Part shown: positions 1 through 64,000 of the stretch, in pieces | Layout of the letters: every line of letters starts with the position of its first letter | Numbering within the stretch: position 1 is the first letter of the stretch | Source: Rhodoferax sp. | Lineage (GTDB): Bacteria > Pseudomonadota > Gammaproteobacteria > Burkholderiales > Burkholderiaceae_C | Length of the DNA stretch: 64,000 bases | Direction: 5' to 3' | Assembly (NCBI RefSeq): GCF_025354435.1 | Contig: NZ_JANXMU010000024.1 | Coordinates: 2,949 to 66,948, forward strand | Translations under genes and position numbers: made by a program | Notes under the pieces: generated by a model | The model's input: only the letters and a program-made list of their open reading frames with translations | What the model was told of the DNA's origin: nothing | Database searches by the model: none

Positions 1-397
1 CCGACTGGCTCAGGCCCGGCAGCGTCAGTTCGGCCTCCAGCGTGGCCGCCGCCGCCGCAAACGCTGGCACGCCGGGTGTGACGGTGTACGGGATGCCCAG
101 CGCGCGCAGGCCACGCAGTTGCTCGCCCATTGCCGACCACACCGACAAGTCGCCCGAATGCAGGCGGGCCACGTCCTGCCCGGCGGCGTGCGCGGCGCTG
201 ATCTCGGCCAGTATTTGCTCCAGCGACAGCGACGCGGTGTTGACGATATGCGCGCCGGGCGGGCAATGGGCCAGCACGCCTTCGGGCACCAGTGAGCCCG
301 CGTAGAGGCACACCGGGCTGGCGGCAATCCGATCGCGGCCTCGCAGGGTGAGTAAATCCGGTGCGCCAGGGCCTGCGCCGATGAAGTGAACGGTCAT
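1..397 (-). CDS. cobM: Precorrin-4 C11-methyltransferase, first ~132 codons only (gene runs off the window start)
   Basis: My own minus-strand translation from ATG 397..395 gives [82 protein letters not shown], a tetrapyrrole methylase of CobM type. It is missing from the ORF track because the window edge truncates it. Its ATG overlaps the cobE stop (ATGA). Confidence 0.85.
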
Positions 398-771
398 GCT
401 TGGGTCTTTTCAGTAGAAGCAATGGCGGCTGTCGCCAGTCGGTCGGGGCTGACGCAGCGGCCAACCCGCAGCACGGCAGCCGGGCCCGCCGCCGCCAGCG
501 CGGCAGCTTCGGCCACGCTGTGCGCGCCGTAGCGGGCGGGCACGTGGGCGCTCGGCGTGGCGGCTTGGGTAACCAGCAGCGGCTGGTGGATGGGGATGAT
601 GGGCAGTTGCAGTTCGGCAGCGAGTTGCAGCAGGGCGGGGTGGTCGGCTTTGTCGGCGGCAGTGGCCAGGGCGGTGAGGGGCGCGCTGTGGGTGTGTTGC
701 GCGGCATGGAGAGCCGCACGCAAAGAGGCCACGCTGCACTGGGCGCGAAAGCCCAAGCCCGCCACGCTCAC
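394..771 (-). CDS. cobE: CobE / CbiG C-terminal-domain-like cobalamin biosynthesis protein (125 aa)
   Basis: Only the last 125 codons of track ORF 394..1206 look real: [46 protein letters not shown] 771 overlaps the cobL stop (GTGA). The gene sits between cobL and cobM. Confidence 0.7.
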
Positions 772-1949
772 AACACCACGCTCCACTGCACCACCGCTCG
801 GCTGGGCTGCCAGCCACGCATGCGGCCCAGGGGCGCGGCCTGCGCCAGCTCTATGCGCAGGAGGGTGCCGCCATGCTGGGCGTGCAGTTGCAGCAGGGCG
901 GATTCGGTCTCCAGCGTCACCGCGTTCACCACCAGGCGGCAGCCTGTGGGCGCTGCGGATTGCAAGCTGGCAAACAAGGCCGCATCGAAACCGCCACCGA
1001 CAAAAATGGCATGGGGCGTGGGCAGGCCCGCCAACAGGTCTTGTGTGGCACCACAGTGCACGCCCAGGCGGTGGTCCATGCCGAAAGATGCGGCGTTGGC
1101 GCGGATGTTCACCACGCGCTCGGCGTGCTGCTCTACCGCGCTGGCCGTGCCGCCCGCCAGGCACCACTCCACCGACACCGACCCCGAGCCTGCGCCCAGG
1201 TCCCACAGGTGTTCGCCGGGGCGGGGTGCGAGGGCGCTGAGGGTGAGGGCGCGGATAGGTGACTTGGTGATTTGGCCGTCGTGGGCAAAGCTATCGTCTG
1301 GCAGGCCGGGGGTGTTCGGTAAGCCCAAGGGGCCCATGACTTGAACGGCCACGGCCACCGGGCTTTGGATGTCTGCGAAGTCCAGGGTGCTGGCCGCGCA
1401 CTGGCGTATGCGTTCACGCGGGCCGCCCAGGGCTTCCAGTACCCACAGGTTGGATGCACCCAAGCCTTGCTGGGTCAGCCATTGCGCAAAGTCGCGCACC
1501 GCCGGGCCATCGCGCAGCAGGCACAGCAGTTGCGCGTCGTTGTGCAATGCAGAGCGGCTGCGGGAAAAAGGTGCGGCGTGCAGGGCCAGGCAATGCACGT
1601 TTTCCAGCCGCCAGGCCAGGCGGGAGGCGGCCAGCGAGAAGGTCGAGGGTGCCGGAAAAGCCTGCCATTCGCCGGGCACCAAATGGCTTGCCAAACTGCC
1701 ACCCGCGCCAAACCAGAACGGGTCACCCGAGGCCAGTACGGCCACCGGCTGGCCGCGCAGGGCCAGCACCGGGGCGATGTCAAACGGCAGCGGCCACTCA
1801 CGGCCCCGACTGCCCGCACCGGCCAGCGCCAGGTGCCGTGCGCCGCCAAAGACGTGCTGTGCGCGCGCCAAGGCCGAGCGGCTACCATCGCCCAGGCCAT
1901 GCAGACCATCTTCTCCGATTCCTATGATTGACAGCCAGGGTTCAGCCAT
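768..1949 (-). CDS. cobL: Precorrin-6Y C5,15-methyltransferase (decarboxylating), CbiE+CbiT fusion
   Basis: 393 aa. MAEPWLSIIGIGEDGL is a CbiE-type N-half. The C-half carries the SAM-methyltransferase motif LWDLGAGSGSVSVEW. Confidence 0.9.
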   Translation of the reverse strand: MAEPWLSIIGIGEDGLHGLGDGSRSALARAQHVFGGARHLALAGAGSRGREWPLPFDIAPVLALRGQPVAVLASGDPFWFGAGGSLASHLVPGEWQAFPAPSTFSLAASRLAWRLENVHCLALHAAPFSRSRSALHNDAQLLCLLRDGPAVRDFAQWLTQQGLGASNLWVLEALGGPRERIRQCAASTLDFADIQSPVAVAVQVMGPLGLPNTPGLPDDSFAHDGQITKSPIRALTLSALAPRPGEHLWDLGAGSGSVSVEWCLAGGTASAVEQHAERVVNIRANAASFGMDHRLGVHCGATQDLLAGLPTPHAIFVGGGFDAALFASLQSAAPTGCRLVVNAVTLETESALLQLHAQHGGTLLRIELAQAAPLGRMRGWQPSRAVVQWSVVL

Positions 1950-2685
1950 TCACCGCATCCTTGTTTTGGGGGGCACCACCGAGGCCAGCCGCCTGGCCCA
2001 GGCCTTGGCGCAGGCGGGCGTGGACGGCATATTTTCGTACGCAGGCCGTACCAGCGCGCCCATCGCCCAGCCGCTGCCCACCCGCGTGGGGGGCTTTGGC
2101 GGGGTGGCGGGTTTGCAGGCTTTTTTGCAGGCTGAGCGCATCACCCAGGTGGTGGATGCCACCCACCCGTTTGCCGCGCAGATGAGCAGTAACGCGGTGC
2201 AGGCCTGTGCCGCAGCAGGCGTGCCCCTGCTGGCGCTGGAGCGGCCCGCGTGGCAGGCCCAGAGCGGTGATGTGTGGCAACACGTGCCGGATATCGCTGC
2301 TGCGGTGCAGGCCTTGCCCACCGAGCCCGCCAGCGTATTTTTGGCCATTGGACGCCAGCACCTGGCACCGTTTTTGGCGTGTGCGCAGCATTGGTATTTG
2401 TTGCGGCTGGTCGATCCCGTGCTGGACTTGCCCGCCGAGCGGGGCCAGCTGGTGCTGGACCGGGGTCCCTTCACTCTGGAAGGCGACCGCGCCTTGCTGC
2501 AGGCGCACGGCATCACCCATGTGGTGTCCAAAAATTCGGGTGGTGCAGGCGCGCAGGCCAAGCTGACGGCGGCGCGGGAGCTGGGTTTGCCTGTGATCCT
2601 GATAGCCCGGCCCTTCATACCCGCCCGCACAGTAGTGCATAGCGTAAACGAGGTCCTGCGCCGTATCCATGGCGTGAGCAGCTAG
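1924..2685 (+). CDS. cobK: Precorrin-6A reductase
   Basis: Uses internal ATG 1924 of track ORF 1369..2685: MIDSQGSAIHRILVLGGTTEASRLA..THPFAAQMS..SKNSGGAGAQAKLTAARELGLPV. The upstream part of the track ORF is antisense to cobL. This start overlaps the divergent cobL start by 26 bp, so the exact start is uncertain. Confidence 0.85.
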   Translation: MIDSQGSAIHRILVLGGTTEASRLAQALAQAGVDGIFSYAGRTSAPIAQPLPTRVGGFGGVAGLQAFLQAERITQVVDATHPFAAQMSSNAVQACAAAGVPLLALERPAWQAQSGDVWQHVPDIAAAVQALPTEPASVFLAIGRQHLAPFLACAQHWYLLRLVDPVLDLPAERGQLVLDRGPFTLEGDRALLQAHGITHVVSKNSGGAGAQAKLTAARELGLPVILIARPFIPARTVVHSVNEVLRRIHGVSS

Positions 2686-2690
2686 AAAAT

Positions 2691-3425
2691 TCATAGCGCC
2701 GAGCGCGGGGTGTAGACAAAGCGGCCCACGCGGCGGGTGGCGGAGTTACCCACAATCACCACGGTGCGCATGTCGGCCATCTCGGGCGTGGCCTCAAGTA
2801 GCGTGACGGTCAGCAGCTTTTCTTCCGGCGTGCTCACGGCACGGGCAAAGGTGATGAGCCGGTCTGGCCCGCAAGTTTCACGCAATATCTCCAGCATGCG
2901 GCCAAAGGTGTGCGGGCGGCTGGCGGAGCGGGGGTTGTAGAAGGCCATGGCAAAGTCGGCCCCGGCGGCGGCGCGCACGCGGGATTCGATCAGCGCGGCG
3001 GGCTTGAGGTTGTCGCTGAGGTTGATGGCGCAGAAGTCGTGGCCCAGCGGCGCACCGGCTTTGGCTGCCGCAGCCAGCATGGCGGTGATGCCGGGCAGCA
3101 CGCGGATATCCAGTGCCTGCCAGTCCGGGCGGCCTTCCAACGCTTCAAACACGGCCGCCGCCATGGCAAACACCCCCGGGTCGCCAGACGAGACGATGAC
3201 CACCTGGCGGCCCTCAGCGGCCATCTGTAGCGCAGCGCGGGCGCGGTCCATCTCCACCCGGTTGTCAGACGCATGCAGCGTGAGGCCGGAACGCGGCGCG
3301 ATGCGGGCGACGTAGGGGATGTAGCCCACGATGTCGGTGGCGGCCTCTAGCGCCTGGGTGACTTCGGGGGTGACCAGTGCGGCATCACCCGGGCCCAGGC
3401 CTGCGATACACAGCCAGCCGCTCAT
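2691..3425 (-). CDS. cobJ: Precorrin-3B C17-methyltransferase
   Basis: Uses internal ATG 3425 of track ORF 2691..3848: MSGWLCIAGLGPGDAALVTPEV..VVIVSSGDPGVFAMAAAVFE. The start overlaps the cobI stop (ATGA). Confidence 0.9.
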   Translation of the reverse strand: MSGWLCIAGLGPGDAALVTPEVTQALEAATDIVGYIPYVARIAPRSGLTLHASDNRVEMDRARAALQMAAEGRQVVIVSSGDPGVFAMAAAVFEALEGRPDWQALDIRVLPGITAMLAAAAKAGAPLGHDFCAINLSDNLKPAALIESRVRAAAGADFAMAFYNPRSASRPHTFGRMLEILRETCGPDRLITFARAVSTPEEKLLTVTLLEATPEMADMRTVVIVGNSATRRVGRFVYTPRSAL

Positions 3426-4153
3426 TCCAGCACCTCGGGGCGGCGGCCCTGGCCGTGTACCAGCACGATGGCGAAGTAGGGGCAGTCGGTGCCATCCACT
3501 TCGACGAGCGGTACGACGCGCTCGCCTGGCATGGTGCCGCGCTCGACCAACCAAGCCTGGTCCAGGCGGCCCGCCTTGGCCAGCGCGCTGCGCACACGTG
3601 GCAGGTTGCGGCCCGTCTTCATGATCACCAGGGCATCGGCCGATTGCATGTGGCGCAGCAGCTCGGCCTCGGGCAGCGTGCCCATCAGCACCACCAGCAC
3701 ATCGTCGCCCCAGGTGATGGGGGTGCCGGTGGCCGACCAGCAGCCCACCATGCCGGGAATGCCGGGGATTACTTCCACCGTAGCCCGGCCTTTGAGGCGG
3801 GTGTAGAGATGCATGAACGAGCCGTAAAAGAACGGATCGCCTTCGCACAGCACCAGCACGTCATCAAGTTGCGCCAGATTTGCCAGGCGGATGGTCCAGT
3901 CGTCGTAAAACGCGGCCAGGCAGGCGATGTATTCGGGGCTGTCGAACGGCAGCTCGGTGGTCACCGGGTATTCCATTGGGTACTCGACTACATCGTCGGC
4001 CAGCATGCCGTCCACGATGCGCCGGGCCTGGCCGGGGCGGCCTTTTTTGCGGAAATAGGCCACATGGCGGGCGGCACGGATGGCACGGTCGGCGCGCACG
4101 CTCATCAGGTCCGGATCGCCAGGGCCTAAGCCCGCGCAGAGGATGCGGCCCAT
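3422..4153 (-). CDS. cobI: Precorrin-2 C20-methyltransferase
   Basis: 243 aa. MGRILCAGLGPGDPDLMSVRA..LCEGDPFFYGSFMHLY is the tetrapyrrole methylase family. Operon position is between cobH and cobJ. Confidence 0.9.
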   Translation of the reverse strand: MGRILCAGLGPGDPDLMSVRADRAIRAARHVAYFRKKGRPGQARRIVDGMLADDVVEYPMEYPVTTELPFDSPEYIACLAAFYDDWTIRLANLAQLDDVLVLCEGDPFFYGSFMHLYTRLKGRATVEVIPGIPGMVGCWSATGTPITWGDDVLVVLMGTLPEAELLRHMQSADALVIMKTGRNLPRVRSALAKAGRLDQAWLVERGTMPGERVVPLVEVDGTDCPYFAIVLVHGQGRRPEVLE

Positions 4154-4785
4154 CAGATCTCCCTCCGGCAGGCGAGTGCGTTCACGGCGGCGACGGTGAT
4201 GGCGCTGCCACCCAGGCGGCCTTGCACCACCATGGCGGGCACGGGCGGTGCAGCCATCAGCGCGGCCTTGGATTCGGCAGCCCCCACAAAGCCCACCGGG
4301 CAGCCGATGATGGCCGCAGGGCGTGGGCAGTTAGGGTCTTGCAGCATGTTCAGCAGGTGGAACAGAGCGGTGGGCGCGTTGCCGATGGCCACCACGGCAC
4401 CGGCCAGATGGGGCCGCCACAGCTCCAGCGCGGCAGCGCTGCGGGTGGTGCCCATGCTCTGGGCCAGGTCGCGCACCTGGGGATCGTTCAGCGCGCAGAT
4501 GACGGCGTTGTCGGCGGGCAGGCGGCTGCGGGTAATGCCTTCGCTGACCATGCGCACGTCGCACAGGATGGGCGCACCCGCCTCCAGCGCCGCGCGGGTG
4601 GCTTCGGCCATGCCCTCGGAGAAGCACACATGGGCTTCCAGCCCGACCATGCCGGTGGCGTGCACCATGCGGACCACGGCCAGCTCTTCGATGGGGTTGA
4701 AGCGGGCCAAGTCGGCCTCGGCCCGGATGATGGCAAAGGACTGGCGGTATATGGCAGCGCCATCGGTTTCAAATACGTGGCGCAT
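4153..4785 (-). CDS. cobH: Precorrin-8X methylmutase
   Basis: MRHVFETDGAAIYRQSFAIIRAEADL..VAIGNAPTALFHLL..PAAIIGCPVGFVGAAESK is a CobH/CbiC signature. I prefer ATG 4785 to the track start at 4812. Either start overlaps the cobG 3' end. Confidence 0.85.
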   Translation of the reverse strand: MRHVFETDGAAIYRQSFAIIRAEADLARFNPIEELAVVRMVHATGMVGLEAHVCFSEGMAEATRAALEAGAPILCDVRMVSEGITRSRLPADNAVICALNDPQVRDLAQSMGTTRSAAALELWRPHLAGAVVAIGNAPTALFHLLNMLQDPNCPRPAAIIGCPVGFVGAAESKAALMAAPPVPAMVVQGRLGGSAITVAAVNALACRREI

Positions 4786-5959
4786 GGGGTGTAGGGAACA
4801 AATAGGAAGCAATCGTTTCGGGGGCCAAGGCCAGCAGATCGGGTAGGGCGGCTGCCGTGCCGTGGCGAACCAGGTTGAAGCCTGCCGGTGTTGCCACCAG
4901 CGTCAAGGTAGCTCGCGGATGGGCGCAACCCTTGCTGCAGCCGGAGACGTGCAGCAACTGGTCTACAGGAACCAAAGGGGCTAGTGCGCGCGCCAGCGGG
5001 CGGGTGGCTGCGGCGGCTTGCAGGCAGCCGGGTGCGCCGGTACATGCCACTACCCGCATGCGCGCGTCAAAGGGTCGGGTGACCAGGCCGTCTATTTTGG
5101 GGGCGTGCTGCAAACCCTCGACCAGCAGCATGCGCCAGGGGGTCAACCGCAGTGCGCCCAACGTTGACAGGGCGGCCAGGGTGTCGGCCTGCAACTGGCC
5201 AAATTCGGCACCTACCAGCCAGCCGACGGCGGTAGGACCTGGCTGAGGTGGGGAGGCGGAGGGTGAAAAGTCGCTAGTCGCCTGAAAGCGTTCCGGCAGC
5301 GCATGCTGCGGGGCCAGTGCCGCCATCCGTTTCCCGCCTTGCGCGGTGAACCAGTGCGCCAGCGCCATCGCGGCGGGCACAAGGTCCTGGGCGCTGACAC
5401 AGGCACCTGTGGCATAGCCCTCGGCGTGCACCGTGAAGCCGCCGCAGCCGCGTTCGATACGGATGTCGGCCGGGCTGGCGCGCAGCACGGCCTGTGCGCC
5501 GCAGTCCACCGCAAAGCCGAACTTTCCGGGCAAGGCGGGGGCATCCGGCGCGGCCAGGGCTTCGGCCAGTACGGCGGCGATGGCTTGTGTGCCGTCATCC
5601 GGCTGCCAGAACGGGCTGACGAGGATGTTGCGCCGGGATTCACACTCGGCGCTGCTGTCCACCAGACCCAGGGCGTGTAGGCCCTGCAGCAAGGCGGTGT
5701 GACCATCGGGATCGACACCGCGCAGTTGCAGATTGGCGCGGCTGGTCAGGTCCAGCAGGCCGTTGCCGTGCTGGCGGGCCAGGGCGGCGATACCAGCGGC
5801 CTGGGCCGATGTGAGCCAGCCTGCATGCGGCCGTACCCGCACCACCAGGCCGTCGCCCGACAGCATCGGGCGCAGGGCTCCCGGACACCAGCCCTGGATC
5901 TGCGGCGGTGCGGCGGTGGCCAGGGGTGGCGTGGAGGGCGTGGCTATGGCGGTTCGCAT
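4769..5959 (-). CDS. cobG: Precorrin-3B synthase (aerobic pathway, sulfite/nitrite-reductase-like)
   Basis: QIQGWCPGALRPMLSGDGLVVRVRP..LDLTSRANLQLRG..CTGAPGCLQA. I prefer internal ATG 5959 (MRTAIATPST..), because the track N-terminal extension runs into the leader. Confidence 0.8.
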   Translation of the reverse strand: MRTAIATPSTPPLATAAPPQIQGWCPGALRPMLSGDGLVVRVRPHAGWLTSAQAAGIAALARQHGNGLLDLTSRANLQLRGVDPDGHTALLQGLHALGLVDSSAECESRRNILVSPFWQPDDGTQAIAAVLAEALAAPDAPALPGKFGFAVDCGAQAVLRASPADIRIERGCGGFTVHAEGYATGACVSAQDLVPAAMALAHWFTAQGGKRMAALAPQHALPERFQATSDFSPSASPPQPGPTAVGWLVGAEFGQLQADTLAALSTLGALRLTPWRMLLVEGLQHAPKIDGLVTRPFDARMRVVACTGAPGCLQAAAATRPLARALAPLVPVDQLLHVSGCSKGCAHPRATLTLVATPAGFNLVRHGTAAALPDLLALAPETIASYLFPTPHAPRI

Positions 5960-6170
5960 CCGGAAGCGGCTGGTTTCTGGGCGGTGGTGGGGGCAGTTGG
6001 TGCGCCCGTCGGCGCAAACGCCGGGGGTGTGTGGGCCGGTGGATGGGTCAAATCCCTCCACTGGTCAAGCCTTTAAGTATCGCATTACTGCCGGGCTGCC
6101 GGTCCTGGGGCCACGCTGTGGTGGGCACCGGCTATCGGTCCGCAGTGCGCACCGCGGGCTGGGAACGGAA
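5960..6170 (-). promoter_or_regulatory. 5' leader of the cobG operon; possible cobalamin riboswitch (unconfirmed)
   Basis: About 210 nt of GC-rich untranslated leader. On the minus strand, GCGGTGCGCACTGCGGAC (6155..6138) resembles the conserved GGTG..AA..CC helix. GCCCCAGGACCGGCAGCC (6111..6094) resembles the B12 box with one gap. I could not find the CUGCCCCCGCAAC-type core. Confidence 0.3.
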
Positions 6171-6236
6171 ATTTATAAAAAATAGAGCTCTAGCGTAGGT
6201 GTTGTCTTTGCTAATAGCTATTAAAAATATAGCAAT
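6171..6236 (+). repeat. AT-rich palindromic repeat family, reference copy (intergenic)
   Basis: Sequence is atttataaaaaatagagctctagcgtaggtgttgtctttgctaatagctattaaaaatatagcaat. It matches the reverse complement of 56827..56888 at 50 of 62 ungapped positions (hand count). Confidence 0.85.
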
Positions 6237-6354
6237 TGTGAAGTGAATCACATCGATCTTTACCCCCACTTCACCACCGCAGGCTGGTGTGGGCATTGAA
6301 TTTTGGGGGCTGGGCGGTATCTACTGTGCATTCACCCATACTGTTGAGGCTTCC

Positions 6355-6999
6355 ATGAACACCCCAGAGCGCGACCAACTCACCACCTTTTTGCAGCAAC
6401 TCGGCCAGGCGCGGGCCACCGTGAAGGACGCGGAGGCGCAGACGCTGATCGAAACCGCGGTGGCCCACCAGCCCGATGCAGCCTATCTGTTGGTGCAGCG
6501 CTGCCTGCTGCAAGACAACGCCTTGCAAGCAGCCCAGGCGCAGATCGCCAGCCTGCAAGCCGAGTTACAGCAGGCCAAGTCGGCAGCCGCCACGGCACCC
6601 GCCAGCGCTAATTTTTTGGATGCCAACGGCTGGGGCCGGGCACCGGTGGCACCGGTTGCGGCCTACGCCCCGGCACCGGCCTACCCACAGGCTGCCCCAG
6701 CTGCCGCACTGGCACCCGCCGCAGCCTCGCGCTTCCAGGCCCCCAGTTTCTTGACTGGCATGGCCACCACCGCTGCAGGCGTGGCGGCAGGGGCATTTTT
6801 GTTCCAGGGGATTGAGAGCCTGATGGGCCACCACGGCAGTAGTGCGTTGGCGGGCACACCGGCTTCGGCCTTTGGCCTGAGCGAGCCGACGGCGGCTGCA
6901 CCGGAGGCGGCGCAATCCGTCGCGGATGCGAACACGGATGTGTTCGGTAACGACGACGGGCTGGATATTGGCGGCGACAGCTCCAGCGACTGGGCTTGA
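6355..6999 (+). CDS. DUF2076 domain-containing protein
   Basis: ATG 6355 lies after a GAGG. MNTPERDQLTTFLQQLGQARATVKDAEAQTLIETAVAHQPDAAYLLVQRCLLQDNALQ is followed by an Ala/Pro-rich region and a Gly-rich acidic tail, the typical DUF2076 layout. Confidence 0.75.
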   Translation: MNTPERDQLTTFLQQLGQARATVKDAEAQTLIETAVAHQPDAAYLLVQRCLLQDNALQAAQAQIASLQAELQQAKSAAATAPASANFLDANGWGRAPVAPVAAYAPAPAYPQAAPAAALAPAAASRFQAPSFLTGMATTAAGVAAGAFLFQGIESLMGHHGSSALAGTPASAFGLSEPTAAAPEAAQSVADANTDVFGNDDGLDIGGDSSSDWA

Positions 7000-7002
7000 G
7001 CT

Positions 7003-7470
7003 TTATTTGAGCGGGATGGGTGTCGCGTGGTCTACCGCCACGGCGGTGACAGCGTTTTCCGGCGAGCCGTCGATCAGCTTGTCGGAATAGGTCAGGTAGA
7101 CCAGGGCGTTGCGTTTTTTGTCCACCATGCGCACGATGCGCAGCTTTTTGAACAGGATGGACAGGCGCTCGTTGAACACCTCGTCGCTTTGCGGCAGTGG
7201 CTTGGTGAAGCTGATCGTGCCGACTTGGCGACAGGCAATGGAGGCCTCGGCCTTGTCTTCGGCTAGGCCGAAAGCACCTTTGAGCCCGCCGGTTTTGGCC
7301 CGCGAGACAAAGCAGGTCACGCCCTGTACCAGCGGATCGTCAAACGCATCAACCACGATTTTGTGGTCTGGCCCAATCCATTGGAAAGCTGTGTCCACCG
7401 AGCCAATTTGCTCGGCTTGGGCAGCGACGCAGGTGGCAGCCAGTGCCAAAGTAACAGTCCACAGTTTCAT
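7003..7470 (-). CDS. creA: CreA family protein (signal peptide)
   Basis: 155 aa. The signal peptide [19 protein letters not shown] is followed by [50 protein letters not shown]. Confidence 0.85.
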
Positions 7471-7484
7471 CCGAATCTCCAGTT

Positions 7485-7748
7485 TTAGCGCAATGCCTCA
7501 GGCAATTCGATTTTTACTTCCAGCACTTCCAGGTTGTCCTGGCGCTCCAGATGCACCTTGATGTCCTCAGCGTTGATCGACACGTACTTGGAGATCACCG
7601 CCAGCAGCTCACGCTGCAGGGCGGGCAGGTAGTCGGGGCGGCTGGCACCCCGGCCACTGCGCTCGTGCGCCAGGATGATTTGCAGCCGCTCTTTGGCCAC
7701 AGAGGCGGTTTTTTTCTTCTCGCCCAAGAAGAACGACAGGAAAGACAT
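7485..7748 (-). CDS. minE: Cell division topological specificity factor MinE
   Basis: 87 aa. [30 protein letters not shown].. Confidence 0.95.
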
Positions 7749-7751
7749 GGC

Positions 7752-8567
7752 TTATTTCCCTCCGAAAAGGCGCTTGAAAAACCCGGGCTTCACGGCTTCG
7801 ACAAAACGCATGGGCTTGTCTTCGCCCAAAAACCGCGCTACCACGTCCTTGTAGGCTTCTGATACGTCGGTTTCGGTCAGGTGGATAGCGGGCAGACCCT
7901 GGTTGGATGCCTGAAGTACCGTTTCCGACTCGGGGATCACACCCATCAGCGGGATGCGCAGAATGTCCTGGATGTCCTCCAGGGACAGCATCTGGCCGTC
8001 CTCTACGCGCACCGGGTTGTAGCGGGTGATGACCAGGTGCTCCTTGATGGGCTCCTTGCCTTCAATGGCGCGCTTGGTTTTGGAGCCCAGCATGCCCAGA
8101 ATGCGGTCCGAGTCGCGCACCGAAGAGACTTCGGGGTTGGTCACCACTAGGGCTTCGTCGGCAAAGTGCATGGCCATCAGCGCACCGGTCTCAATACCTG
8201 CAGGCGAGTCGCAGACGATGTACTCAAAGCCCATGTCGCCCAGGTCTTTGAGCACGCGCTCTACGCCGTCTTGCGTCAGCGCGTCTTTGTCGCGGGTTTG
8301 CGAGGCGGCCAGCACGAAAAGGTTGTCGCACTGCTTGTCTTTGATCAGCGCTTGGTTCAGGTTGGCTTCGTTGTGGATGACGTTGATCAGGTCGTACACC
8401 ACACGGCGCTCGCAGCCCATGATCAAGTCGAGGTTGCGCAGGCCGACATCGAAGTCGATCACAGCCGTTTTATGGCCGCGTAGCGCGAGGCCGGAGGCAA
8501 AGCTAGCGCTGGTGGTGGTTTTGCCAACGCCACCTTTGCCGGATGTCACCACAATGATCTTGGTCAT
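7752..8567 (-). CDS. minD: Septum site-determining ATPase MinD
   Basis: Internal ATG 8567 gives MTKIIVVTSGKGGVGKTTTSASF (deviant Walker A). The C-terminal amphipathic helix is KPGFFKRLFGGK. Confidence 0.95.
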   Translation of the reverse strand: MTKIIVVTSGKGGVGKTTTSASFASGLALRGHKTAVIDFDVGLRNLDLIMGCERRVVYDLINVIHNEANLNQALIKDKQCDNLFVLAASQTRDKDALTQDGVERVLKDLGDMGFEYIVCDSPAGIETGALMAMHFADEALVVTNPEVSSVRDSDRILGMLGSKTKRAIEGKEPIKEHLVITRYNPVRVEDGQMLSLEDIQDILRIPLMGVIPESETVLQASNQGLPAIHLTETDVSEAYKDVVARFLGEDKPMRFVEAVKPGFFKRLFGGK

Positions 8568-8662
8568 GGGTTGCGGGTCTTTCAGGGTTCTGGGTTTGAA
8601 TGGAGTGATGGATGCCGACGGCGGTGGGCGGCGAACCGGGTTTTGTTTGCGGCGTGTGGCCA

Positions 8663-9397
8663 TTACAGGGCTTCCATGACAAGCTTTTCGCTGAGCAGCC
8701 GCACCTGGGCCGGTTTGCCCAGCACCTCGGCGGGCAGGGGGATTTCAGAGGTGCGGTACACACCGGCGATGGAAACCAGCTCGGCCTCCAGGCAGGTGCT
8801 GAAAATACGGGCATCTTCATTGCCCTTGGCTCCGGCAATGGCGCGGCCGCGCAGCGGGGCGTACACATGGATGCTGCCATCGGCCAGCACCTCGGCACCG
8901 TTGCTGACCATGGCCAGTACTACCAGATCGCTGCCCCGGGCGTAGACCTGCTGGCCTGAACGTAAGGGCTTGTCGATGACCAGTGCACCGCTGGGGACCA
9001 CCACGGCCGGTTCGGGCGCGGGAGCGGCCACGGGGGGCGCAGCTTGCGGCAGGGGCGCGGCGGTGGTGATGTCGGGTGCGTCCACTAGCCCGGCCTTCAA
9101 GGCTGCCTGCCGCTGCGCTGCGCTGCCGCCGTGCACGGCAATCGGCTGCATGTGGTAGCTGCGCAGCAGCTCGACCAGCAGATTGAAATTAATGGGATCG
9201 GTGCTGTCGGCCACCGGCAGCAGGTTGATGACCACCGGGTCCTGGTCGAAAAAATCGGGGGTGTCGCCAAAGCGGGTTTCCATCTCCTGGGCCAGGGCGG
9301 CCAAGTCGGCGGTTTTCATCACCACCGCAAGCAGGGGCAGCGTGGCGCTTTTCAGGTCAAAGCAGGCCCGGGCTGGCCCGGTGGTTACAGACGACAT
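8663..9397 (-). CDS. minC: Septum site-determining protein MinC
   Basis: The gene lies upstream of minD. The C-terminal beta-helix region reads VIDKPLRSGQQVYARGSDLVVLAMVSNGAEVLADGSIHVYAPLRGRAIAG. I prefer ATG 9397; the track start at 9424 is a TTG. Confidence 0.85.
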   Translation of the reverse strand: MSSVTTGPARACFDLKSATLPLLAVVMKTADLAALAQEMETRFGDTPDFFDQDPVVINLLPVADSTDPINFNLLVELLRSYHMQPIAVHGGSAAQRQAALKAGLVDAPDITTAAPLPQAAPPVAAPAPEPAVVVPSGALVIDKPLRSGQQVYARGSDLVVLAMVSNGAEVLADGSIHVYAPLRGRAIAGAKGNEDARIFSTCLEAELVSIAGVYRTSEIPLPAEVLGKPAQVRLLSEKLVMEAL

Positions 9398-9513
9398 GGA
9401 TGGAGGAGGGGGGAAAGGCGACAAAGGCGCGATTTTACCGCTGCCCGTGGCCCCGGCCAGGGGCTGTTACGGGCCATGCGGGTTGGTAAGGTGCCCGCAT
9501 GGCGCTTTTGACG

Positions 9514-10332
9514 CTAGAAGTGGTAGTCGGCGCGGACCATTGGCGTTTTGGCCGTGGTACCGGTGATGGTGCCGGGGTTGCCAAACTTGTTGCGCCAGTA
9601 TTGGTAGCCGATGCCGACACGGAAGGTGTTTTTGCTGGAACCGAGTGTGGGGCTCAGGTCATAAAAAATGGAGCCGTCGAAATTGGTTTCGGGCGAGGTG
9701 GTGCCGCCAAATTCGTTGTTTCCCTTGGTTCCGATGTAGTTCATGTAGCCCTCGAACGACAGCCCGGTGCCGCCGATCGGTACACCCTAGGCCAACGTGA
9801 GCATGGGATGCGTTTTGTAGCTGTAACGGCTGGCGGTGCCGATGGGGAAATTGCTTTCTTTCAATACCAGCAGGCTGACGTTCAGAAAGCCTGGTACGTC
9901 GACCATCAGCGTGGGGCCCACCACAAGCATGCGCTTTTTGGAGGCGTAGTTGGGGTCGTTTTTGGTGTTCCAGTCAAAACCTGCCGTCAGGCCCAGGCCG
10001 CGCACCGGGCCGAAAGCAAAGCTTTTGCCGGTGACTTTGCCCAAGTCCAGGGTGTGGCGGTAGACTAGGTAGGCCTCTTGGGCACCGTGGTCGGTGGAGT
10101 CCGATTCGAGGATGTCCAGGTTCAGGTAGTTGCTGCCGTATTTGTAACCACTGGCATGGGTGATGTTGACGATGTTTTTGGAAATATCGCTGGGATTGAA
10201 TGGTTCCCGAAAGCTGTTGCCGTATCGGTAGCCGATGGAGGTGTCGCTCCAGTCCGCAGCGTGTGCCAGCGTGCCGGTGGTCAAAGCCGCTGCGGCTGCC
10301 AAAACAAGCGTGCCTGTGCATGTGAATTTCAT
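9514..10332 (-). pseudogene. Tsx/OmpK-like outer-membrane beta-barrel channel interrupted by one in-frame TAG (9789..9787)
   Basis: Track ORFs 9787..10389 and 9514..9744 are in the same frame (offset 273 nt). Read-through gives ..HPMLTLA*GVPIGGTGLSFEGYMNYIGTKG...RADYHF. The signal peptide MKFTCTGTLVLAAAAALTTGTLAHA starts at ATG 10332. The protein ends in an aromatic residue. Confidence 0.65.
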
Positions 10333-10400
10333 CGTGTATCCCTGGTGGTTAAGTGAACTGATTGCCCACTTCCACAGTGCAAACACCATACCAACAAATA

Positions 10401-10473
10401 CTTACATTTATTTCAAAAAATATAGCTATCTGTGTATGCCGGATATGCGCTAAAGGCCTGAAAACTTTGTAAG
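10401..10473 (-). repeat. AT-rich palindromic repeat family copy (intergenic)
   Basis: ..aaaaaatatagctatctgtgtatgccggatatgcgctaaaggcctgaaaac.. aligns with 56827..56888 (atagctgctagtgtaggtagtacatacgctagaggcct). Confidence 0.7.
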
Positions 10474-10498
10474 TGTGCGGAGATGCACCATCCAAAGG

Positions 10499-10536
10499 CA
10501 ACAGGGCAGGATGGCTTCCACCATCCTGCCCTGTTG
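10499..10536 (-). terminator. Perfect 16-bp-stem hairpin downstream of the cyanophycin synthetase operon
   Basis: caacagggcaggatgg-cttcca-ccatcctgccctgttg lies 37 nt after the cphA stop. There is no clear U-run, so it may be a Rho-dependent or stability hairpin. Confidence 0.5.
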
Positions 10537-10572
10537 CAGTGCAGCATAAACCGCCCACAGGCAGAGAGCGTT

Positions 10573-13140
10573 CTAGGCCGCGGCTACCCGTTGCGCCAGG
10601 TGCGCCAGGGCTTCTTCCACCTGGTCCACCAAGATTAAACACAGGTCGCCGGGTTGCAAGCGCGCCAAGGCGTGGTCGATGGCGATGAATTCGCCGTAGA
10701 TCTCGTCCACCGTGCGGGTGCGCTGGGCATTGGCCAGGCCTTCGCGCAGCAGCTTGACCACTTCGCCATCGGCACGGCCCCGCTGGCAGGCATCTTCGAA
10801 CAGGATCACGTCGTCAAACGCGTCACCCAAAATCACGGTTTGTTCGCGGATGTCTTCGTCGCGCCGGTCTCCAGCACCGCTGATGACCACCGAGCGTCGC
10901 TTGGCAGGCATGGCCTCTACGGCGGACACCAGGGCGCGCATGGCATCCGGGTTGTGGCCGTAGTCGGCAATCACCGTGGCACCCTTGTAGTCCATCACGT
11001 TAAAGCGGCCGGGGGCGTTGTCGGCATCGTTGGAAAAGCTCGACAGGCCGCGGCGGATGGTGTCCCAGTTCATGCCCACGCCCCAGGCGGCGGCCACCGA
11101 GGCCATGGCGTTGTCCACCTGGAAGGCAATGGTGCCGGCGCGGGTCAGCGGCACATCGCGCAGGGCGATCTGTTCGCGCCACGAGCCCACGGCGGCAACG
11201 ATGTGGTCGCCATCGACATACACCGTGCGCCGCCCCTGGGCGCGGTGGGTGGCCATCACCGGGTGGTGGCGGTCGGCGGTGAAGTAGATGACGTTGCCGG
11301 GGCAGGCCGTGGCCATGGCGGCGACGATGGGGTCGGCGGCATTCAGCACGGCGTAACCGGTGGCGGGCACGTTTTGCACGATGACGCGTTTGAGCACTGC
11401 CAGGTCTTCCACCGTGGTGATGTAGTTCAGGCCCAGGTGGTCGCCTGCGCCGATATTGGTGACCACGGCCACCTGGCAGCGGTCAAAGCCCAAGCCTTCG
11501 CGCAGCATGCCGCCGCGGGCGGTTTCAAACACCGCAGCATCCACATCGGGGTGCATCAGCACATTGCGGGCGCTTTTGGGGCCCGAGCAGTCGCCGCTGT
11601 CGATCTGGCGGCCATTGACGTAGACACCGTCGGTGTTGGTCATGCCGACGCGCAGGCCGCTGCTGGTGAAGAGGTGGGCGATCAGGCGGGCGGTGGTGGT
11701 TTTGCCGTTGGTGCCGGTAACGGCCACCACCGGAATGCGGCCATCGTCGCCCGCCGCATACAGGTTGCTGACCATGGCTTCACCCACATTGCGGCCCTTG
11801 CCGAACGAGGGCGAGATGTGCATGCGCAGGCCGGGTGCGGCGTTGACTTCGACGATGCCGCCGTGCTGGTCTTCCAGCGGCTTGAGCATGCTTTCGCAGA
11901 CCACGTCCACGCCGCAGATGTGCAAGCCGATCATCTGGGCAGCGGCCACCGCCTGGGCGGCGACGGCGGGGTGCACGTCGTCGGTCACGTCGGTGGCGGT
12001 GCCGCCAGTGCTCAGGTTGGCGTTGTTACGCAGAATCACGCGGCGGCCGATGGTGGGCACCGAGTCCGGGGCCAGATCTTGCAGCGCCAGCCGGGCGATG
12101 GCGATGTCGTCAAAGCGGATCTTGGTCAGCGAGGTGGCATGGCCTTCGCCGCGCTTGGGGTCGGAGTTGACGATATCCACCAGCTCGCGCACGGTGTGTA
12201 CGCCGTCGCCCAGCACCTGGGGTGGGTCGCGGCGGGCTGCAGCCACCAGCTTGTTGCCCACCACCAGCAGGCGGAAGTCGCTGCCGGGCAAGAATTTCTC
12301 GACCATCACTTCGCCGATTTCGGCAGCCGCCGCGAAGGCCGCTTCCAGGTGCGCGCGGTCTACGATGTTGACCGTCACGCCCTTGCCCTGATTGCCGTCT
12401 TGCGGCTTCACCACCACGGGCAAGCCGATTTCCATTGCTACTTGCCAGGCTTCGTCCAGCGTTTCCACCGGGCGGCCCAGCGGGACCGGAACACCGGCGG
12501 CGTGCAGCAGTTTTTTGGTCAGGTCTTTGTCCTGGGCGATGGCTTCGGACACGGCGCTGGTCAGGTCGAATTCCGCGGCCTGGATGCGGCGCTGGCGCGA
12601 ACCCCAGCCAAATTGCACCATGCTGCCCTTGGTCAGGCGGCGGTAGGGGATGCCCCGGGCCACGGCGGCATCCACGATGGCCCCGGTGCTGGGGCCCATG
12701 CGCTCGTCCTCGTCGGTTTCGCGCAGCTGGGCGATGGCGGCATCTTTGTCGAATGCGGTGTGGTTCAGCGCCGCCTGTATCAGGGCCTGGGCCAATTCCA
12801 GCGCCTGGCGGCCCACGGCTTCTTCGCTGTACTCCACCACCACCTGGTAGATGCCAGTCTGTTCGGTAGCCGAGGTGCGGCTGAAGGTGACCGGGCAGCC
12901 AGCCTGGGCCTGCAGCGCCAACGTGGCGGCTTCCAGCACATGGGCCAGCGACACCGAACCGTGTTCGCGGTTGGGGCGCAACGGTCCGATGGCGGGGAAC
13001 AGGGCGCGCACGGCGACCTCGAACCCGGGAATCTGGGCAATAGCCTGCTCAGATTCCGCGCAGGCCACCACGGCTTCCACAGCGGTATGGCGGCTCCAAA
13101 GATTAGGGCCGCGCAGGGCCCGGATGCGTGAGACTTCCAT
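10573..13140 (-). CDS. cphA: Cyanophycin synthetase (855 aa, canonical)
   Basis: MEVSRIRALRGPNLWS.. N domain, then an ATP-grasp domain, then a Mur-ligase-like M domain with an intact P-loop VAVTGTNGKTTTARL (11715..11695). Confidence 0.9.
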   Translation of the reverse strand: MEVSRIRALRGPNLWSRHTAVEAVVACAESEQAIAQIPGFEVAVRALFPAIGPLRPNREHGSVSLAHVLEAATLALQAQAGCPVTFSRTSATEQTGIYQVVVEYSEEAVGRQALELAQALIQAALNHTAFDKDAAIAQLRETDEDERMGPSTGAIVDAAVARGIPYRRLTKGSMVQFGWGSRQRRIQAAEFDLTSAVSEAIAQDKDLTKKLLHAAGVPVPLGRPVETLDEAWQVAMEIGLPVVVKPQDGNQGKGVTVNIVDRAHLEAAFAAAAEIGEVMVEKFLPGSDFRLLVVGNKLVAAARRDPPQVLGDGVHTVRELVDIVNSDPKRGEGHATSLTKIRFDDIAIARLALQDLAPDSVPTIGRRVILRNNANLSTGGTATDVTDDVHPAVAAQAVAAAQMIGLHICGVDVVCESMLKPLEDQHGGIVEVNAAPGLRMHISPSFGKGRNVGEAMVSNLYAAGDDGRIPVVAVTGTNGKTTTARLIAHLFTSSGLRVGMTNTDGVYVNGRQIDSGDCSGPKSARNVLMHPDVDAAVFETARGGMLREGLGFDRCQVAVVTNIGAGDHLGLNYITTVEDLAVLKRVIVQNVPATGYAVLNAADPIVAAMATACPGNVIYFTADRHHPVMATHRAQGRRTVYVDGDHIVAAVGSWREQIALRDVPLTRAGTIAFQVDNAMASVAAAWGVGMNWDTIRRGLSSFSNDADNAPGRFNVMDYKGATVIADYGHNPDAMRALVSAVEAMPAKRRSVVISGAGDRRDEDIREQTVILGDAFDDVILFEDACQRGRADGEVVKLLREGLANAQRTRTVDEIYGEFIAIDHALARLQPGDLCLILVDQVEEALAHLAQRVAAA

Positions 13141-15386
13141 CAGTCGGTCTTTCTATCTTCTTGTTCGGTACGGGGTGCGGCCGGGGGCAGGGTGGCGCGT
13201 ACAGGGGGCGTGGGGCGGACGGTGGGCAGGTCCAGTTCGAAGGTCTTGAGCCCGGCCACAATCAAATCGGGCGAAATATCCATCGCCCAAGCGGCGGCAA
13301 TCGAAGCCAGGATGGGCTCCAGCTGCGCCGGAGTGGTCCAGTTGGCGGTGAGCCGCTCCAGGTTGACCAGCGGCACTTCGGCACTGCCGGTAGCCAGCAT
13401 GATGTGGCCTTTGTGGATGATGACTGCTCTGCCGCCTAAAGCACGGTGTGCAATGGTGGTGGGGAGTAGCGGGTCAATTCCATACAAAATGGCGGAGCCG
13501 TCGCAAAGCTCGGCCATCGCGGCCACGCGCTCGTCCACAGCATTCAGCACGGCCACGCCTTCGGCCAGCACTACGTCCACCTGGGTGCGTAGCACTTTCA
13601 CCAGTTGGTCGTCTTCGGTAATGTCGAATTCGGCCAGCGTGGAGGCGCCACCCAGGTCGGTAACGATGCCGACGATGCAGCGGTCGTAGGCCAGGCCATC
13701 GCGCAGGATGCTGGCGGCCCCGTTTTCGATTACGGCGGCTTCCATCGAGCGGTTGATCAGCAGGCGGTGGGCTGGTTCCCAGTGGGCGCAGTCCTTGGTT
13801 TCGATGCGCCGGGTGTCCAGAAACAAGCCGTCGCGGCAGGCCAGGCCGACGCGCTTACCGCTCAGGTGCAACAGCCAGGCGACCAGCCGGGCGATGGTGT
13901 GCGTGCCCTGGGTACCGGCCACGCCCACGATGGGGATGCGGCCGGTCTCGTCTTCGTCAAACAGGTGGTCTACGATGGCGCGGCCTACCGGGCGGGGCGA
14001 GCCCTCGGCGGGTTTCAGGTGCATCAGCAAGCCTGGGCCGGCGTTGACTTCCACAATCGCGCCGCCCTGGGGGCCTAGCGGTTTGGAGATGTCTTCGCAC
14101 ACCACGTCCACCCCGGCAATGTCCAACCCGACGATGCGCGCCGCCAGAGACACGATGTGGTCCACCTCGGGGTGCATCAAGTCAGTGCAGTCGATGGCGA
14201 CGTTGCCGTTGCGTTGGATCAGCACCTGTTTGCCCGCCGCGGGCACCGCATCAGGCGAGAGACCCTGGCGCTGCAGGTCCAGCAGCACAGCTTCGTCTTT
14301 GTAGGTGTCGATCAGGCCCAGCGGCGCGTCTTCGTGGGTGCCACGGCGCGGGTCGGTGTTGATGTGTGCGTCTACCAGTTCGGCCACGGTGGACTGGCCG
14401 TTGCCCGTGACCCAGGCGACCGAACCCCGGGCGGCGGCGACCACGCGGCCACCCACCACCAGCAGGCGGTGCTCGTTGCCGCGCACAAAGCGCTCGACCA
14501 GCACTTCGCTGCCGTGCTGCTCGGCCACCAGGTAGGCAGCTTCCACATCGGCCTGGGTGCTCAGGTCCAGTGCCACGCCCCGGCCGTGGTTGCCGTCGGA
14601 CGGCTTTACTACTACCGGCAGGCCCACGTCTTGTGCGGCATCCCAGGCGGCTTGCGGGCTGTCGACCACCACGCCTTCGGGCACCGGCACGCCGCAGGAC
14701 TGCAGCAGGGTCTTGGTCAGATCTTTGTCGTGGGCAATGCCCTCGGCAATCGCGCTGGTGAATTCGGTTTCGGCCGTCCAGATGCGGCGCTGGCGGGCAC
14801 CATGGCCCAGTTGCACCAGGTTGCCGTCGTTCAGGCGGATGTGCGGGATGCTGCGGTCGGTGGCGGCGGCCACGATGCAGGCGGTGCTGGGGCCGAGGTA
14901 GCAGTCGTCGACCTCGGTGCGCACAGCGGCAACGGCAGCGGACACGTCAAACGGCTGGTCGTTGATGGCGGCCATCAGCAACCGGTGGCCCTGGGCCAGG
15001 GCGGTGCGGGCAACCTGCTCGTCGCGGGCCCGGAACACCATGCGGTACACGCCGCGCTGCGAGGTGCTGCGGGTCTGACCAAAGCCGGTGGGCATGCCCG
15101 CTAGGTTCAGCAGCTCGATGACCACGTGCTCCAGCGTATGGCCGGCCCAGGTGCCCTCTACCAGCCGCTGCAGAAAGCCGCCACGCTCGCCCACGCCGCA
15201 GTGGTGCTCCACCAGGGCGGGCAGCAGGGCGACCAGACGGTCGGTAAAACCGGGCAGCAGGTTAGAAGGAAATTCTTCCAGTTCCCCCAGGTCGAGCCAG
15301 ACTTCGAGGGCGGGCCGGTAGGTCCAGATGTTGGGGCCACGCAAATAATTGATGCGCAGCAGTTGGATATCGTCCTTGGGGCTCAT
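13140..15386 (-). CDS. Cyanophycin synthetase paralog (748 aa) with a degenerate M-domain P-loop
   Basis: LLRINYLRGPNIWTYRPALEVWLDLGELE.. has the same three-domain layout. The M-domain P-loop reads VGVAGTQGTHTIARL (13916..13896), so the Lys is lost. Its stop overlaps the downstream cphA ATG by 1 nt. Confidence 0.85.
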   Translation of the reverse strand: MSPKDDIQLLRINYLRGPNIWTYRPALEVWLDLGELEEFPSNLLPGFTDRLVALLPALVEHHCGVGERGGFLQRLVEGTWAGHTLEHVVIELLNLAGMPTGFGQTRSTSQRGVYRMVFRARDEQVARTALAQGHRLLMAAINDQPFDVSAAVAAVRTEVDDCYLGPSTACIVAAATDRSIPHIRLNDGNLVQLGHGARQRRIWTAETEFTSAIAEGIAHDKDLTKTLLQSCGVPVPEGVVVDSPQAAWDAAQDVGLPVVVKPSDGNHGRGVALDLSTQADVEAAYLVAEQHGSEVLVERFVRGNEHRLLVVGGRVVAAARGSVAWVTGNGQSTVAELVDAHINTDPRRGTHEDAPLGLIDTYKDEAVLLDLQRQGLSPDAVPAAGKQVLIQRNGNVAIDCTDLMHPEVDHIVSLAARIVGLDIAGVDVVCEDISKPLGPQGGAIVEVNAGPGLLMHLKPAEGSPRPVGRAIVDHLFDEDETGRIPIVGVAGTQGTHTIARLVAWLLHLSGKRVGLACRDGLFLDTRRIETKDCAHWEPAHRLLINRSMEAAVIENGAASILRDGLAYDRCIVGIVTDLGGASTLAEFDITEDDQLVKVLRTQVDVVLAEGVAVLNAVDERVAAMAELCDGSAILYGIDPLLPTTIAHRALGGRAVIIHKGHIMLATGSAEVPLVNLERLTANWTTPAQLEPILASIAAAWAMDISPDLIVAGLKTFELDLPTVRPTPPVRATLPPAAPRTEQEDRKTD

Positions 15387-15540
15387 GTTTTTGGCGTAAG
15401 TAGTGTCCGGGCGGCCCGGCTGCTGGTGGCTAATGTGCGCAGGTGCATATGGTAATTAGAAATGGACTTGGCATCGGCGAGAATCTGATGCCCCGACGAG
15501 GCACCGGCGCTTGGCCAGAAATCTTAGGGTCTTTATATAC

Positions 15541-17817
15541 ATGCAACATCATCATCCCGTCGAATTAAGCAGTGGCTTGCAATCGCAGCTCCTCTCCCAC
15601 GAGAACGCCCTAGTCAGCTTGTCCGTTGACCTGGATGCCCAGCTGCGCTTTGCACCGGGGCTGCTGACCCTGACCGACCAACGCCTGCTGAGCCACCAGG
15701 ACGGCACTTGGCAGGCCTGGCCGCTCACGCCCGGTCTGGCCTTGCGCCATTTTGACCACGCCGGTGTCGGCACGCTGGAGCTGCACGACACCCAGACCCG
15801 GCTGGCCCGCTGGCGCTACACCCTGGCTGCCGACCCGCAGGCGCAGCGCCTGGTCAAACTGTTTGACCAGCGCGCGGCCCCCCTGGAGCTGAGCCTGGAC
15901 GAACCTGGCCAGTGCCCTACCTGCCACGCGCCCCTGCCACCCGACAGCGAAGAGTGCCCGGTCTGCCAGCGCGAGCTGCATACCCCGCCGTCCACTTGGG
16001 TGCTGTTGCGCCTGTGGCGCTTTGCCAAGCCGTACCGCAAGCAGTTGGCGGCCGGTTTTGCGCTGACCATGGCCTCGACTGCCGCGTCCATGATTCCGCC
16101 TTATTTGGCGATTCCGCTGATGGATGAAATCCTGATCCCGTTCCAGAACGGGCAGACTATCGAGCCGCATAAGGTGGTGGTCTACCTGGGTGGCCTGTTT
16201 GGTGCGGCGGTCTTGGGCTGGGGGCTGAACTGGGCCCGCACGTACATCCTGTCATTGGTGTCCGAGCGCATTGGGGCCGACCTGCGCACCACCACCTTCG
16301 ACCACCTGCTGGAGCTGTCGCTAGACTATTTTGGCGGCAAGCGCACCGGCGACCTGATGTCCCGCATCGGCTCGGAAACCGACCGCATTTGCGTGTTTTT
16401 GTCGCTGCACGCGCTGGACTTTGCCACCGACGTGCTGATGATCTCCATGACGGCGGTGATTTTGTTCTACCAAAACCCGTTGTTGGCACTGGTGACCCTG
16501 ATTCCGTTGCCCTTTATCGCCTGGATGATCCACACCGTGCGCGACCGTCTGCGCACTGGCTTCGAGAAGATCGACCGGGTCTGGTCCGAGGTCACCAATG
16601 TGCTGGCCGACACCATTCCCGGCATTCGCGTAGTAAAGGCTTTTGCGCAAGAAAAGCGCGAGGCTGAGCGCTTTCGCACTGCCAATCGGCACAACCTGGA
16701 AGCCAACGACCGGCTCAACAAGATCTGGTCGCTGTTTTCGCCCACCGTCTCGCTGCTGACCGAAATCGGCCTGCTGGTGGTCTGGGCGTTTGGTATCTGG
16801 TTGGTATCCAAACAGCAGATCACCGTGGGCGTGTTGACCGCCTTTGTGGCCTACATCGGCCGTTTCTACACCCGGCTGGACTCGATGAGCCGCATTGTGT
16901 CGGTGACGCAAAAGGCCGCCGCCGGTGCGAAGCGGATTTTTGACATCCTGGACCACGTGTCCAACGTACCCGAGCCCACCCAGCCCGTGCCGGTGCCCGT
17001 CAGCGCCAGTACCGGCGGCGTGCGCGGCCAGATCGAGATGAAGGGCATTGGTTTCCGCTATGGCAACCGCGCCGTCATCCGCGACCTGGACCTGGTGATC
17101 CGCCCTGGCGACATGATTGGCCTGGTGGGCCACAGCGGCTCGGGCAAGAGTACGCTGGTGAACCTGATCTGCCGTTTTTACGACGTGACCGACGGCTCCA
17201 TCCAGGTGGACGGCACCGATATCCGCCGCTACGCCGTGGCCGATTACCGGCGCAACATCGGCCTGGTGCTGCAAGAGCCCTTTCTGTTCTTTGGCACCAT
17301 CGCCGAGAACATCGCCTACGGCAAGCCCGATGCGACCCGCCGAGAAATCGTGGCCGCCGCCCGTGCCGCCCACGCACATGAGTTCATCCTGCGCCTGCCC
17401 CAGGGCTACGACTCGCTGGTAGGCGAGCGCGGCCAGGGCCTGTCGGGCGGTGAGCGCCAGCGCATCTCGATTGCCCGTGCGCTGCTGATCGATCCGCGTA
17501 TTTTGATTTTGGATGAAGCCACTTCCTCGGTCGATACCGAAACCGAAAACGAAATCCAGAAGGCGTTGGACAACCTGGTACAGGGCCGCACCACCATCGC
17601 CATCGCCCACCGTTTGTCCACCCTGCGCAAGGCCGACCGCCTGGTGGTGATGGACCGGGGCCGCGTGGTCGAGGTCGGCCCGCACGAAGAGCTGATGGCC
17701 CGCGAGGGCGCCTACTGGCGGCTGTACCAGGCGCAACTACGCCGCACCGAGAGCGAAGACGAGGGCCTGAGCCTGTCGCGCCCCACCGAGCACTCAGCCC
17801 ACCCCGCAGGAAACTAA
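15541..17817 (+). CDS. ABC exporter (fused TMD-NBD) with a ~150-aa N-terminal cytosolic extension containing a CxxC..CxxC zinc ribbon
   Basis: ATG 15541 gives MQHHHPVEL. The zinc ribbon is CPTCHAPLPPDSEECPVCQ (15913..15966). Six predicted TM helices are followed by Walker A GHSGSGKST, signature LSGGERQR and Walker B ILILDEATS. It is divergent from the cphA pair. Confidence 0.85.
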   Translation: MQHHHPVELSSGLQSQLLSHENALVSLSVDLDAQLRFAPGLLTLTDQRLLSHQDGTWQAWPLTPGLALRHFDHAGVGTLELHDTQTRLARWRYTLAADPQAQRLVKLFDQRAAPLELSLDEPGQCPTCHAPLPPDSEECPVCQRELHTPPSTWVLLRLWRFAKPYRKQLAAGFALTMASTAASMIPPYLAIPLMDEILIPFQNGQTIEPHKVVVYLGGLFGAAVLGWGLNWARTYILSLVSERIGADLRTTTFDHLLELSLDYFGGKRTGDLMSRIGSETDRICVFLSLHALDFATDVLMISMTAVILFYQNPLLALVTLIPLPFIAWMIHTVRDRLRTGFEKIDRVWSEVTNVLADTIPGIRVVKAFAQEKREAERFRTANRHNLEANDRLNKIWSLFSPTVSLLTEIGLLVVWAFGIWLVSKQQITVGVLTAFVAYIGRFYTRLDSMSRIVSVTQKAAAGAKRIFDILDHVSNVPEPTQPVPVPVSASTGGVRGQIEMKGIGFRYGNRAVIRDLDLVIRPGDMIGLVGHSGSGKSTLVNLICRFYDVTDGSIQVDGTDIRRYAVADYRRNIGLVLQEPFLFFGTIAENIAYGKPDATRREIVAAARAAHAHEFILRLPQGYDSLVGERGQGLSGGERQRISIARALLIDPRILILDEATSSVDTETENEIQKALDNLVQGRTTIAIAHRLSTLRKADRLVVMDRGRVVEVGPHEELMAREGAYWRLYQAQLRRTESEDEGLSLSRPTEHSAHPAGN

Positions 17818-17819
17818 GC

Positions 17820-18293
17820 ATGACATCTACCCCTGATTTCTTGCTGGAACGCGATGCGTTCGGCCGCCTGGCCGTGGTTTTCACCACCGGCGAACGCCAT
17901 GAAGGCGTGGTGCCGGTGCGCGCTTTCCCAATTGCTGCGCCGGACGAGGGCGTGTCCCTGGTCGGCACCGAGGGCCACGAACTGGTGTGGATTGACAGCC
18001 TCAGCGGCTTGCCCCCCGCCGTCCACAGCCTGCTGGTGGAGGAGCTGGCCGCTCGCGAATTTGTGCCCGAGATCCTGCGGGTCAAGGCCGTGTCTACCTT
18101 CTCCACGCCCAGCGTCTGGACGGTGGAAACCGACCGTGGCGACACCGACTTTGTGCTCAAAACCGAAGAAGACATCCGCCGCCTGGGCCGTACCGGCTTG
18201 CTGATTGCCGGTGGCGCAGGCGTGCAGTTCAGCGTGCGCGACATGACGGCGCTGGACCGGGGCTCGCGCAGGCTGTTGGAGCGATTTTTGTAA
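17820..18293 (+). CDS. DUF1854 family protein
   Basis: 157 aa. It starts 3 nt after the ABC stop. FLLERDAFGRLAVVFTTGERHEGVVPVRAFPIA..WIDSLSGLP..EFVPEILRVKAV matches my recollection of DUF1854. Confidence 0.7.
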   Translation: MTSTPDFLLERDAFGRLAVVFTTGERHEGVVPVRAFPIAAPDEGVSLVGTEGHELVWIDSLSGLPPAVHSLLVEELAAREFVPEILRVKAVSTFSTPSVWTVETDRGDTDFVLKTEEDIRRLGRTGLLIAGGAGVQFSVRDMTALDRGSRRLLERFL

Positions 18294-18370
18294 GTTGTCT
18301 ATCCGGGCGTAAAGTTTTTTTAATATTTTTAGAAATAGGCCTAAATAACCCTGCATTTCTGCCGTTAACC
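18290..18370. repeat. Degenerate copy or fragments of the AT-rich repeat family (intergenic)
   Basis: tttttttaatatttttagaaataggcctaaataaccctgc shares the AAATAGGCCT and A/T-tract arm, but the second arm is not evident. Confidence 0.4.
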
Positions 18371-18414
18371 AAAGTACGAGGTCTGAAAAAAGTATCCACA
18401 GACTCCCTTACCTG

Positions 18415-19143
18415 GTGAACACAATGCAAATCCCTCCTGTCGAACGTACCGTGAACTGGCCGCCCGCTGCGGCTGGCACGCGTTCTGGCGTAGGGTCTAC
18501 GGCGACCCAGGGGCCAGATACACAGCCTGTAACCGCAGCCATCCAGGAAGAAACCACCAAGCTGGAGGCGGCTGCGACACCCACGCCGTCGGTCAAGCTC
18601 ATCATTTCGACCACCCAAGAAGAAGTGGCCAAGCTGGAGGCCGCAGAGCAGGCCCGTACGGCTGTGCGGGCCGTGCCCAAGGGCGAGGCGGCGCAAGCCC
18701 AGGCGGTCAAAGCCGTGGGGGGCGTCGAGCCCAGCACACCGACGGCGGTAACCCAGGCCGTTAGCCAGAAGGTGGCGGCCACCGAAACGGGCGCCAAAGC
18801 TGGTAACGGCCTGCAAAACGAATCGCCTGAGACCGCAGCCAAAGCCGCCAAGCTGCTGGAAGCCGGTAAAGAACCTGGTCCGAACCAGCCGCTGAGCACC
18901 GAAAAAGACCCGTCCACCGACTGGACCACCACGCCTAAGGCGGTGGAAAAGAAGCCCGAGAATCCACCCCCTGAGCCGATCTCCAAGAAGCTGTTGGACT
19001 TTTTGCAGTTGCTGTGGCGGGCTGGTGGCAATGCCATCGATGTGGCGCATACCGCCAACCAGACCCTCAACCCCGACAAGTTGGCCGAGGGGCCGCTGAC
19101 CTACGAAGACCCGTCTGCCGTCAAGAAAACGACGGGGGTTTAA
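18415..19143 (+). CDS. Hypothetical low-complexity (Ala/Thr/Pro/Lys/Glu-rich) protein
   Basis: 242 aa from GTG 18415 (an ATG follows at 18424). An internal duplicated motif reads QEETTKLEAAA / QEEVAKLEAAE. The more ordered C-terminal segment is ISKKLLDFLQLLWRAGGNAIDVAH. A strong terminator follows. I recognise no family. Confidence 0.55.
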   Translation: MNTMQIPPVERTVNWPPAAAGTRSGVGSTATQGPDTQPVTAAIQEETTKLEAAATPTPSVKLIISTTQEEVAKLEAAEQARTAVRAVPKGEAAQAQAVKAVGGVEPSTPTAVTQAVSQKVAATETGAKAGNGLQNESPETAAKAAKLLEAGKEPGPNQPLSTEKDPSTDWTTTPKAVEKKPENPPPEPISKKLLDFLQLLWRAGGNAIDVAHTANQTLNPDKLAEGPLTYEDPSAVKKTTGV

Positions 19144-19146
19144 TCC

Positions 19147-19175
19147 AAAAAGCCGCTCCCAGAGCGGCTTTTTTT
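19147..19175. terminator. Bidirectional Rho-independent terminator
   Basis: aaaaAGCCGCTCccaGAGCGGCTttttttt has an 8-bp GC-rich stem flanked by an A-run and a T-run. It lies between convergent genes. Confidence 0.85.
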
Positions 19176-20937
19176 ATAGGGCGGTTTGCGCGATCTGGTA
19201 GCGCGCAACGGCCCCTGCGGGTTGCGGCTCCAGCGTCCAGCGCTGGTTGTGGAAGGCTGCTACACCCGGGCGGTGTGCTATTGAAATAATAGCGCCTTGT
19301 GCAGATTCTACCTGGGCTAGAAGCCGTTTATATATCAAATTCTCGGCCACGGCATCCAGCGCGCTGGTGGCTTCGTCGGCAAAAATCCAGCGCGGCTTTT
19401 TCAGCAGCACCCGGGCGATCGCCAGCCGCTGCTGCTCGCCACCCGATAGTTTTTGGCCCCAGGCGGCTTCCTGGTCCAACTGGTCGGCCAGGTCGGGCAG
19501 CAGTGCGTCTACCAGGGCCTGGCGCAGGGCCTCGTCGGTGTAGCCGCTGGCGGCGGTGGGGTAGGCCAGGGCGCTGCGCAAGGTGCCGTCGGGGAAATAG
19601 GGGCGCTGGGGGATAAACATCGCGTCGGCTGGCAGGGCAATCTGCCCGCTGCTGAACGGCCAGATGGCGGCAAACGCGCGGAACAGCGTGGATTTTCCGC
19701 TGCCCGAAGGTCCGCTGAGCAAAATGTGGTCGCCAGGGCGGGCTTGCAGGTTGACACCGTTCAGTAGCACGCTGCCGTCCGGCAGGCGCAGCGTCAGGTT
19801 GCGGGCTTCCAGGGTGCTGCCTGCTACTGAATTAGTAGCTGCTTGCGAAGACTGCACCAGCGCTAGAGCCTGAATTTGTTCTTCAAACGAGGTCAGCCGG
19901 TCGGTGGTGGCGCGCCAGGTCGCCAGGCTGCTGTAGTTGTCGACAAACCAGCTCAGCGAGTCTTGCACCCGGCCAAACGCCGATGAGATCTGCATCAGCG
20001 TGCCCAATTGGATGGCACCGCTGAAAAACCGCGGTGCGGCCACGATGAACGGAAACACCACCGCTGCCTGGCCAAAGAAGCTGTTAAACCAGATCAGGCG
20101 CTTTTGGGCCTTCAGCAACTTCAGGTAGTTGACCAGCACGGCCCCAAAGCGCATGTTCAGGTGGGCGCGTTCGACCTTTTCGCCGTGGTCCAGTGCAATC
20201 GATTCGCTGTATTCGCGCACCCGCACCATGTGGTGCCGAAAATCGGCCTCGACGCGCTGCTGCTGGAAGTTCAGTTTGATCTGCGGACGGCCAATGTAGA
20301 AGGTGATGATGCTGCCCGCCAGGCAGTACAGCAGGGCCATCCAGACCATGAAGCCGGGCACAAAGTATTCGCTGCCGCCGAAGTGGAACGAAAAGTCGCC
20401 CGACAGTTTCCACAAAATCCCGACAAAGCTCACCAGGGTGACCACCGAATTCAGCACGCCCATGCACAGGCCAATGGTCAGGCCGGTGAACTGGTTCAGG
20501 TCTTCCTGGATACGCTGGTCGGGGTTGTCGGGCCCGGCCTCCGGGTTGGCCTTGGCGAAGCGGGCCAGCTCCATTTTGTAGAAGGCCTGGTTGGACAGCC
20601 AGCGCACCAGGTAGTGCGTGGTCATCCAGGCGCGCCAGCGCATTTCCAGCAGCTGGGTCAGGTAAAACTTGTACACCGCCAGCACGATCAGGGCAAAGGC
20701 GATGTAAGTAAAGCGCCCCAGCTGCTGCCAGAACACCGCCGAGTCCTTGTTTTGCAGCGCGTCGTAGAACACCTGGTTCCAGTTGTTCAGCAGCACCAGC
20801 AGGTAGACCCCCAACAGGTTCAGCGCCACGATGGAGGCCAGCAGGGCGCGGGCTTTCCATTTTTCTTCGGACTGGAAATACGGGATCGACAGCTTCCAGA
20901 CTTGGGCGGTCTGGGCTTTCAGGTTGGCGAGGCGCAT
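19174..20937 (-). CDS. ABC transporter, fused permease/ATPase of the YddA / SbmA-BacA-like (ABC_membrane_2) type
   Basis: 587 aa. ..WNQVFYDALQNKD..RIQEDLNQFT.. is the family membrane domain. Walker A is GPSGSGKST, signature is LSGGEQQR, and Walker B is IFADEATSALD. Confidence 0.85.
   Translation of the reverse strand: MRLANLKAQTAQVWKLSIPYFQSEEKWKARALLASIVALNLLGVYLLVLLNNWNQVFYDALQNKDSAVFWQQLGRFTYIAFALIVLAVYKFYLTQLLEMRWRAWMTTHYLVRWLSNQAFYKMELARFAKANPEAGPDNPDQRIQEDLNQFTGLTIGLCMGVLNSVVTLVSFVGILWKLSGDFSFHFGGSEYFVPGFMVWMALLYCLAGSIITFYIGRPQIKLNFQQQRVEADFRHHMVRVREYSESIALDHGEKVERAHLNMRFGAVLVNYLKLLKAQKRLIWFNSFFGQAAVVFPFIVAAPRFFSGAIQLGTLMQISSAFGRVQDSLSWFVDNYSSLATWRATTDRLTSFEEQIQALALVQSSQAATNSVAGSTLEARNLTLRLPDGSVLLNGVNLQARPGDHILLSGPSGSGKSTLFRAFAAIWPFSSGQIALPADAMFIPQRPYFPDGTLRSALAYPTAASGYTDEALRQALVDALLPDLADQLDQEAAWGQKLSGGEQQRLAIARVLLKKPRWIFADEATSALDAVAENLIYKRLLAQVESAQGAIISIAHRPGVAAFHNQRWTLEPQPAGAVARYQIAQTAL
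19277..19342 (-). repeat. AT-rich repeat family copy inside the ABC ATPase coding sequence
   Basis: gctattgaaataatagcgccttgtgcagattctacctgggctagaagccgtttatatatcaaattc matches 56827..56888 at 37 of 54 ungapped positions (hand count). It encodes ENLIYKRLLAQVESAQGAIISIA between the D-loop and the H-loop. Confidence 0.7.
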
Positions 20938-20985
20938 GGGGTCTTTATGGTGGAGAAGCAGGCGGATGGACCTGCACGCAGCGAT

Positions 20986-21888
20986 TTAGTTCGCTGGATT
21001 GGAAACGCCGCTGCTCACGTGCCCGGCTGGCACGTGGCGGGCGGCGGAGTTGACGTGGCCGGTCTGGTCGTCGAAGAAGAAGTCGGGTTCGAATTCGCGC
21101 AGAAACTCGCCCTTGGGCAGGCCGCCGAGGAACATGGCCTCATCCACCGCGATGTGCCAGTCCATCAGCGTCAGGATGGCGCGCTCGTGCGCCGGGGCGC
21201 TGCGGGCGGTGACCAGGGCGGTGCGGATGCGCATGTGCGGGTTGTTGGCCTGTTGTAGCCGGTTCAGTGCCACCAGCAGCGGTTTGAACGGGCCGTCCGG
21301 CAGGGGCATGGTGGCTTTGTCGGTTTCATGACGCTGGAAGGCATCCAGCCCCTGGCTTTGGTAGACCCGCTCGGCCTCGTCGCTGAACAGCACGGCATCG
21401 CCGTCGAAGGCAATGCGCACTTCATCGGGGTAGTTGTGGCCCGCCTGGGTTGATTCGGTCAGCACCCGCGCCGCCGGAAAGCCCGCTGCCAGCGCATCGC
21501 GCACATCCTTCTCGTTGGCCGATAAAAACAGGTGCGCGCCCAGTGCGCGCAGGTAGCCGTAAGGCGATCGACCTTGGGTGAACACGCCCCGCTCCAGGTG
21601 CAGGCCCCCCGCCTTGCTGGAGCGGAAAATACGCATACCGCTGACCGGGTCATTGCGCGACAGAATCACCACTTCGACCCGCTTGATGCCGTCGTCGTTG
21701 AAGGCCAGCAGCTTCTTGACCAATGAAAACGCCACGCCCGGCTGCGCAGGCAGGTCCAGCCGGTCAAACTGCAGCTGCATGTAGGCCTTGTCGTCGCCCG
21801 CGTCGAAGAGGCGGTTTTCTTCTTCGAGGTTGAACAGGGCGCGCGAGGAAATCGCCACCACCAGTTTGTCGTCGAGGGAGATTGGCAT
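20986..21888 (-). CDS. 5'-nucleotidase (cN-IA-like bacterial family)
   Basis: 300 aa. MPISLDDKLVVAISSRALFNLEEENRLF..AYMQLQ..VVILSRNDP.. It starts 2 nt after the gspF stop. Confidence 0.7.
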   Translation of the reverse strand: MPISLDDKLVVAISSRALFNLEEENRLFDAGDDKAYMQLQFDRLDLPAQPGVAFSLVKKLLAFNDDGIKRVEVVILSRNDPVSGMRIFRSSKAGGLHLERGVFTQGRSPYGYLRALGAHLFLSANEKDVRDALAAGFPAARVLTESTQAGHNYPDEVRIAFDGDAVLFSDEAERVYQSQGLDAFQRHETDKATMPLPDGPFKPLLVALNRLQQANNPHMRIRTALVTARSAPAHERAILTLMDWHIAVDEAMFLGGLPKGEFLREFEPDFFFDDQTGHVNSAARHVPAGHVSSGVSNPAN

Positions 21889-21890
21889 GC

Positions 21891-23117
21891 TTACTTCGCG
21901 AATTGGTTCAATTGAATAATCGGCATCAGTACGGCCAACACGATCAGCATGACCACCAAGCCCATCGCCACGATCAAGAGCGGCTCCAGAATGGTTGCCA
22001 GGGCCATGGCGCGGCGTTGCACTTCGGTGCTGAGTTGCACGGCGGCGCGCTGCAGCATTACCGGCAACTGGCCGGTTTGCTCGCCCAACCGGGCAAACAT
22101 GGCCAGCAGGCCGGGGAAGCGCTTCTTTTGCGCCAGTGCCGAGGCCAGCGGCGCGCCTTCGCGTACCAGCACCAGGGCGTCCAGCGCGTCGGCGCGCATG
22201 GCGGTGTTGTTCAGGGTTTCGGCCGCCGCCTGCAGGGCTTTCAAAATCGGTACGCCCGCCGAGGCCAGCATCGCCAGCGTGCCGGAAAACCGGGCCGCGT
22301 TGTAGCCCCGGGCCAGCGGGCCCAGCAGCGGCAGCTTCAGGAATGCGGCATCAATTTTTTGGCGAAACAAGGTGTTGGCGTAGGCAGTGCGTGCACTGAT
22401 GGCTATCACAATAATAGCAATCAGCATGGCCCAGCCGTAGTTGCGCACCACGCCGCTGATGGCCAGCATGGCCACCGTCAAGAACGGCAGGGCGCGCTTG
22501 CTCCCGGCAAACACATTCGCCACCTGCGGCACCACATAGCCCACCAGAAACAGCACGATGGCAATCGCCACCAGTGTGACGATGGCAGGGTACAGAGCCG
22601 CGCCGATCAGCTTGGACTGCAACGCCTGGCGTTCTTCCAGGTCGTCGGCCAGGCGTTCCAGCACCAGGCCCAGGCTACCGCTTTGCTCGCCCGCGCCGAT
22701 CACCGCCACAAAAATGGGCGAGAACTCGCGCGGATGCTGGCCCAGCGCCTTGGCAAAGCTTGCGCCCGCATTCACCTCGGCGCGCAGCGAGGCCAGCAGG
22801 TTGCGTTGGCGCTCGTCTTCGGCCTCGTCGGTCAGGGCGGTGAGGGCCCGCTCCAGCGGCAGGCCCGACGACACCAGCCCAGCCACTTGTCGGGTCCAGA
22901 TGGCCAGGCCGGTGGAATTGAAAACGCGGCTTTCAAACAAGTTGGTGCGCAGGCCCTTGCCGCTTTGGCTGCCGCTAGCGTTCACCGGCTCCACTGCCAG
23001 CGGTACCAGCGCCTGCGCGCGCAGCAGGCCGCGCGCGGCCTTGGCCGTATCGGCCTCCATCACGCCTTTGCGGGTTTGGCCTTGGCTGTCGAGGGCTTCG
23101 AAGGAATAGGCGGGCAT
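21891..23117 (-). CDS. gspF: Type II secretion system inner-membrane platform protein GspF
   Basis: 408 aa. MPAYSFEALDSQGQTRKGVMEADTAKAARGLLRAQALVPL.., with two GspF repeats. Confidence 0.95.
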   Translation of the reverse strand: MPAYSFEALDSQGQTRKGVMEADTAKAARGLLRAQALVPLAVEPVNASGSQSGKGLRTNLFESRVFNSTGLAIWTRQVAGLVSSGLPLERALTALTDEAEDERQRNLLASLRAEVNAGASFAKALGQHPREFSPIFVAVIGAGEQSGSLGLVLERLADDLEERQALQSKLIGAALYPAIVTLVAIAIVLFLVGYVVPQVANVFAGSKRALPFLTVAMLAISGVVRNYGWAMLIAIIVIAISARTAYANTLFRQKIDAAFLKLPLLGPLARGYNAARFSGTLAMLASAGVPILKALQAAAETLNNTAMRADALDALVLVREGAPLASALAQKKRFPGLLAMFARLGEQTGQLPVMLQRAAVQLSTEVQRRAMALATILEPLLIVAMGLVVMLIVLAVLMPIIQLNQFAK

Positions 23118-23122
23118 GGGGT

Positions 23123-24511
23123 TCAGTCTCGCGTCACACGCAGCAGCTCTTCACGCGAGGTGACCCCGGCCTGCACCAGGCGTTCGCCGTCTTCGCGCAT
23201 CAGGGCCATGCCGGCGGTGCGGGCGGCGGCGCGGATGTCGGCCTCCGAGGCGCGGTTGTGGATTTGCGCCTGGATGGCATCGTTGGTGACCAGTAGCTCG
23301 AAGATGCCGGTGCGGCCTTGGTAGCCGGTCTGGTTGCATTTTTCGCAGTTTTTACCCAGGCAGACCGGGCACAGCTTGCGCACCAGGCGCTGGGCCAGCA
23401 CGCCGAGCAGAGTGGAGCTGAGCAAAAACGGCTCCACGCCCATGTCGATGAGCCGGTTTACCGCGCTGGCGGCATCGTTGGTGTGCAGGGTGGCCAGCAC
23501 CAAATGGCCGGTGAGCGAGGCCTGGATGGCGATCTGGGCAGTTTCGAAGTCGCGGATTTCGCCGATCATGATCACGTCCGGGTCTTGGCGCAGGATGGCG
23601 CGCAAGGCCTTGGCGAAGGTCAGGTCGATCTTGGCATTGACCTGGGTTTGGCCCACGCCGGGCAGCTCGTATTCGATCGGGTCTTCCACCGTCATGATGT
23701 TGCTGGTGCTGGCATCCAGGCGGCTCAGGGCGGCGTACAGGGTGGTGGTTTTGCCGGAGCCGGTAGGGCCGGTGACCAGAATGATGCCGTGCGGCTGGGC
23801 GATCAGCTGCTGCAGTTGGTCGAGTACATCGCCCTGCATGCCCACCGATTCCAGCGTCAGCTTGGCGCCGCTCTTGTCCAGCAGGCGCAGCACGGCACGC
23901 TCGCCATGGGCGCTGGGCAAGGTGCTGACGCGCACGTCTACGGCCCGGGTGCCGATGCGCAAGGAGATGCGGCCGTCCTGCGGCAGGCGTTTCTCAGAAA
24001 TATCCAGGTCGGCCATGATCTTCAGACGCGAAATCAGGGCGGCGTGCAGGGCGCGATTCGGTTGCACCACTTCGCGCAGCGTGCCGTCCACCCGAAAGCG
24101 CACGCTGGAATGGCGCTCGTAGGGTTCGATGTGGATGTCGCTGGCCCCGTCGCGTGCAGCCTGGGTCAGCAGGGCGTTGAGCATGCGGATGATAGGCGCG
24201 TCGTCGCTCATTTCCAGCAAATCTTCGACCGCGGGCAGCTCCTGCATCATGCGCGACAGGTCCGCATCGCTTTCCACTTCGCTGACCACCGACGCGGCGC
24301 TGGATTCGCCCTGGGCGTAGGCGGCGCTGATGCGTTGTAGCAGGGCATCCAGGGCCAGAGTTTCGATCTGGCGTACGGGGTACTTGCGCATCACCTCGCT
24401 CAGGGCCGATGGGGCGCTGGCCGGGTGCAGCCACAGGGTGAAGTCGCCCAGGTTGTCCTCCAGCAGCATTTGCTGGGTGCGGGCGAAGGCGTAGGGCAGG
24501 GGGTGGCGCAT
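23123..24511 (-). CDS. gspE: Type II secretion system ATPase GspE
   Basis: 462 aa. Walker A is [12 protein letters not shown]. The tetracysteine motif is CPVC..CEKC. Confidence 0.95.
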
Positions 24512-24524
24512 GGTCAGGGCGGAA

Positions 24525-26714
24525 TCAAGGGGCCGATGCCGTGGGCAGTGTGGTCAGCGGTCTGGGCACATTGGCTTTGCGCTCGGTGGTGGTGGGTAGC
24601 TCGGGCAGCTCGTTGGCCGAGGGCACGGCGGACAGCATGGGGTGCTGGGCGGGCTTCATGCCCTGCTGCTGCACCCGCATCATGTCGTAGCGGTCCGATG
24701 CCAGCGTGTCACTGGTATCTGCGTCACGGACCACGATGGGGCGCAAAAATACCATCAGGTTGGTCTTGGTGCGGCTGCGGCTTTCGCTTCTGAAGAAATT
24801 GCCCACATAGGGCAGGTCGCCCAGCAGCGGCACTTTTTCGACGTTGCCCGCGTAGGTGTCTTGCAGCAGACCGCCCAGCACCACGATGGAGCCGTCATCT
24901 ACCAGCACATTGGACTCGAAGGAGCGCTTGTTGGTGGTAGGGCCGTTGCTGTTGTTCTTGGTGGAGGCATCCACGTTGGAGATTTCCTGGTAGATGGACA
25001 TCTTTACCGTGCCGTTTTCGTTGATCTGCGGGCGCACACGCAGTGTCAGGCCCACGTCTTTGCGTTCGATGGTCTGGAACGGGTTGGCGGTGGTGGTAGA
25101 GCTGGTGCTGGTGTAGGTGCCGGTGACAAACGGCACGTTCTGGCCGACGACGATCTTGGCCTCTTCGTTGTCCAGGGTCAGCAGATTGGGGGTCGATAGC
25201 ACGTTGCCGGTGCCAGTTTGGTCCATCAGCCGGGCCAGCGCACCCAGTACATAGGTGCCACCGATCTTGGTGGCCACGCCCAGGTTCAGGCCGTTGCTGA
25301 GCACGGTGCTGGTGCTGCCGGTGGCAATGCTGGTGGCCAGGGTGGCCAGATTGCTGCTGCCGGTGCCAAAGTTGGTACCCAGACCGACCTTGCCCAGCAC
25401 GCCCTGCCACTGGATGCCGAACTCGGCGGCCTTGTCGCTGTTGACTTCGACGATCAGGCTTTCCACCAGCACCTGGGCGCGACGGCCATCGAGCTTGTCG
25501 ATGACGGCGCGCAGCTGGCGGTACTGGGGCTCGGGCGCGGTGATGATCAGCGAATTGGTTGAGGGGTCGGCCTGGATCTGGCCGCCGGTGGACGGCTGGT
25601 TGCTGGTGGTGCCGCTGAGGGCCGCAGTGCTGGCCGTACTGGTGGCGCTGCTGCTCGAAGACATGTTGCTGGTGGTCGGGCTCAGCCCGCTGCCGGAGCT
25701 GGAGGTGCTGCTACTGCCCGAACTACCCGAACTGCTCCGGGCCTCGCCGCTCATGGCGGCGCGCAAGGTGGTGGCCAGCTTGGTGGCATCGGCGTTCTTC
25801 AGGTACACCACATAGATGTTGCCCGCGTCGCCGTTGCTACCGCTCATGGTGGGCTGGTCCAGCTTGGCAATCAGCGACTTGACCAGCGACACCCGGGCCG
25901 GATTCGCGGCACGCAAGATCACGGCATTGCTGCGCGGCTCGGCCAGCATGGTGGTTTTGAACGAGCTGTCGGTCTGCCCGGGAGCGGCGGCGGCCCCGCT
26001 GCTGCTGCCAGATTCGACCAGCTTGGTCAGCAGCGGCACCAGGTCCCCGGCAATGGCGTATTTGAGCGGGATGATCTCTACGTCGGTGGCGTTGGACACG
26101 TCCATCGCCGAGATGATGCGGCCAATGCGGCGCAGGTTGTCGGCGTAGTCGGTGATGACCAACGAGTTGTTGCCGGGGTTCAGGTTGATGGTGTTGTTGG
26201 GGCTGATCAGCGGGCGCAGCACGGGCACCAGGTTGGCGGCGTTTTCGTAGTTCAACTTGAAGATCTGGGTGACGATCTGGCTGCCTACAGCGGCGTTGTT
26301 CTCACCCAGCGTGACCGGGCCGGGCTGCAGCTTGGCATCGGCCTCGGGCACGATTTTGTCCAGCCCGGCAGATTCCACCACGGTAAACCCTTGCAGCCGC
26401 AAGGCCGACAAAAACTGGCTGTAGGCCACGGCGGGCGACACCGCGTGGTCGGTGCTCAGGGTCATGGTGCCCTTGACGCGCGGGTCCACCACCACGTTGC
26501 GCCCAGTGATCACGGCCATGGTGCGGGCCACGGACTCGATCTCGGCGTTGGCGAAGTTCAGCGTCACCGGCTCGCCGCGCTTGGGGGCTGCCGCCGCGGC
26601 CGGGGCTTGGGCCTGGGCATTTATAGAAAAAATGGCTGTACCGCAGGTACATAGTGCGCAAGCAGCTATTGAAACAATAGCGCGCGAAAAATGCTGAGAG
26701 GAAGACTGTTGCAT
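24525..26714 (-). CDS. gspD: Type II secretion system secretin GspD
   Basis: 729 aa. N0-N3 domains are followed by a Ser-rich linker and the secretin core (..[35 protein letters not shown]). Confidence 0.95.
26619..26682 (+). repeat. AT-rich repeat family copy encoding the GspD signal peptide
   Basis: atttatagaaaaaatggctgtaccgcaggtacatagtgcgcaagcagctattgaaacaatagcg. On the minus strand it reads [23 protein letters not shown]. Confidence 0.75.
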
Positions 26715-26718
26715 ACCG

Positions 26719-27522
26719 TTAGCCTACTTTGATGGTGGCGCGCGCGCCGTCGCGCCGCCCGATGATATTGAGAAGATTGGACAAGGCATCCACCCGGTCG
26801 GGTGCGGCGGTGGCCATGCCTTCAAAGTGCAGCCGTGCGCCCACCCACTGGCCGCTGCCGGTGAGCTGCAGGCTGCCGCCCAGGGTTTCGAGTTGGACGG
26901 TACTGGGGTTGCCGCCGGTCAGCGTCAGCCGGTAGCTGCCCATGGGTTTCAGGGTGGACAGGCGCGATGCCATGTCGATGGCTTCCAGCCGCGCTTGGCC
27001 CGCCAGCACCATGCGACCTGCGTTCCAGTCCAGCACCAGGGACTGGGTGCTCAGGGCCAGTGTGCCCTCGGGTTGCAGCGTATTCCAGGGCGCGCCCAGG
27101 CCCGCCAGAAGGGGCGCAGGCCAGTGCGATTGGCTGTCGGTCAGCGCCAGTTGCGCGCCGCCCCAGTGGGGCGTGGCGTGTACGTGCAGAGGCTGGGCCA
27201 TGCAGCAGTCGGCCTGGAGCGCGGTGTGCAGCCCGTTCCAGGCGGGGCGGATCTGCCAGCGCAGGCGCTCGGGCAGGGCGGTACTGCCGGTACTGCCTTC
27301 GCCCCCGGCCAACACCAGTTGGGCCGAGCCGTTCCACACCGTGCCGCGCGGGTCGGCCAGTTGCACCCGGTCCTGGCTGGCCTGGGCCACACCTGTGGCC
27401 AGCCAGCGCGCCGGGGCGCACAGCAGCACGGCCAGGGCCAGGCCCAGCAGGCCGCCCGCCCAGGCCCAGCGCCAGGGGGTAGTTGCCACGGTCATGGCGG
27501 ATTTGGTGGACGAGCGGCGCAT
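26719..27522 (-). CDS. gspN: Type II secretion system protein GspN
   Basis: 267 aa. It has an N-terminal TM helix (WAWAGGLLGLALAVLLCA) and sits between gspM and gspD. Confidence 0.8.
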   Translation of the reverse strand: MRRSSTKSAMTVATTPWRWAWAGGLLGLALAVLLCAPARWLATGVAQASQDRVQLADPRGTVWNGSAQLVLAGGEGSTGSTALPERLRWQIRPAWNGLHTALQADCCMAQPLHVHATPHWGGAQLALTDSQSHWPAPLLAGLGAPWNTLQPEGTLALSTQSLVLDWNAGRMVLAGQARLEAIDMASRLSTLKPMGSYRLTLTGGNPSTVQLETLGGSLQLTGSGQWVGARLHFEGMATAAPDRVDALSNLLNIIGRRDGARATIKVG

Positions 27523-28028
27523 CAGCGATTGCTGGGCAGGGTCAGCACCAGCGAGCCATCCCAGGTGGCGCTGGGTACGCCGCTGGTGGGGGCTGGGCCG
27601 CGCACCAGCCGGGCCTCGGTGGGCAGGGCGCGGGCATTGATGCGCACCTGGGCCAGCCAGTGGGCCAACGCGTCGGCCGGGGTGTTTTTCAGGCTGACGG
27701 TGACGCGTTCGCCGGTGACGTTGATCTGGCCGCTGCCGCCCAGTTCGGATTTGACGGCCAGCTCAACCGCCTTGAGGGCATCGTCAAAGCTGAGCTTGGG
27801 CTGGGCTTGCAGCGCCTGGGCTTCGGCCTGCAGGCTGCGCATGGTTTGCAGCTGCGCGTCCAGGCTGCGGTGCTGGGCATCGGCGGCACCCAGGGTGTGC
27901 AGGGCCGGGGCAATGGCCACCCACCACAGCAGGGCCACCACGACCAGGGTCAGCGCGGCCTGCACGCTGCGGCGCTCACGCGGGGCCAAAGTGTCCCAAT
28001 GCGGGCGAATCGATGCAGGCAGCTTCAT
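27522..28028 (-). CDS. gspM: Type II secretion system protein GspM
   Basis: Internal ATG 28028 gives MKLPASIRPHWDTLAPRERRSVQAALTLVVVALLWWVAIAP. It overlaps the gspL stop (ATGA). Confidence 0.85.
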   Translation of the reverse strand: MKLPASIRPHWDTLAPRERRSVQAALTLVVVALLWWVAIAPALHTLGAADAQHRSLDAQLQTMRSLQAEAQALQAQPKLSFDDALKAVELAVKSELGGSGQINVTGERVTVSLKNTPADALAHWLAQVRINARALPTEARLVRGPAPTSGVPSATWDGSLVLTLPSNR

Positions 28029-29251
28029 GGGGCGGCTCCGGTGGCCGGTTGCGGAATGGGTTGCAAGATGAACAGATTGCCTTCGGCCCGCACGCCGTAG
28101 CCTTGGGCACGCAGGCTTTCGGCGGTGGCCGTGTCGCTGCCGGTGGGCAGGCCTTTGAGCCGGGCTTCGCCGGGGGCAAAGTCCAGCGCGGTGGCGGCTT
28201 GTTGCGGTGGCAAGGCGGTACCCAGTACGCTGAGCATGGCCTCCAGGTCGCGGGCCGAGGTGGCCCCGGCGGTCTGGCGCAGCAGCGCCAGTTCCCGGGC
28301 CATTTGCACCGGGGCATCGACCACCACTTTCACGCCGGGGAAGGTCTGTGTCAGGATGGTGCGCAGGGCGACGCGCTTGGCTTGCAAGCTGTTGCTTTCC
28401 TTCCAGGCCCAGGCGTTCAGACCGACGATCTGGGCCAGCAGCAGCAGGGCCAGGCCCCAGCGGGCGGCCCGCCATTGCGGTGCCTGCAGCCAGACGGTAG
28501 CCTGTGCCGCCAGGCCTTTCCAGGCGCGGCTGCGGGTGGAGTTGCTCAGGTCGAACTGCGCCAGGTCCCAGCGCCCGCGGGCCGAATCCAGCCAGCGTTC
28601 AGAGGCCTGCTGCAAGGTCACGGGGCGCTGCGCCAGTTGTTCGGCCAGCCCGGCCACGGCGGGTTCGGCGACCAGGTCCACTGCCTCCGTGTGCATGGCC
28701 TGGGCCATGGCCAGCGTGGCGGTGTTCAGGGGTAGCAGGCTGACCCCGTGCAGGCTGGTGCTGAGCAGTTGGGGAAATTCGGGCGTGCCCAGCACCTGCA
28801 GGCGCAGGCTGTCGGGGGCGCATTCGGGCACGATGCGGGCCACCGGGCGCTTGGCGGCCTCCAGCACGGCCAGTGCGGCGCGCAGCCAAGCGCGGTTGCA
28901 GGCCGCTACCCACACCGGGCCGTCGGTGGGGGCATCGGGTTGCAGCGCAAAGTGCAGTTCAGTGGGTTCTTCCAGCAGGCGGTCTTCCAGCAGACCTTCG
29001 AGCACGGCGCGCAGCCGGGGCGAGTCGATGGCACCGCCCAAGGTGCCCTGTTTCAGGCTGCCTTTGGGCAGGGTGACCTGGTGCCACGACAAGGCCTGCG
29101 CAGGCACCACGGCCACCAGCTCGGCGCTACGCGGTAGTAGGGCGACGGGCGCGTGGTCGTGGCTGCCTGCGCTGCGTCCGTCAGAGGTGAGCACGTAGTC
29201 GAACATGCCGGTGGCAGGCTCTAGGGGAAGGAGGACGATCAGGGTGCTCAT
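28025..29251 (-). CDS. gspL: Type II secretion system protein GspL
   Basis: 408 aa. MSTLIVLLPLEP.. is the cytoplasmic actin-like domain, with a single TM (ARWGLALLLLAQIVGLNAWAW). Confidence 0.85.
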   Translation of the reverse strand: MSTLIVLLPLEPATGMFDYVLTSDGRSAGSHDHAPVALLPRSAELVAVVPAQALSWHQVTLPKGSLKQGTLGGAIDSPRLRAVLEGLLEDRLLEEPTELHFALQPDAPTDGPVWVAACNRAWLRAALAVLEAAKRPVARIVPECAPDSLRLQVLGTPEFPQLLSTSLHGVSLLPLNTATLAMAQAMHTEAVDLVAEPAVAGLAEQLAQRPVTLQQASERWLDSARGRWDLAQFDLSNSTRSRAWKGLAAQATVWLQAPQWRAARWGLALLLLAQIVGLNAWAWKESNSLQAKRVALRTILTQTFPGVKVVVDAPVQMARELALLRQTAGATSARDLEAMLSVLGTALPPQQAATALDFAPGEARLKGLPTGSDTATAESLRAQGYGVRAEGNLFILQPIPQPATGAAP

Positions 29252-29296
29252 ATGCGACGTAAAGGGTCGGCCATTGTATGTAGTGGCATGCAGACT

Positions 29297-30331
29297 TCAG
29301 GGGGCGGCTTGGCCGACAGGATCGGCGACCGCACGCTCGCGCTGGACGGTGGTCACCGTGCTGCCTTCGCGCCGTACCAGCGAGCGTTCCAGCACGGTGG
29401 TGGTGCCCATGCGCAGGCGGCCCAGCACTTCGAAATAGTTGGTCGCCACGCCGTGTTCGGTACTGTTGAAGACGATGGTGGGTTGGTTCAGGATGTCATT
29501 GGCATCGGCGGTGCTGCGAAAGTATTTGCTGGCCCGCGCGGCCACCAGTTTTTGGGCTTGGGCCATGCTCAGGTTGGGCACGCTGGCCACCAGCACCTGG
29601 GCGCTGGCGGTGTTGATGTTGACGGGGGTGGGTACCGGTAGCACGGTCACGTAGGGCTGCAGGGCTGCCACGGTGCCGGGCGACAGGCCCAGCCAGCCCA
29701 GTTGTGATGCATTTTTCGGCAGCAGGGGTACGGTGGCATCGGTGTTTCTGGCATTGCGGGTGTCCATCGCCAGTTGCAGTTCGGTGCTGAGGAGGGTGAG
29801 TTCCAGCGGCGGCAGGTTCAGCAGTTCAAACAGGCGGTGGAAGGCGGCCAGAGTGACCACAGAGATCTTGCTGTCCTGCACCAGGTTGGTGACGTTCAGG
29901 CGCGACTGCATGTCGGTGATCTGGCCGGACAAAAACGCGTCCACCTGTTCGTCGCTGTCGATGCCGCCGGTGTTGTTGCGGTCGGCGGCCAAAAAGGTGG
30001 ACAGGCGGGATTCCTGCAGCGGTACGGCCCAGGGTTCGCCCAGGTAGTCGTTGGTGCCCGAGCGCCCGTCTTCGCGCAGGATCAGCCGTGCCCAATCGAG
30101 CGCGCCGGTCAGAATCCAGGTGGACTGCACGCGCTGGCGCTCTGCCGCTTCCACTTCCACGCTGCGCCACTGCTGCCACAGCGAGGCTGCGGCCAGGGTG
30201 GCGACCAGGGTGACGGTCAACATGGCCATCAACAGAGCGGCACCGCCTTGGCGATATTTGCTATTTAATTGAGAGCTACTTGCGTAAGTGAAATATCCGC
30301 TAGAGGCCGATTTTTTATATAAATAGACCAT
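29297..30331 (-). CDS. gspK: Type II secretion system minor pseudopilin GspK
   Basis: The conserved core starts at RQGGAALLMAMLTVTLVATLAAASLW. The only in-frame start upstream of that core is ATG 30331, which lies inside a repeat copy (the in-frame ATGs just downstream, in LLMAMLT, would truncate it). Confidence 0.85.
   Translation of the reverse strand: MVYLYKKSASSGYFTYASSSQLNSKYRQGGAALLMAMLTVTLVATLAAASLWQQWRSVEVEAAERQRVQSTWILTGALDWARLILREDGRSGTNDYLGEPWAVPLQESRLSTFLAADRNNTGGIDSDEQVDAFLSGQITDMQSRLNVTNLVQDSKISVVTLAAFHRLFELLNLPPLELTLLSTELQLAMDTRNARNTDATVPLLPKNASQLGWLGLSPGTVAALQPYVTVLPVPTPVNINTASAQVLVASVPNLSMAQAQKLVAARASKYFRSTADANDILNQPTIVFNSTEHGVATNYFEVLGRLRMGTTTVLERSLVRREGSTVTTVQRERAVADPVGQAAP
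30253..30329 (-). repeat. AT-rich repeat family copy at the gspJ/gspK junction
   Basis: ..gctatttaattgagagctacttgcgtaagtgaaatatccgctagaggccgattttttatataaat.. On the minus strand it reads VYLYKKSASSGYFTYASSSQLNSKY. Confidence 0.75.
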
Positions 30332-31002
30332 CAGGATTTGCCGCCACCTAACGTCGGCCGGATCCAGTCATGCGTGATCACCCCGGCCAGCGCTTGGCCG
30401 GGCGGCAGGGTCAGCACCAGGCGCACGCCGTCGGGGACGCTGGTGTCGGGGGCGGGTCCCACATTGGCCGGGGCGGGGGTCGTGGCGCTGCTGGACAGCG
30501 GGTTGCTCCAGGCCCCGTCGCGGTAGTAAAAAATGCGCCAGTCGGCCAGCGGGGTCAGCGCGACTTCGGCACGCTTGGACTCGTCGCTGGGGTTTTGCGC
30601 CCACAGTGCGGCGTTGCTCCAGGCCTGGGCCAGCTCGGCGCGGCTATGCACCTGGGGCGACTGCCAGCGCAGCCACTGGTCGGTGCCGTCCACCGTGCGG
30701 CGCGTCCAGGCCACCACCAGCGGGCCGGTGGCCTGCGGGTCGCTGCTGCGCCGGGTGAGGCGCAGGCCGCGCCCGTCCCAGTCGAGGGCGTTGGTCATGG
30801 GCTGCTCCAGCAGGGCGTCCAGGTCGGCCGTCCACTGGCCTAGCCCGGCCTGCAGGGTCAGCACCTCGTCGGCGCGCTGCTGGGTCTGGGTTTGCGCCCG
30901 GGTCATGCCGTCCAGCCCACGCCAGCTCAGCACCGCCAGCAGCGCCATCACCATCAGCGCCACCAGCAGCTCGACCAGGGTGAAACCTTTTTGGCGCTGC
31001 AT
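30331..31002 (-). CDS. gspJ: Type II secretion system minor pseudopilin GspJ
   Basis: MQRQKGFTLVELLVALMVMALLAV is a prepilin-type N-terminus. Confidence 0.9.
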   Translation of the reverse strand: MQRQKGFTLVELLVALMVMALLAVLSWRGLDGMTRAQTQTQQRADEVLTLQAGLGQWTADLDALLEQPMTNALDWDGRGLRLTRRSSDPQATGPLVVAWTRRTVDGTDQWLRWQSPQVHSRAELAQAWSNAALWAQNPSDESKRAEVALTPLADWRIFYYRDGAWSNPLSSSATTPAPANVGPAPDTSVPDGVRLVLTLPPGQALAGVITHDWIRPTLGGGKS

Positions 31003-31355
31003 CAGAACCGCCCGACGATGGTAGATAAACGCAGGATCGGGGCATTGCCATCAAACACCTGCGCATCGACGCGCCGAAAGCTCGGGTTGGGCGTGGGCAG
31101 CACGTTCAGGCGCACTTCGTAGACGTGGCCCGACTGTTCGCAGCTCTGGGTGCTGTCGCCCACGCTGGGCATCTGGGCCGATAGGCGCATGGCGATGAGC
31201 TGGTTTTCGGCGCACAGGTGGGCCAGCAGCACATCGGTTTGCCGGGTGGCGTTGGTGGTCAGTGCCTGGGTGGCCTGCAGCCCGGCGATCAGGGCAATCG
31301 ACACGATGGCCAGGGCCACCAGTACTTCGATCAGGGTGAAACCTTGGGCCTTCAT
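31002..31355 (-). CDS. gspI: Type II secretion system minor pseudopilin GspI
   Basis: Internal ATG 31355 gives MKAQGFTLIEVLVALAIVSIAL. It overlaps the gspH stop (ATGA). Confidence 0.9.
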   Translation of the reverse strand: MKAQGFTLIEVLVALAIVSIALIAGLQATQALTTNATRQTDVLLAHLCAENQLIAMRLSAQMPSVGDSTQSCEQSGHVYEVRLNVLPTPNPSFRRVDAQVFDGNAPILRLSTIVGRF

Positions 31356-31828
31356 GGCGTGGCGGCTTGCACCGTTTGAACCGTAAAAGGCCGTGCGCCG
31401 TCGGTGGCGATGCGCAGGGCCTGGCTGGGCTGGCTGATGGACTGCAAAACGATTTCCTGGCGGCCAATCACCGGCTCGGGGCCGAGCAGCACGGGGGCGG
31501 TGTTGCGCGCCACGGTGTCGTTGCCCAGCCAATGGCTGGGCAGGGCACCGGAACCGCTACTGGGCAGGCCGTCAAAGGCAAAACCCTCGGGCGTAAGCCG
31601 CCAACGCACCGGCACACCGGTGGCACGCGATTGGGCACGGGCCGATTCGAACAGGGCGGCCAGCCGCGCTGCATCGCGCTCCAGCAGGGTCTGGCTGTTG
31701 TCGCGCAGAGCGAATGCGACCCCTGCGCTGGCGATGGCGATGATGGCCACGACGACCAACAGTTCTAGAAGGGTGAAGCCCTTCTGGCGGGCTTTCAACG
31801 GGCTACTGCCAACTGCCGATGTCGGCAT
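31352..31828 (-). CDS. gspH: Type II secretion system minor pseudopilin GspH
   Basis: ..KARQKGFTLLELLVVVAIIAIAS.. ATG 31828 follows GAAGG. An alternative TTG at 31798 would give MKARQKGF.. and avoid overlapping gspG. Confidence 0.85.
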   Translation of the reverse strand: MPTSAVGSSPLKARQKGFTLLELLVVVAIIAIASAGVAFALRDNSQTLLERDAARLAALFESARAQSRATGVPVRWRLTPEGFAFDGLPSSGSGALPSHWLGNDTVARNTAPVLLGPEPVIGRQEIVLQSISQPSQALRIATDGARPFTVQTVQAATP

Positions 31829-32243
31829 TTTTACCTTCGCCACCGGGCTGGCCGTCGGCACCGAAGGACATCACGTCGATCTCGCCTTGCACGCCGGGGT
31901 TCAGGTACTGGTAGGGGCGGCTCCAGGGGTCGTTGGGTAGCTTCTCGACGTAGGGCTTCCAGTTCGGGGGGATAGGGTTGGTGCTGGGCTTGGTGACCAG
32001 GGCCTGCAGGCCTTGTTCGGCGGTGGGGTAGCGCTGGTTGTCCAGCTTGTAGAGCTTCAGGGCCTGGACCAGGTTGTTTACGTCGGTCTTGGCGGCGGTG
32101 GCGCGGGCGTCGTCGGCACGCTCCAGTACGTTGGGCACGATCAGCGCGGCCAGCACGCCGATGATGACCAGCACCACCATCAGTTCGATCAAGGTAAAAC
32201 CGCGGTGCAGAAAACGGCGGGGGGAGAGTCGGTGGTGTGTCAT
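31803..32243 (-). CDS. gspG: Type II secretion system major pseudopilin GspG
   Basis: 146 aa. ..RGFTLIELMVVLVIIGVLAALIVPNV..LDNQRYPT..DPWSRPYQY. Confidence 0.95.
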   Translation of the reverse strand: MTHHRLSPRRFLHRGFTLIELMVVLVIIGVLAALIVPNVLERADDARATAAKTDVNNLVQALKLYKLDNQRYPTAEQGLQALVTKPSTNPIPPNWKPYVEKLPNDPWSRPYQYLNPGVQGEIDVMSFGADGQPGGEGKNADIGSWQ

Positions 32244-32265
32244 GGGCAGCGATGATAATCAATCC

Positions 32266-32721
32266 ATGTTACTCAACACATCCGACTCCGTTACATCGCG
32301 CTGGGCCCCTCGGCTGGTGACTTTTGTGGTCTGGGCTTTGGCGCTGGCCAGTGCGGCGTACTGGGGGCTGAAGTCCACCGCCGACGCCGCCGGTCCGCAG
32401 ACGGCCGTGTCCACGCAAACCCGTGCACCCATCGACACGGCCGCCGTCGCCCGCGTGCTGGGTGCCGTGCCGCAGGGCATGGCTTCTGAACCCTTGGTCA
32501 ATCCCTCTACCCGGTTTGTACTTTCCGGTGTGATTGCAGGCCGTGGCCACGGTGGCGCGGCCCTCATCGCGGTCGATGGCAAGCCGCCCAAGCCGTACCG
32601 GGTGGGGAACGTAGTGGACGGTGACCTGCTGTTGCAGTCGGTCGGCCCGCGCCGGGCCGAACTGGCTAACAGCCTGGAAGGTCGGGCAGCGTTCGCGCTG
32701 GAATTGCCCGTTCGAAAATAA
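32266..32721 (+). CDS. gspC: Short GspC-like protein (TM helix plus HR domain only)
   Basis: Internal ATG 32266 gives MLLNTSDSVTSRWAPRLVTFVVWALALASAAYW, then ..FVLSGVIAGRGHGGAALIAVDGKPPKPYRVGNVVDGDLLLQSVGPRRAEL (HR-like). It is divergent from gspG. At 151 aa it is too short for a PDZ domain. Confidence 0.65.
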   Translation: MLLNTSDSVTSRWAPRLVTFVVWALALASAAYWGLKSTADAAGPQTAVSTQTRAPIDTAAVARVLGAVPQGMASEPLVNPSTRFVLSGVIAGRGHGGAALIAVDGKPPKPYRVGNVVDGDLLLQSVGPRRAELANSLEGRAAFALELPVRK

Positions 32722-33244
32722 GCCATTCGCCGTAGCCGGGCGCCGCGTGCGGCCACTGGTCGGCGCGGGCTATGCTGCGGATGCCCACTGCCAGCAGGCT
32801 GCAGGCCCGCGCCACCCCGGCGTGCGTAATCCACAGCGTGGGCCTTGTCCCCACGGCATCCCAGGCCGCCGCCACCCGCTGCATGAACATTTGCACCGAT
32901 TCACCGCCGCCGGGCCGGTGCCGGGCGAAGTCGGCCGTCCAGGCCTCTAGTGCGGGCTGGCCGATGGCATCCCAGTGCTGGCCTTCCCAGTGGCCAAAAT
33001 CCATCTCGCGCAGGCGGGGGTCAAAAATAGGGGTTAAATCAGGCCTTAGCGTAGATAGCGCCTGCGCTAGGTGCTCACATCTTTGTAGCGGCGAGCTGGC
33101 GACATAAATGCCCAGGGGCAGTGCGGCTGCCAGCGTGTGCGCCGCCGCCAGGGTGGCTGGCCCATCCGCCGCCACATCCAGCGCGCCGTAGCAAACGCCT
33201 GCCGCCACCCGCGGCTGGGCATGGCGGGCCAGCCACAGCGTCAT
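32666..33244 (-). CDS. cobC: Histidine phosphatase family protein, probable alpha-ribazole phosphatase
   Basis: MTLWLARHAQP..SSPLQRC..LREMDFGHWEG.. The gene lies immediately downstream of cobS. Its 3' end overlaps convergent gspC by 56 bp. Confidence 0.7.
   Translation of the reverse strand: MTLWLARHAQPRVAAGVCYGALDVAADGPATLAAAHTLAAALPLGIYVASSPLQRCEHLAQALSTLRPDLTPIFDPRLREMDFGHWEGQHWDAIGQPALEAWTADFARHRPGGGESVQMFMQRVAAAWDAVGTRPTLWITHAGVARACSLLAVGIRSIARADQWPHAAPGYGEWLIFERAIPARTLPDLPGC
33021..33112 (+). repeat. AT-rich repeat family copy (diverged, with a ~10-nt internal insertion) inside cobC
   Basis: tcaaaaatagg-ggttaaatca-ggccttagcgtagatagcgcctgcgctaggtgct.. aligns to aaaaaataggcctctagcgtatgtactacctacactagcagct. 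It encodes ..LQRCEHLAQALSTLRPDLTPIF. Confidence 0.6.
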
Positions 33245-33251
33245 GTGAACA

Positions 33252-34052
33252 TCATGGGAGGGCTACCGCCGCACCCAGGTAGAACGCGATCTCGCAGATC
33301 TGCTGCGTGGCACCCAGGCAGTCGCCGGTAAAGCCCTGCAGCCGCCGCTGGAACATCCGCCCCATCCAGGCCAGTGCCACCCCACTGGCCAGTATGCCTG
33401 TTATTAAAAACGGAGCTGCTTGCGCGTATACAACAAGCGCTAGCGGCATAAAACACCATAAAAATGCAATACCCAGCGCGCTGCGGCTGATCTGGTCGGC
33501 CAGCGGCTTGCTTTTGGACGTGGCGGTGTCGCCCACGTGCGGCAGCAGGCGCACCAGCACCAGCGGGCAAAACCGCGACCACACATGCCCACCGACCAGC
33601 GCCGCCAGCAGGGCTGTGCCGCTGGTCGCGTCCAGCAGGGCCAGCAGGGCGATCTTGGCGGTCAGCGCCAATACCAGCGCCATCGCACCGTATGCGCCAA
33701 CGCGCGAGTCCTTCATGATGTCCAGCGCGCGCTTTCTCTCCACACTGCCGCCCAGGCCATCGGCCACGTCGGCCAGGCCGTCTTCGTGGAAGCCGCCGGT
33801 GAGCAGCACGGTGGCAATGGTGCACAGCACCGCCGTCACCAGCGCGCTGCCCACCCGCCCGTGCAGCAGCGTACCGCTCACCGCCGCCACCGTGCAGGCC
33901 ACCAGCGCCACCAGCCAGCCCACGCCGGGGAAGTGCGCCGCGCTGGCGCGCAGCATGGCCGGGCTGTAGCCCACCCAGGCCGCCAACCGCCCGGTCACCG
34001 GGATGCGGGTGAAGAACTGGACGGCGAGCAGGTAGTGGCGGATGCCGTTCAC
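33252..34052 (-). CDS. cobS: Adenosylcobinamide-GDP ribazoletransferase (cobalamin synthase)
   Basis: 266 aa from GTG 34052, 1 nt after the ilvA stop. MNGIRHYLLAVQFFTRIPV..GGFHEDGLADVADGLGG. Confidence 0.9.
   Translation of the reverse strand: MNGIRHYLLAVQFFTRIPVTGRLAAWVGYSPAMLRASAAHFPGVGWLVALVACTVAAVSGTLLHGRVGSALVTAVLCTIATVLLTGGFHEDGLADVADGLGGSVERKRALDIMKDSRVGAYGAMALVLALTAKIALLALLDATSGTALLAALVGGHVWSRFCPLVLVRLLPHVGDTATSKSKPLADQISRSALGIAFLWCFMPLALVVYAQAAPFLITGILASGVALAWMGRMFQRRLQGFTGDCLGATQQICEIAFYLGAAVALP
33398..33473 (+). repeat. AT-rich repeat family copy inside cobS (encodes a TM segment)
   Basis: ttattaaaaacggagctgcttgcgcgtatacaacaagcgctagcggcataaaacaccataaaaatgcaat. On the minus strand it reads GIAFLWCFMPLALVVYAQAAPFLIT. 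Confidence 0.7.
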
Positions 34053-34053
34053 A

Positions 34054-35640
34054 TCAGCTTTGCAGGAACAACCGGTAGACCGGGTTCAGGGTTTCTTCGA
34101 TGCAGGGATAGTCCAGCGCGTCCAGGAACTTGGCAAAGGCCTTGTCGTCGGCTTTGGGCACCTGGATGCCAACCAGGATGCGGCCGTAGTCCGCGCCCTG
34201 GTTGCGGTAGTGGAACAGGCTGATGTTCCAGCCCGGGCGCAGCAGGGTCAGAAACTTCAGCAGCGCACCGGGCCGCTCGGGGAAGATGAAGCGCAGCAGG
34301 CGCTCGTCTTTGGCCAGGCTGGAGTGGCCGCCCACCATGTGGCGGATGTGCTCCTTGGCCAGTTCGTCGTGCGTCAGGTCCAGCGCCTGGAAGCCCTGCT
34401 TGCTGAAGTTGGCGGCAATCTTGGCCGACTCGCCCTTGGCCTGGGTGGTCAGGCCCACAAACACATGGGCCTTGGCCGCATCGTTGATACGGTAGCTGAA
34501 CTCGGTCACATTGCGCGGGCCGCCGGGCAGCTCGGCAATCACGCCGCAAAACTTCTTGAAGCTGCCGCGCTCTTCAGGCACGGTGACGGCAAACAGGGCT
34601 TCGCGCTCCTCGCCCACCTCGGCCCGCTCGGCCACGAAGCGCAGGCGGTCGAAGTTCATGTTGGCACCGCACAGGATGGCCGCGTAGGTTTCGCCCTTGG
34701 TTTTGTGCGTGGCCACGTACTGCTTTACGGCTGCCACAGCCATCGCGCCCGAGGGCTCGACGATGCTGCGGGTATCGACAAACACGTCCTTGATGGCGGC
34801 GCACACGGCATCGGTGTCCACCGTGATGTAGCTATCCACCAGGCCGCGGGCTACGCGGAAGGTCTCTTCACCCACCAGCTTGACGGCGGTGCCATCGGCA
34901 AACAGGCCCACGTCGGCCAGGGTGACGCGCTTTTTAGCTTTGACGGACTGCAGCATTGCGTCCGAATCTTCGGTTTGCACGCCGATGACCTTGATCTCGG
35001 GCCGCACTGCCTTGATGTAGTTGGCTACGCCAGAGATCAAACCGCCGCCGCCGATGGCCACAAACACCGCGTCCAGCTTTTGTGAGCCCAGGCTTTGCAG
35101 CTGGCGCAGGATTTCCATGGCAATCGTGCCCTGGCCGGCGATCACGTCCGGGTCGTCAAAGGGGTGCACAAAGGTCAGGCCCTGCTTTTTTTGCAGCTGC
35201 AGCGAGTGGTTGTAGGCATCGGTGTAGCTATCGCCAAACAGCACCACTTCGCCGCCCAGTGCCGCCACGGCATCCACTTTGAGCTGCGGCGTGGTGGTGG
35301 GCATCACGATGACTGCGCGGGCCCCCAGCTTGCGGGCGCTCATGGCCACACCCTGGGCGTGGTTGCCAGCCGAGGCGCAAATCACGCCTTTCTTGAGCTG
35401 CGCAGGGGTCAGGTGCGCCATCTTGTTGTACGCGCCGCGCAGCTTGAAGCTGAACACCGGCTGCGTGTCTTCGCGCTTGAGCAGCACGGTGTTGTTCAGC
35501 CGCAGGCTGAGATTGCGGGCGGGTTCCAGCGCGGTTTCAATCGCCACGTCGTAGACGCGGGCGGTCAGAATCTTCTTCAGATAGTCGGCGGGGGTGAGCG
35601 GCTTGGGGGCTTTTACGGCCTTGGCGGGTGCGGTGGTCAT
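34054..35640 (-). CDS. ilvA: Threonine ammonia-lyase, biosynthetic (two C-terminal ACT-like regulatory domains)
   Basis: ATG 35640 follows GGAGA. ..LLKREDTQPVFSFKLRGAYNKM.. carries the PLP lysine motif. 528 aa. Confidence 0.95.
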   Translation of the reverse strand: MTTAPAKAVKAPKPLTPADYLKKILTARVYDVAIETALEPARNLSLRLNNTVLLKREDTQPVFSFKLRGAYNKMAHLTPAQLKKGVICASAGNHAQGVAMSARKLGARAVIVMPTTTPQLKVDAVAALGGEVVLFGDSYTDAYNHSLQLQKKQGLTFVHPFDDPDVIAGQGTIAMEILRQLQSLGSQKLDAVFVAIGGGGLISGVANYIKAVRPEIKVIGVQTEDSDAMLQSVKAKKRVTLADVGLFADGTAVKLVGEETFRVARGLVDSYITVDTDAVCAAIKDVFVDTRSIVEPSGAMAVAAVKQYVATHKTKGETYAAILCGANMNFDRLRFVAERAEVGEEREALFAVTVPEERGSFKKFCGVIAELPGGPRNVTEFSYRINDAAKAHVFVGLTTQAKGESAKIAANFSKQGFQALDLTHDELAKEHIRHMVGGHSSLAKDERLLRFIFPERPGALLKFLTLLRPGWNISLFHYRNQGADYGRILVGIQVPKADDKAFAKFLDALDYPCIEETLNPVYRLFLQS

Positions 35641-35685
35641 GGGTTCTCCTGGGCCTTGGATGATAAGGGGCAGCCCGCCGGGCAT

Positions 35686-35780
35686 AAAAAAAGCCCCGAG
35701 TCGTGAAACTCGGGGCTTAAATCCACTTTTTCAGAGGGTGGAGGAGACAACTGGGGTAACAAAGTAGTTTTGTTACGATG
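35686..35780 (-). ncRNA. Candidate small RNA or regulated ilvA leader (~95 nt)
   Basis: On the minus strand there is a TACAAT -10-like box (35791..35786) and an 8-bp hairpin GTAACAAA-actac-TTTGTTAC (35776..35756). These are followed by a single-stranded CU-rich tract UGUCUCCUCCACCCUC (complement of 35733..35748). A Rho-independent terminator GCCCCGAG-n8-CUCGGGGC plus U7 (35716..35686) ends it, 46 nt before the ilvA ATG. Confidence 0.4.
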
Positions 35781-35912
35781 GTTTTATTGTAGTCGTTTTC
35801 CCTTAGTGATGTTGCGATGCAGCATGTTGTGTGGCGAAAAGCGTGAACAAGTTGGCATCGCGGGCAGAATCGGCCCTTTTCTTCCGTAATTTTGTTAAAG
35901 AAAGACAGCAGC

Positions 35913-36365
35913 ATGGAATGCACAGTGAGTTGGACCGGCGCAGCGGGCACCCGTTCGGGTATGGGTTTTGTGGCCGAAACCGGTAGCGGCCACACCTTGG
36001 CCATGGACGGCGCGCCCGATGCGGTCAAGCCAGAGAATGGCGGTCAGAACCTAGCCCCGCGTCCGATGGAAACCCTGCTGGCGGGCACCGGCGGCTGCAC
36101 GGCCTACGACGTGGTGCTGATCTTGAAACGTGGCCGCCACGATGTGCGCGGCTGCTCGGTCAAGCTGGTGTCCGAACGCGCCGAGGTCGATCCCAAGGTG
36201 TTCACCAAGATCAACATGCATTTCACCGTGACCGGCAAAGGCATTCCCGCCGTGGCGGTAGAGCGTGCCATCGCCATGAGCCACGACAAATACTGCTCCG
36301 CCACCATCATGCTGGGCAAGACGGCTGAGATCACCACCAGTTTTGACCTGGTCGAAGCAGCTTAA
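35913..36365 (+). CDS. osmC: OsmC family peroxiredoxin
   Basis: ATG 35913 gives [54 protein letters not shown], with the two conserved Cys. Confidence 0.85.
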
Positions 36366-37027
36366 ATTCGGTGCGCCACGGTGGTCATCACCTTGGCGGC
36401 CAGGGTCATCAGGGTTTTGACGGGCGCGGGCAGGTCCAGCGCGCCAGCCAGCGCGGCCTGTTGCGCATGGCGCTCTTCGTCGTCTTTCATTTGCACCACG
36501 ATGGCCCGTGAGGCGTGGTCGTCGGAGGGCAGGTCCTCCAGGTGGCTTTGCAGGTGCGCGGCGACCTGGTTTTCGGTTTCCACCACAAAACCCAGGCTCC
36601 AGCGGTCACCGCCGAATTGACCGGCAACCAGCCCCAGGCCAAAGGCCCCTGCGTACCACAGGGGATTCAATACGCTGGGATGGGCACCCAATTCGTCCAG
36701 CCGCTGGCGCGTCCAGGCCAGGTGGTCGGTTTCTTCGGCGGCCGCGTGCAGGAAATGGCTGCGCAGCGCGGGGCTTTTGGTGACCAGCGCCTGCGCGGTG
36801 TACAGGGCTTGGGCGCACACTTCACCGACATGGTTGACACGCATCAGCGCACCGGCATGGGCTTTGTCGGCCGGACTGAGTTCGGTCGCGCGCTCGGGCA
36901 CTGTCGGGCAACTGCGGCTGGCGTGCGGCTGGGTGAAAACCGTGCGCAGTGCGGTATCGGCCGCGCGGCAGAGCTGGTCGAGGGTGGGGAGGCGGGGCAA
37001 GGACATGCGTGGGCTGGATGAGGACAT
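36362..37027 (-). CDS. coq7: Demethoxyubiquinone hydroxylase (di-iron Coq7 family)
   Basis: ..[49 protein letters not shown] shows the ExxH di-iron motifs. I prefer ATG 37027. Confidence 0.9.
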
Positions 37028-37067
37028 CCGCTCACTGTAAAGCAAGCCCGCCTGCGTGTAGTTGCCC

Positions 37068-37099
37068 AAAAAAAAGTCCTCCACAGGGGAGGACTTTTT
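37068..37099. terminator. Bidirectional Rho-independent terminator (serves the porin gene on the minus strand)
   Basis: aaaaaaaaGTCCTCCacaggGGAGGACttttt. Confidence 0.8.
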
Positions 37100-37124
37100 A
37101 TCAGAGGCCGTTCAGGCCGCCCGG

Positions 37125-38375
37125 TCAGAAGCGGTGGCGAATGCCGAACGCCACGTTGGTCGAATCGGTACCTGCAGTGGCTGTCACACCACCCAGGAAA
37201 CCGTTACCACCGGGAGCCAGTTGCGAACTATTTTTATTATTGAAACGTGTCAGCACGGCGTTCAGGTCGGTCCGCTTGGACAGCGCATAGCTGTAAGCAA
37301 CACCGTACGAGTCCCGGTCTGCATTGGACGCGGTTTTGTCGTTCATGGTGTTGTAGGCCACAGTGACGGTGTTGGCACCCATGGTCATGCGGTAGCCGAT
37401 GTGAGCCAAGGTGGCGTTTTGCTTCAATGCAGTGGTGAAGGCGTTTTGTACCAATACACCTGCGCCGCCACCGACCAAGGCTGCAATGCCCGACACGCCT
37501 GCTGGATTGTCGTCTTTGATGGTGGCAAACATGGTGCTCAAAGTACCTGGGCCAATATCAACCGATGCACCCAAAATGCCATTCGTCAACGATTTTTGGC
37601 CTACTTCGTTATTCTGTGTGTTGTATCCGCCACCGACCGAGAAGCCCGCGCCTTTGTACACCACCATCGTGCCCAGCAAGCGGTTGGCCGAGTTATTGCC
37701 TGCCACTTCGCCCATGGCGTACATGACGGTGGCGGTAATGCCATTGGTCTGGATGGCGTACTGCAAGGCGTTGCTGGTGCGGATCGTGAAGGAAACCGGC
37801 ACCGACACCAACTGGCCCAGCGCCAGACTGGATTCAGTATGCATGGAGTCAAAAGTAGCGGATGCCAGATAGCCAGGTGTGTACTGGCGGCCTGCCGTGA
37901 TGGCACCTACTGGGGTAATAAGTCCGACGTAGGCCTGGCGGTCAAACAAATTCTTATCAATATGGTTGACGCCAAGCTGCGCGCCCAGGCTGCCTGCGAC
38001 GGCCGTCACTGCGGGTTGAAATACTGCGGGCAGGCCCATGAGGGTGGCTGTATTCAGGCGATCAGGCACTTGTGAGCCTGAGGCGGGGCGGTTACTTACC
38101 GAACCCGTATCCAGTTCGACCCGGCTTTCCAATGTGAAGATGGCCTTGTATCCGCCGCCCAGCTCTTCATTGCCTTTGAGGCCCCAGCGCGAACCTTCCA
38201 TGATGCCGCTGGCCAATTGGGTGACGGAACCTTGTTTCAGGCCTGTAACGTGGTTGAACCCTACATCGGCGATACCGTAAAGCGTTACGCTGCTGGCCGC
38301 AGGGGTTTCCTGTGCCATGGCTGCCGTGGCCATACAGCCCAGTGCGGCTGCAGAAACCAAAGTCATCTTCTTCAT
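37125..38375 (-). CDS. Gram-negative general porin (Omp32/OmpC superfamily), 416 aa
   Basis: The signal peptide MKKMTLVSAAALGCMATAAMAQ is followed by SVTLYGIADVGFNHV..GSRWGLKGNEELGGG.., and the protein ends ..VAFGIRHRF. Confidence 0.9.
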   Translation of the reverse strand: MKKMTLVSAAALGCMATAAMAQETPAASSVTLYGIADVGFNHVTGLKQGSVTQLASGIMEGSRWGLKGNEELGGGYKAIFTLESRVELDTGSVSNRPASGSQVPDRLNTATLMGLPAVFQPAVTAVAGSLGAQLGVNHIDKNLFDRQAYVGLITPVGAITAGRQYTPGYLASATFDSMHTESSLALGQLVSVPVSFTIRTSNALQYAIQTNGITATVMYAMGEVAGNNSANRLLGTMVVYKGAGFSVGGGYNTQNNEVGQKSLTNGILGASVDIGPGTLSTMFATIKDDNPAGVSGIAALVGGGAGVLVQNAFTTALKQNATLAHIGYRMTMGANTVTVAYNTMNDKTASNADRDSYGVAYSYALSKRTDLNAVLTRFNNKNSSQLAPGGNGFLGGVTATAGTDSTNVAFGIRHRF

Positions 38376-38825
38376 AGTTGCTCCAAAGTTATTCTCAAAA
38401 TTACGCCGTTAAGCTGCTGATTCCCCAGCTGACCTCGGTTGCTTACCAAGCTGCGTGAGCCCGCATGTTGCCAAATTACAGCCGTGCACAGGTCGCTTGT
38501 GCGACTTTTTTGGCAGGTACAAACCCTGTGTTCCCCTATTTCACTGGAGCTAGAGCGCCCTATGCCAAGTATCTACTGTGTTTCTTTTGGGCAAAGTTAC
38601 AACATCTTATGGTGGCACATGTAACAAGACCGGTAAGAGTTACGAAGTGATTACTTTGCGCTAAAAACCGTTGTTTAATTTCAACATATGCGCTTTTGTG
38701 ACAAGCTAGTCACTGAATGTTTATTAACCGTCTGGTGTAATCGCGGCAGCTTCTGAAACAGAAGTAACGTTGAGGTGGCAGCCAGACTGCAAACCCGACA
38801 CTTATCAATCTTTGGAGATACCTGA

Positions 38826-39938
38826 ATGAAAAAATCCCTGGTTGCATTGGCTGTGCTGGCCGCTTCCGGCGCCGCAATGGCCCAATCTTCCGTCACTCTG
38901 TACGGCGTTGTTGACGTGTTTGTGGGTAGCTCGTCGACAACAAACAAGGGCAATGTTGCCGTGCCATCGTTGCGCCAGACCGTTGAGACCTCGGGTTCTG
39001 TCAATGGTTCGCGTTGGGGCCTGAAGGGTTCCGAAGATCTGGGTGGCGGTTTGAACGCCGTCTTTGATCTGCAAAGCGGTTTCAGCCTGGACACCGGCGC
39101 TTCTGGCCAAGGTGCTTCCGGCGTAGGCCTGTTGTTCGGTCGCCAGGCCATCGTTGGTCTGCAAGGCGGCTTTGGTAAGGTTGTGGTTGGCCGCGTGATC
39201 ACGCCGTTCTACGACAACGAAGGTATGAATGACTCCATGCTGAACGGCTCCTTGTCGGCCCAAAGCAATGTCATGCGCACTGCCAACGGTTTCAACACCT
39301 TCTATGACGGCAAGAGCGGCCCTACCATTGCAGGCGTCGCTACTGGAGCTTTGGCTAACTACGTTCTGCGCGCCAATAACGCTGTGCGTTATGACACCCC
39401 GAACATCGCTGGTTTTGTCGGTGCAGTGGCTTACTCGCTGGCTGAGCGTACCCAAACCAATTTCGCTACCAACATCGGCATCAGCGTGGTTTCGACCTCC
39501 CTGGTGTACGCAAACGGCCCTTTGAGCGGCGTTTTGGCTTACCAATCGGAGAAGCCTTTCTCGGTGTTTGGCACGGCGACCGACCGCAATTACACCCGTC
39601 TGTCGGGCCAGTATGACTTCGGCAAGATCATTGCCAAGGCTGGCTATGGCCGCGTGAAGAATGTGGATTACGTGAAAGACGCTTCCACCAGCGAATACCA
39701 GATCGGTCTGGACTTCAAGGTAACCGATGCGTTCTTGCTGACCGGCGGCGTAGCCCAATCCAAGGACAACCTGGCTGCTGGTGATGTGAAGCGCACGGCT
39801 TACGCCTTGGGTTACAAGTACACCATGTCCAAGCGTACCTTCCTGTACGGCGGCTACGAATCCGGCGTTGGCAAGGTCAATGGTTCGCCTGATGCCAAGC
39901 AAAACATTTTTGCTCTGGGCGTCCAGCACCGTTTCTGA
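38826..39938 (+). CDS. Gram-negative general porin (Omp32 type), 370 aa
   Basis: MKKSLVALAVLAASGAAMAQSSVTLYGVVDVFVG..GSRWGLKGSEDLGGG..FALGVQHRF. GGAGA lies upstream of the ATG. Confidence 0.9.
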   Translation: MKKSLVALAVLAASGAAMAQSSVTLYGVVDVFVGSSSTTNKGNVAVPSLRQTVETSGSVNGSRWGLKGSEDLGGGLNAVFDLQSGFSLDTGASGQGASGVGLLFGRQAIVGLQGGFGKVVVGRVITPFYDNEGMNDSMLNGSLSAQSNVMRTANGFNTFYDGKSGPTIAGVATGALANYVLRANNAVRYDTPNIAGFVGAVAYSLAERTQTNFATNIGISVVSTSLVYANGPLSGVLAYQSEKPFSVFGTATDRNYTRLSGQYDFGKIIAKAGYGRVKNVDYVKDASTSEYQIGLDFKVTDAFLLTGGVAQSKDNLAAGDVKRTAYALGYKYTMSKRTFLYGGYESGVGKVNGSPDAKQNIFALGVQHRF

Positions 39939-39976
39939 TCTGACGCTGGCGCAAGCCAGTTGACGGTTTGAACTTC

Positions 39977-40010
39977 AAAAACCCACTGTGTCAAAGCAGT
40001 GGGTTTTTTG
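39977..40010 (+). terminator. Rho-independent terminator of the porin gene
   Basis: aaaAACCCACTGtgtcaaagCAGTGGGTTtttt. A second perfect 10-bp hairpin GCATTGGCCT-ttaaag-AGGCCAATGC follows at 40024..40049. Confidence 0.85.
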
Positions 40011-40060
40011 TTGCGTGTTTGAAATGCATTGGCCTTTAAAGAGGCCAATGCCGAGAAACC

Positions 40061-40996
40061 TTAATCTGCAGAGGCCAGGTCTGGGCCTTTCTTGTTTTTG
40101 CGTGCGTCCTTCTTGGCTTGCCGCGCAGCATCGGCGGCCTGGCCTACGGCCAGCCACTGGGCGAATTCTTCCGGGGTTTCCAGCGTCACACGGCCCAGCG
40201 TGGCGGAGCGGAACTCGGTCAGCACAATCTCGGCAGCTTTTTGCAGGTTGACCTTGCCACCGCCCAGCAGGCCGCCGCGTTTGCGGGCGATCTCGGTGAG
40301 TACGCCAACATCCGTCAGGCCCAGGATCGGGTCCAGTTTGTAACGTTCTTCCACCTGTCCGGCGTAGTGCTTTTGCAGGATCAGCAACAGCTCCAGCGCC
40401 ACTTCTTCTTCGTCAAAAGCATTGCGGCCGATGGAACCGCAGGCGGCCAGGTGGTAGCCACTTTGTTCCACGATGATGCGCGGCCACAGCATGCCGGGCG
40501 TGTCGTAGGCATAGAAGTCGTCGGCCAGCACGATGCGCTGCTCCAGTTTGGTGATGCCTGCCTCGTCGCCGGTTTTGGCGGCGCGCTTGCCTTTCAGGGT
40601 GTTGATCAGTGTGGACTTGCCCACGTTCGGTACGCCGCAAATCAGCACCCGCATCGGCTTGACCATGCCGCCGCGGAGCGGGGCCAGCAGGCGGCAGGCG
40701 GGGATGAGGCGTTGGGAGGGCGCGGTTTCGCTGGCATCCAGGGCAATGGCGCGGGTGCCGGGCAGGCCGTTGTAGTGCGCCAGCCACAGTGCGGTGCGGG
40801 CCGGGTCGGCAATGTCCTGCTTGTTCAGGATTTTGAGGGTGGGCGTGCTGCCGATCAGCTCGGCCAGCATGGGGTTGGCGCTGGAGCCGGGCATGCGTGC
40901 GTCCAGCAGCTCGATCACCACGTCGGTCTCTTTGAGGCGCTCGGTGATGGCTTTTTTGGTCAGGTGCATGTGACCGGGGAACCATTGGATGGCCAT
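40061..40996 (-). CDS. ylqF: Ribosome biogenesis GTPase YlqF/RbgA
   Basis: MAIQWFPGHMHLTKKAI..LDARMP..LNKQD..GVPNVGKST shows the circularly permuted GTPase motif order. Confidence 0.9.
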   Translation of the reverse strand: MAIQWFPGHMHLTKKAITERLKETDVVIELLDARMPGSSANPMLAELIGSTPTLKILNKQDIADPARTALWLAHYNGLPGTRAIALDASETAPSQRLIPACRLLAPLRGGMVKPMRVLICGVPNVGKSTLINTLKGKRAAKTGDEAGITKLEQRIVLADDFYAYDTPGMLWPRIIVEQSGYHLAACGSIGRNAFDEEEVALELLLILQKHYAGQVEERYKLDPILGLTDVGVLTEIARKRGGLLGGGKVNLQKAAEIVLTEFRSATLGRVTLETPEEFAQWLAVGQAADAARQAKKDARKNKKGPDLASAD

Positions 40997-41008
40997 GGGA
41001 AATTCTTT

Positions 41009-41509
41009 CTAGATTTTGTTGCTGCTGGACGTGCTGCCGAAGGAGACTAAATCCAGCGGCAAAGCCGTGGTGGATTTGATTTGCTCCATGGAGAAGGCGG
41101 AGGACACGCCGCTCAAAGGCACGGCCTGGATGAGTTTTTTGTAGAACCGATCGTAACCGCCGATGTCGGTAGTCACCACTTTGAGTAAATAGTCCACATC
41201 GCCGCTCATGCGGTGCAGCTCCTGGATCTCGGGTAGGGCGGAAGCGGCGGCGGCAAACTGGGCCAGCCATTTCTCGTCGTGGTGGGCGGTGCGGATGCTG
41301 ACGAATACGGTGATGGGCAGGCCCACCTTATGCCTATCCACCAGCGCCACGCGGCCGGTGAGGTACCCGGCATCTTCCAGGCGTTTCAGGCGCTTCCAGC
41401 AGGGCGTGCTGGACAGGCCCACCCGCTCGGCTAGCGCGGCCACCGACAGGCTGCCGTCGATCTGCAGCGCGCCCAAAATGGCGTAATCCAGGCGATCAAG
41501 TTCATTCAT
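41009..41509 (-). CDS. lrp: Lrp/AsnC family transcriptional regulator
   Basis: 166 aa. LDRLDYAILGALQIDGSLSVAALAERVGLSSTPCWKRLKRLEDAGYL. Confidence 0.9.
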   Translation of the reverse strand: MNELDRLDYAILGALQIDGSLSVAALAERVGLSSTPCWKRLKRLEDAGYLTGRVALVDRHKVGLPITVFVSIRTAHHDEKWLAQFAAAASALPEIQELHRMSGDVDYLLKVVTTDIGGYDRFYKKLIQAVPLSGVSSAFSMEQIKSTTALPLDLVSFGSTSSSNKI

Positions 41510-41610
41510 GCTAAATATTCGATATTTATAGTTTATTTTTTCTTTTATTTGTCCATATTGTAATATTTTTGGAATCCATATTTCGAAATGGCTAGGTAGG
41601 ATTCGCCGCC

Positions 41611-43137
41611 ATGAACTCCACTATCTACCTCGACTGCAATGCCACCACCCCCGTACTGCCCGCCGCCCTGGCCGCTGCGCAGCAGGCCATGGCGGCCGTG
41701 TTTGGCAACCCCAGCAGCACGCATGCCACGGGTGTGCAGGCCCGGCAACTGGTGGATGCCGTGCGTGCCCGTGCGGCGCGGGTACTGGGTGCGGGGGAGG
41801 GCGACGTACTGTTCACCAGTGGTGCCACCGAAGGCATCCAGACAGCAGTGCTGTCTGCCCTGTGTGCCGTGCGGGGCCGACAGGCGCGCGGCGACGCAGT
41901 GGGCCGCCTGCTGCTGTATGGAGCTACCGAGCACAAAGCCGTGCCCGAAAGTCTGGCCCACTGGAACCGGGTGCTGGGTCTGCAACTGGAACTGCACGCC
42001 TTGCCGGTAGAGCGCAGCGGGCGACACGATCTGGCCGCCTTGCGTGCACTGGCTCCGCAGGCCGCGCTGGTCTGCACCATGGCTGCCAATAACGAGACCG
42101 GCGTGGTGTCGGACCTGGCGGGTATCGAAGCCGTGTTGGCGACCGTGGCCCCGCAGGCCTACTGGCTGGTGGACTGCGTGCAGGCCTTGGGCAAGCTGCC
42201 TTTGCACTTGGCGCAGACCCGCATCGACTACGCGCCGTTTTCCGGCCACAAGCTGTATGCGCCCAAAGGTATCGGCCTGCTGTACGTCCGCCCAGGTGCG
42301 CCCTTTACCCCGCTGATGGCCGGGGGCGGGCAGGAAGATGGCCTGCGTTCCGGTACCGAAAACATGGTCGGCATCGCGGCGCTGGGCGCGGTGTTGCAAG
42401 CGCTGGAGGACGGCGGTAGCTTCAGCAGTCCCACCAAAATGCTACAGTTTCGAGAGCATTTTGTGCAGAGCCTGCATGCGGCGTGGCCCGAAATCATCTT
42501 TAATGCCAAGTTTGACGATACCCTGCCCACTACCTTGAATTTTTCGGTGCCTGGTTTGCCCAGCAGCGCGGTGGTGGATGCGCTGGGTGCCGTGGGCGTA
42601 CAGGTGAGCGCAGGCAGTGCCTGCTCGGCCAAGAAAGTGGCCCCTAGTTACGTGTTACGGGCCATGGGCGTGCCCGAATGGCAGGCCGCATCGGCCGTGC
42701 GCATGTCGTTTGGAGCGATGGCCGATGCGACCTTCATCGCCGCCGCCTGTAAGCGCATCGCCCGCTGTGGTGCTGAGTTGCAAACCCGCGCTGCCGCTGC
42801 CGAGGCATTGCGTTGCGGCCCGCCGCTGCAGGCCGACCCGGCCATGCACCTGGTGCCTGCCGAATTGACCGATTTTTTTCAGCAGCACCCTAACGCCGTG
42901 TTGGTGGACGTACGTGAACCTCAAGAGCATGCCGCCGACCCCCAGCCTTTGGGCTGTGGCCGCACTGCGCTGAATGTGCCGCTAGGTAGCTTGGACGCTC
43001 GCTTGGCGGACTGGCTGGGCGGAGCACCCGTACCCTTGGTGTTTGTGTGCCGAAGCGGCCAGCGCAGCCAGCGCGCGGTACATACCCTGCGGCAACTGGG
43101 TTATGTGCAGGCCTGGCAATTGCTATCTAAAGAGTAG
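41611..43137 (+). CDS. Cysteine desulfurase (class V aminotransferase, NifS/IscS-like) fused to a C-terminal rhodanese domain
   Basis: 508 aa. IYLDCNATTP, the PLP-lysine motif SGHKLYAPKG and the catalytic loop SAGSACSA mark the desulfurase. From about 42808 the rhodanese module reads VLVDVREPQEH..LVFVCRSGQRS (Cys codon 43048..43050). Confidence 0.85.
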   Translation: MNSTIYLDCNATTPVLPAALAAAQQAMAAVFGNPSSTHATGVQARQLVDAVRARAARVLGAGEGDVLFTSGATEGIQTAVLSALCAVRGRQARGDAVGRLLLYGATEHKAVPESLAHWNRVLGLQLELHALPVERSGRHDLAALRALAPQAALVCTMAANNETGVVSDLAGIEAVLATVAPQAYWLVDCVQALGKLPLHLAQTRIDYAPFSGHKLYAPKGIGLLYVRPGAPFTPLMAGGGQEDGLRSGTENMVGIAALGAVLQALEDGGSFSSPTKMLQFREHFVQSLHAAWPEIIFNAKFDDTLPTTLNFSVPGLPSSAVVDALGAVGVQVSAGSACSAKKVAPSYVLRAMGVPEWQAASAVRMSFGAMADATFIAAACKRIARCGAELQTRAAAAEALRCGPPLQADPAMHLVPAELTDFFQQHPNAVLVDVREPQEHAADPQPLGCGRTALNVPLGSLDARLADWLGGAPVPLVFVCRSGQRSQRAVHTLRQLGYVQAWQLLSKE

Positions 43138-43185
43138 CTACTAGCGCTTATCCCATCAGCACAAGCACCCTAAAAAGCATCAAAC
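43117..43185 (-). repeat. AT-rich repeat family copy spanning the last 6 codons and stop of the desulfurase-rhodanese gene
   Basis: caattgctatctaaagagtagctactagcgcttatcccatcagcacaagcaccctaaaaagc. In frame it reads QLLSKE-stop. Confidence 0.6.
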
Positions 43186-43188
43186 CGT

Positions 43189-43650
43189 TCAAAACCTAAA
43201 TAGCTGACCATTGCCCATACGCACGCGGTCGCCGATGCGCAGGTCGGTTTGTACGGGCACGCTGAAGTAGCGGTAGCTGCCGTCGTCGGCTTGAACGCCC
43301 ACGCGGTAGGACTCGTGGACCTGGCCAGGCTGCTGGTTGCTTTCGATCGCATTGCCTGCGACCGCGCCGCCTACACCGCCAAGGACGGTGGCTGCGCTTT
43401 TGCCAAAACCGCCACCGACCTGGTGGCCGATCACTGCGCCCAAGATACCGCCAATCAGGGCACCACCGCCGGTGGCCTGGGGACGCTCTTGCGTACGGAT
43501 CAGCTCCATCTGGGCCACGCGGCCAGTGTCTACGCGCTGTACCTGTTGCACGGCGACAGGCTGGGGGGCCTGCTGGTAAGGGGCCACCACACAGGCGCTG
43601 AGGCCGGTGGCGAGCAGGGTGGCGGTAAGGACGGTAGTGGTAAAGCGCAT
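43189..43650 (-). CDS. Glycine-zipper 2TM outer-membrane lipoprotein (SlyB/17-kDa antigen-like)
   Basis: Internal ATG 43650 gives MRFTTTVLTATLLATGLSAC (lipobox). The glycine zipper reads GGGALIGGILGAVIGHQVGGGFGKSAATVLGGVGGAVAG. Confidence 0.8.
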   Translation of the reverse strand: MRFTTTVLTATLLATGLSACVVAPYQQAPQPVAVQQVQRVDTGRVAQMELIRTQERPQATGGGALIGGILGAVIGHQVGGGFGKSAATVLGGVGGAVAGNAIESNQQPGQVHESYRVGVQADDGSYRYFSVPVQTDLRIGDRVRMGNGQLFRF

Positions 43651-43912
43651 AGCGGGATGTTCCTGGAAAAATGGCACCTGGACGGTGTTTTGCTTACTTT
43701 GTATGACGCGCCAAGCGGAAGATGGTTGACAGGGTCTCCCTGGCATTGGTTCCATCGGCAACGTGAACGGTGTGTAAACGGCAGACAATAGTGGTCTGCA
43801 TGGAGCAGGGCCCCGCGCCCCTTACCGGCCATGCAACGCTCCGCACAATTCCCTTGTCCTTTTCGCCTGAAAGTCCGCCCCATTGGTGGGCTGCGGCCTT
43901 GTATTGCCTACC

Positions 43913-45130
43913 GTGAAACTCAAAGACTTCCTGCGCACCATTCCCTACCTGGCCTGGGTGGTGATCTATACCGCGTTCTGCGCGGGCATTTTTGCGGCCA
44001 TTTTGGGGGCCATTACGCCCGAGCTGCGCGAGGAGCTGGACAACTACCAGCAGCTGGGTATTTTGATGATGGTCTGGTCCAGCGGCGCGGTGCTGGGGGC
44101 TTTGCAGGGCGGGCGCATGGCCCAGCGCTACCCACCCCGGGCCCTGTTTTTAAGCTACACCGCCGCTGCACTGGCCTCGATCGTGCTGATCGTACTGTCG
44201 CCCAATTTTGGCGCGCTGTTGCTGGGGTTTTTTGCGGTGGCGCTGGTGGAAACGGCGCTGTTCACCCTGGCCCACAGCATCCTGGCCGATGTGAGCCCGC
44301 AGCCCGAGCTGCGCGCCCGGCTGCTGAGCATGGTGGACGTGGCCTTCAGCCTGGGCAATCTGCTGTCGCCCATGGCGGTGATTGGCGTGCAGAGCCTGAA
44401 CACCAACTGGCGCGCGCCCTATGCCTTGTACCTGGTGCCGCTGTTCAGCGTGCTACTGCTGTTCTGGCCGCGCCGCCACTTCGTGCACTTGGCGCCAAGC
44501 CACCACGCGGCCGAGGAGCAGGGCGGCGCACTCAGCTACGCACAACTGCTGCGCCGCCCACTGGTCGCCTGGGTGGTAGCGGGCGGGGTGCTGAGCGGGT
44601 TTCTGGAATGGGGGCAAAACTTTTGGTACGTGAGCTACGGCATCAGCGCCCAGCACCTTAGCGCCAATGCCGCACGGGTGGGGTTGCAGTTTTTTGTGGC
44701 CGGGATGGTGGCGGCGCGGTTGTGGCAAGCGTTTTTCCAAAGCAGCTGGTCGATACGGCAGAAGCTGTGGCGCATGAATCTGCTGGCGCTGGCGGGCATG
44801 GCGCTGAACGTGGCCTTGCCGGGCTTGGGCGGCTGGGCACTGCCCGCCGTGGGCAACTTTATGGTGGGCCTGGGGATTGGCGTGGTGTTCCCGATCCTGC
44901 TGGCCATCATGATCGACGCGGCACCGGGGCAGACCTCTCGGTTGTCGGCGCTGCTGATGATTGGTTTCAGCGTGGGTTCGCAGCTGGCGGGCTTGCTGGT
45001 GGGCAGCCTGTCGGACTGGGTGGGCCTGCGCTGGGCCTATGGCTGCATGCTGCTGGTCGTGCTGGCGTTCACGGCGGTTGTCTGGCGGATCGTGCACTTT
45101 GCCGCCCCGCCCGTCCAAAATAAACAATAA
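43913..45130 (+). CDS. MFS transporter
   Basis: About 12 hydrophobic segments. The start is uncertain: GTG 43913 gives MKLKDFLRTIPYLAWVVIY, while the track start TTG is at 43883. Confidence 0.75.
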   Translation: MKLKDFLRTIPYLAWVVIYTAFCAGIFAAILGAITPELREELDNYQQLGILMMVWSSGAVLGALQGGRMAQRYPPRALFLSYTAAALASIVLIVLSPNFGALLLGFFAVALVETALFTLAHSILADVSPQPELRARLLSMVDVAFSLGNLLSPMAVIGVQSLNTNWRAPYALYLVPLFSVLLLFWPRRHFVHLAPSHHAAEEQGGALSYAQLLRRPLVAWVVAGGVLSGFLEWGQNFWYVSYGISAQHLSANAARVGLQFFVAGMVAARLWQAFFQSSWSIRQKLWRMNLLALAGMALNVALPGLGGWALPAVGNFMVGLGIGVVFPILLAIMIDAAPGQTSRLSALLMIGFSVGSQLAGLLVGSLSDWVGLRWAYGCMLLVVLAFTAVVWRIVHFAAPPVQNKQ

Positions 45131-45190
45131 AATAGGCCGATAGCGCATTTTCTGCTTACGCTAGTAGCTATTTTAAATATAGCAATGCAC
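45122..45190 (+). repeat. AT-rich repeat family copy filling the convergent MFS/pqiC gap
   Basis: aaacaataaaataggccgatagcgcattttctgcttacgctagtagctattttaaatatagcaat matches 6171..6236 at 43 of 66 ungapped positions (hand count). It overlaps the MFS stop codon. Confidence 0.8.
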
Positions 45191-45810
45191 TAACCTGGGC
45201 AGGTGGCGGCAGCGTCTGCATCTAGCGCCTTGACCGACGTCGCCATGCTTTGCGCCGCGCGGCTGGTCAGGCGCTGTGCGCCCTGGGCCAGGGCGGCTAT
45301 GCCAGAGCCCACGGGCTCAGCCTGGCTCCATTGGCAGGCCAGAGTGCGGCTGACCATGCCGGTGCTGTCCAGACGGCGAATGGTCCAGCTGAAGCTGGCC
45401 TGCACCTGGCTGTCCACAGTGGCATCCCACTGGCGCAGTTGCACAGCGATGCGGTAGACCGGCTGGCTGGCCAGGCGGCCGCCGGTGGTTACGTCGATAG
45501 CGCCCAGCTGCTGGGTGATACCGCTCACCAGCGCGTCGTGCAGCTCGCTGTCAAACGGTGCGGCCCAGCGGTGCAGGTCCAGAATGTCTACCGGCGCGCT
45601 GGCGCTGCGAACCACCAGCTGCGGGCGCACCAAGCGCTCGGGCAGGGCGATAGGCGGGATTTCAACCTGCAGCGCGCTGGCCGGTGCCATGGTGGCTATA
45701 ACGGCCGGGGCTAGGCTGTAGTAGCGCACAGCAGGCCTAGTGGCACAGCCCGCCAGGACGGCCACCATGGCCAGGGCGGCCAGGGCTGTGGCGTGACGGG
45801 TCAACTTCAT
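45190..45810 (-). CDS. pqiC: PqiC-like (YmbA/DUF330) lipoprotein, membrane-integrity transporter subunit
   Basis: The lipobox is LAGC. ..VRYYSLAP..PERLVRPQLVV.. The gene lies downstream of pqiB with a 4-nt overlap. Confidence 0.8.
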   Translation of the reverse strand: MKLTRHATALAALAMVAVLAGCATRPAVRYYSLAPAVIATMAPASALQVEIPPIALPERLVRPQLVVRSASAPVDILDLHRWAAPFDSELHDALVSGITQQLGAIDVTTGGRLASQPVYRIAVQLRQWDATVDSQVQASFSWTIRRLDSTGMVSRTLACQWSQAEPVGSGIAALAQGAQRLTSRAAQSMATSVKALDADAAATCPG

Positions 45811-47483
45811 TTCTTCTCCTCGGGTTTGCCGCGCAGCAGCGACTCGGGGTGCTGCTCCAGGTAGTCGGTCAGCACCTTGATGGATGCAGCGGCGCGGTTG
45901 ACCTCGCGCAGGGTCTGGCGCAGGTCTTGTTGCAGGGGCGCGTCGTCGGACAGGGTGCGGCCCGCCGAGCCCAGCGTGGCGTTGGCGGTGGCTAGGGTGG
46001 TGCGCAGGTCTTGGATCGCTGCGGTGATCTCGGGGGCGGTGTCGGTGTTGAGCTTTTTCACCAGCTGCTCGGTGCTGGCCAGGGTGCCGTTCAAGGTGGC
46101 CAGGGTGGTGCGCAGGTCGGTGCTGATTTGTTCAAACGGCACTTTGTTGATCTTGGCAACGATCTCCGACACCTGGGTTTGCAGCTCGTCCAGGCCATTG
46201 GGCAGGGTGGGCAGCTCGATCGGGTCGTCCGCCTTGCCCTGCACCGTGCTGGCGGCCGGTGCCTTGGGGAAGAAGTCCAGCGCTACATAGACTTGGCCGG
46301 TGAGCAAGTTGCCGGTGCGCAACTGGGCGCGCAGGCCTTTGCTGATCAAAAACTGGATGCGTTTGCGCTGGGCGGCAAGCGGTTCAGAGGCCGGGCCGTT
46401 GCTGGACGCGCGGCGCAGACGGTCGGGGTAGACCTCGATCAGCACCGGCATGCGGAAGTCGCGCCCGGCTTTGTCAAATTCGACACCGATGGACTTGACC
46501 GCGCCGATCACCACCCCGCGGAAGTCCACACTGGCACCGGGTGTCAGGCCGCGCAGCGACTGGTTGAAGTACAGCAGCAGCGTGTCGGCCGGGCCGTCTG
46601 GGGCTTTCATGGCGGTGGTTTCGTCGTCCGACAGGGTGAAGCTGGCGTTTTCGGCGGCTTCGACTCCGGGGTTGTCGTCGGGGGCGGCCAGGGCGATGCC
46701 ACCCACCACCACCGAGGTCAGCGATTGGGTGCGTAGCTTGAAGCCGCTGGCGTTGGCCTCTACATCGATGCCGCTGGCGTGCCAGAAGCGCGTGTTGGCT
46801 CCCACAAACTTTTCATACGGCGTGTTGATGAAGACGCTCAGGGTCACGCCCTTGCCGTCTTTGTCCAGCGCATAGGCCGCCACCTGGCCGACCTGGATGC
46901 GGCGGTAGTAGATGGGCGAGCCGATGTCGAGCGAGCCGACGTTGCTGGCGTGCAGCACAAACTGCCGTCCAGTGGTGTCGCGGGTGACGATGGGGGCCAC
47001 TTCCAGCCCGACAAATGAGCTGCTGGTTTCCTCGGACGCACCGGCATCGGCACGGATGTACGCGCCCGACAGCAAGGTCCCCAAGCCGCTGATACCGGCG
47101 GCTTCCAGGCGCGGGCGGATGACCCAGAAGCGGGTGTCGTCGGCGGTGAAGCTCTTGGCTTCTTTTTGCAGCCGCACCGACACCACCACGTGGGTGCGGT
47201 CCTCGGCCAGGGTGATGCTGCCCACGGTGCCGATGTCCACCTCTTTGTACTTCACCTTGGTTTTACCGGCCTCCAGCCCTTCGGCGGTGCGAAAGCTGAT
47301 GTCGATGGTTGGGCCCCGGCCCAGCACGGTTTTGACCACCAGGGTGATGCCCACCAGCGCGGCCACGATGGGGATGAGCCAGATCAACGAGGGCAGCCAG
47401 CTGCGCGCACGGGTGATGGTGGGCGTGGGCAGCTCGGGTGGCGTGTGGGATTCAGGCGGTGGGGGGGGGCTCATGCTGTCCAT
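45807..47483 (-). CDS. pqiB: PqiB-like intermembrane transport protein (multiple MCE domains)
   Basis: 558 aa. An N-terminal TM (WLPSLIWLIPIVAALVGITLVV) is followed by repeated MCE-like segments and a C-terminal helical region. Confidence 0.85.
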   Translation of the reverse strand: MDSMSPPPPPESHTPPELPTPTITRARSWLPSLIWLIPIVAALVGITLVVKTVLGRGPTIDISFRTAEGLEAGKTKVKYKEVDIGTVGSITLAEDRTHVVVSVRLQKEAKSFTADDTRFWVIRPRLEAAGISGLGTLLSGAYIRADAGASEETSSSFVGLEVAPIVTRDTTGRQFVLHASNVGSLDIGSPIYYRRIQVGQVAAYALDKDGKGVTLSVFINTPYEKFVGANTRFWHASGIDVEANASGFKLRTQSLTSVVVGGIALAAPDDNPGVEAAENASFTLSDDETTAMKAPDGPADTLLLYFNQSLRGLTPGASVDFRGVVIGAVKSIGVEFDKAGRDFRMPVLIEVYPDRLRRASSNGPASEPLAAQRKRIQFLISKGLRAQLRTGNLLTGQVYVALDFFPKAPAASTVQGKADDPIELPTLPNGLDELQTQVSEIVAKINKVPFEQISTDLRTTLATLNGTLASTEQLVKKLNTDTAPEITAAIQDLRTTLATANATLGSAGRTLSDDAPLQQDLRQTLREVNRAAASIKVLTDYLEQHPESLLRGKPEEKK

Positions 47484-48132
47484 TGTGCTTGGGGAGAGGG
47501 GGGAGTTCGGAAGAAGGCGGGGGTTGCGGGCCGTCCCAGGTCAGGCGCGGGTCAAAGCTTAACGAGGCCAGCATGGTCAGCACCACCACCGAACCAAAAG
47601 CGGCAATGCCGACCCCGGCGGTGACTTCGGCAAAGCCCTGGATGCGCACCAGCCCGGCCAGCAGCGACACCACAAACACGTCCAGCATCGACCAGCGGCC
47701 AATCACCTCGACGATGCGGTACAGCCGCGACCGGTCCAGCCGGTGGCGGCTGCTGCGCCGCTGGGCCATCCAGACCATGGTGGTCAGCGCGCCCAGCTTG
47801 AACAGGGGCACCAGAAAGCTGGCCACAAACACAATCGTCGCCAGGCCCCAGGCACCGGTCACCCAAAAGTAAATCACCCCGCTCAGAATCGTGTCGGTCT
47901 GGGTTTCCAGCAGGTTGCGGGTCACCATTACCGGCAGCAAGTTGGCCGGCAGGTACATGATGAAGGCCGCCGCCAGCAGCGCCCAGGTGCGGTTCAGGCT
48001 ATCGGGCTTGCGGCGGTGCAGGCGCGTGCCGCAGCGTTCGCAGGCCGCACCTTCGGCTGCGTCCTGCCAGACGGCACCACAGTGGTGGCAGCCCAGCAGG
48101 CCCAGGGAGGCGGCGGTGGTGGTCGGATTCAT
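47452..48132 (-). CDS. pqiA: Paraquat-inducible protein A family, second half-gene
   Basis: CHHCGAVW..CERCGTRLHRR zinc ribbon plus four TM segments. Confidence 0.8.
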   Translation of the reverse strand: MNPTTTAASLGLLGCHHCGAVWQDAAEGAACERCGTRLHRRKPDSLNRTWALLAAAFIMYLPANLLPVMVTRNLLETQTDTILSGVIYFWVTGAWGLATIVFVASFLVPLFKLGALTTMVWMAQRRSSRHRLDRSRLYRIVEVIGRWSMLDVFVVSLLAGLVRIQGFAEVTAGVGIAAFGSVVVLTMLASLSFDPRLTWDGPQPPPSSELPPLPKHNGQHEPPPTA

Positions 48133-48761
48133 GCCGGGGTTTGCGGCTCGGCAAACGCCAGATGCCAGAAGTTGCGCGGCTGGAACAACAAAATCGCCGT
48201 CAGCAGCACCGTCAGCGCCACGAACGCACCCAGCGCTGGGCCAGCAATCACCTCGGCCGAGCTGGTCAGCTTGACGATGGCCACCAAGATGCCCAGCAAG
48301 AACACCTCCACCATGCCCCAGGGCTGCAGCGACTGCAGCGCCTTCACCAGCAAGCCAAAGCCCCGCGGGCGGCGCTGGCGTGCCGGGGGCTGCGCCAGCG
48401 GAATGAGCAGGTACAGCAAGATCAGCAGCTGCAGCAGCGGAAACAGCAGGGTGGTGGCCAGCACCAGCATCGCCACCTCGCCCATTCCCTCGTCGGTCAG
48501 CGCTACCACCGCGCCGACCAGGGTGGTGGTGCTGTGTTTGCCACCAATCGCAATCGACACGATGGGAAACAGATTGGCCACCGCAAACATCACCAGCCCC
48601 GCCACCACCAGCGGCAGGATGCGCTTGTGGGCGTCGCCCATGTAGCGTTCCAGCTCCGTGCCGCAGCGCGTGCAGCGCGCCGTCTCGCCGCAGGCCAGCG
48701 GGGTCTTGGGGTACACGGCATCACAGCCTTCACAAATGACGACGTGGGGGACAAGGTGCAT
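48129..48761 (-). CDS. pqiA: Paraquat-inducible protein A family, first half-gene
   Basis: Internal ATG 48761 gives MHLVPHVVICEGCDAVY..CTRCGTELER plus TM segments. It overlaps the next gene (ATGA). Confidence 0.8.
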   Translation of the reverse strand: MHLVPHVVICEGCDAVYPKTPLACGETARCTRCGTELERYMGDAHKRILPLVVAGLVMFAVANLFPIVSIAIGGKHSTTTLVGAVVALTDEGMGEVAMLVLATTLLFPLLQLLILLYLLIPLAQPPARQRRPRGFGLLVKALQSLQPWGMVEVFLLGILVAIVKLTSSAEVIAGPALGAFVALTVLLTAILLFQPRNFWHLAFAEPQTPA

Positions 48762-48914
48762 GGCGGGTGGGGTTTGGCTCGGACTAAGTAGTGGAGCGTA
48801 CTTTAGTCGGTTTGGGCCTGCGGCTAGGTAGGTCATCGCTTCTGGGTAAACTCATTTGATGCATATCCATTTCCTGATGCCGCCGGGCTTCGCCATCCAC
48901 AGGACACCGTCCCC

Positions 48915-49415
48915 ATGAGCCGTGAACTGCGCGATGCGTTTGGCTGCTTTGCCACCGGCGTGACGCTGGTCACCACCCATTGGAATGGGCAGGATTGGGG
49001 CATGACCTGCAGCTCGTTCAACGCGGTGTCGCTGGACCCGGCCCTGGTGCTGTGGAATATCCGCCACAGCAGCGCCAGCCATGAGGCATTTGTGCGCGGC
49101 GGCGGCTACACGGTCAGCGTGCTGGGCATCGAGCACAAGGAACTCGCCCAAGCGTTTGCCCGGGGCACCCAGGCCGAGCGTTTTGCGGCGGGGCAGTTTA
49201 TGCGGCGGGACAACCAGCGTCTGCAACTGGTGGACGCGTTGGCCTGGTTTGACTGCACGCTGCAGCAGGCCGTTACCGCGGGCGACCACGACATCCTGAT
49301 CGGCCAGATTAACCACAGCGGCAGCCGCCTTGGCAAGGGGCTGGTGTTTGAACGCGGACAGTTTGCGGTCGACACGCTGGAGGTGGGCGTTGCGCCGACC
49401 TCGTCGTTTGAATGA
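48915..49415 (+). CDS. Flavin reductase family protein
   Basis: 166 aa. LRDAFGCFATGVTLVTT..GMTCSSFNAVSLDPALVLW.. Confidence 0.85.
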   Translation: MSRELRDAFGCFATGVTLVTTHWNGQDWGMTCSSFNAVSLDPALVLWNIRHSSASHEAFVRGGGYTVSVLGIEHKELAQAFARGTQAERFAAGQFMRRDNQRLQLVDALAWFDCTLQQAVTAGDHDILIGQINHSGSRLGKGLVFERGQFAVDTLEVGVAPTSSFE

Positions 49416-50191
49416 CCGATTGGATCGTCCCCGACTGGCCCGCACCCGCCCAGGTGCGCGCCGTGTTCACCACCCGCGCCGGGGGCGTATCGGCCGCGCC
49501 ATATGACGCACTTAACCTGGGCGACCATGTCGGCGATGTGCTGGCCGATGTGCAGGCCAACCGCGCCCGACTGGCCGATGCGATAGCCGCCCAGCCGGTG
49601 TTTCTACAGCAGGTGCATGGCCGCGTAGTGGCGCACCTGACCGGGCCGTCTCAGGCGCCGGTGGTGGCCGATGCCAGCTTCACCACCCAGCCCGGCATCG
49701 CCTGCACCGCCATGGTGGCCGACTGCCTGCCGGTGCTCTTCACCGACACACGGGGCACCGTGGTGGCTGCTGCGCACGCGGGCTGGCGTGGCCTGCTGGG
49801 GACGGACGGGCAGGGCGTGTTGGAATCAATTTATAAAGAAATAACAGTTCAGGCGCATGTGGCATCTGCACAAGCAGCTACAGAAATAATAGCGTGGCTG
49901 GGTCCGTGCATTGGACCAACCGCCTTCGAGGTGGGGCCGGAAGTGCCTGCCGCCTTCATTGCCCAGCAGCCCGAGGCCGCCGCGTTGTTTGTACGCCACG
50001 GCCCCGACAAATGGTTGGCTAATCTGCCAGGGCTGGCGCGGCTGCGTTTGCAGGCGCTGGGCTTGCAGGGCATTTACGGCAACGACGGCAGCCTGGACTG
50101 GTGCACCGTCAACCACCCCTCACGCTTCTTCTCGTACCGGCGCAGCGGGGTCTGTGGGCGCATGGCTGCCTGCATCTGGCTGCAGGCCTAG
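49412..50191 (+). CDS. pgeF: Peptidoglycan editing factor PgeF (YfiH/DUF152 family)
   Basis: 259 aa. ..VFTTRAGGVS..YDALNLGDHVGD..ADCLPVLF..AAHAGWRGL..FFSYRR..GRMAACIWL. Confidence 0.9.
   Translation: MTDWIVPDWPAPAQVRAVFTTRAGGVSAAPYDALNLGDHVGDVLADVQANRARLADAIAAQPVFLQQVHGRVVAHLTGPSQAPVVADASFTTQPGIACTAMVADCLPVLFTDTRGTVVAAAHAGWRGLLGTDGQGVLESIYKEITVQAHVASAQAATEIIAWLGPCIGPTAFEVGPEVPAAFIAQQPEAAALFVRHGPDKWLANLPGLARLRLQALGLQGIYGNDGSLDWCTVNHPSRFFSYRRSGVCGRMAACIWLQA
49829..49894 (+). repeat. AT-rich repeat family copy inside pgeF
   Basis: atttataaagaaataacagttcaggcgcatgtggcatctgcacaagcagctacagaaataatagcg. It encodes SIYKEITVQAHVASAQAATEIIA. Confidence 0.75.
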
Positions 50192-50392
50192 GGCCTGCTC
50201 GGCTGCCTCGCGCTTTTTGAGCGCCTTGCGCCGCCCGGGCGCACCCATCAGGTACACCACCAGCGACACTGGACCCAGGCCGTACAGTAGAAACGTGAAG
50301 ATGCCGCCTAGTACAGTACCGTTAGTATTGGTCGCCTCGGCGACAGCCATCATGAGGGCCACGTACAGCCAGCCAATCGGAACGATATACAT
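50120..50392 (-). CDS. Small two-TM membrane protein (hypothetical)
   Basis: 90 aa. MYIVPIGWLYVALMMAVAEA..VLGGIFTFLLYGLGPVSLVVYLMGA, then a basic stretch. It overlaps the pgeF 3' end by 72 bp (convergent). Confidence 0.5.
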   Translation of the reverse strand: MYIVPIGWLYVALMMAVAEATNTNGTVLGGIFTFLLYGLGPVSLVVYLMGAPGRRKALKKREAAEQALGLQPDAGSHAPTDPAAPVREEA

Positions 50393-50542
50393 ACAAATTG
50401 TTTCAAAAACAGAGTGGTCTACGCAGTTTCCGCAGGGTTTTAGGCCCAGGCGTCAGTTACTGTCTACAACCTAAAAACGACCTGTGCCCTGCACCATGTG
50501 CCGGATACCGGTCTTAAAAATACCGCTTTGTGAGGATTCACT

Positions 50543-52264
50543 ATGCATTCTGATCCAGACTGGGCCAAAACCGCCCAGCAATTCCAGCAGACCTTGGGCG
50601 ACACATGGACACGGGCCTGGGCCGATGCCGTCAAGCCCATCCAGGGGCTGGATTTGGGCGTGCCAGTGGGTGGCATGGCCGCCGCACCCCAGATCAATTT
50701 TTCCGCCGCCAAGCTGCAGGCTTTGCAAAAGCAGTATCTGGAAGAATCTGCTGCGCTGTGGAACCAGAGCATGGATGCCGCCGCCATCGCCAAAGACAAG
50801 CGTTTTTCGGCCAAGGCCTGGGCTGAAAATCCCCTCACCGCGTACAACGCCGCCTCGTACCTGCTGACCAGCCGCACCCTGATGGGCCTGGCCGATGCCG
50901 TCGAGGCCGACGACAAAACCCGCGCCCGCATCCAGTTTGCGGTGGAGCAGTGGATGGCCGCGTCTGCGCCCAGCAACTATCTGGCGATGAACGCTGATGC
51001 GCAAAAGAAGCTCATCGACACCCAGGGCGAAAGCCTGGCCAAGGGCCTGAAAAACCTGATGCACGACATGCAGCAAGGCCATGTGTCCATGACCGACGAA
51101 AGCCTGTTCGAGGTGGGCCGCAATGTGGCCACCACCGAAGGCGCGGTGGTGTTTGAGAACGAGTTGTTCCAACTGATCGAATACAAGCCGCTCACGGCCA
51201 AGGTCTACGCCAAGCCGTTCTTGCTGGTGCCACCCTGCATCAACAAGTATTACATCCTTGATCTGCAGCCCGAAAATTCGCTGATCCGCTATGCGGTGGA
51301 ACAGGGCAACCGCACCTTTGTGGTCAGTTGGCGCAACCCCGACAAGTCCATGGGCGACAAGACCTGGGACAACTACATCGAAGACGCTGCTATTAAATCA
51401 ATAGCTGTCACCCAAGAGATTACGGGTGCCAAGACCATCAATGCCCTGGGATTTTGCGTGGGCGGCACTATCCTGAGCACGGCCGTGGCCGTGCTGGCGG
51501 CGCGCGGCGAAAAGCCGGTTTCCAGCCTGACCCTGCTGACCACGCTACTGGACTTCACCGACACCGGCATCATCGACATCTTTGTGGATGAGGCCATGGT
51601 GCAGTACCGCGAAAAGCAAATGGGCAAGGGCGGCCTGTTGCCCGGCGGCGATTTGTCTAGCACCTTCAGCTTCTTGCGCCCGAATGATTTGGTGTGGAAC
51701 TACGTGGTGGGCAACTACCTCAAGGGCGAAACCCCGCCGCCGTTTGACCTGTTGTACTGGAACAGCGACTCTACCAACCTGCCCGGCCCGTTTTATGCGT
51801 GGTATTTGCGCAATACCTATCTGGAAAACAAACTGGTGCAACCCGGCAAAGCTACCGTCTGCGGCGAAAAGATCGACCTGCGCAAGGTCGACATCCCTGC
51901 CTACATCTACGGATCGCGCGAAGACCACATCGTGCCGATTGGTGGTGCCTACGCGTCCACCCAGCACCTGCCTGGCAAGAAGCGCTTTGTGATGGGGGCC
52001 TCGGGCCACATCGCGGGGGTCATCAACCCCCCGGCCAAAAAGAAGCGCAGCCACTGGATCAGCGATGCCACCACCTTCCCGGCCAAAGCCGAGGACTGGA
52101 TTGCCGGTGCCCAGGAACATGCCGGTAGCTGGTGGACCGACTGGTCGGCCTGGCTCAAAGGCCATGCGGGCAAGCAAATTGCCGCGCCCACCGAGTACGG
52201 AAACGCCGATTACAAGGCGATTGAACCCGCGCCGGGCCGCTACGTAAAAGCCCGCGCACAGTAG
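50543..52264 (+). CDS. phaC: Class I poly(3-hydroxyalkanoate) synthase
   Basis: 573 aa. The lipase-box-like motif is GFCVGGT. ..NKYYILDL..RNPD.. GAGGA lies upstream of the ATG. Confidence 0.95.
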   Translation: MHSDPDWAKTAQQFQQTLGDTWTRAWADAVKPIQGLDLGVPVGGMAAAPQINFSAAKLQALQKQYLEESAALWNQSMDAAAIAKDKRFSAKAWAENPLTAYNAASYLLTSRTLMGLADAVEADDKTRARIQFAVEQWMAASAPSNYLAMNADAQKKLIDTQGESLAKGLKNLMHDMQQGHVSMTDESLFEVGRNVATTEGAVVFENELFQLIEYKPLTAKVYAKPFLLVPPCINKYYILDLQPENSLIRYAVEQGNRTFVVSWRNPDKSMGDKTWDNYIEDAAIKSIAVTQEITGAKTINALGFCVGGTILSTAVAVLAARGEKPVSSLTLLTTLLDFTDTGIIDIFVDEAMVQYREKQMGKGGLLPGGDLSSTFSFLRPNDLVWNYVVGNYLKGETPPPFDLLYWNSDSTNLPGPFYAWYLRNTYLENKLVQPGKATVCGEKIDLRKVDIPAYIYGSREDHIVPIGGAYASTQHLPGKKRFVMGASGHIAGVINPPAKKKRSHWISDATTFPAKAEDWIAGAQEHAGSWWTDWSAWLKGHAGKQIAAPTEYGNADYKAIEPAPGRYVKARAQ

Positions 52265-52394
52265 AAGTCCGTATACAAAAGTCAGGGTACATGGCTCTAC
52301 ACTGAAGCGCTAATTAACCGTTCTGTACACGGTGCGGAACGCACCGGATTACTTTCCCCCGACCCCATTACCAACTAGACCCAGGAGCAAAAAA

Positions 52395-53573
52395 ATGGAA
52401 GACATCGTCATCGTTGCAGCGGCCCGTACCGCCGTCGGTAAATTCGGCGGCAGCCTCGCCAAGACACCGGCCACCGAACTCGGTGCCCACGTCATCAAAG
52501 AAGTGCTGGCCCGTAGCGGCCTGAGCGCTGAGCAGATCGGTGAAGTCATCATGGGCCAGGTGTTGGCCGCAGGCGCGGGCCAAAACCCGGCCCGCCAGTC
52601 CGTCATCAAGGGTGGCCTGAGCCAAGGCACCCCCGGCCTGACCATCAACGCGGTCTGCGGCTCCGGCCTGAAAGCCGTGATGTTGGCCGCCCAGGCTGTG
52701 GCCTATGGCGACAGCGAAATCGTGATCGCCGGTGGCCAGGAAAACATGAGCGCTTCGCCCCACGTTTTGCTGGGCAGCCGCGACGGCCAGCGCATGGGTG
52801 ACTGGAAGATGACCGACACCATGATCGTGGACGGCCTGTGGGACGTGTACAACCAGTACCACATGGGCATCACCGCCGAAAACGTGGCCAAAAAATACGG
52901 CATTACCCGCGACATGCAAGACGCGTTGGCCCTGGCCAGCCAGCAAAAAGCCGCTGCCGCACAGGAAGCCGGTCGTTTTGTGGCGGAGATCGCCCCCTTC
53001 AGCATTGCCCAGCGTAAGGGCGACCCGATCATCTTCTCGGCCGATGAGTTCATCAACAAGAAGACCACCGCCGAAGCCTTGGCCGGTCTGCGTCCCGCGT
53101 TCGACAAAGCCGGTGGCGTAACCGCTGGCAATGCGTCCGGCCTGAACGACGGCGCTGCCGCCGTGATGGTGATGACCGCCAAAAAAGCCGCCGCCCTGGG
53201 CCTGACCCCGCTGGGCCGCATCGCCAGCTTTGCCACCACCGGTCTGGACCCCGCCATCATGGGCATGGGCCCCGTGCCTGCGTCCACCAAAGCCCTGGCC
53301 CGCGCGGGCTGGAAGGCGCAAGACCTGGACTTGTTGGAAATCAACGAAGCCTTCGCCGCCCAGGCCTGCGCCGTGAACAACGAAATGGGCTGGGACACCA
53401 GCAAGGTCAACGTCAACGGCGGCGCGATTGCCATCGGCCACCCTATCGGTGCGTCCGGCTGCCGTATTTTGGTCACGCTGCTGCACGAAATGCAGCGCCG
53501 CGATGCCAAGAAGGGCATTGCCTCGCTGTGCATCGGCGGCGGCATGGGTGTTGCCTTGACGATCGAACGCTGA
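52395..53573 (+). CDS. phaA: Acetyl-CoA acetyltransferase (beta-ketothiolase)
   Basis: ATG 52395 follows AGGAG. MEDIVIVAAARTAVGKFGGSL..NAVCGSGLKA..GGGMGVALTIER. Confidence 0.95.
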   Translation: MEDIVIVAAARTAVGKFGGSLAKTPATELGAHVIKEVLARSGLSAEQIGEVIMGQVLAAGAGQNPARQSVIKGGLSQGTPGLTINAVCGSGLKAVMLAAQAVAYGDSEIVIAGGQENMSASPHVLLGSRDGQRMGDWKMTDTMIVDGLWDVYNQYHMGITAENVAKKYGITRDMQDALALASQQKAAAAQEAGRFVAEIAPFSIAQRKGDPIIFSADEFINKKTTAEALAGLRPAFDKAGGVTAGNASGLNDGAAAVMVMTAKKAAALGLTPLGRIASFATTGLDPAIMGMGPVPASTKALARAGWKAQDLDLLEINEAFAAQACAVNNEMGWDTSKVNVNGGAIAIGHPIGASGCRILVTLLHEMQRRDAKKGIASLCIGGGMGVALTIER

Positions 53574-53611
53574 TTTATTGCGTATTTTTTAAAACAAACA
53601 GGAGATAAAAC

Positions 53612-54349
53612 ATGACTCAAAAAGTAGCGTACGTGACCGGCGGCATGGGTGGTATCGGGACCGCCATCTGCCAACGCTTGCATGCCGACGGTTTTAAGGT
53701 CATCGCCGGTTGCGGCCCTACCCGCGACCACGCCAAGTGGATCGCCGAGCAGGCCGCGCTGGGCTTTACCTTCTACGCCTCGGTGGGCAATGTCGGCGCG
53801 TGGGATTCCACCGTAGAAGCCTTCACCAAGACCAAGGCCGAACACGGCGTGATCGACGTGCTGGTGAACAACGCCGGTATCACCAAGGACCGCATGTTCC
53901 TGAAGATGAGCCGCGAAGACTGGGATTCGGTGATCGAAACCAACCTGAACAGCATGTTCAATGTCACCAAGCAAGTGGTGGCTGACATGGTGGAAAAGGG
54001 CTGGGGCCGCATCATCAACATCTCTTCGGTCAACGGTGAAAAAGGCCAGGCTGGCCAGACCAACTACTCGGCTGCCAAGGCCGGTATGCACGGTTTCTCG
54101 ATGGCCCTGGCGCAAGAGCTGGCCACCAAGGGCGTGACGGTCAACACCGTCAGCCCCGGCTACATCGGCACCGACATGGTCAATGCCATCCGTGAAGACG
54201 TGCTGGCCAAGATCGTCGCCACCGTGCCCGTCAAGCGCTTGGGCAAGCCCAGCGAAATCGCCTCCATCATCGCCTGGCTGGCGTCCGAAGAAGGTGGCTA
54301 CGCTACTGGCGCGGACTTCTCCGTCAACGGTGGCCTGCACATGGGCTGA
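53612..54349 (+). CDS. phaB: Acetoacetyl-CoA reductase (SDR)
   Basis: 245 aa. VAYVTGGMGGIGTAI..NNAGIT..YSAAKAG.. Confidence 0.95.
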   Translation: MTQKVAYVTGGMGGIGTAICQRLHADGFKVIAGCGPTRDHAKWIAEQAALGFTFYASVGNVGAWDSTVEAFTKTKAEHGVIDVLVNNAGITKDRMFLKMSREDWDSVIETNLNSMFNVTKQVVADMVEKGWGRIINISSVNGEKGQAGQTNYSAAKAGMHGFSMALAQELATKGVTVNTVSPGYIGTDMVNAIREDVLAKIVATVPVKRLGKPSEIASIIAWLASEEGGYATGADFSVNGGLHMG

Positions 54350-54370
54350 TGGCTTCTGCCACGGCTTCTC

Positions 54371-54397
54371 AAAAACCCGCTTCGGCGGGTTTTTTTA
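54371..54397. terminator. Bidirectional Rho-independent terminator
   Basis: aaaAACCCGCttcgGCGGGTTttttt lies between phaB and the convergent LysR gene. Confidence 0.85.
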
Positions 54398-54411
54398 TGG
54401 TTGAAACCAGC

Positions 54412-55317
54412 TCAGTCTTCCTGCAGCGCCGCAAAGAGTTCGGCCAGGAAATCGACCAGAGCCCGCACCGAAGGCAGCAGGCCACGGCGCGAGGCGAACA
54501 CCGCGTGGATGATCTCGCGCGGTGGGGCCCAGCCCGGGATCACGTGCACCAGCTCGCCCCGCTCGCACTGCGTGCGTACCAGCATCCGGGGCAGTTGCAC
54601 GATGCCCACCCCGGCCAGCGCCGCCGCCCGCAGCGACTGCATGCTGCGGGTGACCAGGCGAGGTTGGTGGTGGATTGCCACCTGTGCACCGTCGGGGCCG
54701 ATGAGATTCCAGACATGTTCGTTCTGCGGCAGCCCCAGGTCCATGCTGGGCAGGCCGGCCAGGTCGGCCGGGGTGCGCGGCAGCCCGGTGGCCTCCAGCA
54801 AGCGCGGGCAGGCCACCAGGCACTGGCCGCGGTCGCCCAGCACCCGCATTACCAGGTCGCTGTCGGCTATGGGTGGAGGGCGCACGCGGATGGCGATGTC
54901 GATGCCTTCACCTACCACGTCCACCCGCCGGTTGGTTTCCTCCAGGTGGAGCTCGACCTGCGGATAGGCGACCATGAAGGCCGCCACCATTTCGCCCACT
55001 AGCGCATCCAGCAGCGCCACCGGGCAGGCCATGCGCACGGTGCCGCGCGGCTCCACGTGGGCCAGCGCGATGGCCTCGTCGGCCGCTTCGGCTTCTACCA
55101 GCATGGCCTTGCAGTGCCCGTAGTAGGTCTGGCCGCTGTCGGTCACCGTGAAGCTGCGGGTGGAGCGCTGGATCAGCCGCGTCCCCAGCCGCTCCTCCAG
55201 CAGTGCCACGCGGCGGCTGAGTTTGGACTTGGGCATGCCCAGCGCCCGGCCCGCAGGCGCAAAGCCGCCGTGCTCCACCACCTGGACAAAGTAATAGAGG
55301 TCGTTGAGGTCGCGCAT
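54412..55317 (-). CDS. LysR family transcriptional regulator
   Basis: ATG 55317 gives MRDLNDLYYFVQVVEHGGFAPAGRALGMPKSKLSRRVALLEERLG. Confidence 0.9.
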   Translation of the reverse strand: MRDLNDLYYFVQVVEHGGFAPAGRALGMPKSKLSRRVALLEERLGTRLIQRSTRSFTVTDSGQTYYGHCKAMLVEAEAADEAIALAHVEPRGTVRMACPVALLDALVGEMVAAFMVAYPQVELHLEETNRRVDVVGEGIDIAIRVRPPPIADSDLVMRVLGDRGQCLVACPRLLEATGLPRTPADLAGLPSMDLGLPQNEHVWNLIGPDGAQVAIHHQPRLVTRSMQSLRAAALAGVGIVQLPRMLVRTQCERGELVHVIPGWAPPREIIHAVFASRRGLLPSVRALVDFLAELFAALQED

Positions 55318-55335
55318 GCCTGTATTGTTCACCAA

Positions 55336-55384
55336 ATAGAACGCTGATGGCAAATTTAGCCTACTACCGGAGTCAGCGTTCTAT
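55336..55384. promoter_or_regulatory. 12-bp perfect inverted repeat in the LysR/pirin divergent promoter region
   Basis: ATAGAACGCTGA (55336..55347), then 25 nt, then TCAGCGTTCTAT (55373..55384). This could be a LysR operator pair, or a diverged member of the AT-rich repeat family (its ATAG..GCT arms are similar). Confidence 0.45.
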
Positions 55385-55440
55385 ATTTATGATTCAGGCA
55401 TGGGGTAAAGCCATCGTTTTACCCACTACAGGAGAAGACC

Positions 55441-56307
55441 ATGAAGAAGATCCTCAGTGTCCACAACGCACCCCGCCCGCACTGGGTGGGCGACGGTTTC
55501 CCGGTGCGTTCCATGTTCAGCTACGGCAGCGAGAGCGCGCAGCTGAGCCCGTTCCTGCTGCTGGACTATGCCGGCCCGGCGCAGTTTGCGCCCACCACCC
55601 GTCCGCGCGGCGTGGGCCAGCATCCGCACCGTGGCTTCGAGACGGTGACCATCGTGTACCAGGGTGAAGTCGCGCACAAGGATTCCACTGGCGCGGGTGG
55701 GCTCATCGGTCCGGGCGACGTGCAGTGGATGACGGCAGCCGGCGGCATCCTGCACGAGGAGTTCCATTCGCCTGCTTTCACCCAGAGCGGCGGAACGCTG
55801 GAAATGGTGCAGCTCTGGGTCAACCTGCCCGCCAAGGACAAGATGGCTTCGCCCGGCTACCAGAACTTGCTGAACGCCGATATTCCGTCCGTGGCTTTGC
55901 CTGACGGTGCCGGTAGCGTGCGGGTGATTGCCGGGGCCTTCGACGGCCACCACGGCCCGGCGCATACCTTTACGCCTATCGATGTGTGGGATGTACGCCT
56001 GAACCAAGGCGCGACCAGCCGGTTCAGCGTGCCAGCGGGCCGTACGCTGGCGCTGGTGGTGCTGCACGGCACGGTGCTGGTGAATGGCAGTGAGGTCGTG
56101 CGGGAAGCGCAACTGGTGCAATTTGACCGGGACGGCAGCGATGTACAGATCGAAGCCAACACCGATGCCACCGTGTTGCTGCTCAGCGGCGAGCCGATCG
56201 ACGAGCCCATCGTCGGCCACGGGCCGTTCGTGATGAACAGCCAAGCCGAGATCGTCCAGGCGATCAGTGATTTTCAGGCCGGCCGCTTCGGGCAGATGCA
56301 TGCCTGA
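55441..56307 (+). CDS. Pirin family protein
   Basis: 288 aa. ..GVGQHPHRGFETVTIVYQGEVAHKDS.. is the cupin metal site. Confidence 0.9.
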   Translation: MKKILSVHNAPRPHWVGDGFPVRSMFSYGSESAQLSPFLLLDYAGPAQFAPTTRPRGVGQHPHRGFETVTIVYQGEVAHKDSTGAGGLIGPGDVQWMTAAGGILHEEFHSPAFTQSGGTLEMVQLWVNLPAKDKMASPGYQNLLNADIPSVALPDGAGSVRVIAGAFDGHHGPAHTFTPIDVWDVRLNQGATSRFSVPAGRTLALVVLHGTVLVNGSEVVREAQLVQFDRDGSDVQIEANTDATVLLLSGEPIDEPIVGHGPFVMNSQAEIVQAISDFQAGRFGQMHA

Positions 56308-56346
56308 TGGAGAGCCGGGCCTGTGCATTGCCGCCCAGGCCCGGTT

Positions 56347-56742
56347 TTAGTTGGCGGGCACCGGCACGATGGTGACGCTCTCGCGCAGCACGCCGCCGCT
56401 TTGCGCGCTGCCCTCTACGCCCTCGGGCTGGCGCATGCGGGCTTCGCAGTCTTTACGGTCATCGCCCTGGAACACGGCACAGCGGCGCAAGGCGTTTTGC
56501 TGGTACTCCGAAGGTGCTTCCGTTGTCAGGCCACCCCGGCGGGATTCGGCCAGGGCGCGCTCGGCTTCGATTTTGCAGGTGGCGACATTCTGGTTGGACT
56601 TGCCGCTGTTGCACAGCGCCATGTCTTGCTTGTAGCGGGCCTGGGCACTGGCGGAAGCGGCGGGGTCGGCGGCCTGTGCTGCCGCGGTGCACAGCAGTGC
56701 GGTCAAAAATAGGGTGCGGCAAAGGGTGGTGCGAATGGACAT
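56347..56742 (-). CDS. Secreted Cys-containing hypothetical protein
   Basis: ATG 56742 gives MSIRTTLCRTLFLTALLCTAAAQA, a signal peptide. The mature part has four Cys. I recognise no family. Confidence 0.55.
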   Translation of the reverse strand: MSIRTTLCRTLFLTALLCTAAAQAADPAASASAQARYKQDMALCNSGKSNQNVATCKIEAERALAESRRGGLTTEAPSEYQQNALRRCAVFQGDDRKDCEARMRQPEGVEGSAQSGGVLRESVTIVPVPAN

Positions 56743-56827
56743 GGTGGAATCCTGGATAGTCATCAGGCAACCAATATGCGCCTCGGCGCGGCTGCCGTCT
56801 GTGCGGCGGCGCACATACCGACCATAC

Positions 56828-56893
56828 TATATTTTTAATAGCTGCTAGTGTAGGTAGTACATACGCTAGAGGCCTATTTTTTATAAATTTTTA
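56828..56893 (-). repeat. AT-rich repeat family copy overlapping the MocR stop codon
   Basis: tatatttttaatagctgctagtgtaggtagtacatacgctagaggcctattttttataaattttt. The last codons AKNL-stop of the MocR gene lie inside it. Confidence 0.85.
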
Positions 56894-58293
56894 GCCAGAG
56901 CTCCCAACGTTGCCATGGCTGCTTCCATCCGGGCATCCCAGGGGTGGCCGAAGTTCAGGCGGATGCAGTGGCGCAAACCTTGCCGGGCCGAGAACATGGG
57001 CCCCGGCGCGATGCTGATGCCCTGGACCAGCGCCTGCTGGTGCAAGGCCAGTGCGTCAAAGCCGGGCGCAAACGCCACCCACACAAAGTAGCCGCCACCG
57101 GGCTGTGACACTTGCACGTCGGCCGGAAAGTAGCGGGCAATGGCCGCCACCAGGCTGGCGTGTTGCGACTCCAGCACATGGCGCAGGCGGCGCAGGTGCT
57201 TGTCGTAGCCGCTGTGCTGCAGGTAGTCGGCCAGGGCCACCTGGGCGGGCAGGCTGGCACCCAGGGTGGTCATCAGCTTGAGCTGCGCAATCCGCGGGCC
57301 AAAGCGCCCGGGGGCCACCCAGCCCACCCGGTAGCCCGGGGCCAGGGTTTTGCTGAAGGAGCTGCAGTGCATCACCAGGCCTTGCTGGTCGTAGGCCTTG
57401 GCGGGTAGCGGGGCCTGGCTGCCGAAGTACAGCTCGCCGTACACATCGTCTTCGATCAGCGGAATCTGGCGGGCCGCCAGCAGGGCCACCAGCCGCTGCT
57501 TGCCCGCCGCCGACAGGCTGGCCCCGGTGGGGTTCTGGAAGCTGGTCATGAACCAACAGGCCTTGACCGGGTGGCGGTTCAAGGCCTGCTCCAGTGCGTC
57601 CAAGTCCAGGCCGTGCTGGGGGTGCACGGGGATTTCCAGCGCCCGCATCTTCAGCCGCTCCAGCGTTTGCAGGCTGGCGTAAAAGCCGGGCGACTCCACC
57701 GCCACCAGGTCGCCGGGCTGGGCCACGGCGGCCAGGCACAGATTCAGCGCTTCGAGTGCGCCGCTGGTCACCACCAGGTCTTCGGGCGGCTGGGCCATGC
57801 CCATGGCCAGGTAGCGCAGCGCAATCTGCTGGCGCAGCCCGGCATGGCCCTGCGGCAGGTGCTGCACCGATTCCCATGGCTGGCTGCGGCGCATGCTGCG
57901 GCCCAGCGACTGGGCCAGGCGCTGTAGTGGAAACAGCGCGGGCGAGGGAAAGGCCGAACCCAGCGGCGCAATGTCGCGCTGCTGGGCTGCGTCCAGCACC
58001 GCAAACACCAGGCCGCTGATGTCCACCCGGGCCGCCACCTGCGCGGGCGCGGCCAGCGCCCGGGGTGCCGGGGCGGGCAGGGCGACGGCTCCGGTGACGA
58101 AGTAGCCCGAGCGTTCACGCGCCCGCACCAGGCCCTTTTCTTCCAGCCGGTAATAGGCCTGGAAGGCGGTGGACGGGCTGATGCCGTACTGCGCCGTGAG
58201 CGTGCGGATGGACGGCATGCGGCTGCCTGGCGCGCGCTGGCCAGAGCGGATGTCGGTGGCCAGCAGATCGGCGAGTTGTTCGTAACGTTTTAT
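56881..58293 (-). CDS. MocR-type regulator (GntR wHTH fused to a PLP aminotransferase-like domain); start codon unresolved
   Basis: The aminotransferase-like body is clear. The first canonical start (ATG 58218, the track start) lies inside the wHTH. The frame stays open upstream to 58350 and encodes ..IKRYEQLADLLATDIRSGQRAPGSR-M-PSIRTLTAQYGISPSTAF. ATA 58293 would give the expected N-terminus. Confidence 0.7.
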   Translation of the reverse strand: MKRYEQLADLLATDIRSGQRAPGSRMPSIRTLTAQYGISPSTAFQAYYRLEEKGLVRARERSGYFVTGAVALPAPAPRALAAPAQVAARVDISGLVFAVLDAAQQRDIAPLGSAFPSPALFPLQRLAQSLGRSMRRSQPWESVQHLPQGHAGLRQQIALRYLAMGMAQPPEDLVVTSGALEALNLCLAAVAQPGDLVAVESPGFYASLQTLERLKMRALEIPVHPQHGLDLDALEQALNRHPVKACWFMTSFQNPTGASLSAAGKQRLVALLAARQIPLIEDDVYGELYFGSQAPLPAKAYDQQGLVMHCSSFSKTLAPGYRVGWVAPGRFGPRIAQLKLMTTLGASLPAQVALADYLQHSGYDKHLRRLRHVLESQHASLVAAIARYFPADVQVSQPGGGYFVWVAFAPGFDALALHQQALVQGISIAPGPMFSARQGLRHCIRLNFGHPWDARMEAAMATLGALAKNL

Positions 58294-58333
58294 GCGCAGC
58301 TTTCCATCTGAGCTGTAGATTTTTACATTTTTG
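58278..58333 (-). repeat. Probable diverged AT-rich repeat family copy over the MocR 5' end
   Basis: ..ttttatgcgcagctttccatctgagctgtagatttttacattttt resembles the family arm cgctagagctctattttttataaat. It is an AT-rich patch in a GC-rich gene. Confidence 0.4.
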
Positions 58334-58405
58334 GCATCTGGTATGGTTTTTTAAATGCCCACTGCTGCTGTCCCTGGCAGCCGCGCTGAGGCATGATTCC
58401 CCATC

Positions 58406-59113
58406 GTGAAAAACCTCTTTATTGCTCTGTTCTTAATGGTCGCCACGGCCAGCCAGGCCGCTCAACCATTGATAGCGCCGTTTGAAGACACCATCGCCCA
58501 GCGCACCCAGGCCTGCACCGCCTGCCACGGCAAAGAGGGCCGTGCCGCCAGCGACGGCTATTACCCGCGCATTGCGGGCAAACCGGCGGGCTATCTGTAC
58601 CACCAGTTGCTCAACTTCCGCGACGGCCGCCGCCACTACGGGCTGATGGCGCAGATGGTCGATCCGCTCAGCGATGCCTACCTGATGGAGATCGCGCAGT
58701 ACTTTTCGCAGCTGGACTTGCCATACCCCGCGCCCCAGCCCACCAATGTGACGGCCGAGGTGCTGCGCCGGGGCCAGACCCTGGTGCAACAGGGCGATGC
58801 CACGCGCCAGATCCCCGCTTGCGTCCAATGCCACGGTGCCGCGCTCACCGGCGTGGCCCCCAACATCCCCGGCCTGCTGGGCCTGCCGCGCGATTACCTG
58901 AACGCGCAGCTGGGGGCCTGGCGCACCGGCCAACGCCGTGCCCACGCACCCGACTGCATGGGCACCGTGGCGCGCCAGCTGAGCCCGGACGAGGTGAACG
59001 CCGCCACCAGTTGGCTGGCCGCCCAGCCCCTGCCTGCCAACACCCACCCAGCGACCGCGCTGCCTGCCTTGTTGCCGGGTGCCAAGGTAGTGGCCTGCGG
59101 GAGCGCACCATGA
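58406..59113 (+). CDS. Dihaem c-type cytochrome (cytochrome c4-like)
   Basis: GTG 58406. The signal peptide is MKNLFIALFLMVATASQA. There are two CxxCH motifs (CTACH, CVQCH). Confidence 0.85.
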   Translation: MKNLFIALFLMVATASQAAQPLIAPFEDTIAQRTQACTACHGKEGRAASDGYYPRIAGKPAGYLYHQLLNFRDGRRHYGLMAQMVDPLSDAYLMEIAQYFSQLDLPYPAPQPTNVTAEVLRRGQTLVQQGDATRQIPACVQCHGAALTGVAPNIPGLLGLPRDYLNAQLGAWRTGQRRAHAPDCMGTVARQLSPDEVNAATSWLAAQPLPANTHPATALPALLPGAKVVACGSAP

Positions 59114-60366
59114 AGAAAATTGTCCTCGGCTTGTGTGCCTTGGCCGTAGGCCTGGCTGCGGTGGTGTGGCAGCTGAACACCCGCGACGAGCCCGACCTGT
59201 CTGCTGCTGCGCCCGCGCTCAACGCCACGCCCGAGCTGCTGGAGCGTGGTGCCTACCTGGCCCGCGCGGGCAACTGCGCGGCCTGCCACACCACCCGGGG
59301 TGGTACGCCGTACGCCGGGGGGCGCGGTATCGACACACCGTTTGGCATGGTCTACAGCAGCAACCTCACGCCCGATGTGCGCACCGGCATCGGCAGCTGG
59401 TCGTCGGCAGAGTTCTGGCGGGCCCTGCACAATGGCCGCTCCAAGGATGGGCGGCTGCTGTACCCGGCCTTTCCCTACCCTAGCTACACCACGGTCACCC
59501 GCGCCGACTCGGACGCGCTCTACGCCTATCTGCACAGCCTGCCTGCCACAGCCCAGCCTGCCACACCGCACGCACTGCGCTGGCCGTTCAACCAGCAGGC
59601 AGCCCTGGCCGTGTGGCGCGCGCTGTACTTCACGCCCGCCAGCTTCCAGCCCGAATCGACCCATTCGGCCGAGTGGAACCGCGGTGCCTACCTGGTGCGC
59701 GGCCTGGGCCACTGCGGTGCTTGCCACACCGCGCGCAACGCCCTGGGCGCGACAGACGACCGGCTGGATCTGGCAGGCGGGTTGATTCCGGTGCAAAACT
59801 GGTATGCGCCCTCACTCACCTCCGCCCAGGAGGCCAGCGTGCACGACTGGCCGCTGGAAGATGCCGTGCGCCTGCTGCAAACCGGCCAGGCCCCGCAAGG
59901 CACGGTGCTGGGCCCCATGGCCGAGGTGGTGCAGCAAAGCACCCAGTACCTCACGCCCCAAGATTTGACCGCCATGGCCACCTACCTCAAAGCCCTGCCG
60001 CAAACGGTGGTGGAATCTGCGCACGCCGTGCCCACCACGCCCCGCAATGTGGAGCGCGGCGCGAAGCTGTACGAACAGCACTGCGCCCAATGCCACGGCG
60101 CGCAGGGCCAGGGCGTAGCCGGTGCGTATCCGCCGCTGGCCGGCAACCGCGCCGTCACCATGGCCAGCACGGCGAACCTGGTGCACGTGGTGCGCAATGG
60201 CGGCTTTGCCCTGGCCACCGCGGGCAACCCGCGCCCGTTTGGCATGCCGCCCTTTGTGCTGGTGCTGAACGATGCCGACATCGCCGCCGTGCTGACCCAC
60301 ATCCGCGGCACCTGGGGCAACCAGGCGGCGGGGGTTACTGAGTTGGAGGTCAACCGCCTGCGCTGA
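59110..60366 (+). CDS. Trihaem c-type cytochrome (dehydrogenase cytochrome-c-subunit-like)
   Basis: Internal ATG 59110 overlaps the upstream stop (ATGA). MKKIVLGLCALAVGLAAVVW.. There are three CxxCH motifs (CAACH, CGACH, CAQCH). Confidence 0.85.
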   Translation: MKKIVLGLCALAVGLAAVVWQLNTRDEPDLSAAAPALNATPELLERGAYLARAGNCAACHTTRGGTPYAGGRGIDTPFGMVYSSNLTPDVRTGIGSWSSAEFWRALHNGRSKDGRLLYPAFPYPSYTTVTRADSDALYAYLHSLPATAQPATPHALRWPFNQQAALAVWRALYFTPASFQPESTHSAEWNRGAYLVRGLGHCGACHTARNALGATDDRLDLAGGLIPVQNWYAPSLTSAQEASVHDWPLEDAVRLLQTGQAPQGTVLGPMAEVVQQSTQYLTPQDLTAMATYLKALPQTVVESAHAVPTTPRNVERGAKLYEQHCAQCHGAQGQGVAGAYPPLAGNRAVTMASTANLVHVVRNGGFALATAGNPRPFGMPPFVLVLNDADIAAVLTHIRGTWGNQAAGVTELEVNRLR

Positions 60367-60442
60367 TCCTTCCCCCAAAAGAAGGATGCCCCCAAGGCCT
60401 GGGGTGCCCACAATGGAGGTCTTCCCTTTCGAGGAGACAAGC

Positions 60443-63370
60443 ATGGACTATCTTTTGGTGCGGGGCAGCCAAGGCCCTGCGGTGCAAAAACTGCGCACGG
60501 CATTGGCCAAAGAACTGGGCGCAGATGCCCAGGCCTTTCCGGGCCTGGACCAGGGCGACGAGATGGCGGTCGATGTAGAGGCCGCCGCCCGGCGCTGGCA
60601 GTCGGGTGTGGGCCTGGTGGCCGACGGGGTGGTGGGGCCGTACTGCCTGCAACTGCTGGATTTGCGCCCAGCCCCGAAGTTTGAAGTTCCCTTGACGCTG
60701 GAACTGGTGCGCCAGTTGTTCCCGGCCACCAAACCCGCCAACATCGCCCGCTACCTGCCCTACGTGGCTGCCGCGCTGGACGCGCTGGGGCTGACCGACT
60801 GGCCCATGGTCTGCGCCGCCCTGAGCAGCATCCGCGCCGAGACCGAAGGCTTTTTACCACTCTCTGAATTCCAGTCGCAATTCAACACCGCGCCAGGCGG
60901 CATGCCGTTTGGTTTGTACGAGCCGGGCACCGGGCCGGGCAAGCGCGTGGGCAATACCCAGCCGGGCGACGGTGCCCGTTTCAAGGGGCGCGGCTTTGTG
61001 CAACTGACCGGGCGCGACAACTACACCCGCTACGGCAAAGCGCTGGAGATCGATCTGGGCGTGGTGCAGGTTAACAATGCCGATCTGGCCAATGCCCCCG
61101 AGATTGCTGCGCTGCTGCTGGCCCGGTTTCTGGCCGACAAGGCCGAGCCTTTGCGTGCCGCACTGGCGGCGGGCAATCTGGCTGCAGCGCGCAAGCTGGT
61201 CAACGGCGGTAGCCATGGGCTGGACCGTTTCAAGGACGTGTTTGTGCGGGCGGGCAAGATTGCCGGGCCCGCGGCCAAAACCCCCACCGTGGGCGCGGGT
61301 GCCGCTGCCAAGGCCGCGCCTGTACGGTTGGGTGCCGAGCGCCAGCTCAAGGTGCGCAAAGACCCCATCGACCTGAAAGACCGGGCCTACCAGCCGCCCC
61401 CGCTGGGTCTGCAGGCTGCGTACCCCAGCGATGCCGACATTAAAAAATACCTGCCCGCCTATACCGCTGCCGACCTGATACTGGACCAGGGCAACGAAGG
61501 CGCTTGTACCGGCTACGGCCTGGCCTGCGTGGTCAACTACCTGCGCTGGTACAAGGCTGATGACAAAAATAAAATTGATCCTGTCAGCCCGCGCATGCTC
61601 TACAGCTACGCCCGCCGCTACGACGAATACGCGGGCGAAGACTACAGCGGCTCCAGCTGCCGGGGCGCGCTCAAGGGCTGGTTTAACCACGGTGTCTGCC
61701 TGGACGCGTACTGGCGCAAGAATGACCCGCAACCCCGTTACGGCTTCGCCAAGAATGCCACTGACCAGACCTTGGGCGTGTACTACCGCATCGCCCTGCA
61801 ATCCATCACCGACCTGCAGGCCGCCATCCAGGCCGTGGGCGCGGTGTATGTGTCGGCCCTGACCCACGACGGTTGGCACGACGTGCCCACCACCAAGGCG
61901 CTCCCCAGCGGGCACAAAGATATTCCGCTGATCGCCTTCGATGGCCGCCCGGCCGAAGGCGGTGGCCACGCCTTTGCGCTGGTGGGTTTCAACGCCCAGG
62001 GTTTCATCGTGCAGAACTCCTGGGGCACCCAGTTCGGCATGGGCGGCTTTGCCGTGCTGGGTTATGCCGACTGGCTGGCCAATGGCATGGACGCGTGGGT
62101 GGTGGCGCTGGGCGTGCCCGGCGTAGTAGAAGGGCGCATCAGCGTCACGGCTTCGGGCGGCGTGGACAGCGCGGGGCGGGCGGGTGCGGTCAACACCAGC
62201 CTGTGGTGGAGCGCCGACCAGGCCTACCAGCACAGTGTGGTGCTGGGAGACGATGGCCGCGTGAGCCATTACCTGACCGAAGACGCGCTCAGCCGCACCC
62301 TGGCTTACCAGGTTTGTGAGCTGCCCAACGCCTGGTTCCGCGATCCGGCCCACGGGCCGCTGGACGGCAAAAAACGCATCGTCATCTATGCCCACGGCGG
62401 CCTCAACAGCGAGGCCGATGCCATCAAGCGCGCCCGCGCGATGGGGCGGCATTTCGAGGCGAATGGCTGCTACCCGCTGTTCCTGGTCTGGAAGACCGGG
62501 CTGCTGGAATCCATCAACGGCATCTTGCACAAGCAAAGCCGCCAGGAGCCGGGGCTGGCGGGTGGCTGGTTCGACGAGCTGGCCGAGAATGTCACCGAGA
62601 AGACTGACCTGGCCATCGAGTCCACCATCGGCCGTGGCCTGGTGCGCCCGGTGTGGACCCAGATGAAGGATGTCGCCGAGCTGGCGTTTGAAACCCGGCG
62701 CGGCGGCGAGCAAATCATCCGTGCCCTGCAGCAGCTGATGGACACCTGGGGCGACCAGTTGGAAATCCATCTGGCCGGCCATTCCGCAGGTTCCATTTTG
62801 CTGGGTCACATGTTGGACGGTTTGGCCTACCGCCAAATGCCGATCGAGAAAATCAACTCCATCCACCTGTACGCACCCGCCTGCAGCGTGGCCTTTGCCA
62901 ACCAGTGCTACGCAAGCAACAAAAAAATCATGGAGCGGCTGTACATAGACATGCTGTCCGACACACGGGAGCGTGACGACAGCGTGGCGGGCATCTACCG
63001 CAAGTCGCTGCTGTACCTGGTGTCGGGTGCGCTGGAGACCGACCTGCGCACGCCGATCGCGGGCATGGCCAAGGTTTATGGCAGCGGCGATGGCGGCTGG
63101 GACGGCAGCTCCAGCACCAACGAGAGCCTGAACGTGTGGCGGCGCGCGGTGCAAGATGCCAAGCTCAAGAGCGCGGGGCGGTTGGTGGAAATCAGCGCCG
63201 ACAAAGTCTGCACCGCTCTGGCCGCCCCCCGCCGCGCCGACCCCAGCAATGTGATGATTGCCGCCGACCACGGCAGTTTCGACAACAACATCGACGTGAT
63301 CACCCGCACGCTGGAGGTGGTGCTGGGCGGCAAGCTGTTGCAGCCGGTAGACGACTTGCGGGGCTTTTAG
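60443..63370 (+). CDS. 975-aa four-module protein without a signal peptide: PG_binding_1 + GH19/COG3179 lysozyme-like + papain-family (C1) cysteine peptidase + GxSxG alpha/beta-hydrolase
   Basis: ATG 60443 lies 6 nt after GAGGAG. Motifs seen: GLVADGVVGPYCLQLL; SIRAETEGF and FKGRGFVQLTGRDNY; DQGNEGACTG, GGGHAFALVG and VQNSWG; IVIYAHGGLN and HLAGHSAGS. See the finding for coordinates. Confidence 0.85.
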   Translation: MDYLLVRGSQGPAVQKLRTALAKELGADAQAFPGLDQGDEMAVDVEAAARRWQSGVGLVADGVVGPYCLQLLDLRPAPKFEVPLTLELVRQLFPATKPANIARYLPYVAAALDALGLTDWPMVCAALSSIRAETEGFLPLSEFQSQFNTAPGGMPFGLYEPGTGPGKRVGNTQPGDGARFKGRGFVQLTGRDNYTRYGKALEIDLGVVQVNNADLANAPEIAALLLARFLADKAEPLRAALAAGNLAAARKLVNGGSHGLDRFKDVFVRAGKIAGPAAKTPTVGAGAAAKAAPVRLGAERQLKVRKDPIDLKDRAYQPPPLGLQAAYPSDADIKKYLPAYTAADLILDQGNEGACTGYGLACVVNYLRWYKADDKNKIDPVSPRMLYSYARRYDEYAGEDYSGSSCRGALKGWFNHGVCLDAYWRKNDPQPRYGFAKNATDQTLGVYYRIALQSITDLQAAIQAVGAVYVSALTHDGWHDVPTTKALPSGHKDIPLIAFDGRPAEGGGHAFALVGFNAQGFIVQNSWGTQFGMGGFAVLGYADWLANGMDAWVVALGVPGVVEGRISVTASGGVDSAGRAGAVNTSLWWSADQAYQHSVVLGDDGRVSHYLTEDALSRTLAYQVCELPNAWFRDPAHGPLDGKKRIVIYAHGGLNSEADAIKRARAMGRHFEANGCYPLFLVWKTGLLESINGILHKQSRQEPGLAGGWFDELAENVTEKTDLAIESTIGRGLVRPVWTQMKDVAELAFETRRGGEQIIRALQQLMDTWGDQLEIHLAGHSAGSILLGHMLDGLAYRQMPIEKINSIHLYAPACSVAFANQCYASNKKIMERLYIDMLSDTRERDDSVAGIYRKSLLYLVSGALETDLRTPIAGMAKVYGSGDGGWDGSSSTNESLNVWRRAVQDAKLKSAGRLVEISADKVCTALAAPRRADPSNVMIAADHGSFDNNIDVITRTLEVVLGGKLLQPVDDLRGF

Positions 63371-63389
63371 CGGCGCAGAGTGGGGCGTG

Positions 63390-63416
63390 GTGCCAAAGCT
63401 TGTACAGTTTTGGCAC
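63390..63416 (+). terminator. Hairpin terminator after the four-module gene
   Basis: GTGCCAAA-gcttgtacagt-TTTGGCAC starts 20 nt after the stop and is followed by ttcagcgtttt, a weak U-tract. Confidence 0.5.
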
Positions 63417-63436
63417 TTCAGCGTTTTAGGCTTTCC

Positions 63437-64000
63437 ATGTCCACACCATTGCTCCAAGCCAACGGGCGCGCGTTTGCGCACATTGCCCAGTTCCACCCCG
63501 AGTTGACGGCCTTGCGCCGCGATCTGCATGCCCACCCCGAGCTGGGCTATGAAGAGTTTTATACGGCTGAGCGCGTAACCCAGGCGCTCAAACTCTGCGG
63601 CGTGGACGAGGTGCATACCGGCATTGGCAAAACCGGCGTGGTCGGTGTCATCCACGGGCGCAACCACCATAGCGGACACACCAGCGGCAAGATGGTTGGC
63701 CTGCGCGCCGATATGGACGCGCTGCCCATGACTGAGCAAAACGATTTCGCCTGGAAGTCGGCCAAGGGTGGCCTGATGCACGGCTGTGGCCACGATGGCC
63801 ATACCGCCATGCTGGTTGGTGCAGCCCGCTACCTGGCCGAGACGCGCAACTTCGACGGCACGGTGGCGCTGATCTTCCAACCCGGTGAAGAGGGCTATGC
63901 GGGGGCCAAGGCCATGATCGACGACGGCCTGTTCGAGCGCTTCCCGGTGCAGGCCGTGTTTGGCATGCACAACTGGCCGCACATGCGGCCCGGCATCATC
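63437..64000 (+). CDS. M20 family amidohydrolase (hippurate hydrolase / N-acyl-amino-acid amidohydrolase-like), N-terminal 188 codons, truncated by the window end
   Basis: My own translation from ATG 63437 gives MSTPLLQANGRAFAHIAQFHPELTALRRDLHAHPELGYEEFYTAERV..LRADMDALPM..MHGCGHDGHTAMLVGAA..IFQPGEEG. Confidence 0.85.
   Translation, partial: MSTPLLQANGRAFAHIAQFHPELTALRRDLHAHPELGYEEFYTAERVTQALKLCGVDEVHTGIGKTGVVGVIHGRNHHSGHTSGKMVGLRADMDALPMTEQNDFAWKSAKGGLMHGCGHDGHTAMLVGAARYLAETRNFDGTVALIFQPGEEGYAGAKAMIDDGLFERFPVQAVFGMHNWPHMRPGII

Follow-up and report, generated by a model that had tools for sequence, protein, structure and literature searches.

A dispersed AT-rich palindromic DNA repeat family of Rhodoferax and Polaromonas, with copies at fixed sites within and between genes

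The locus described here raises the question of how an AT-rich repeat of about 70 bp comes to lie within intact genes of a GC-rich bacterium, and of what kind of element it is. A first-pass annotation of the window, i.e., the whole 64-kb stretch of Rhodoferax DNA analysed (the host being a Rhodoferax-like member of the Comamonadaceae), had proposed a family of AT-rich islands, about one per 5 kb, many of them intragenic and none breaking a reading frame. These proposals are upheld: the dispersed AT-rich ~70-bp DNA repeat family is real and far above chance, and the window holds 13 copies and one dyad-only site (about one per 4.6-4.9 kb). The family is previously uncharacterised, having been flagged statistically, without characterisation, by a 2017 motif survey discussed below.

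Two models were used for the search. The seed model was built from the eight best copies in the window, and the intergenic-only model from nine intergenic copies, six of which come from other genomes. Under the latter, the in-gene copies score 12.9-47 bits, above the maximum of 10.8 bits over 4,200 dinucleotide-shuffled copies, and the claim of one dispersed, related family is therefore sustained. The main copy pairs are also recovered by an independent repeat search (e.g., 6169-6232 versus 56827-56890: 64 nt, 81% complementary), and the strict dyad AGCTAY-N7-RTAGC is observed seven times versus 0.03 expected. GC at third codon positions (GC3) is 0.36 within the in-gene copies versus 0.83 outside them.

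These values bear on the possibility that what matches within genes is no member of the family, but either an unrelated AT-rich patch or ancestral coding sequence resembling the repeat by chance or through a shared peptide pattern. The ABC transporter and PhaC segments are indeed ancestral in length and partly in peptide, which had been named beforehand as evidence against a family. However, the match extends to synonymous positions, against the prevailing GC3; intergenic-only E-values reach 7.7e-14 within genes; that peptide is encoded by GC-rich, non-matching codons in Polaromonas and the element-free genera; and each in-gene copy has a centre of its own genome's lineage-specific type. Such an artefact is extremely improbable.

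From left to right, the element consists of an A/T-rich arm (ATTTATAAGAAATA), a left box (GGCCTCTAGCSC), a centre of ~20 bp that varies between lineages, a right box (GCGCAAGC) in part complementary to the left box, and a universal right dyad, AGCTAYT-N5-AATAGCA. Both the imperfectly palindromic arms and the GCTAT..ATAGC mini-dyad of the original description are thus recovered. The two boxes are 81% complementary in register, so that they may form a hairpin or cruciform or take part in transposition through a single strand. The centre type is lineage-specific and common to non-orthologous copies of one genome.

Table 1. Copies of the element in the window (match limits of the seed model in brackets where they differ; IO, intergenic-only model; OS-1, Comamonadaceae bacterium OS-1)
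Site	Position	Strand	Context	Scores	Orthologous copies
Intergenic, full	6169-6237	+	Divergent: NIR_SIR-type cobalamin-cluster gene 4769-6061(-), DUF2076 gene 6289-6999(+)	53 bits, E about 1e-15; seed E<1e-14	
Intergenic, degenerate	10420-10459	-	ORF 9787-10389(-), cyanophycin synthetase 10573-13140(-)	Seed 15.5 bits, E 7e-4 (non-seed match); IO 11.2 bits	OS-1 (L086 20464-20519)
ABC copy 2	19273-19341	-	ABC transporter gene 19174-20937(-), aa 533-555	Seed E<1e-14; IO E 1.8e-10	
ABC copy 1	19819-19887	-	Same gene, aa 351-373	Seed E<1e-14; IO E 4.9e-8	
gspF, degenerate	22354-22423 (22366-22422)	+ (opposite to gene)	gspF 21891-23117(-)	Seed E 9e-4 (non-seed match); IO E 5e-5	OS-1 (L086 8500-8577)
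gspD, gene start	26619-26685	+ (opposite to gene)	gspD 24525-26714(-)	Seed E<1e-14; IO E 1.3e-8	
gspK	30257-30324	-	In frame right after start codon	Seed E<1e-14; IO E 7.7e-14	
cobC, degenerate	33021-33090 (33036-33090)	+ (opposite to gene)	cobC 32666-33244(-), Pfam His_Phos_1	Seed E 7e-6 (non-seed match); IO E 1.1e-6	
cobS, degenerate	33396-33450	- (same as gene)	cobS 33252-34052(-)	Seed E 7e-7 (non-seed match); IO E 3.3e-4	Weak copy at equivalent place in Polaromonas (L088 8186-8241)
csdA interior, degenerate	42436-42491 (42438-42491)	- (opposite to gene)	Cysteine desulfurase-rhodanese gene 41611-43137(+)	Seed E 2e-3 (non-seed match); E 4.5e-3	L001 2019-2071, L004 2886-2919
csdA end, partial	43118-43162 (43119-43162)	-	3' end of that gene (last codons, stop)	Seed E 4e-4 (non-seed match); IO E 7.5e-4	L001 2747-2800, L004 3583-3635
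Intergenic, full	45115-45188 (45120-45187)	+	Convergent: MFS transporter 43883-45130(+), its stop codon overlapped by the left arm; pqiC-like 45190-45810(-)	Seed E<1e-14; IO E 1.6e-17	Site kept in L001 and L004
pgeF/yfiH	49829-49899	+	pgeF 49412-50191(+), aa 140-163	Seed E<1e-14; IO E 4.8e-7	
phaC, dyad only (GCTATTAAATCAATAGC)	51387-51407		phaC 50543-52264(+)	Exact match to AGCTAY-N7-RTAGC	
Between genes, full	56822-56895 (56822-56889)	-	GntR-aminotransferase gene 56881-58218(-), its stop codon formed by the left arm; next ORF 56347-56814(-)	Seed E<1e-14; IO 66.9 bits, E 6.5e-20	L001 15489-15556, L004 15601-15665

Eight copies, including the pair in the ABC transporter gene, lie wholly within genes confirmed by Pfam, and the dyad-only site is likewise within phaC. 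One further copy overlaps the csdA stop codon. Copies 45115-45188, 56822-56895, and the degenerate 10420-10459 are between genes, and the first two of these overlap a stop codon. The overlap of gene ends that had been proposed for the copies near 43117 and 56828 is genuine. In-gene copies occur in either orientation relative to transcription. Four of the five same-strand coding copies use one frame; the gspK copy (placed at 30253 in the first-pass annotation, and there assigned to that frame) uses the other open frame. The frame with the two TAG codons is avoided, as had been proposed. Two proposed copies, at 58278 and 18290, are not supported, with no match or only 2 bits. The copy at 33398 is real and is better read on the minus strand, opposite to that first assigned. 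Among the suggested end fragments, that at 2668 is not significant, and those at 22400 and 51388 correspond to the degenerate gspF copy and the dyad-only site, respectively. Two copies, 19819-19887 and 42438-42491, were missing from the earlier list.

The orthologues of these genes indicate how the motif came to lie within them. ABC copy 2 encodes the helix-loop-strand between the D-loop and the H-loop (NLIYKRLLAQVESAQGAIISIAH). This segment can be matched residue for residue to the ATPase domain of M. tuberculosis Rv1819c, apart from two additional amino acids, and shows zero indels across 120 orthologues; the excess of two residues over the family norm is also present in outgroups. Its AT-rich codons are conserved in OS-1 and L089, and GCT ATT ATT TCA ATA GCA is identical in three genomes despite an ABC protein identity of ~73%. 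Polaromonas encodes the same peptide, of the same length, with ordinary GC-rich codons that the motif does not match. Judging from these alignments, the history of this copy may be one of overprinting or of decay. ABC copy 1 lies in the linker joining the membrane and ATPase domains, whose length is typical of the family, and its centre matches the lineage-specific type in L088 and L089.

The phaC dyad encodes AAIKSIA and consists of synonymous changes, including a rare ATA codon, on an ancestral AAIKAIA peptide. It is confined to six element-bearing genomes and is absent from every element-free genus compared. The pgeF copy spans a helix end, a loop, and a strand start in the AlphaFold model. 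This site is occupied in most Rhodoferax and Polaromonas loci, and the element-free genera have a shorter, GC-rich segment (~26 aa versus 34 aa), so that only eight residues are added for a 69-nt element; some species retain the ancestral '..ILV' tail after the element. When the orthologues are compared for insertion against replacement, as had been suggested, the ABC copies and PhaC have no length change and PgeF only the eight residues. The best reading of these alignments is that most in-gene copies overprint ancestral codons and are not 70-bp insertions. The points compatible with insertion are the PgeF residues, a GspK leader apparently longer by ~21 residues, and a phaA-phaB spacer that shows presence and absence of the element.

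The gspF copy encodes a transmembrane helix (LIAIIVIAIS) with ATT and ATA codons, and the gspD copy encodes the hydrophobic core of the signal peptide, as an element also does in the OS-1 orthologue. The gspK start codon overlaps the gspJ stop, and from this ATG the frame runs on without a stop in the window and in OS-1 alike. Here the copy apparently adds ~21-23 residues to the prepilin-type leader, ahead of RQGG|AALL. This is an apparent whole-element in-frame insertion, judged from the typical length of a GspK leader.

The comparison set comprised ~1.4 Mb of sequence around pgeF and around the ABC gene, mostly from metagenome-assembled genomes. The sampled Rhodoferax and Polaromonas loci carry 1-1.5 copies per 10 kb, and the family was not found in the sampled Variovorax, Ramlibacter, or Hydrogenophaga loci. 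All five copies at 41-58 kb of the window have counterparts at matching sites in L004 and L001 (PgeF 88% and 79% identical, respectively), and all six at 9-31 kb recur in OS-1. The copies are positionally fixed at orthologous sites across genera and are not recent duplicates, and their sequence is conserved as DNA in spite of a codon bias strongly towards GC. Concerted evolution within a genome affects the centre only. The centre of the pgeF copy has a similarity of 0.66 to paralogous copies in its own genome versus 0.55 to orthologous copies elsewhere, and is closer to its own in 21 of 24 genomes. Within genomes, excess identity lies at model positions 8-31 only, with none in the arms or in the dyad and its loop. 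In-gene copies also carry the centre of their genome.

The fixed positions and the centre-limited similarity argue against a currently or recently mobile element. On an alternative reading, the repeat is a MITE, REP/REPIN, or RPE type of non-autonomous mobile element, which spread anciently, sometimes in frame into tolerant segments, and is now immobile and homogenised by ectopic gene conversion. We consider this rather unlikely. It would account for the dispersal and the imperfect inverted repeats, the GspK extension, the PgeF residues with the retained tail, the phaA-phaB spacer, and the stop codons provided by left arms. Of 70 non-genic copies, 26 also have a same-strand gene end directly at the left arm and 10 at the right end, counts that are not independent because orthologous sites are included. 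However, there are zero position differences between genomes syntenic over ~40 kb, neither target duplications nor terminal inverted repeats were observed, the ABC copies add no length, and the PhaC dyad arose by synonymous substitution. Within-genome similarity is missing at neutral positions of the arms and dyad loop, which excludes recent copy-and-paste. No transposase was seen among the scanned part of the window's genes, and plasmid and phage collections gave no matches to the element.

It is improbable that the element acts in RNA, whether by terminating transcription, by forming a hairpin for transcript stabilisation or processing (an RNase E or RNase III site), or by sense-antisense pairing of transcripts whose copies lie in opposite orientation. 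Many copies do lie just past stop codons or between convergent genes, the reverse strand reads directly as a hairpin followed by a T-run, a GC-rich stem is flanked by AU-rich arms, and the presence of both orientations would allow transcripts to pair. Against this, RNAalifold gives -0.5 kcal/mol with no consensus structure, covariation equals that of shuffles (dyad pair 37/45 barely covaries), and folding z-scores are weak (mean -0.76). In-gene copies disregard the direction of transcription, and one full copy sits between divergent gene starts. No promoter or terminator consensus match coincides with any copy, and Rfam has no match for the element.

Among known systems, the Rickettsia palindromic elements (RPEs) had been suggested as a parallel. 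RPEs are reportedly 100-150 bp long and add 30-50 residues. The likeness lies in the palindromic form, the presence in coding genes without a frame break, the translation in tolerated segments, and the conservation of orthologous sites between species. In contrast, the present element has no sequence or taxonomic relation to RPEs, is ~70 bp long, has a lineage-specific centre evolving in concert, and mostly adds little or no length (0 to +2 aa in the ABC transporter, 0 in PhaC, +8 in PgeF). The in-gene, frame-preserving part of the suggestion therefore stands, while selfish whole in-frame insertion fits gspK only, and there by inference.

The DUS 'dialects' of Neisseriaceae and the USS of Pasteurellaceae have cores of 10-12 bp (~30 bp with flanks) at ~1 per kb. 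Like these, the element is chromosome-wide in both orientations; many copies are in genes, in particular frames and tolerant protein parts; substitution rather than insertion would mostly be the origin; orthologous positions are conserved; lineage variants change in concert; and intergenic copies are near gene ends. It differs in being composite, ~70 bp long, and present at ~1 per 5-10 kb. A search found no documentation of competence in these genera, Rhodoferax and Polaromonas, and no receptor is known. With REP/BIME and REPIN-RAYT sequences, the element shares the character of short palindromic chromosomal repeats, mostly just outside genes, vertically inherited and long-lived. However, it lacks a GTAG or CGTC head, is rich in AT where those are rich in GC, possesses a second dyad, has a quarter to half of its copies within genes, and shows within-genome similarity restricted to the centre; the scan of window genes gave no RAYT transposase. 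As had been proposed, the element is not an ordinary REP/BIME.

The BRE of Bordetella and Polaromonas (PMC3110155) is likewise a dispersed repeat, reported from Polaromonas sp. JS666 and R. ferrireducens and in some copies intragenic, but is ~90 bp long with 69% GC and hence a different sequence family. The 2017 survey (PMC5217627) lists Comamonadaceae spaced motifs, ATAGCT(N)22CAAAAG in Polaromonas naphthalenivorans CJ2 and, further, pairs such as GCTAT(6)TATAG and CTATA(6)ATAGC, which represent the same sequence family on the reverse strand (ATAGCT box, GCTAT..ATAGC dyad). CJ2 has 125 copies (81% intergenic, 14% in genes, 34 between convergent genes), and Rhodoferax ferrireducens T118 has the most motif pairs of the surveyed genomes (140, ~34% in genes). 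The survey lists them only as 'potential novel motifs', and neither models the element nor gives its taxonomic range, the conservation of its positions, its overprinting of codons, or its concerted evolution.

We tentatively favour, with somewhat less than even confidence, the reading that the elements are maintained DNA recognition sites with a co-evolving candidate reader. The family would be old and vertically inherited, its members being composite ~70-bp DNA sites particular to the Rhodoferax/Polaromonas part of the Comamonadaceae. A sequence-specific factor would read them as DNA, a conserved part of it recognising the dyad and boxes, and the uniform centres would be kept either by a fast-evolving part of the factor or by a short-patch copy-correction process. 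In genes, the motif would mostly overwrite existing codons where the peptide is compatible, i.e., in helix-loop-strand segments, signal or leader peptides, linkers, and transmembrane helices. It would do so through substitutions, or through the replacement of short tracts, with little change in length; only occasionally, apparently in gspK, would the entire element have been inserted in frame. As for the candidate role of the putative reader, we would put binding by a nucleoid or topology protein, as for REP/BIME with IHF and gyrase, ahead of a species-specific signal for uptake or recombination.

The repeats claimed for the window are visible directly in its sequence, which has a GC content of about 65%, and were also recovered by a repeat finder. 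With an nhmmer model of eight copies, those eight are found in the window at E < 1e-14 and six more at E-values from 7e-7 to 2e-3; six are on the plus strand and eight on the minus strand. Because circularity had to be avoided, a second model was built from nine intergenic copies only, six of the nine being from other genomes. Under this model the in-gene copies score 12.9 to 47 bits (E-values from 4.5e-3 down to 7.7e-14), against a maximum of 10.8 bits among 4,200 dinucleotide-shuffled copies. The dispersed family described in the first-pass annotation is therefore borne out, and an artefact of chance or composition is excluded for practical purposes. The strict form of the dyad at the right end of the element (AGCTAY-N7-RTAGC) occurs seven times in the window, against 0.03 expected. 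Copies had also been proposed at 58278 and 18290, for which no support was found; the copy at 33398 stands, but not in the orientation assigned to it, the other strand reading better. Two copies are new (see Table). The window also holds several direct-repeat families at a constant spacing of 2201-2204 nt, which arise from two cyanophycin synthetase genes that are paralogous and lie side by side (identified through the syntenic locus of Comamonadaceae bacterium OS-1).

An iterated search yielded 101 copies, which form the basis of a sequence logo. It shows an invariant or near-invariant GCGC-AAG-c-AGCTAYT-n-AWW-nn-ATAGC(A), together with a left box, CT-TAGCSC; the arm to the left of this box is A/T-rich in every lineage. 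The dyad reads ATAG in 87% and GTAG in just 12%, and the GC content of the element is 35-50%.

The distribution of the family was derived from the loci around pgeF in 80 species-level genomes and from further loci encoding close homologues of PgeF and of the ABC transporter, about 1.4 Mb in sum. Within these sampled loci, Rhodoferax, Polaromonas and allied genomes have 1-1.5 copies per 10 kb, and a single Acidovorax carries the family weakly. No copy was found in the loci of Ramlibacter (128 kb), Variovorax (89 kb), Hydrogenophaga, Curvibacter and Caenimonas. Protein homologues and a Betaproteobacteria small-RNA match assign the window to a Rhodoferax/Albidiferax-like member of the Comamonadaceae, whose nearest named relatives are OS-1 and an uncultured Albidiferax. 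All six copies between 9 and 31 kb of the window recur in OS-1, and all five between 41 and 58 kb lie at identical sites in two relatives, L004 (PgeF identity 88%) and L001 (79%), so that 11 of 11 copies occupy the same sites across about 40 kb of shared synteny. The pgeF copy recurs clade-wide, including in a Rhodoferax ferrireducens-like genome at 64% protein identity.

The site directly 3' of the phaA stop codon carries the element in many Polaromonas and in Acidovorax caeni, and in other genomes is empty or down to half a dyad. In some genomes the right half-dyad alone (TTTTGTAGCG...) or similar remnants lie just 5' of the phaB ribosome-binding site. Because these remnants sit where relatives have the full element, they suggest decay by deletion.

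The roughly 20 bp between the left and right boxes are lineage-specific, and within one genome they are common to copies at non-orthologous sites. When the centre of the pgeF copy is compared with the other copies in the same genome, mean identity is 0.66, against 0.55 with the orthologous pgeF copies elsewhere; the within-genome comparison gives the higher identity in 21 of 24 genomes. The within-genome identity excess, at most +0.33, is limited to model positions 8-31, with none in the left arm, the dyad or the variable loop of the dyad; the loops are site-specific, for example TTATTTG at the phaA site in several genomes. Recent duplication from a master copy therefore does not account for the copies of one genome; the centre alone is homogenised or co-selected. 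The in-gene copies obey the same rule, and consequently linker and loop peptides track the DNA centre of the lineage, as in ALAQQGRAQSA of Polaromonas versus ALAPVDTA of R. ferrireducens-like genomes.

The host ORFs are all genuine genes by Pfam, and they contain copies in both orientations relative to transcription, with a GC3 of 0.36 within the copies versus 0.83 outside. According to translation, the GspD copy encodes the hydrophobic core of the signal peptide, the GspK copy an N-terminal extension of the prepilin-type leader, and the GspF copy a transmembrane helix; in the ABC transporter, copy 1 encodes the linker joining the membrane and ATPase domains and copy 2 the helix-loop-strand from the D-loop to the H-loop. 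In an AlphaFold model (mean pLDDT 82.6) the PgeF copy comprises a helix end, a loop and a strand start, a predicted pattern that is the same as in the ABC ATPase domain. The gspK copy is open in frame from an ATG overlapping the gspJ stop codon in both the window and OS-1. From this ATG the entire element stays in frame in OS-1 too; the public call of the OS-1 gspK gene begins at a TTG inside the element, and the start prediction was probably misled by the AT island. The pseudopilin genes of the type II secretion cluster also contain four direct repeats (...CAGGGTGAAACC...), which are the reverse complement of the conserved GFTLIE prepilin N-termini and lie outside the AT-rich family.

Table. 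Locations of the features discussed (window positions unless a locus is named; host identities by Pfam)
Feature	Location	Strand	Remark
SbmA/BacA-type ABC transporter	19174-20937	-	Host of two copies
ABC copy 1	19819-19887	-	New copy
ABC copy 2	19273-19341	-	
Second new copy	42438-42491		
GspF, GspD, GspK			Hosts of in-gene copies
CobC, CobS			Hosts of in-gene copies
Cysteine desulfurase-rhodanese			Host of in-gene copy
PgeF/YfiH, PhaC			Host ORFs
phaC dyad-only site	51387-51407		
Right half-dyad or similar remnants	L055 phaA-phaB spacer; L070; window 53574-53611		
gspK of OS-1 (public call)	L086 601-1572		
Intrinsic terminator	54371-54394	+	Just 3' of phaB
RF02278 match	35686-35749	-	
Threonine dehydratase	34054-35685	-	
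Porin_4 genes (divergent)	37125-38375; 38826-39938	-; +	Located where the GC of the window is lowest (0.54)
Element-free gap	33450 to 42436		9 kb
Cyanophycin synthetase genes	10573-15386	-	Two genes
GFTLIE direct repeats	30955-32203		
ORFs without Pfam match	56347-56814; 9787-10389	-; -	Each directly downstream of an element copy

The first-pass annotation had likened the coding copies to Rickettsia palindromic elements (RPEs), which lengthen proteins by whole in-frame insertion. At the pgeF site, where E. coli YfiH has 8 residues fewer, the segment has 20-30 residues (mostly 26) at a GC of 0.65-0.83 in element-free genera and at least 34 residues at a GC of 0.39-0.51 in element-bearing genomes; the net gain from the 69-nt element is therefore just 24 nt (8 aa), and the codons that its arms cover are homologous to those of the ancestral 'TLYAAL' and 'RELMV'. 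ABC copy 2 aligns residue by residue with Mycobacterium tuberculosis Rv1819c with +2 aa, which are also present in outgroup representatives, and there are no indels among 120 orthologues. Polaromonas has at this site a similar peptide of the same length, LYDKLLASVRSAQGSLVSIAHRP, in ordinary GC-rich codons that give no match to the model. The codons GCT ATT ATT TCA ATA GCA are identical in the window, OS-1 and a R. ferrireducens-like genome. The linker at ABC copy 1 is of typical length, and net insertion is absent from the ABC transporter. In PhaC the ancestral peptide throughout the family is AAIKAIA, with the usual codons GCC GCC ATC AAG GCC ATC GCC; six element-bearing genomes have GCT ATY AAR nnn ATA GCn instead, which no element-free genus has, the dyad being made by synonymous changes, including the rare ATA codon, with protein length unchanged.

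The motif in the ABC transporter and PhaC would accordingly be substitutional in origin, and evidence for added length in the host proteins is limited. The comparison with RPEs does not hold up as a general description, and RPEs are further set apart by host (here Comamonadaceae); the consensus has no Rfam counterpart. Between insertion and replacement, the alternatives posed by the same annotation, the orthologues favour replacement in the ABC transporter and PhaC; a whole element inserted in frame is suggested by gspK alone, as judged against the usual GspK leader length.

The gspK case speaks for an ancient, now immobile mobile element, which would have spread by in-frame insertions followed by short-patch gene conversion. 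This explanation is nevertheless considered rather unlikely, given the fixed sites (11 of 11 copies), the lack of target duplications in the copy flanks and the lack of any transposase or RAYT among the 30 window proteins scanned. The element ends (ATTTATAA.. and ..AATAGCAAT) do not form an inverted repeat, and the single spacer polymorphism, that between phaA and phaB, resembles a deletion leaving half a dyad. The terminal inverted repeats, target duplication and whole-unit presence/absence of MITEs are thus not seen here. REP/REPIN-RAYT systems have a GTAG/CGTC head on a GC-rich palindrome, in contrast to the ATAG of the present low-GC element, and a single-copy RAYT (Y1 transposase) flanked by repeats, of which there is none among the window genes scanned. 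A blastn search of plasmid and phage collections with the best copy gave no match, to which the low-complexity filter may have contributed.

A role at the RNA level is less likely, and improbable in our estimation. A named two-helix structure pairs in register in 81% of cells, versus 15-42% when slid, but its covariation equals that of shuffles, and RNAalifold gives essentially no consensus structure (-0.5 kcal/mol). Covariation is barely present at the dyad pair 37/45, and single-sequence folding z-scores are weak (mean -0.76). No relevant Rfam family was found at the gathering threshold on the window or at an E-value threshold on one copy. Promoter and terminator scans covered 33 kb with nine copies (eight copies and the phaC dyad site), none of which coincides with a sigma-70 promoter or terminator consensus. 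The textbook intrinsic terminator after phaB, with a 10-bp GC-rich stem and a T-run, shows by its presence that terminators of the canonical type occur in this DNA and bear no resemblance to the repeat. Non-genic copies face a gene end with the left arm in 26 cases and with the right end in 10, a count that orthologous sites inflate and that was for this reason given no weight. The sole Rfam match of the window at gathering score is Betaproteobacteria_toxic_sRNA (RF02278, 54.2 bits); because it immediately precedes the start of the threonine dehydratase gene, it may be the ilvA 5' leader rather than a free-standing small RNA.

The element shares with DNA uptake sequences (DUS/USS) an over-represented motif in both orientations, an apparently substitutional origin in genes and lineage 'dialects' at orthologous sites. 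It differs from them in size and density: their core is about 10-12 bp at about 1 per kb, whereas the present element is a composite of about 70 bp at 1-1.5 per 10 kb. A literature search for uptake sequences or natural competence among these genera yielded nothing relevant, and the window has a type II secretion cluster, not competence genes. To our knowledge, and by informal comparison, the consensuses of XerC/D dif, KorB/ParB operators, IHF, the sigma-54 promoter and ops do not fit. No description of the element as such was found in the literature. A 2017 motif-statistics paper (PMC5217627) reports 125 copies of ATAGCT(N)22CAAAAG, 14% of them within genes, for Polaromonas naphthalenivorans, lists GCTAT/ATAGC pairs in its supplement, and finds the most spaced motif pairs among the genomes surveyed in R. 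ferrireducens T118 (about 34% in genes); it gives no explanation for these motifs. The BRE repeat of Bordetella and Polaromonas (PMC3110155) is a different, GC-rich family of about 90 bp.

The best fit, which we hold tentatively and at somewhat short of even confidence, is that the copies are maintained DNA recognition sites, one part of which is conserved while another is specific to the lineage and co-evolves. Such sites would be written over codons at any point where the peptide can accommodate them. The presumed factor recognising the element as DNA (the reader) might be host nucleoid or topology proteins, as for REP/BIME, or the element might be a species-specific uptake or recombination signal, as for the DUS dialects; these are the closest working analogies. 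A bolder and improbable version is that the copies are chromosome-wide 'self' tags, combining a universal dyad with a lineage barcode of about 20 bp that a co-evolving reader, or else dedicated short-patch copy-correction, would keep uniform at hundreds of fixed sites. Such a system could, for example, be RNA-guided or templated, or could be a signal of unusual length for DNA uptake or recombination. The drive would be strong enough to overwrite codons of conserved proteins, including those in the ABC ATPase domain, the signal peptides and PhaC.

In practice, the AT islands can mislead gene callers at gene starts, as in gspK of OS-1, and are a ready clade marker. The combination of fixed positions with concert confined to a lineage-specific centre of about 20 bp is unusual for bacterial repeats, and offers a direct handle on what may be a new DNA-recognition or copy-correction system. 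If the recognition-site interpretation is true, a sizeable group of common freshwater and soil Betaproteobacteria would carry hundreds of maintained DNA sites with a putative reader, and signal peptides, linkers and even a segment of an ATPase domain would follow a DNA motif, and not the reverse.

Follow-up and report, generated by a model that had tools for sequence, protein, structure and literature searches.

We find that a 975-aa open reading frame in a 64,000-nt stretch of Rhodoferax sp. DNA (hereafter the window) joins an endolysin-like N-terminus to a C1-family peptidase and an alpha/beta hydrolase, and that the latter pair (residues ~300-975) is, as judged by sequence comparison, an ancient two-domain core. 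What is new here is this core, recognized as a widespread, unstudied protein that appears to carry lineage-specific envelope-destroying modules. Our preferred reading, to which we give a probability of roughly 0.35, is that the window protein serves as a latent and self-contained effector of lysis (cell death), acting from inside the cell.

A four-module protein lacking an export signal

The coding sequence spans 60443..63370 on the plus strand, as do all features described below, and ends in a TAG stop codon (63368-63370). It encodes, in order, a PG_binding_1 module, a GH19 lysin, a C1 peptidase and an alpha/beta hydrolase; a Pfam scan of the protein at E-values up to 1 returned four modules and nothing else. 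The original prediction, made from the letters alone, had proposed this reading frame, and it is present with every key codon where it had been placed: E133 at 60839, C355 at 61505, H509 at 61967, N525 at 62015, S781 at 62783 and H943 at 63269. The three catalytic folds named there were each recovered independently by profile or structure search, and the residues described as intact hold up as well, since the proposed catalytic residues of all modules show no variation in a 27-sequence alignment.

The predicted translation start is fixed at 60443 by homologues. The equivalent codon serves as the start in 25 of 26 aligned homologues, and an in-frame stop lies 15-177 nt upstream of the start in 67 of 80 loci. 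A Shine-Dalgarno-like GAGGAG can be read off the sequence 6 nt 5' of the start codon (60431..60436), with GGAG or GGGAG at the equivalent position in nearly all homologous loci. The protein has no signal peptide (Sec, Tat or lipoprotein) and no transmembrane segment, its Kyte-Doolittle 19-residue maximum being 1.34, and it is predicted to be made in the cytoplasm. The lack of an export signal had been noted at the outset with three candidate starts in play; homologue starts and in-frame stops now exclude an upstream start with a signal peptide. The upstream ATGs at 60386 and 60413 fall within a conserved promoter-like motif.

The N-terminus resembles a phage endolysin

Residues 2-73 (60446..60661) had been read as a PG_binding_1-type module, and Pfam, profile search and modeling agree in placing them in this family (PF01471). 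The match in the 975-aa protein itself is sub-threshold (residues 11-72, E = 0.05, 14.2 bits where the cut-off is 23), and precomputed, passing matches exist for several homologues. A profile search of the PDB returned 1lbu (E = 0.0027) as well as the PG-binding domains of L,D-transpeptidases, the module is confidently modeled (pLDDT 82-91), and its RRWQ..G..DG..G motif is invariant in the 27-sequence alignment.

The following module (residues ~80-275; 60680..61267) belongs to the GH19, or phage ‘chitinase-like’, group, with muramidase specificity predicted. It matches the PHROG endolysin family phrog_181 across residues 81-282 (1.7e-28) and, in the PDB, the SPN1S endolysin 4ok7 (1.6e-14), 9ms6 and 8p8e, with plant and bacterial GH19 chitinases appearing as profile matches at 1e-4 to 1e-2. 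The original prediction identified this module and E133 correctly, and omitted a second invariant catalytic glutamate: E133 (60839-60841) and E142 (60866-60868) align with the two Glu residues of HESGGFTRLQE in 4ok7. An Ala/Pro-rich linker of variable length (residues ~276-300; 61268..61342) separates the lysin from the rest of the protein, with homologue insertions of up to ~50 aa and a pLDDT below 50.

Residues 1-290 thus share with modular endolysins of Gram-negative phages, such as SPN1S (4ok7), their two-module layout, both GH19 catalytic glutamates and the absence of a signal peptide. OBP gp279-type lysins are further examples of such endolysins. Unlike these, the present gene is not phage-encoded and is not accompanied by a holin, and its lysin is fused to ~680 more residues comprising two further enzymes.

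A C1 peptidase and a lipase-like hydrolase form the core

The papain triad proposed for residues ~301-556 (61343..62110) is borne out by sequence and fold. The best match is xylellain (3ois), both by sequence (1.3e-13) and by Foldseek (1.4e-11, TM 0.65), and Foldseek also matches the module to papain at 1e-6. The catalytic set consists of Q349, C355 (61505-61507), H509 (61967-61969) and N525 (62015-62017), all invariant in both alignments (A1 and A2). Alignment to papain with hhalign places H509, N525 and W527 onto H159, N175 and W177 with 94% probability, an alignment confined to the His/Asn block, and the Q349-x5-C355 spacing equals that of papain Q19-C25. Together these place the module in peptidase family C1 (papain). 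Neither the signal peptide nor the inhibitory pro-domain of a secreted C1A peptidase is present, core-only relatives beginning ~10 aa before the catalytic domain. The Q-C-H-N set is common to xylellain and bacterial C1A peptidases such as Lpg2622; relative to xylellain, the module shows ~22% identity, has no pro-region and is sandwiched between two other enzymes. The C1 domain is poor in the full-length AlphaFold model (pLDDT 62.6) and usable in a second model built for the core only from a more diverse alignment (78.9). A variable Gly/Ala/Ser-rich linker of low pLDDT follows (residues ~557-587; 62111..62203).

Residues ~588-975 (62204..63367) read as a DUF900/lipase-type alpha/beta hydrolase, on the basis of DUF900, the modeled strand order and weak matches to lipases and cutinases. 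The esterase or lipase originally proposed here stands in its fold, its HGG motif (651-653), its nucleophile S781 (62783-62785) and H943 (63269-63271), to which we add a catalytic acid, probably D846 or E843. H651-G-G, G779-H-S781-A-G783, E843/D846 and H943 are all invariant in the 27-sequence alignment. The modeled order is canonical, running strand-HGG, strand-GHSAG, strand-acid loop, strand-His, with a helical lid insertion at ~687-772, which supports membership of the alpha/beta hydrolase superfamily as predicted from the model. Pfam DUF900 (PF05990) scores below its cut-off in the 975-aa protein (E = 0.014, 15.3 bits against 20.5) and is matched in 8 of 24 core relatives (best 9.2e-7). 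Lipases account for 9 of 11 weak PDB profile matches, and cutinases and esterases are further weak PDB relatives; this family resemblance, itself weak, suggests a lipid substrate. The C-terminal DDLRGF is also invariant, which prompted us to consider a type I secretion signal; this is unlikely, as the tail (pLDDT ~75-93) is modeled within the hydrolase and there are no RTX repeats.

Two characterized hydrolases invite comparison. Cinquedea is a secreted bactericidal phospholipase A of Haloferax, and 69% of its archaeal homologues contain a DUF900 domain (bioRxiv 10.64898/2026.06.10.730825). The likeness is one of family: both are lipase-like with DUF900 as best Pfam match, whereas cinquedea is secreted and single-domain and our protein is signal-less and multidomain. 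In the LcHydrolase/LcCaspase pair, a cytoplasmic alpha/beta-hydrolase zymogen is activated by a protease and is lethal once licensed (Evans et al., 2025, bioRxiv 10.1101/2025.11.14.688446). Both systems couple a cysteine protease to a lipase-like alpha/beta hydrolase with a lid insertion, but LcCaspase is caspase-like, sensor-fused and separately encoded, whereas here a C1 protease is fused in cis, and no sensor-fused caspase or trypsin protease adjoins the gene in the window clade. Membership of the LcHydrolase family was rejected, hhalign giving 5% probability over 28 columns that cover the nucleophile elbow only.

The activities assembled in this protein also recall mycobacteriophage LysA and LysB, which are separate phage proteins that depend on a holin or chaperone. 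There too, a multilayered envelope is dismantled by the joint action of peptidase, glycosidase (often GH19) and alpha/beta-hydrolase esterase activities together with a wall-binding domain, and the modules here are predicted to work likewise. Some weak structural matches of the hydrolase are cutinases, the LysB-like fold class; the Rhodoferax host is a typical Gram-negative without mycolates.

The core is widespread and its N-terminal modules vary

Rather than the one-off five-segment chimera envisaged originally, we found a conserved and usually solitary core with interchangeable N-terminal modules. The core mostly stands alone in ~690-aa proteins of many phyla, which are likewise signal-less; its relatives number thousands of sequences in Proteobacteria, Nitrospirota and Desulfobacterota and carry no label beyond ‘C1 family peptidase’. 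The full-length architecture forms more than 120 clusters at 57-90% identity, begins directly with the PG-binding fold and occurs in at least 80 GTDB species, Beta- and Gammaproteobacterial versions being 57% identical over 975 aa. Distribution is patchy: of 185,579 species genomes, no more than 512 contain a relative. As had been suspected, no characterized protein with this combination came to light: NCBIfam gave no match for the 975-aa protein, nor did PADLOC, and we found no paper characterizing the family or its architecture.

Elsewhere in the family, the GH19 lysin is replaced by Amidase_2, a muramidase (PF11860), phage lysozyme, Tlde1, a phospholipase-C-like phosphoesterase or a second lipase-like domain (DUF7379). 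The last reads as lipase-like from its HGTFS...YSRGA motifs, and the phosphoesterase fusions (PLC/AcpA-type) begin at profile position 1, with no Tat or Sec leader. Among the identifiable N-terminal modules there is no nuclease, NADase or other cytosolic toxin; all attack murein or lipid, which argues that the core partners envelope destruction and is not a generic delivery handle. PDB searches with the N-terminal modules of P0243 and P0220, which fall outside this set, were without result. A Rhizobium etli plasmid carries a split version: the core gene directly follows a signal-less amidase/PG-binding gene, and a gene for a 4-TM protein precedes the latter in turn.

Genomic neighborhoods reveal no conserved partner

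We compared 85 full-length and 84 core-only loci, 169 in total, and found no conserved neighbor among them: no holin, immunity gene, T6SS component (vgrG/hcp/PAAR), adaptor or phage gene. The commonest neighbor family occurs in at most 17 of 85 full-length and 7 of 84 core-only loci, and annotated neighborhoods consist mostly of housekeeping genes. The original observation that no phage, holin, T6SS or immunity-like gene lies nearby also holds in the syntenic annotated locus L001. The gene is chromosomal, syntenic within its own clade and like its neighbors and host in GC and GC3. A 204-aa downstream ORF, considered as a conserved immunity-like ORF, was set aside: it is conserved in one clade only, and neither a signal peptide nor a TM segment is present in it. 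Relatives occasionally adjoin CHAT, caspase, trypsin or Trypco1/Pepco genes, and Rhs genes are found close to one Tlde1 fusion. The gene is not within a recognizable defense island, and a known anti-phage defense system was rejected, as PADLOC 2.0 gave no match for the protein and one chance-level match among 24 relatives. An X-T4SS effector (X-Tfe) was likewise rejected, the Pfam scan finding no C-terminal XVIPCD, for which Pfam-A contains a model.

Proposed lysis from within and its alternatives

How might such a protein act? Upon synthesis or licensing, the lipase-like domain would hydrolyze cytoplasmic-membrane phospholipids from the cytosolic face, filling the role of a phage's holin. The breach would then admit the PG-binding/GH19 module to the glycan strands, and the C1 peptidase to peptide stems or to envelope proteins tethered to the wall; alternatively, the C1 peptidase may cleave the hydrolase and thereby license it, as happens in death effectors gated by a protease. 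Candidate triggers are phage infection, stress, or a regulator at a conserved motif upstream of the gene. Consistent with lysis from within are the module anatomy, the murein- or lipid-directed nature of every identifiable N-terminal module, the absence of export signals across the family and of partner genes, the lipase-like hydrolase, the occasional conflict-type neighbors and the split version in Rhizobium etli. Precedents for death in the cytoplasm include protease-activated hydrolase zymogens (bioRxiv 10.1101/2025.11.14.688446) and the effectors of conflict systems, among which lysozyme and papain-like murein peptidase effectors occur (PMC7159879). Against lysis from within stand the strong conservation and clade synteny, unusual for suicide or defense genes, the sub-threshold DUF900 score, the lack of a sensor domain in the 975-aa protein, of a recognizable defense island and of a PADLOC match, and a likeness to LcHydrolase that goes no further than the nucleophile elbow (5%).

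More tentatively, the core as a whole may represent a new class of bacterial death or lysis effectors, very widespread and encoded by single genes, to which lineages have added differing murein- or lipid-directed modules. On that view, one polypeptide, the window protein, would serve as a lysis machine that needs no holin: the lipase would open the inner membrane from the cytosol and the endolysin and peptidase would then dissolve the wall, the protease possibly licensing the lipase and a dedicated regulator at the upstream motif switching the machine on. If lysis from within is correct, bacteria keep a chromosomal means, independent of phage and holin, of taking apart every layer of the envelope with a single protein, which would have implications for abortive infection, for programmed cell death and for how DNA, vesicles and public goods are released. 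Under any reading, a large family is defined whose catalytic residues are clear, whose lytic modules can be swapped and for which no partner is known, and which is therefore directly testable with three point mutants. Enzybiotics might also draw on these modules, which pair a lysin with a lipase that may be membrane-active.

The original prediction had left three functions side by side: executioner, exported effector and wall-remodeling enzyme. Because the solitary core carries interchangeable envelope-degrading modules, we favor the first two over remodeling. The serious rival to lysis from within, and nearly as probable, is an antibacterial (or anti-Gram-positive or antifungal) weapon that leaves by a non-classical route, as T6SS cargo, through subpopulation lysis or in vesicles, and degrades the wall, wall-linked proteins and membrane of its target. 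The N-terminal modules (Tlde1, amidase, lysozyme, lipase) are of the same kinds as T6SS and interbacterial effectors, the Tlde1 domain occurring in one sister architecture of the core, with one such fusion close to Rhs genes, and T6SS cargo needs no signal peptide. Chimeric amidase-lysozyme T6SS effectors set a precedent, TseP being an example according to PMC11893102; like Tlde1 effectors and the protein studied here, they combine several envelope-degrading activities in one signal-less polypeptide. A DUF900-type enzyme, cinquedea, kills bacteria from outside (bioRxiv 10.64898/2026.06.10.730825), and the missing immunity gene leaves room for an extracellular role, because a Gram-negative producer needs no immunity to a lysin acting from outside. 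In contrast to TseP and Tlde1 effectors, however, no vgrG, hcp, PAAR, adaptor or immunity gene is conserved beside any of the 169 loci, and Pfam detects neither a MIX/PAAR/Rhs-type N-terminus nor any other known trafficking domain. Unlike in known polymorphic toxins, the toxin is N-terminal and variable and the constant part comprises two enzymes, and in the model the C-terminus is folded into the hydrolase and is not a free secretion signal. The core is also present in phyla such as Nitrospirota, where, to our knowledge, T6SS is not expected to be common.

We consider it improbable that the protein is a housekeeping enzyme of envelope turnover or remodeling, processing, for example, imported muropeptides, lipoprotein fragments or lipids in the cytoplasm. 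Its setting among housekeeping genes, clade synteny and host-like GC/GC3 fit such a role, as does strong purifying selection on all modules, and cytoplasmic Amidase_2 (AmpD) and LD-carboxypeptidase activities in murein recycling offer a precedent. Yet a GH19 muramidase joined to a PG-binding domain requires polymeric glycan, which the cytoplasm lacks; the phospholipase-C-type and second-lipase variants are unsuited to recycling; occurrence is patchy; and the gene is not linked to ampG, nagZ or mpl-type genes. A prophage lysis gene, remnant or active, that is, an endolysin with extra domains, is effectively refuted: although the N-terminal 290 aa strongly match phage endolysins and BFVD matches show C1 peptidase domains in lysin-like proteins of phages, the C1 and hydrolase core appears in none of 50,697 GenBank phage records and on 2 of 2.9 million IMG/VR contigs, there is no phage or prophage context and no adjoining holin or spanin in the window neighborhood or at any sampled locus, and composition is that of the host.

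Elements flanking the gene

The full-length subfamily has its own conserved upstream element, a bipartite motif RGGATG-N20/21-CACAMT (here AGGATG-N20-CACAAT; 60383..60414) that overlaps the ATGs at 60386 and 60413 and is probably a promoter or operator. Of 80 full-length loci, at least 21-31, drawn from differing genera and neighborhoods, have it 27-46 nt 5' of the ATG, and when 1.48 Mb was searched on both strands with the motif as a regular expression, 21 of 29 matches fell at the present gene. An upstream riboswitch or leader RNA was rejected, Rfam returning nothing above chance. On the 3' side, the hairpin described as the gene's own terminator is real and stable (63381..63428; -25.6 kcal/mol, z -2.28), but a terminator scan did not score it as a canonical intrinsic terminator. 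It separates the gene from the next, which encodes an M20 peptidase (ATG at 63438), and may act as a terminator or attenuator.

The four modules and their active sites are intact in a protein without an export signal

The open reading frame under study runs on the forward strand from 60386 or 60443 to 63370 and encodes 975 residues when read from the ATG at 60443. Every motif named in the original prediction is present in this translation, and each codon coordinate is right. An antisense ORF of 1042 residues spanning the whole gene (60854-63982, reverse strand) was set aside as the usual shadow ORF of a high-GC coding region (GC3 0.82).

The predicted peptidoglycan (PG)-binding module at the N-terminus is borne out: PG_binding_1 matches residues 11-72 weakly in Pfam but passes threshold in several homologues, and a 27-homologue profile matches the PG-binding domains of 1lbu and L,D-transpeptidases. 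Residues 81-282 match the PHROG endolysin family phrog_181 (1.7e-28), and this module also matches the SPN1S endolysin (4ok7) and several further solved phage lysins, with GH19 chitinases of plants and bacteria as weaker matches. The two glutamates of 4ok7 align with E133 and E142, in support of the proposed GH19-type, phage lysozyme-like module. Xylellain, a bacterial papain-family protease, matches residues 301-556 by sequence (1.3e-13) and also by fold, leading papain, cathepsins and Lpg2622 in a Foldseek search with an AlphaFold model of residues ~300-975 (pLDDT 78.9; 1.4e-11, TM 0.65). Together with the hhalign pairing of papain H159, N175 and W177 with H509, N525 and W527, this upholds the papain-type (C1) peptidase.

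In the models, residues 588-975 fold as an alpha/beta hydrolase carrying a long helical insertion. HGG, the GHSAG nucleophile elbow, an acidic loop (E843/D846) and H943 occur in canonical order, each after a modelled strand. DUF900 is the best Pfam family for this domain, and its PDB relatives, all of them weak, are lipases, cutinases and esterases, as expected of the esterase/lipase-type hydrolase first proposed. The proposed catalytic residues, earlier described as intact, are all invariant in a 27-sequence alignment (59-91% identity).

The claim that no candidate start yields a signal peptide holds on several counts. A start equivalent to 60443, M-x-x-L-L-V-R-G, is found in all but one of 26 aligned homologues; in the remaining one the start seems to have been miscalled. 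Of 80 related loci, 67 have an in-frame stop 15-177 nt before the start; in the nearest complete genome this distance is 42 nt, with no Met between stop and start. The upstream ATGs at 60386 and 60413 both fall within a conserved noncoding motif. Finally, a hydrophobic-window scan of the 975-residue protein found no transmembrane (TM) helix, signal peptide or lipobox, since the strongest 19-residue window scores only 1.34.

A two-domain core carries exchangeable N-terminal modules

Scanning 1.84 billion representative proteins exhaustively with HMMER produced 11,028 matches, 728 of them with E <1e-30. The strong matches are mostly 650-750 residues long and align from about their own residue 10 to query residues ~300-975; the C1 peptidase and the alpha/beta hydrolase therefore make up a conserved two-domain core. 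Judged from these alignments, the core usually stands alone, with no room for a signal peptide. In the top 150 representatives, complete proteins of the core-only type, without the N-terminal lytic module, number 96, and another 28 are extended at the N-terminus by 80 residues or more. A profile search identified 4,741 core-type proteins among 8,000 candidates scored, from Nitrospirota, Geobacter, Desulfocapsa, Thiobacillus, Gammaproteobacteria and others; where named, they carry no label beyond ‘C1 family peptidase’ or ‘hypothetical protein’.

The longer relatives begin with GH19 (with or without PG_binding_1), Phage_lysozyme, PF11860 muramidase, Amidase_2, a Tlde1 L,D-peptidase domain, a PLC/AcpA-type phosphoesterase that begins at profile position 1, or DUF7362 plus DUF7379. 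The motifs HGTFS...YSRGA suggest that DUF7379 is a second lipase-like hydrolase. For a few further modules no identity was found. Every identifiable N-terminal module targets murein or lipid, with no nuclease, NADase or similar cytosolic toxin among them. On the Rhizobium etli plasmid pRetIE4771b the fusion is split (locus L173, 3183-8747): genes for a 4-TM membrane protein, a signal-less Amidase_2/PG_binding_1/lysozyme-like protein directly upstream of the core gene, the C1-hydrolase core and a secreted DUF1353 protein follow one another, perhaps as a cassette dedicated to lysis or export.

The protein ends in DDLRGF (residues 970-975, 63350-63367), which is invariant in the full-length (four-module) family; DL(x)GF/Y is a common C-terminus in the core-only family. 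Candidate roles for this end are structural, autoinhibitory or as a recognition tag.

The gene is solitary and cellular

The full-length architecture comprises more than 120 protein clusters (57-90% identity) in at least 80 GTDB species. Carriers include Comamonadaceae and other Burkholderiales (Rhodoferax/Albidiferax, Polaromonas, Variovorax, Rhizobacter, Aquabacterium, Methylibium, Rubrivivax, Ideonella), Rhodocyclaceae, Xanthomonadales (Dyella, Luteibacter, Rhodanobacter, Dokdonella), some Pseudomonas and one Cellvibrio. The Rhodoferax MAG HK-STAS-PROT-90 has two full-length copies on separate contigs (L037, L038).

Synteny of full-length loci is confined to clades. Rhodoferax sp. WC2427 is syntenic with the window, its order being PHA genes, LysR, pirin, GntR-aminotransferase, two cytochromes c, the gene under study and an M20 peptidase. 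The polyhydroxyalkanoate cluster (phaC, thiolase, reductase; 50543-54349 in the window) shares this synteny and is unrelated to the four-module gene. When all flanking ORFs were clustered, the top neighbor family, generic response regulators, occurred in 17 of 85 full-length loci, and no family occurred in more than 7 of 84 core-only loci, in line with the earlier observation that no holin, immunity-like, VgrG/PAAR/Rhs or phage genes are seen nearby. Annotated neighborhoods in eight genomes hold mostly housekeeping genes. The core matched none of 50,697 GenBank phage records and lies on 2 of 2.9 million IMG/VR contigs and on 27 plasmids, for the most part rhizobial megaplasmids. GC and GC3 of the gene equal those of adjacent genes, and PADLOC found no known defense system. 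Given this lack of conserved neighbors, near-absence from phage collections, host-like composition and negative PADLOC result, the gene is solitary and cellular, with no link to a holin, immunity gene, T6SS or known defense system.

A minority of relatives adjoin conflict-type proteases. The Tlde1 fusion (locus L089, 4067-13893) is flanked by a TPR-CHAT protease, four small ORFs and a Trypco1(Pepco)+Trypsin_2 pair; Rhs genes lie close by, and the whole looks like a conflict or defense island. Caspase and trypsin genes lie alongside an R. leguminosarum relative, and caspase-like ORFs lie beside relatives in three metagenome loci.

Every single module belongs to a known family. The N-terminal third has the layout typical of modular Gram-negative phage endolysins, and the overall logic would be like that of the mycobacteriophage LysA and LysB pair or of chimeric T6SS effectors. 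Neither the conserved C1-peptidase/lipase-like core, nor its solitary, signal-less, cellular character, nor the swapping of lytic heads on it was found in NCBIfam, PADLOC, PDB or the literature searched; the same searches agree with the earlier statement that no characterized protein is known to have this combination. By its sequence, the window protein appears to be a multi-domain envelope hydrolase or lysin with a new core family, one that is well defined, testable and widely distributed.

A possible route to lysis from within

We tentatively propose, with a probability of roughly 0.35, that the protein is a latent lysis effector acting from inside the cell. Its modules would co-operate on the envelope starting at the cytosolic side, because the presumed target of the lipase-like domain, the cytoplasmic membrane's inner leaflet, is the only one within reach of the site of synthesis. 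This domain would attack first, and the membrane damage would then open murein to the PG-binding/GH19 module and the C1 peptidase. In favor of a lipid-directed hydrolase is the best, though sub-threshold, Pfam match, DUF900, a domain present in 69% of the archaeal homologues of the bactericidal phospholipase A cinquedea (bioRxiv 10.64898/2026.06.10.730825). The signal-less PLC-type and second-lipase variants are a further argument of this kind. Phage lysin-like proteins with C1 domains exist, so a wall-directed role of this domain is plausible. The protease may instead, or as well, license the hydrolase through cleavage around the variable lid region, by analogy with cytoplasmic death effectors that are protease-activated alpha/beta-hydrolase zymogens (preprint, bioRxiv 10.1101/2025.11.14.688446). 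An earlier survey of conflict systems lists lysozyme and papain-like murein peptidase effectors (PMC7159879). LcHydrolase, a protease-gated effector of this type, has only the nucleophile elbow in common with the hydrolase here (hhalign), and the protein here has no sensor domain.

An antibacterial weapon, released or injected, would use just such modules, which are usual in interbacterial effectors; T6SS cargo needs no signal, and a Gram-negative producer needs no immunity to an external lysin. We consider it nearly as probable as lysis from within. Against it, secretion, adaptor or immunity linkage is absent in 169 loci, the protein has no trafficking domain and the constant part is two enzymes. 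Housekeeping turnover of the envelope agrees with genomic context and conservation, but a muramidase that acts on polymer and has a PG-binding domain would be out of place in the cytoplasm, and neither the patchy distribution nor the lipase variants fit, which makes this reading improbable. A prophage lysin is effectively refuted by the near-absence of the core from phage collections.

A conserved motif precedes the full-length gene

In at least 21 of 80 full-length loci by a strict pattern, or 31 by a loose one, from various genera and varied neighborhoods, a bipartite motif, RGGATG-N20/21-CACAMT, lies 27-46 nt upstream of the ATG. It lies at 60383-60414 in the window, 9942-9973 in L001 (the annotated syntenic locus) and, among other homologous loci, 7928-7959 in L013, 7931-7963 in L017 and 7936-7967 in L077. 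Strict matches number 29 in 1.48 Mb on both strands, 21 of them at the full-length gene, and two core-only paralogues are without it. The motif is specific to the region upstream of the full-length gene across genera, and this gene therefore has its own conserved control region; no Rfam family matches there. The second box, CACAMT, resembles a -10 element. The spacing is too great for a normal -35, so the first box, RGGATG, could instead serve as a site for an activator or as an operator. The palindrome GCGCAcacTGCGC contains the second box in some lineages.

Downstream, the hairpin terminator ascribed to the gene was half right: a stable hairpin (63381-63428; -25.6 kcal/mol, z -2.3) does lie between this gene and the next one, though the hairpin is not a canonical intrinsic terminator. 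In one clade only, a 204-residue ORF is conserved 66 nt downstream on the same strand (12964-13578 in locus L004; same position in L022, L031, L032, L035, L037-L039, L043, L045 and L051). This ORF shows neither a signal peptide nor a TM segment and matches no Pfam family; it could be a clade-specific partner or inhibitor.
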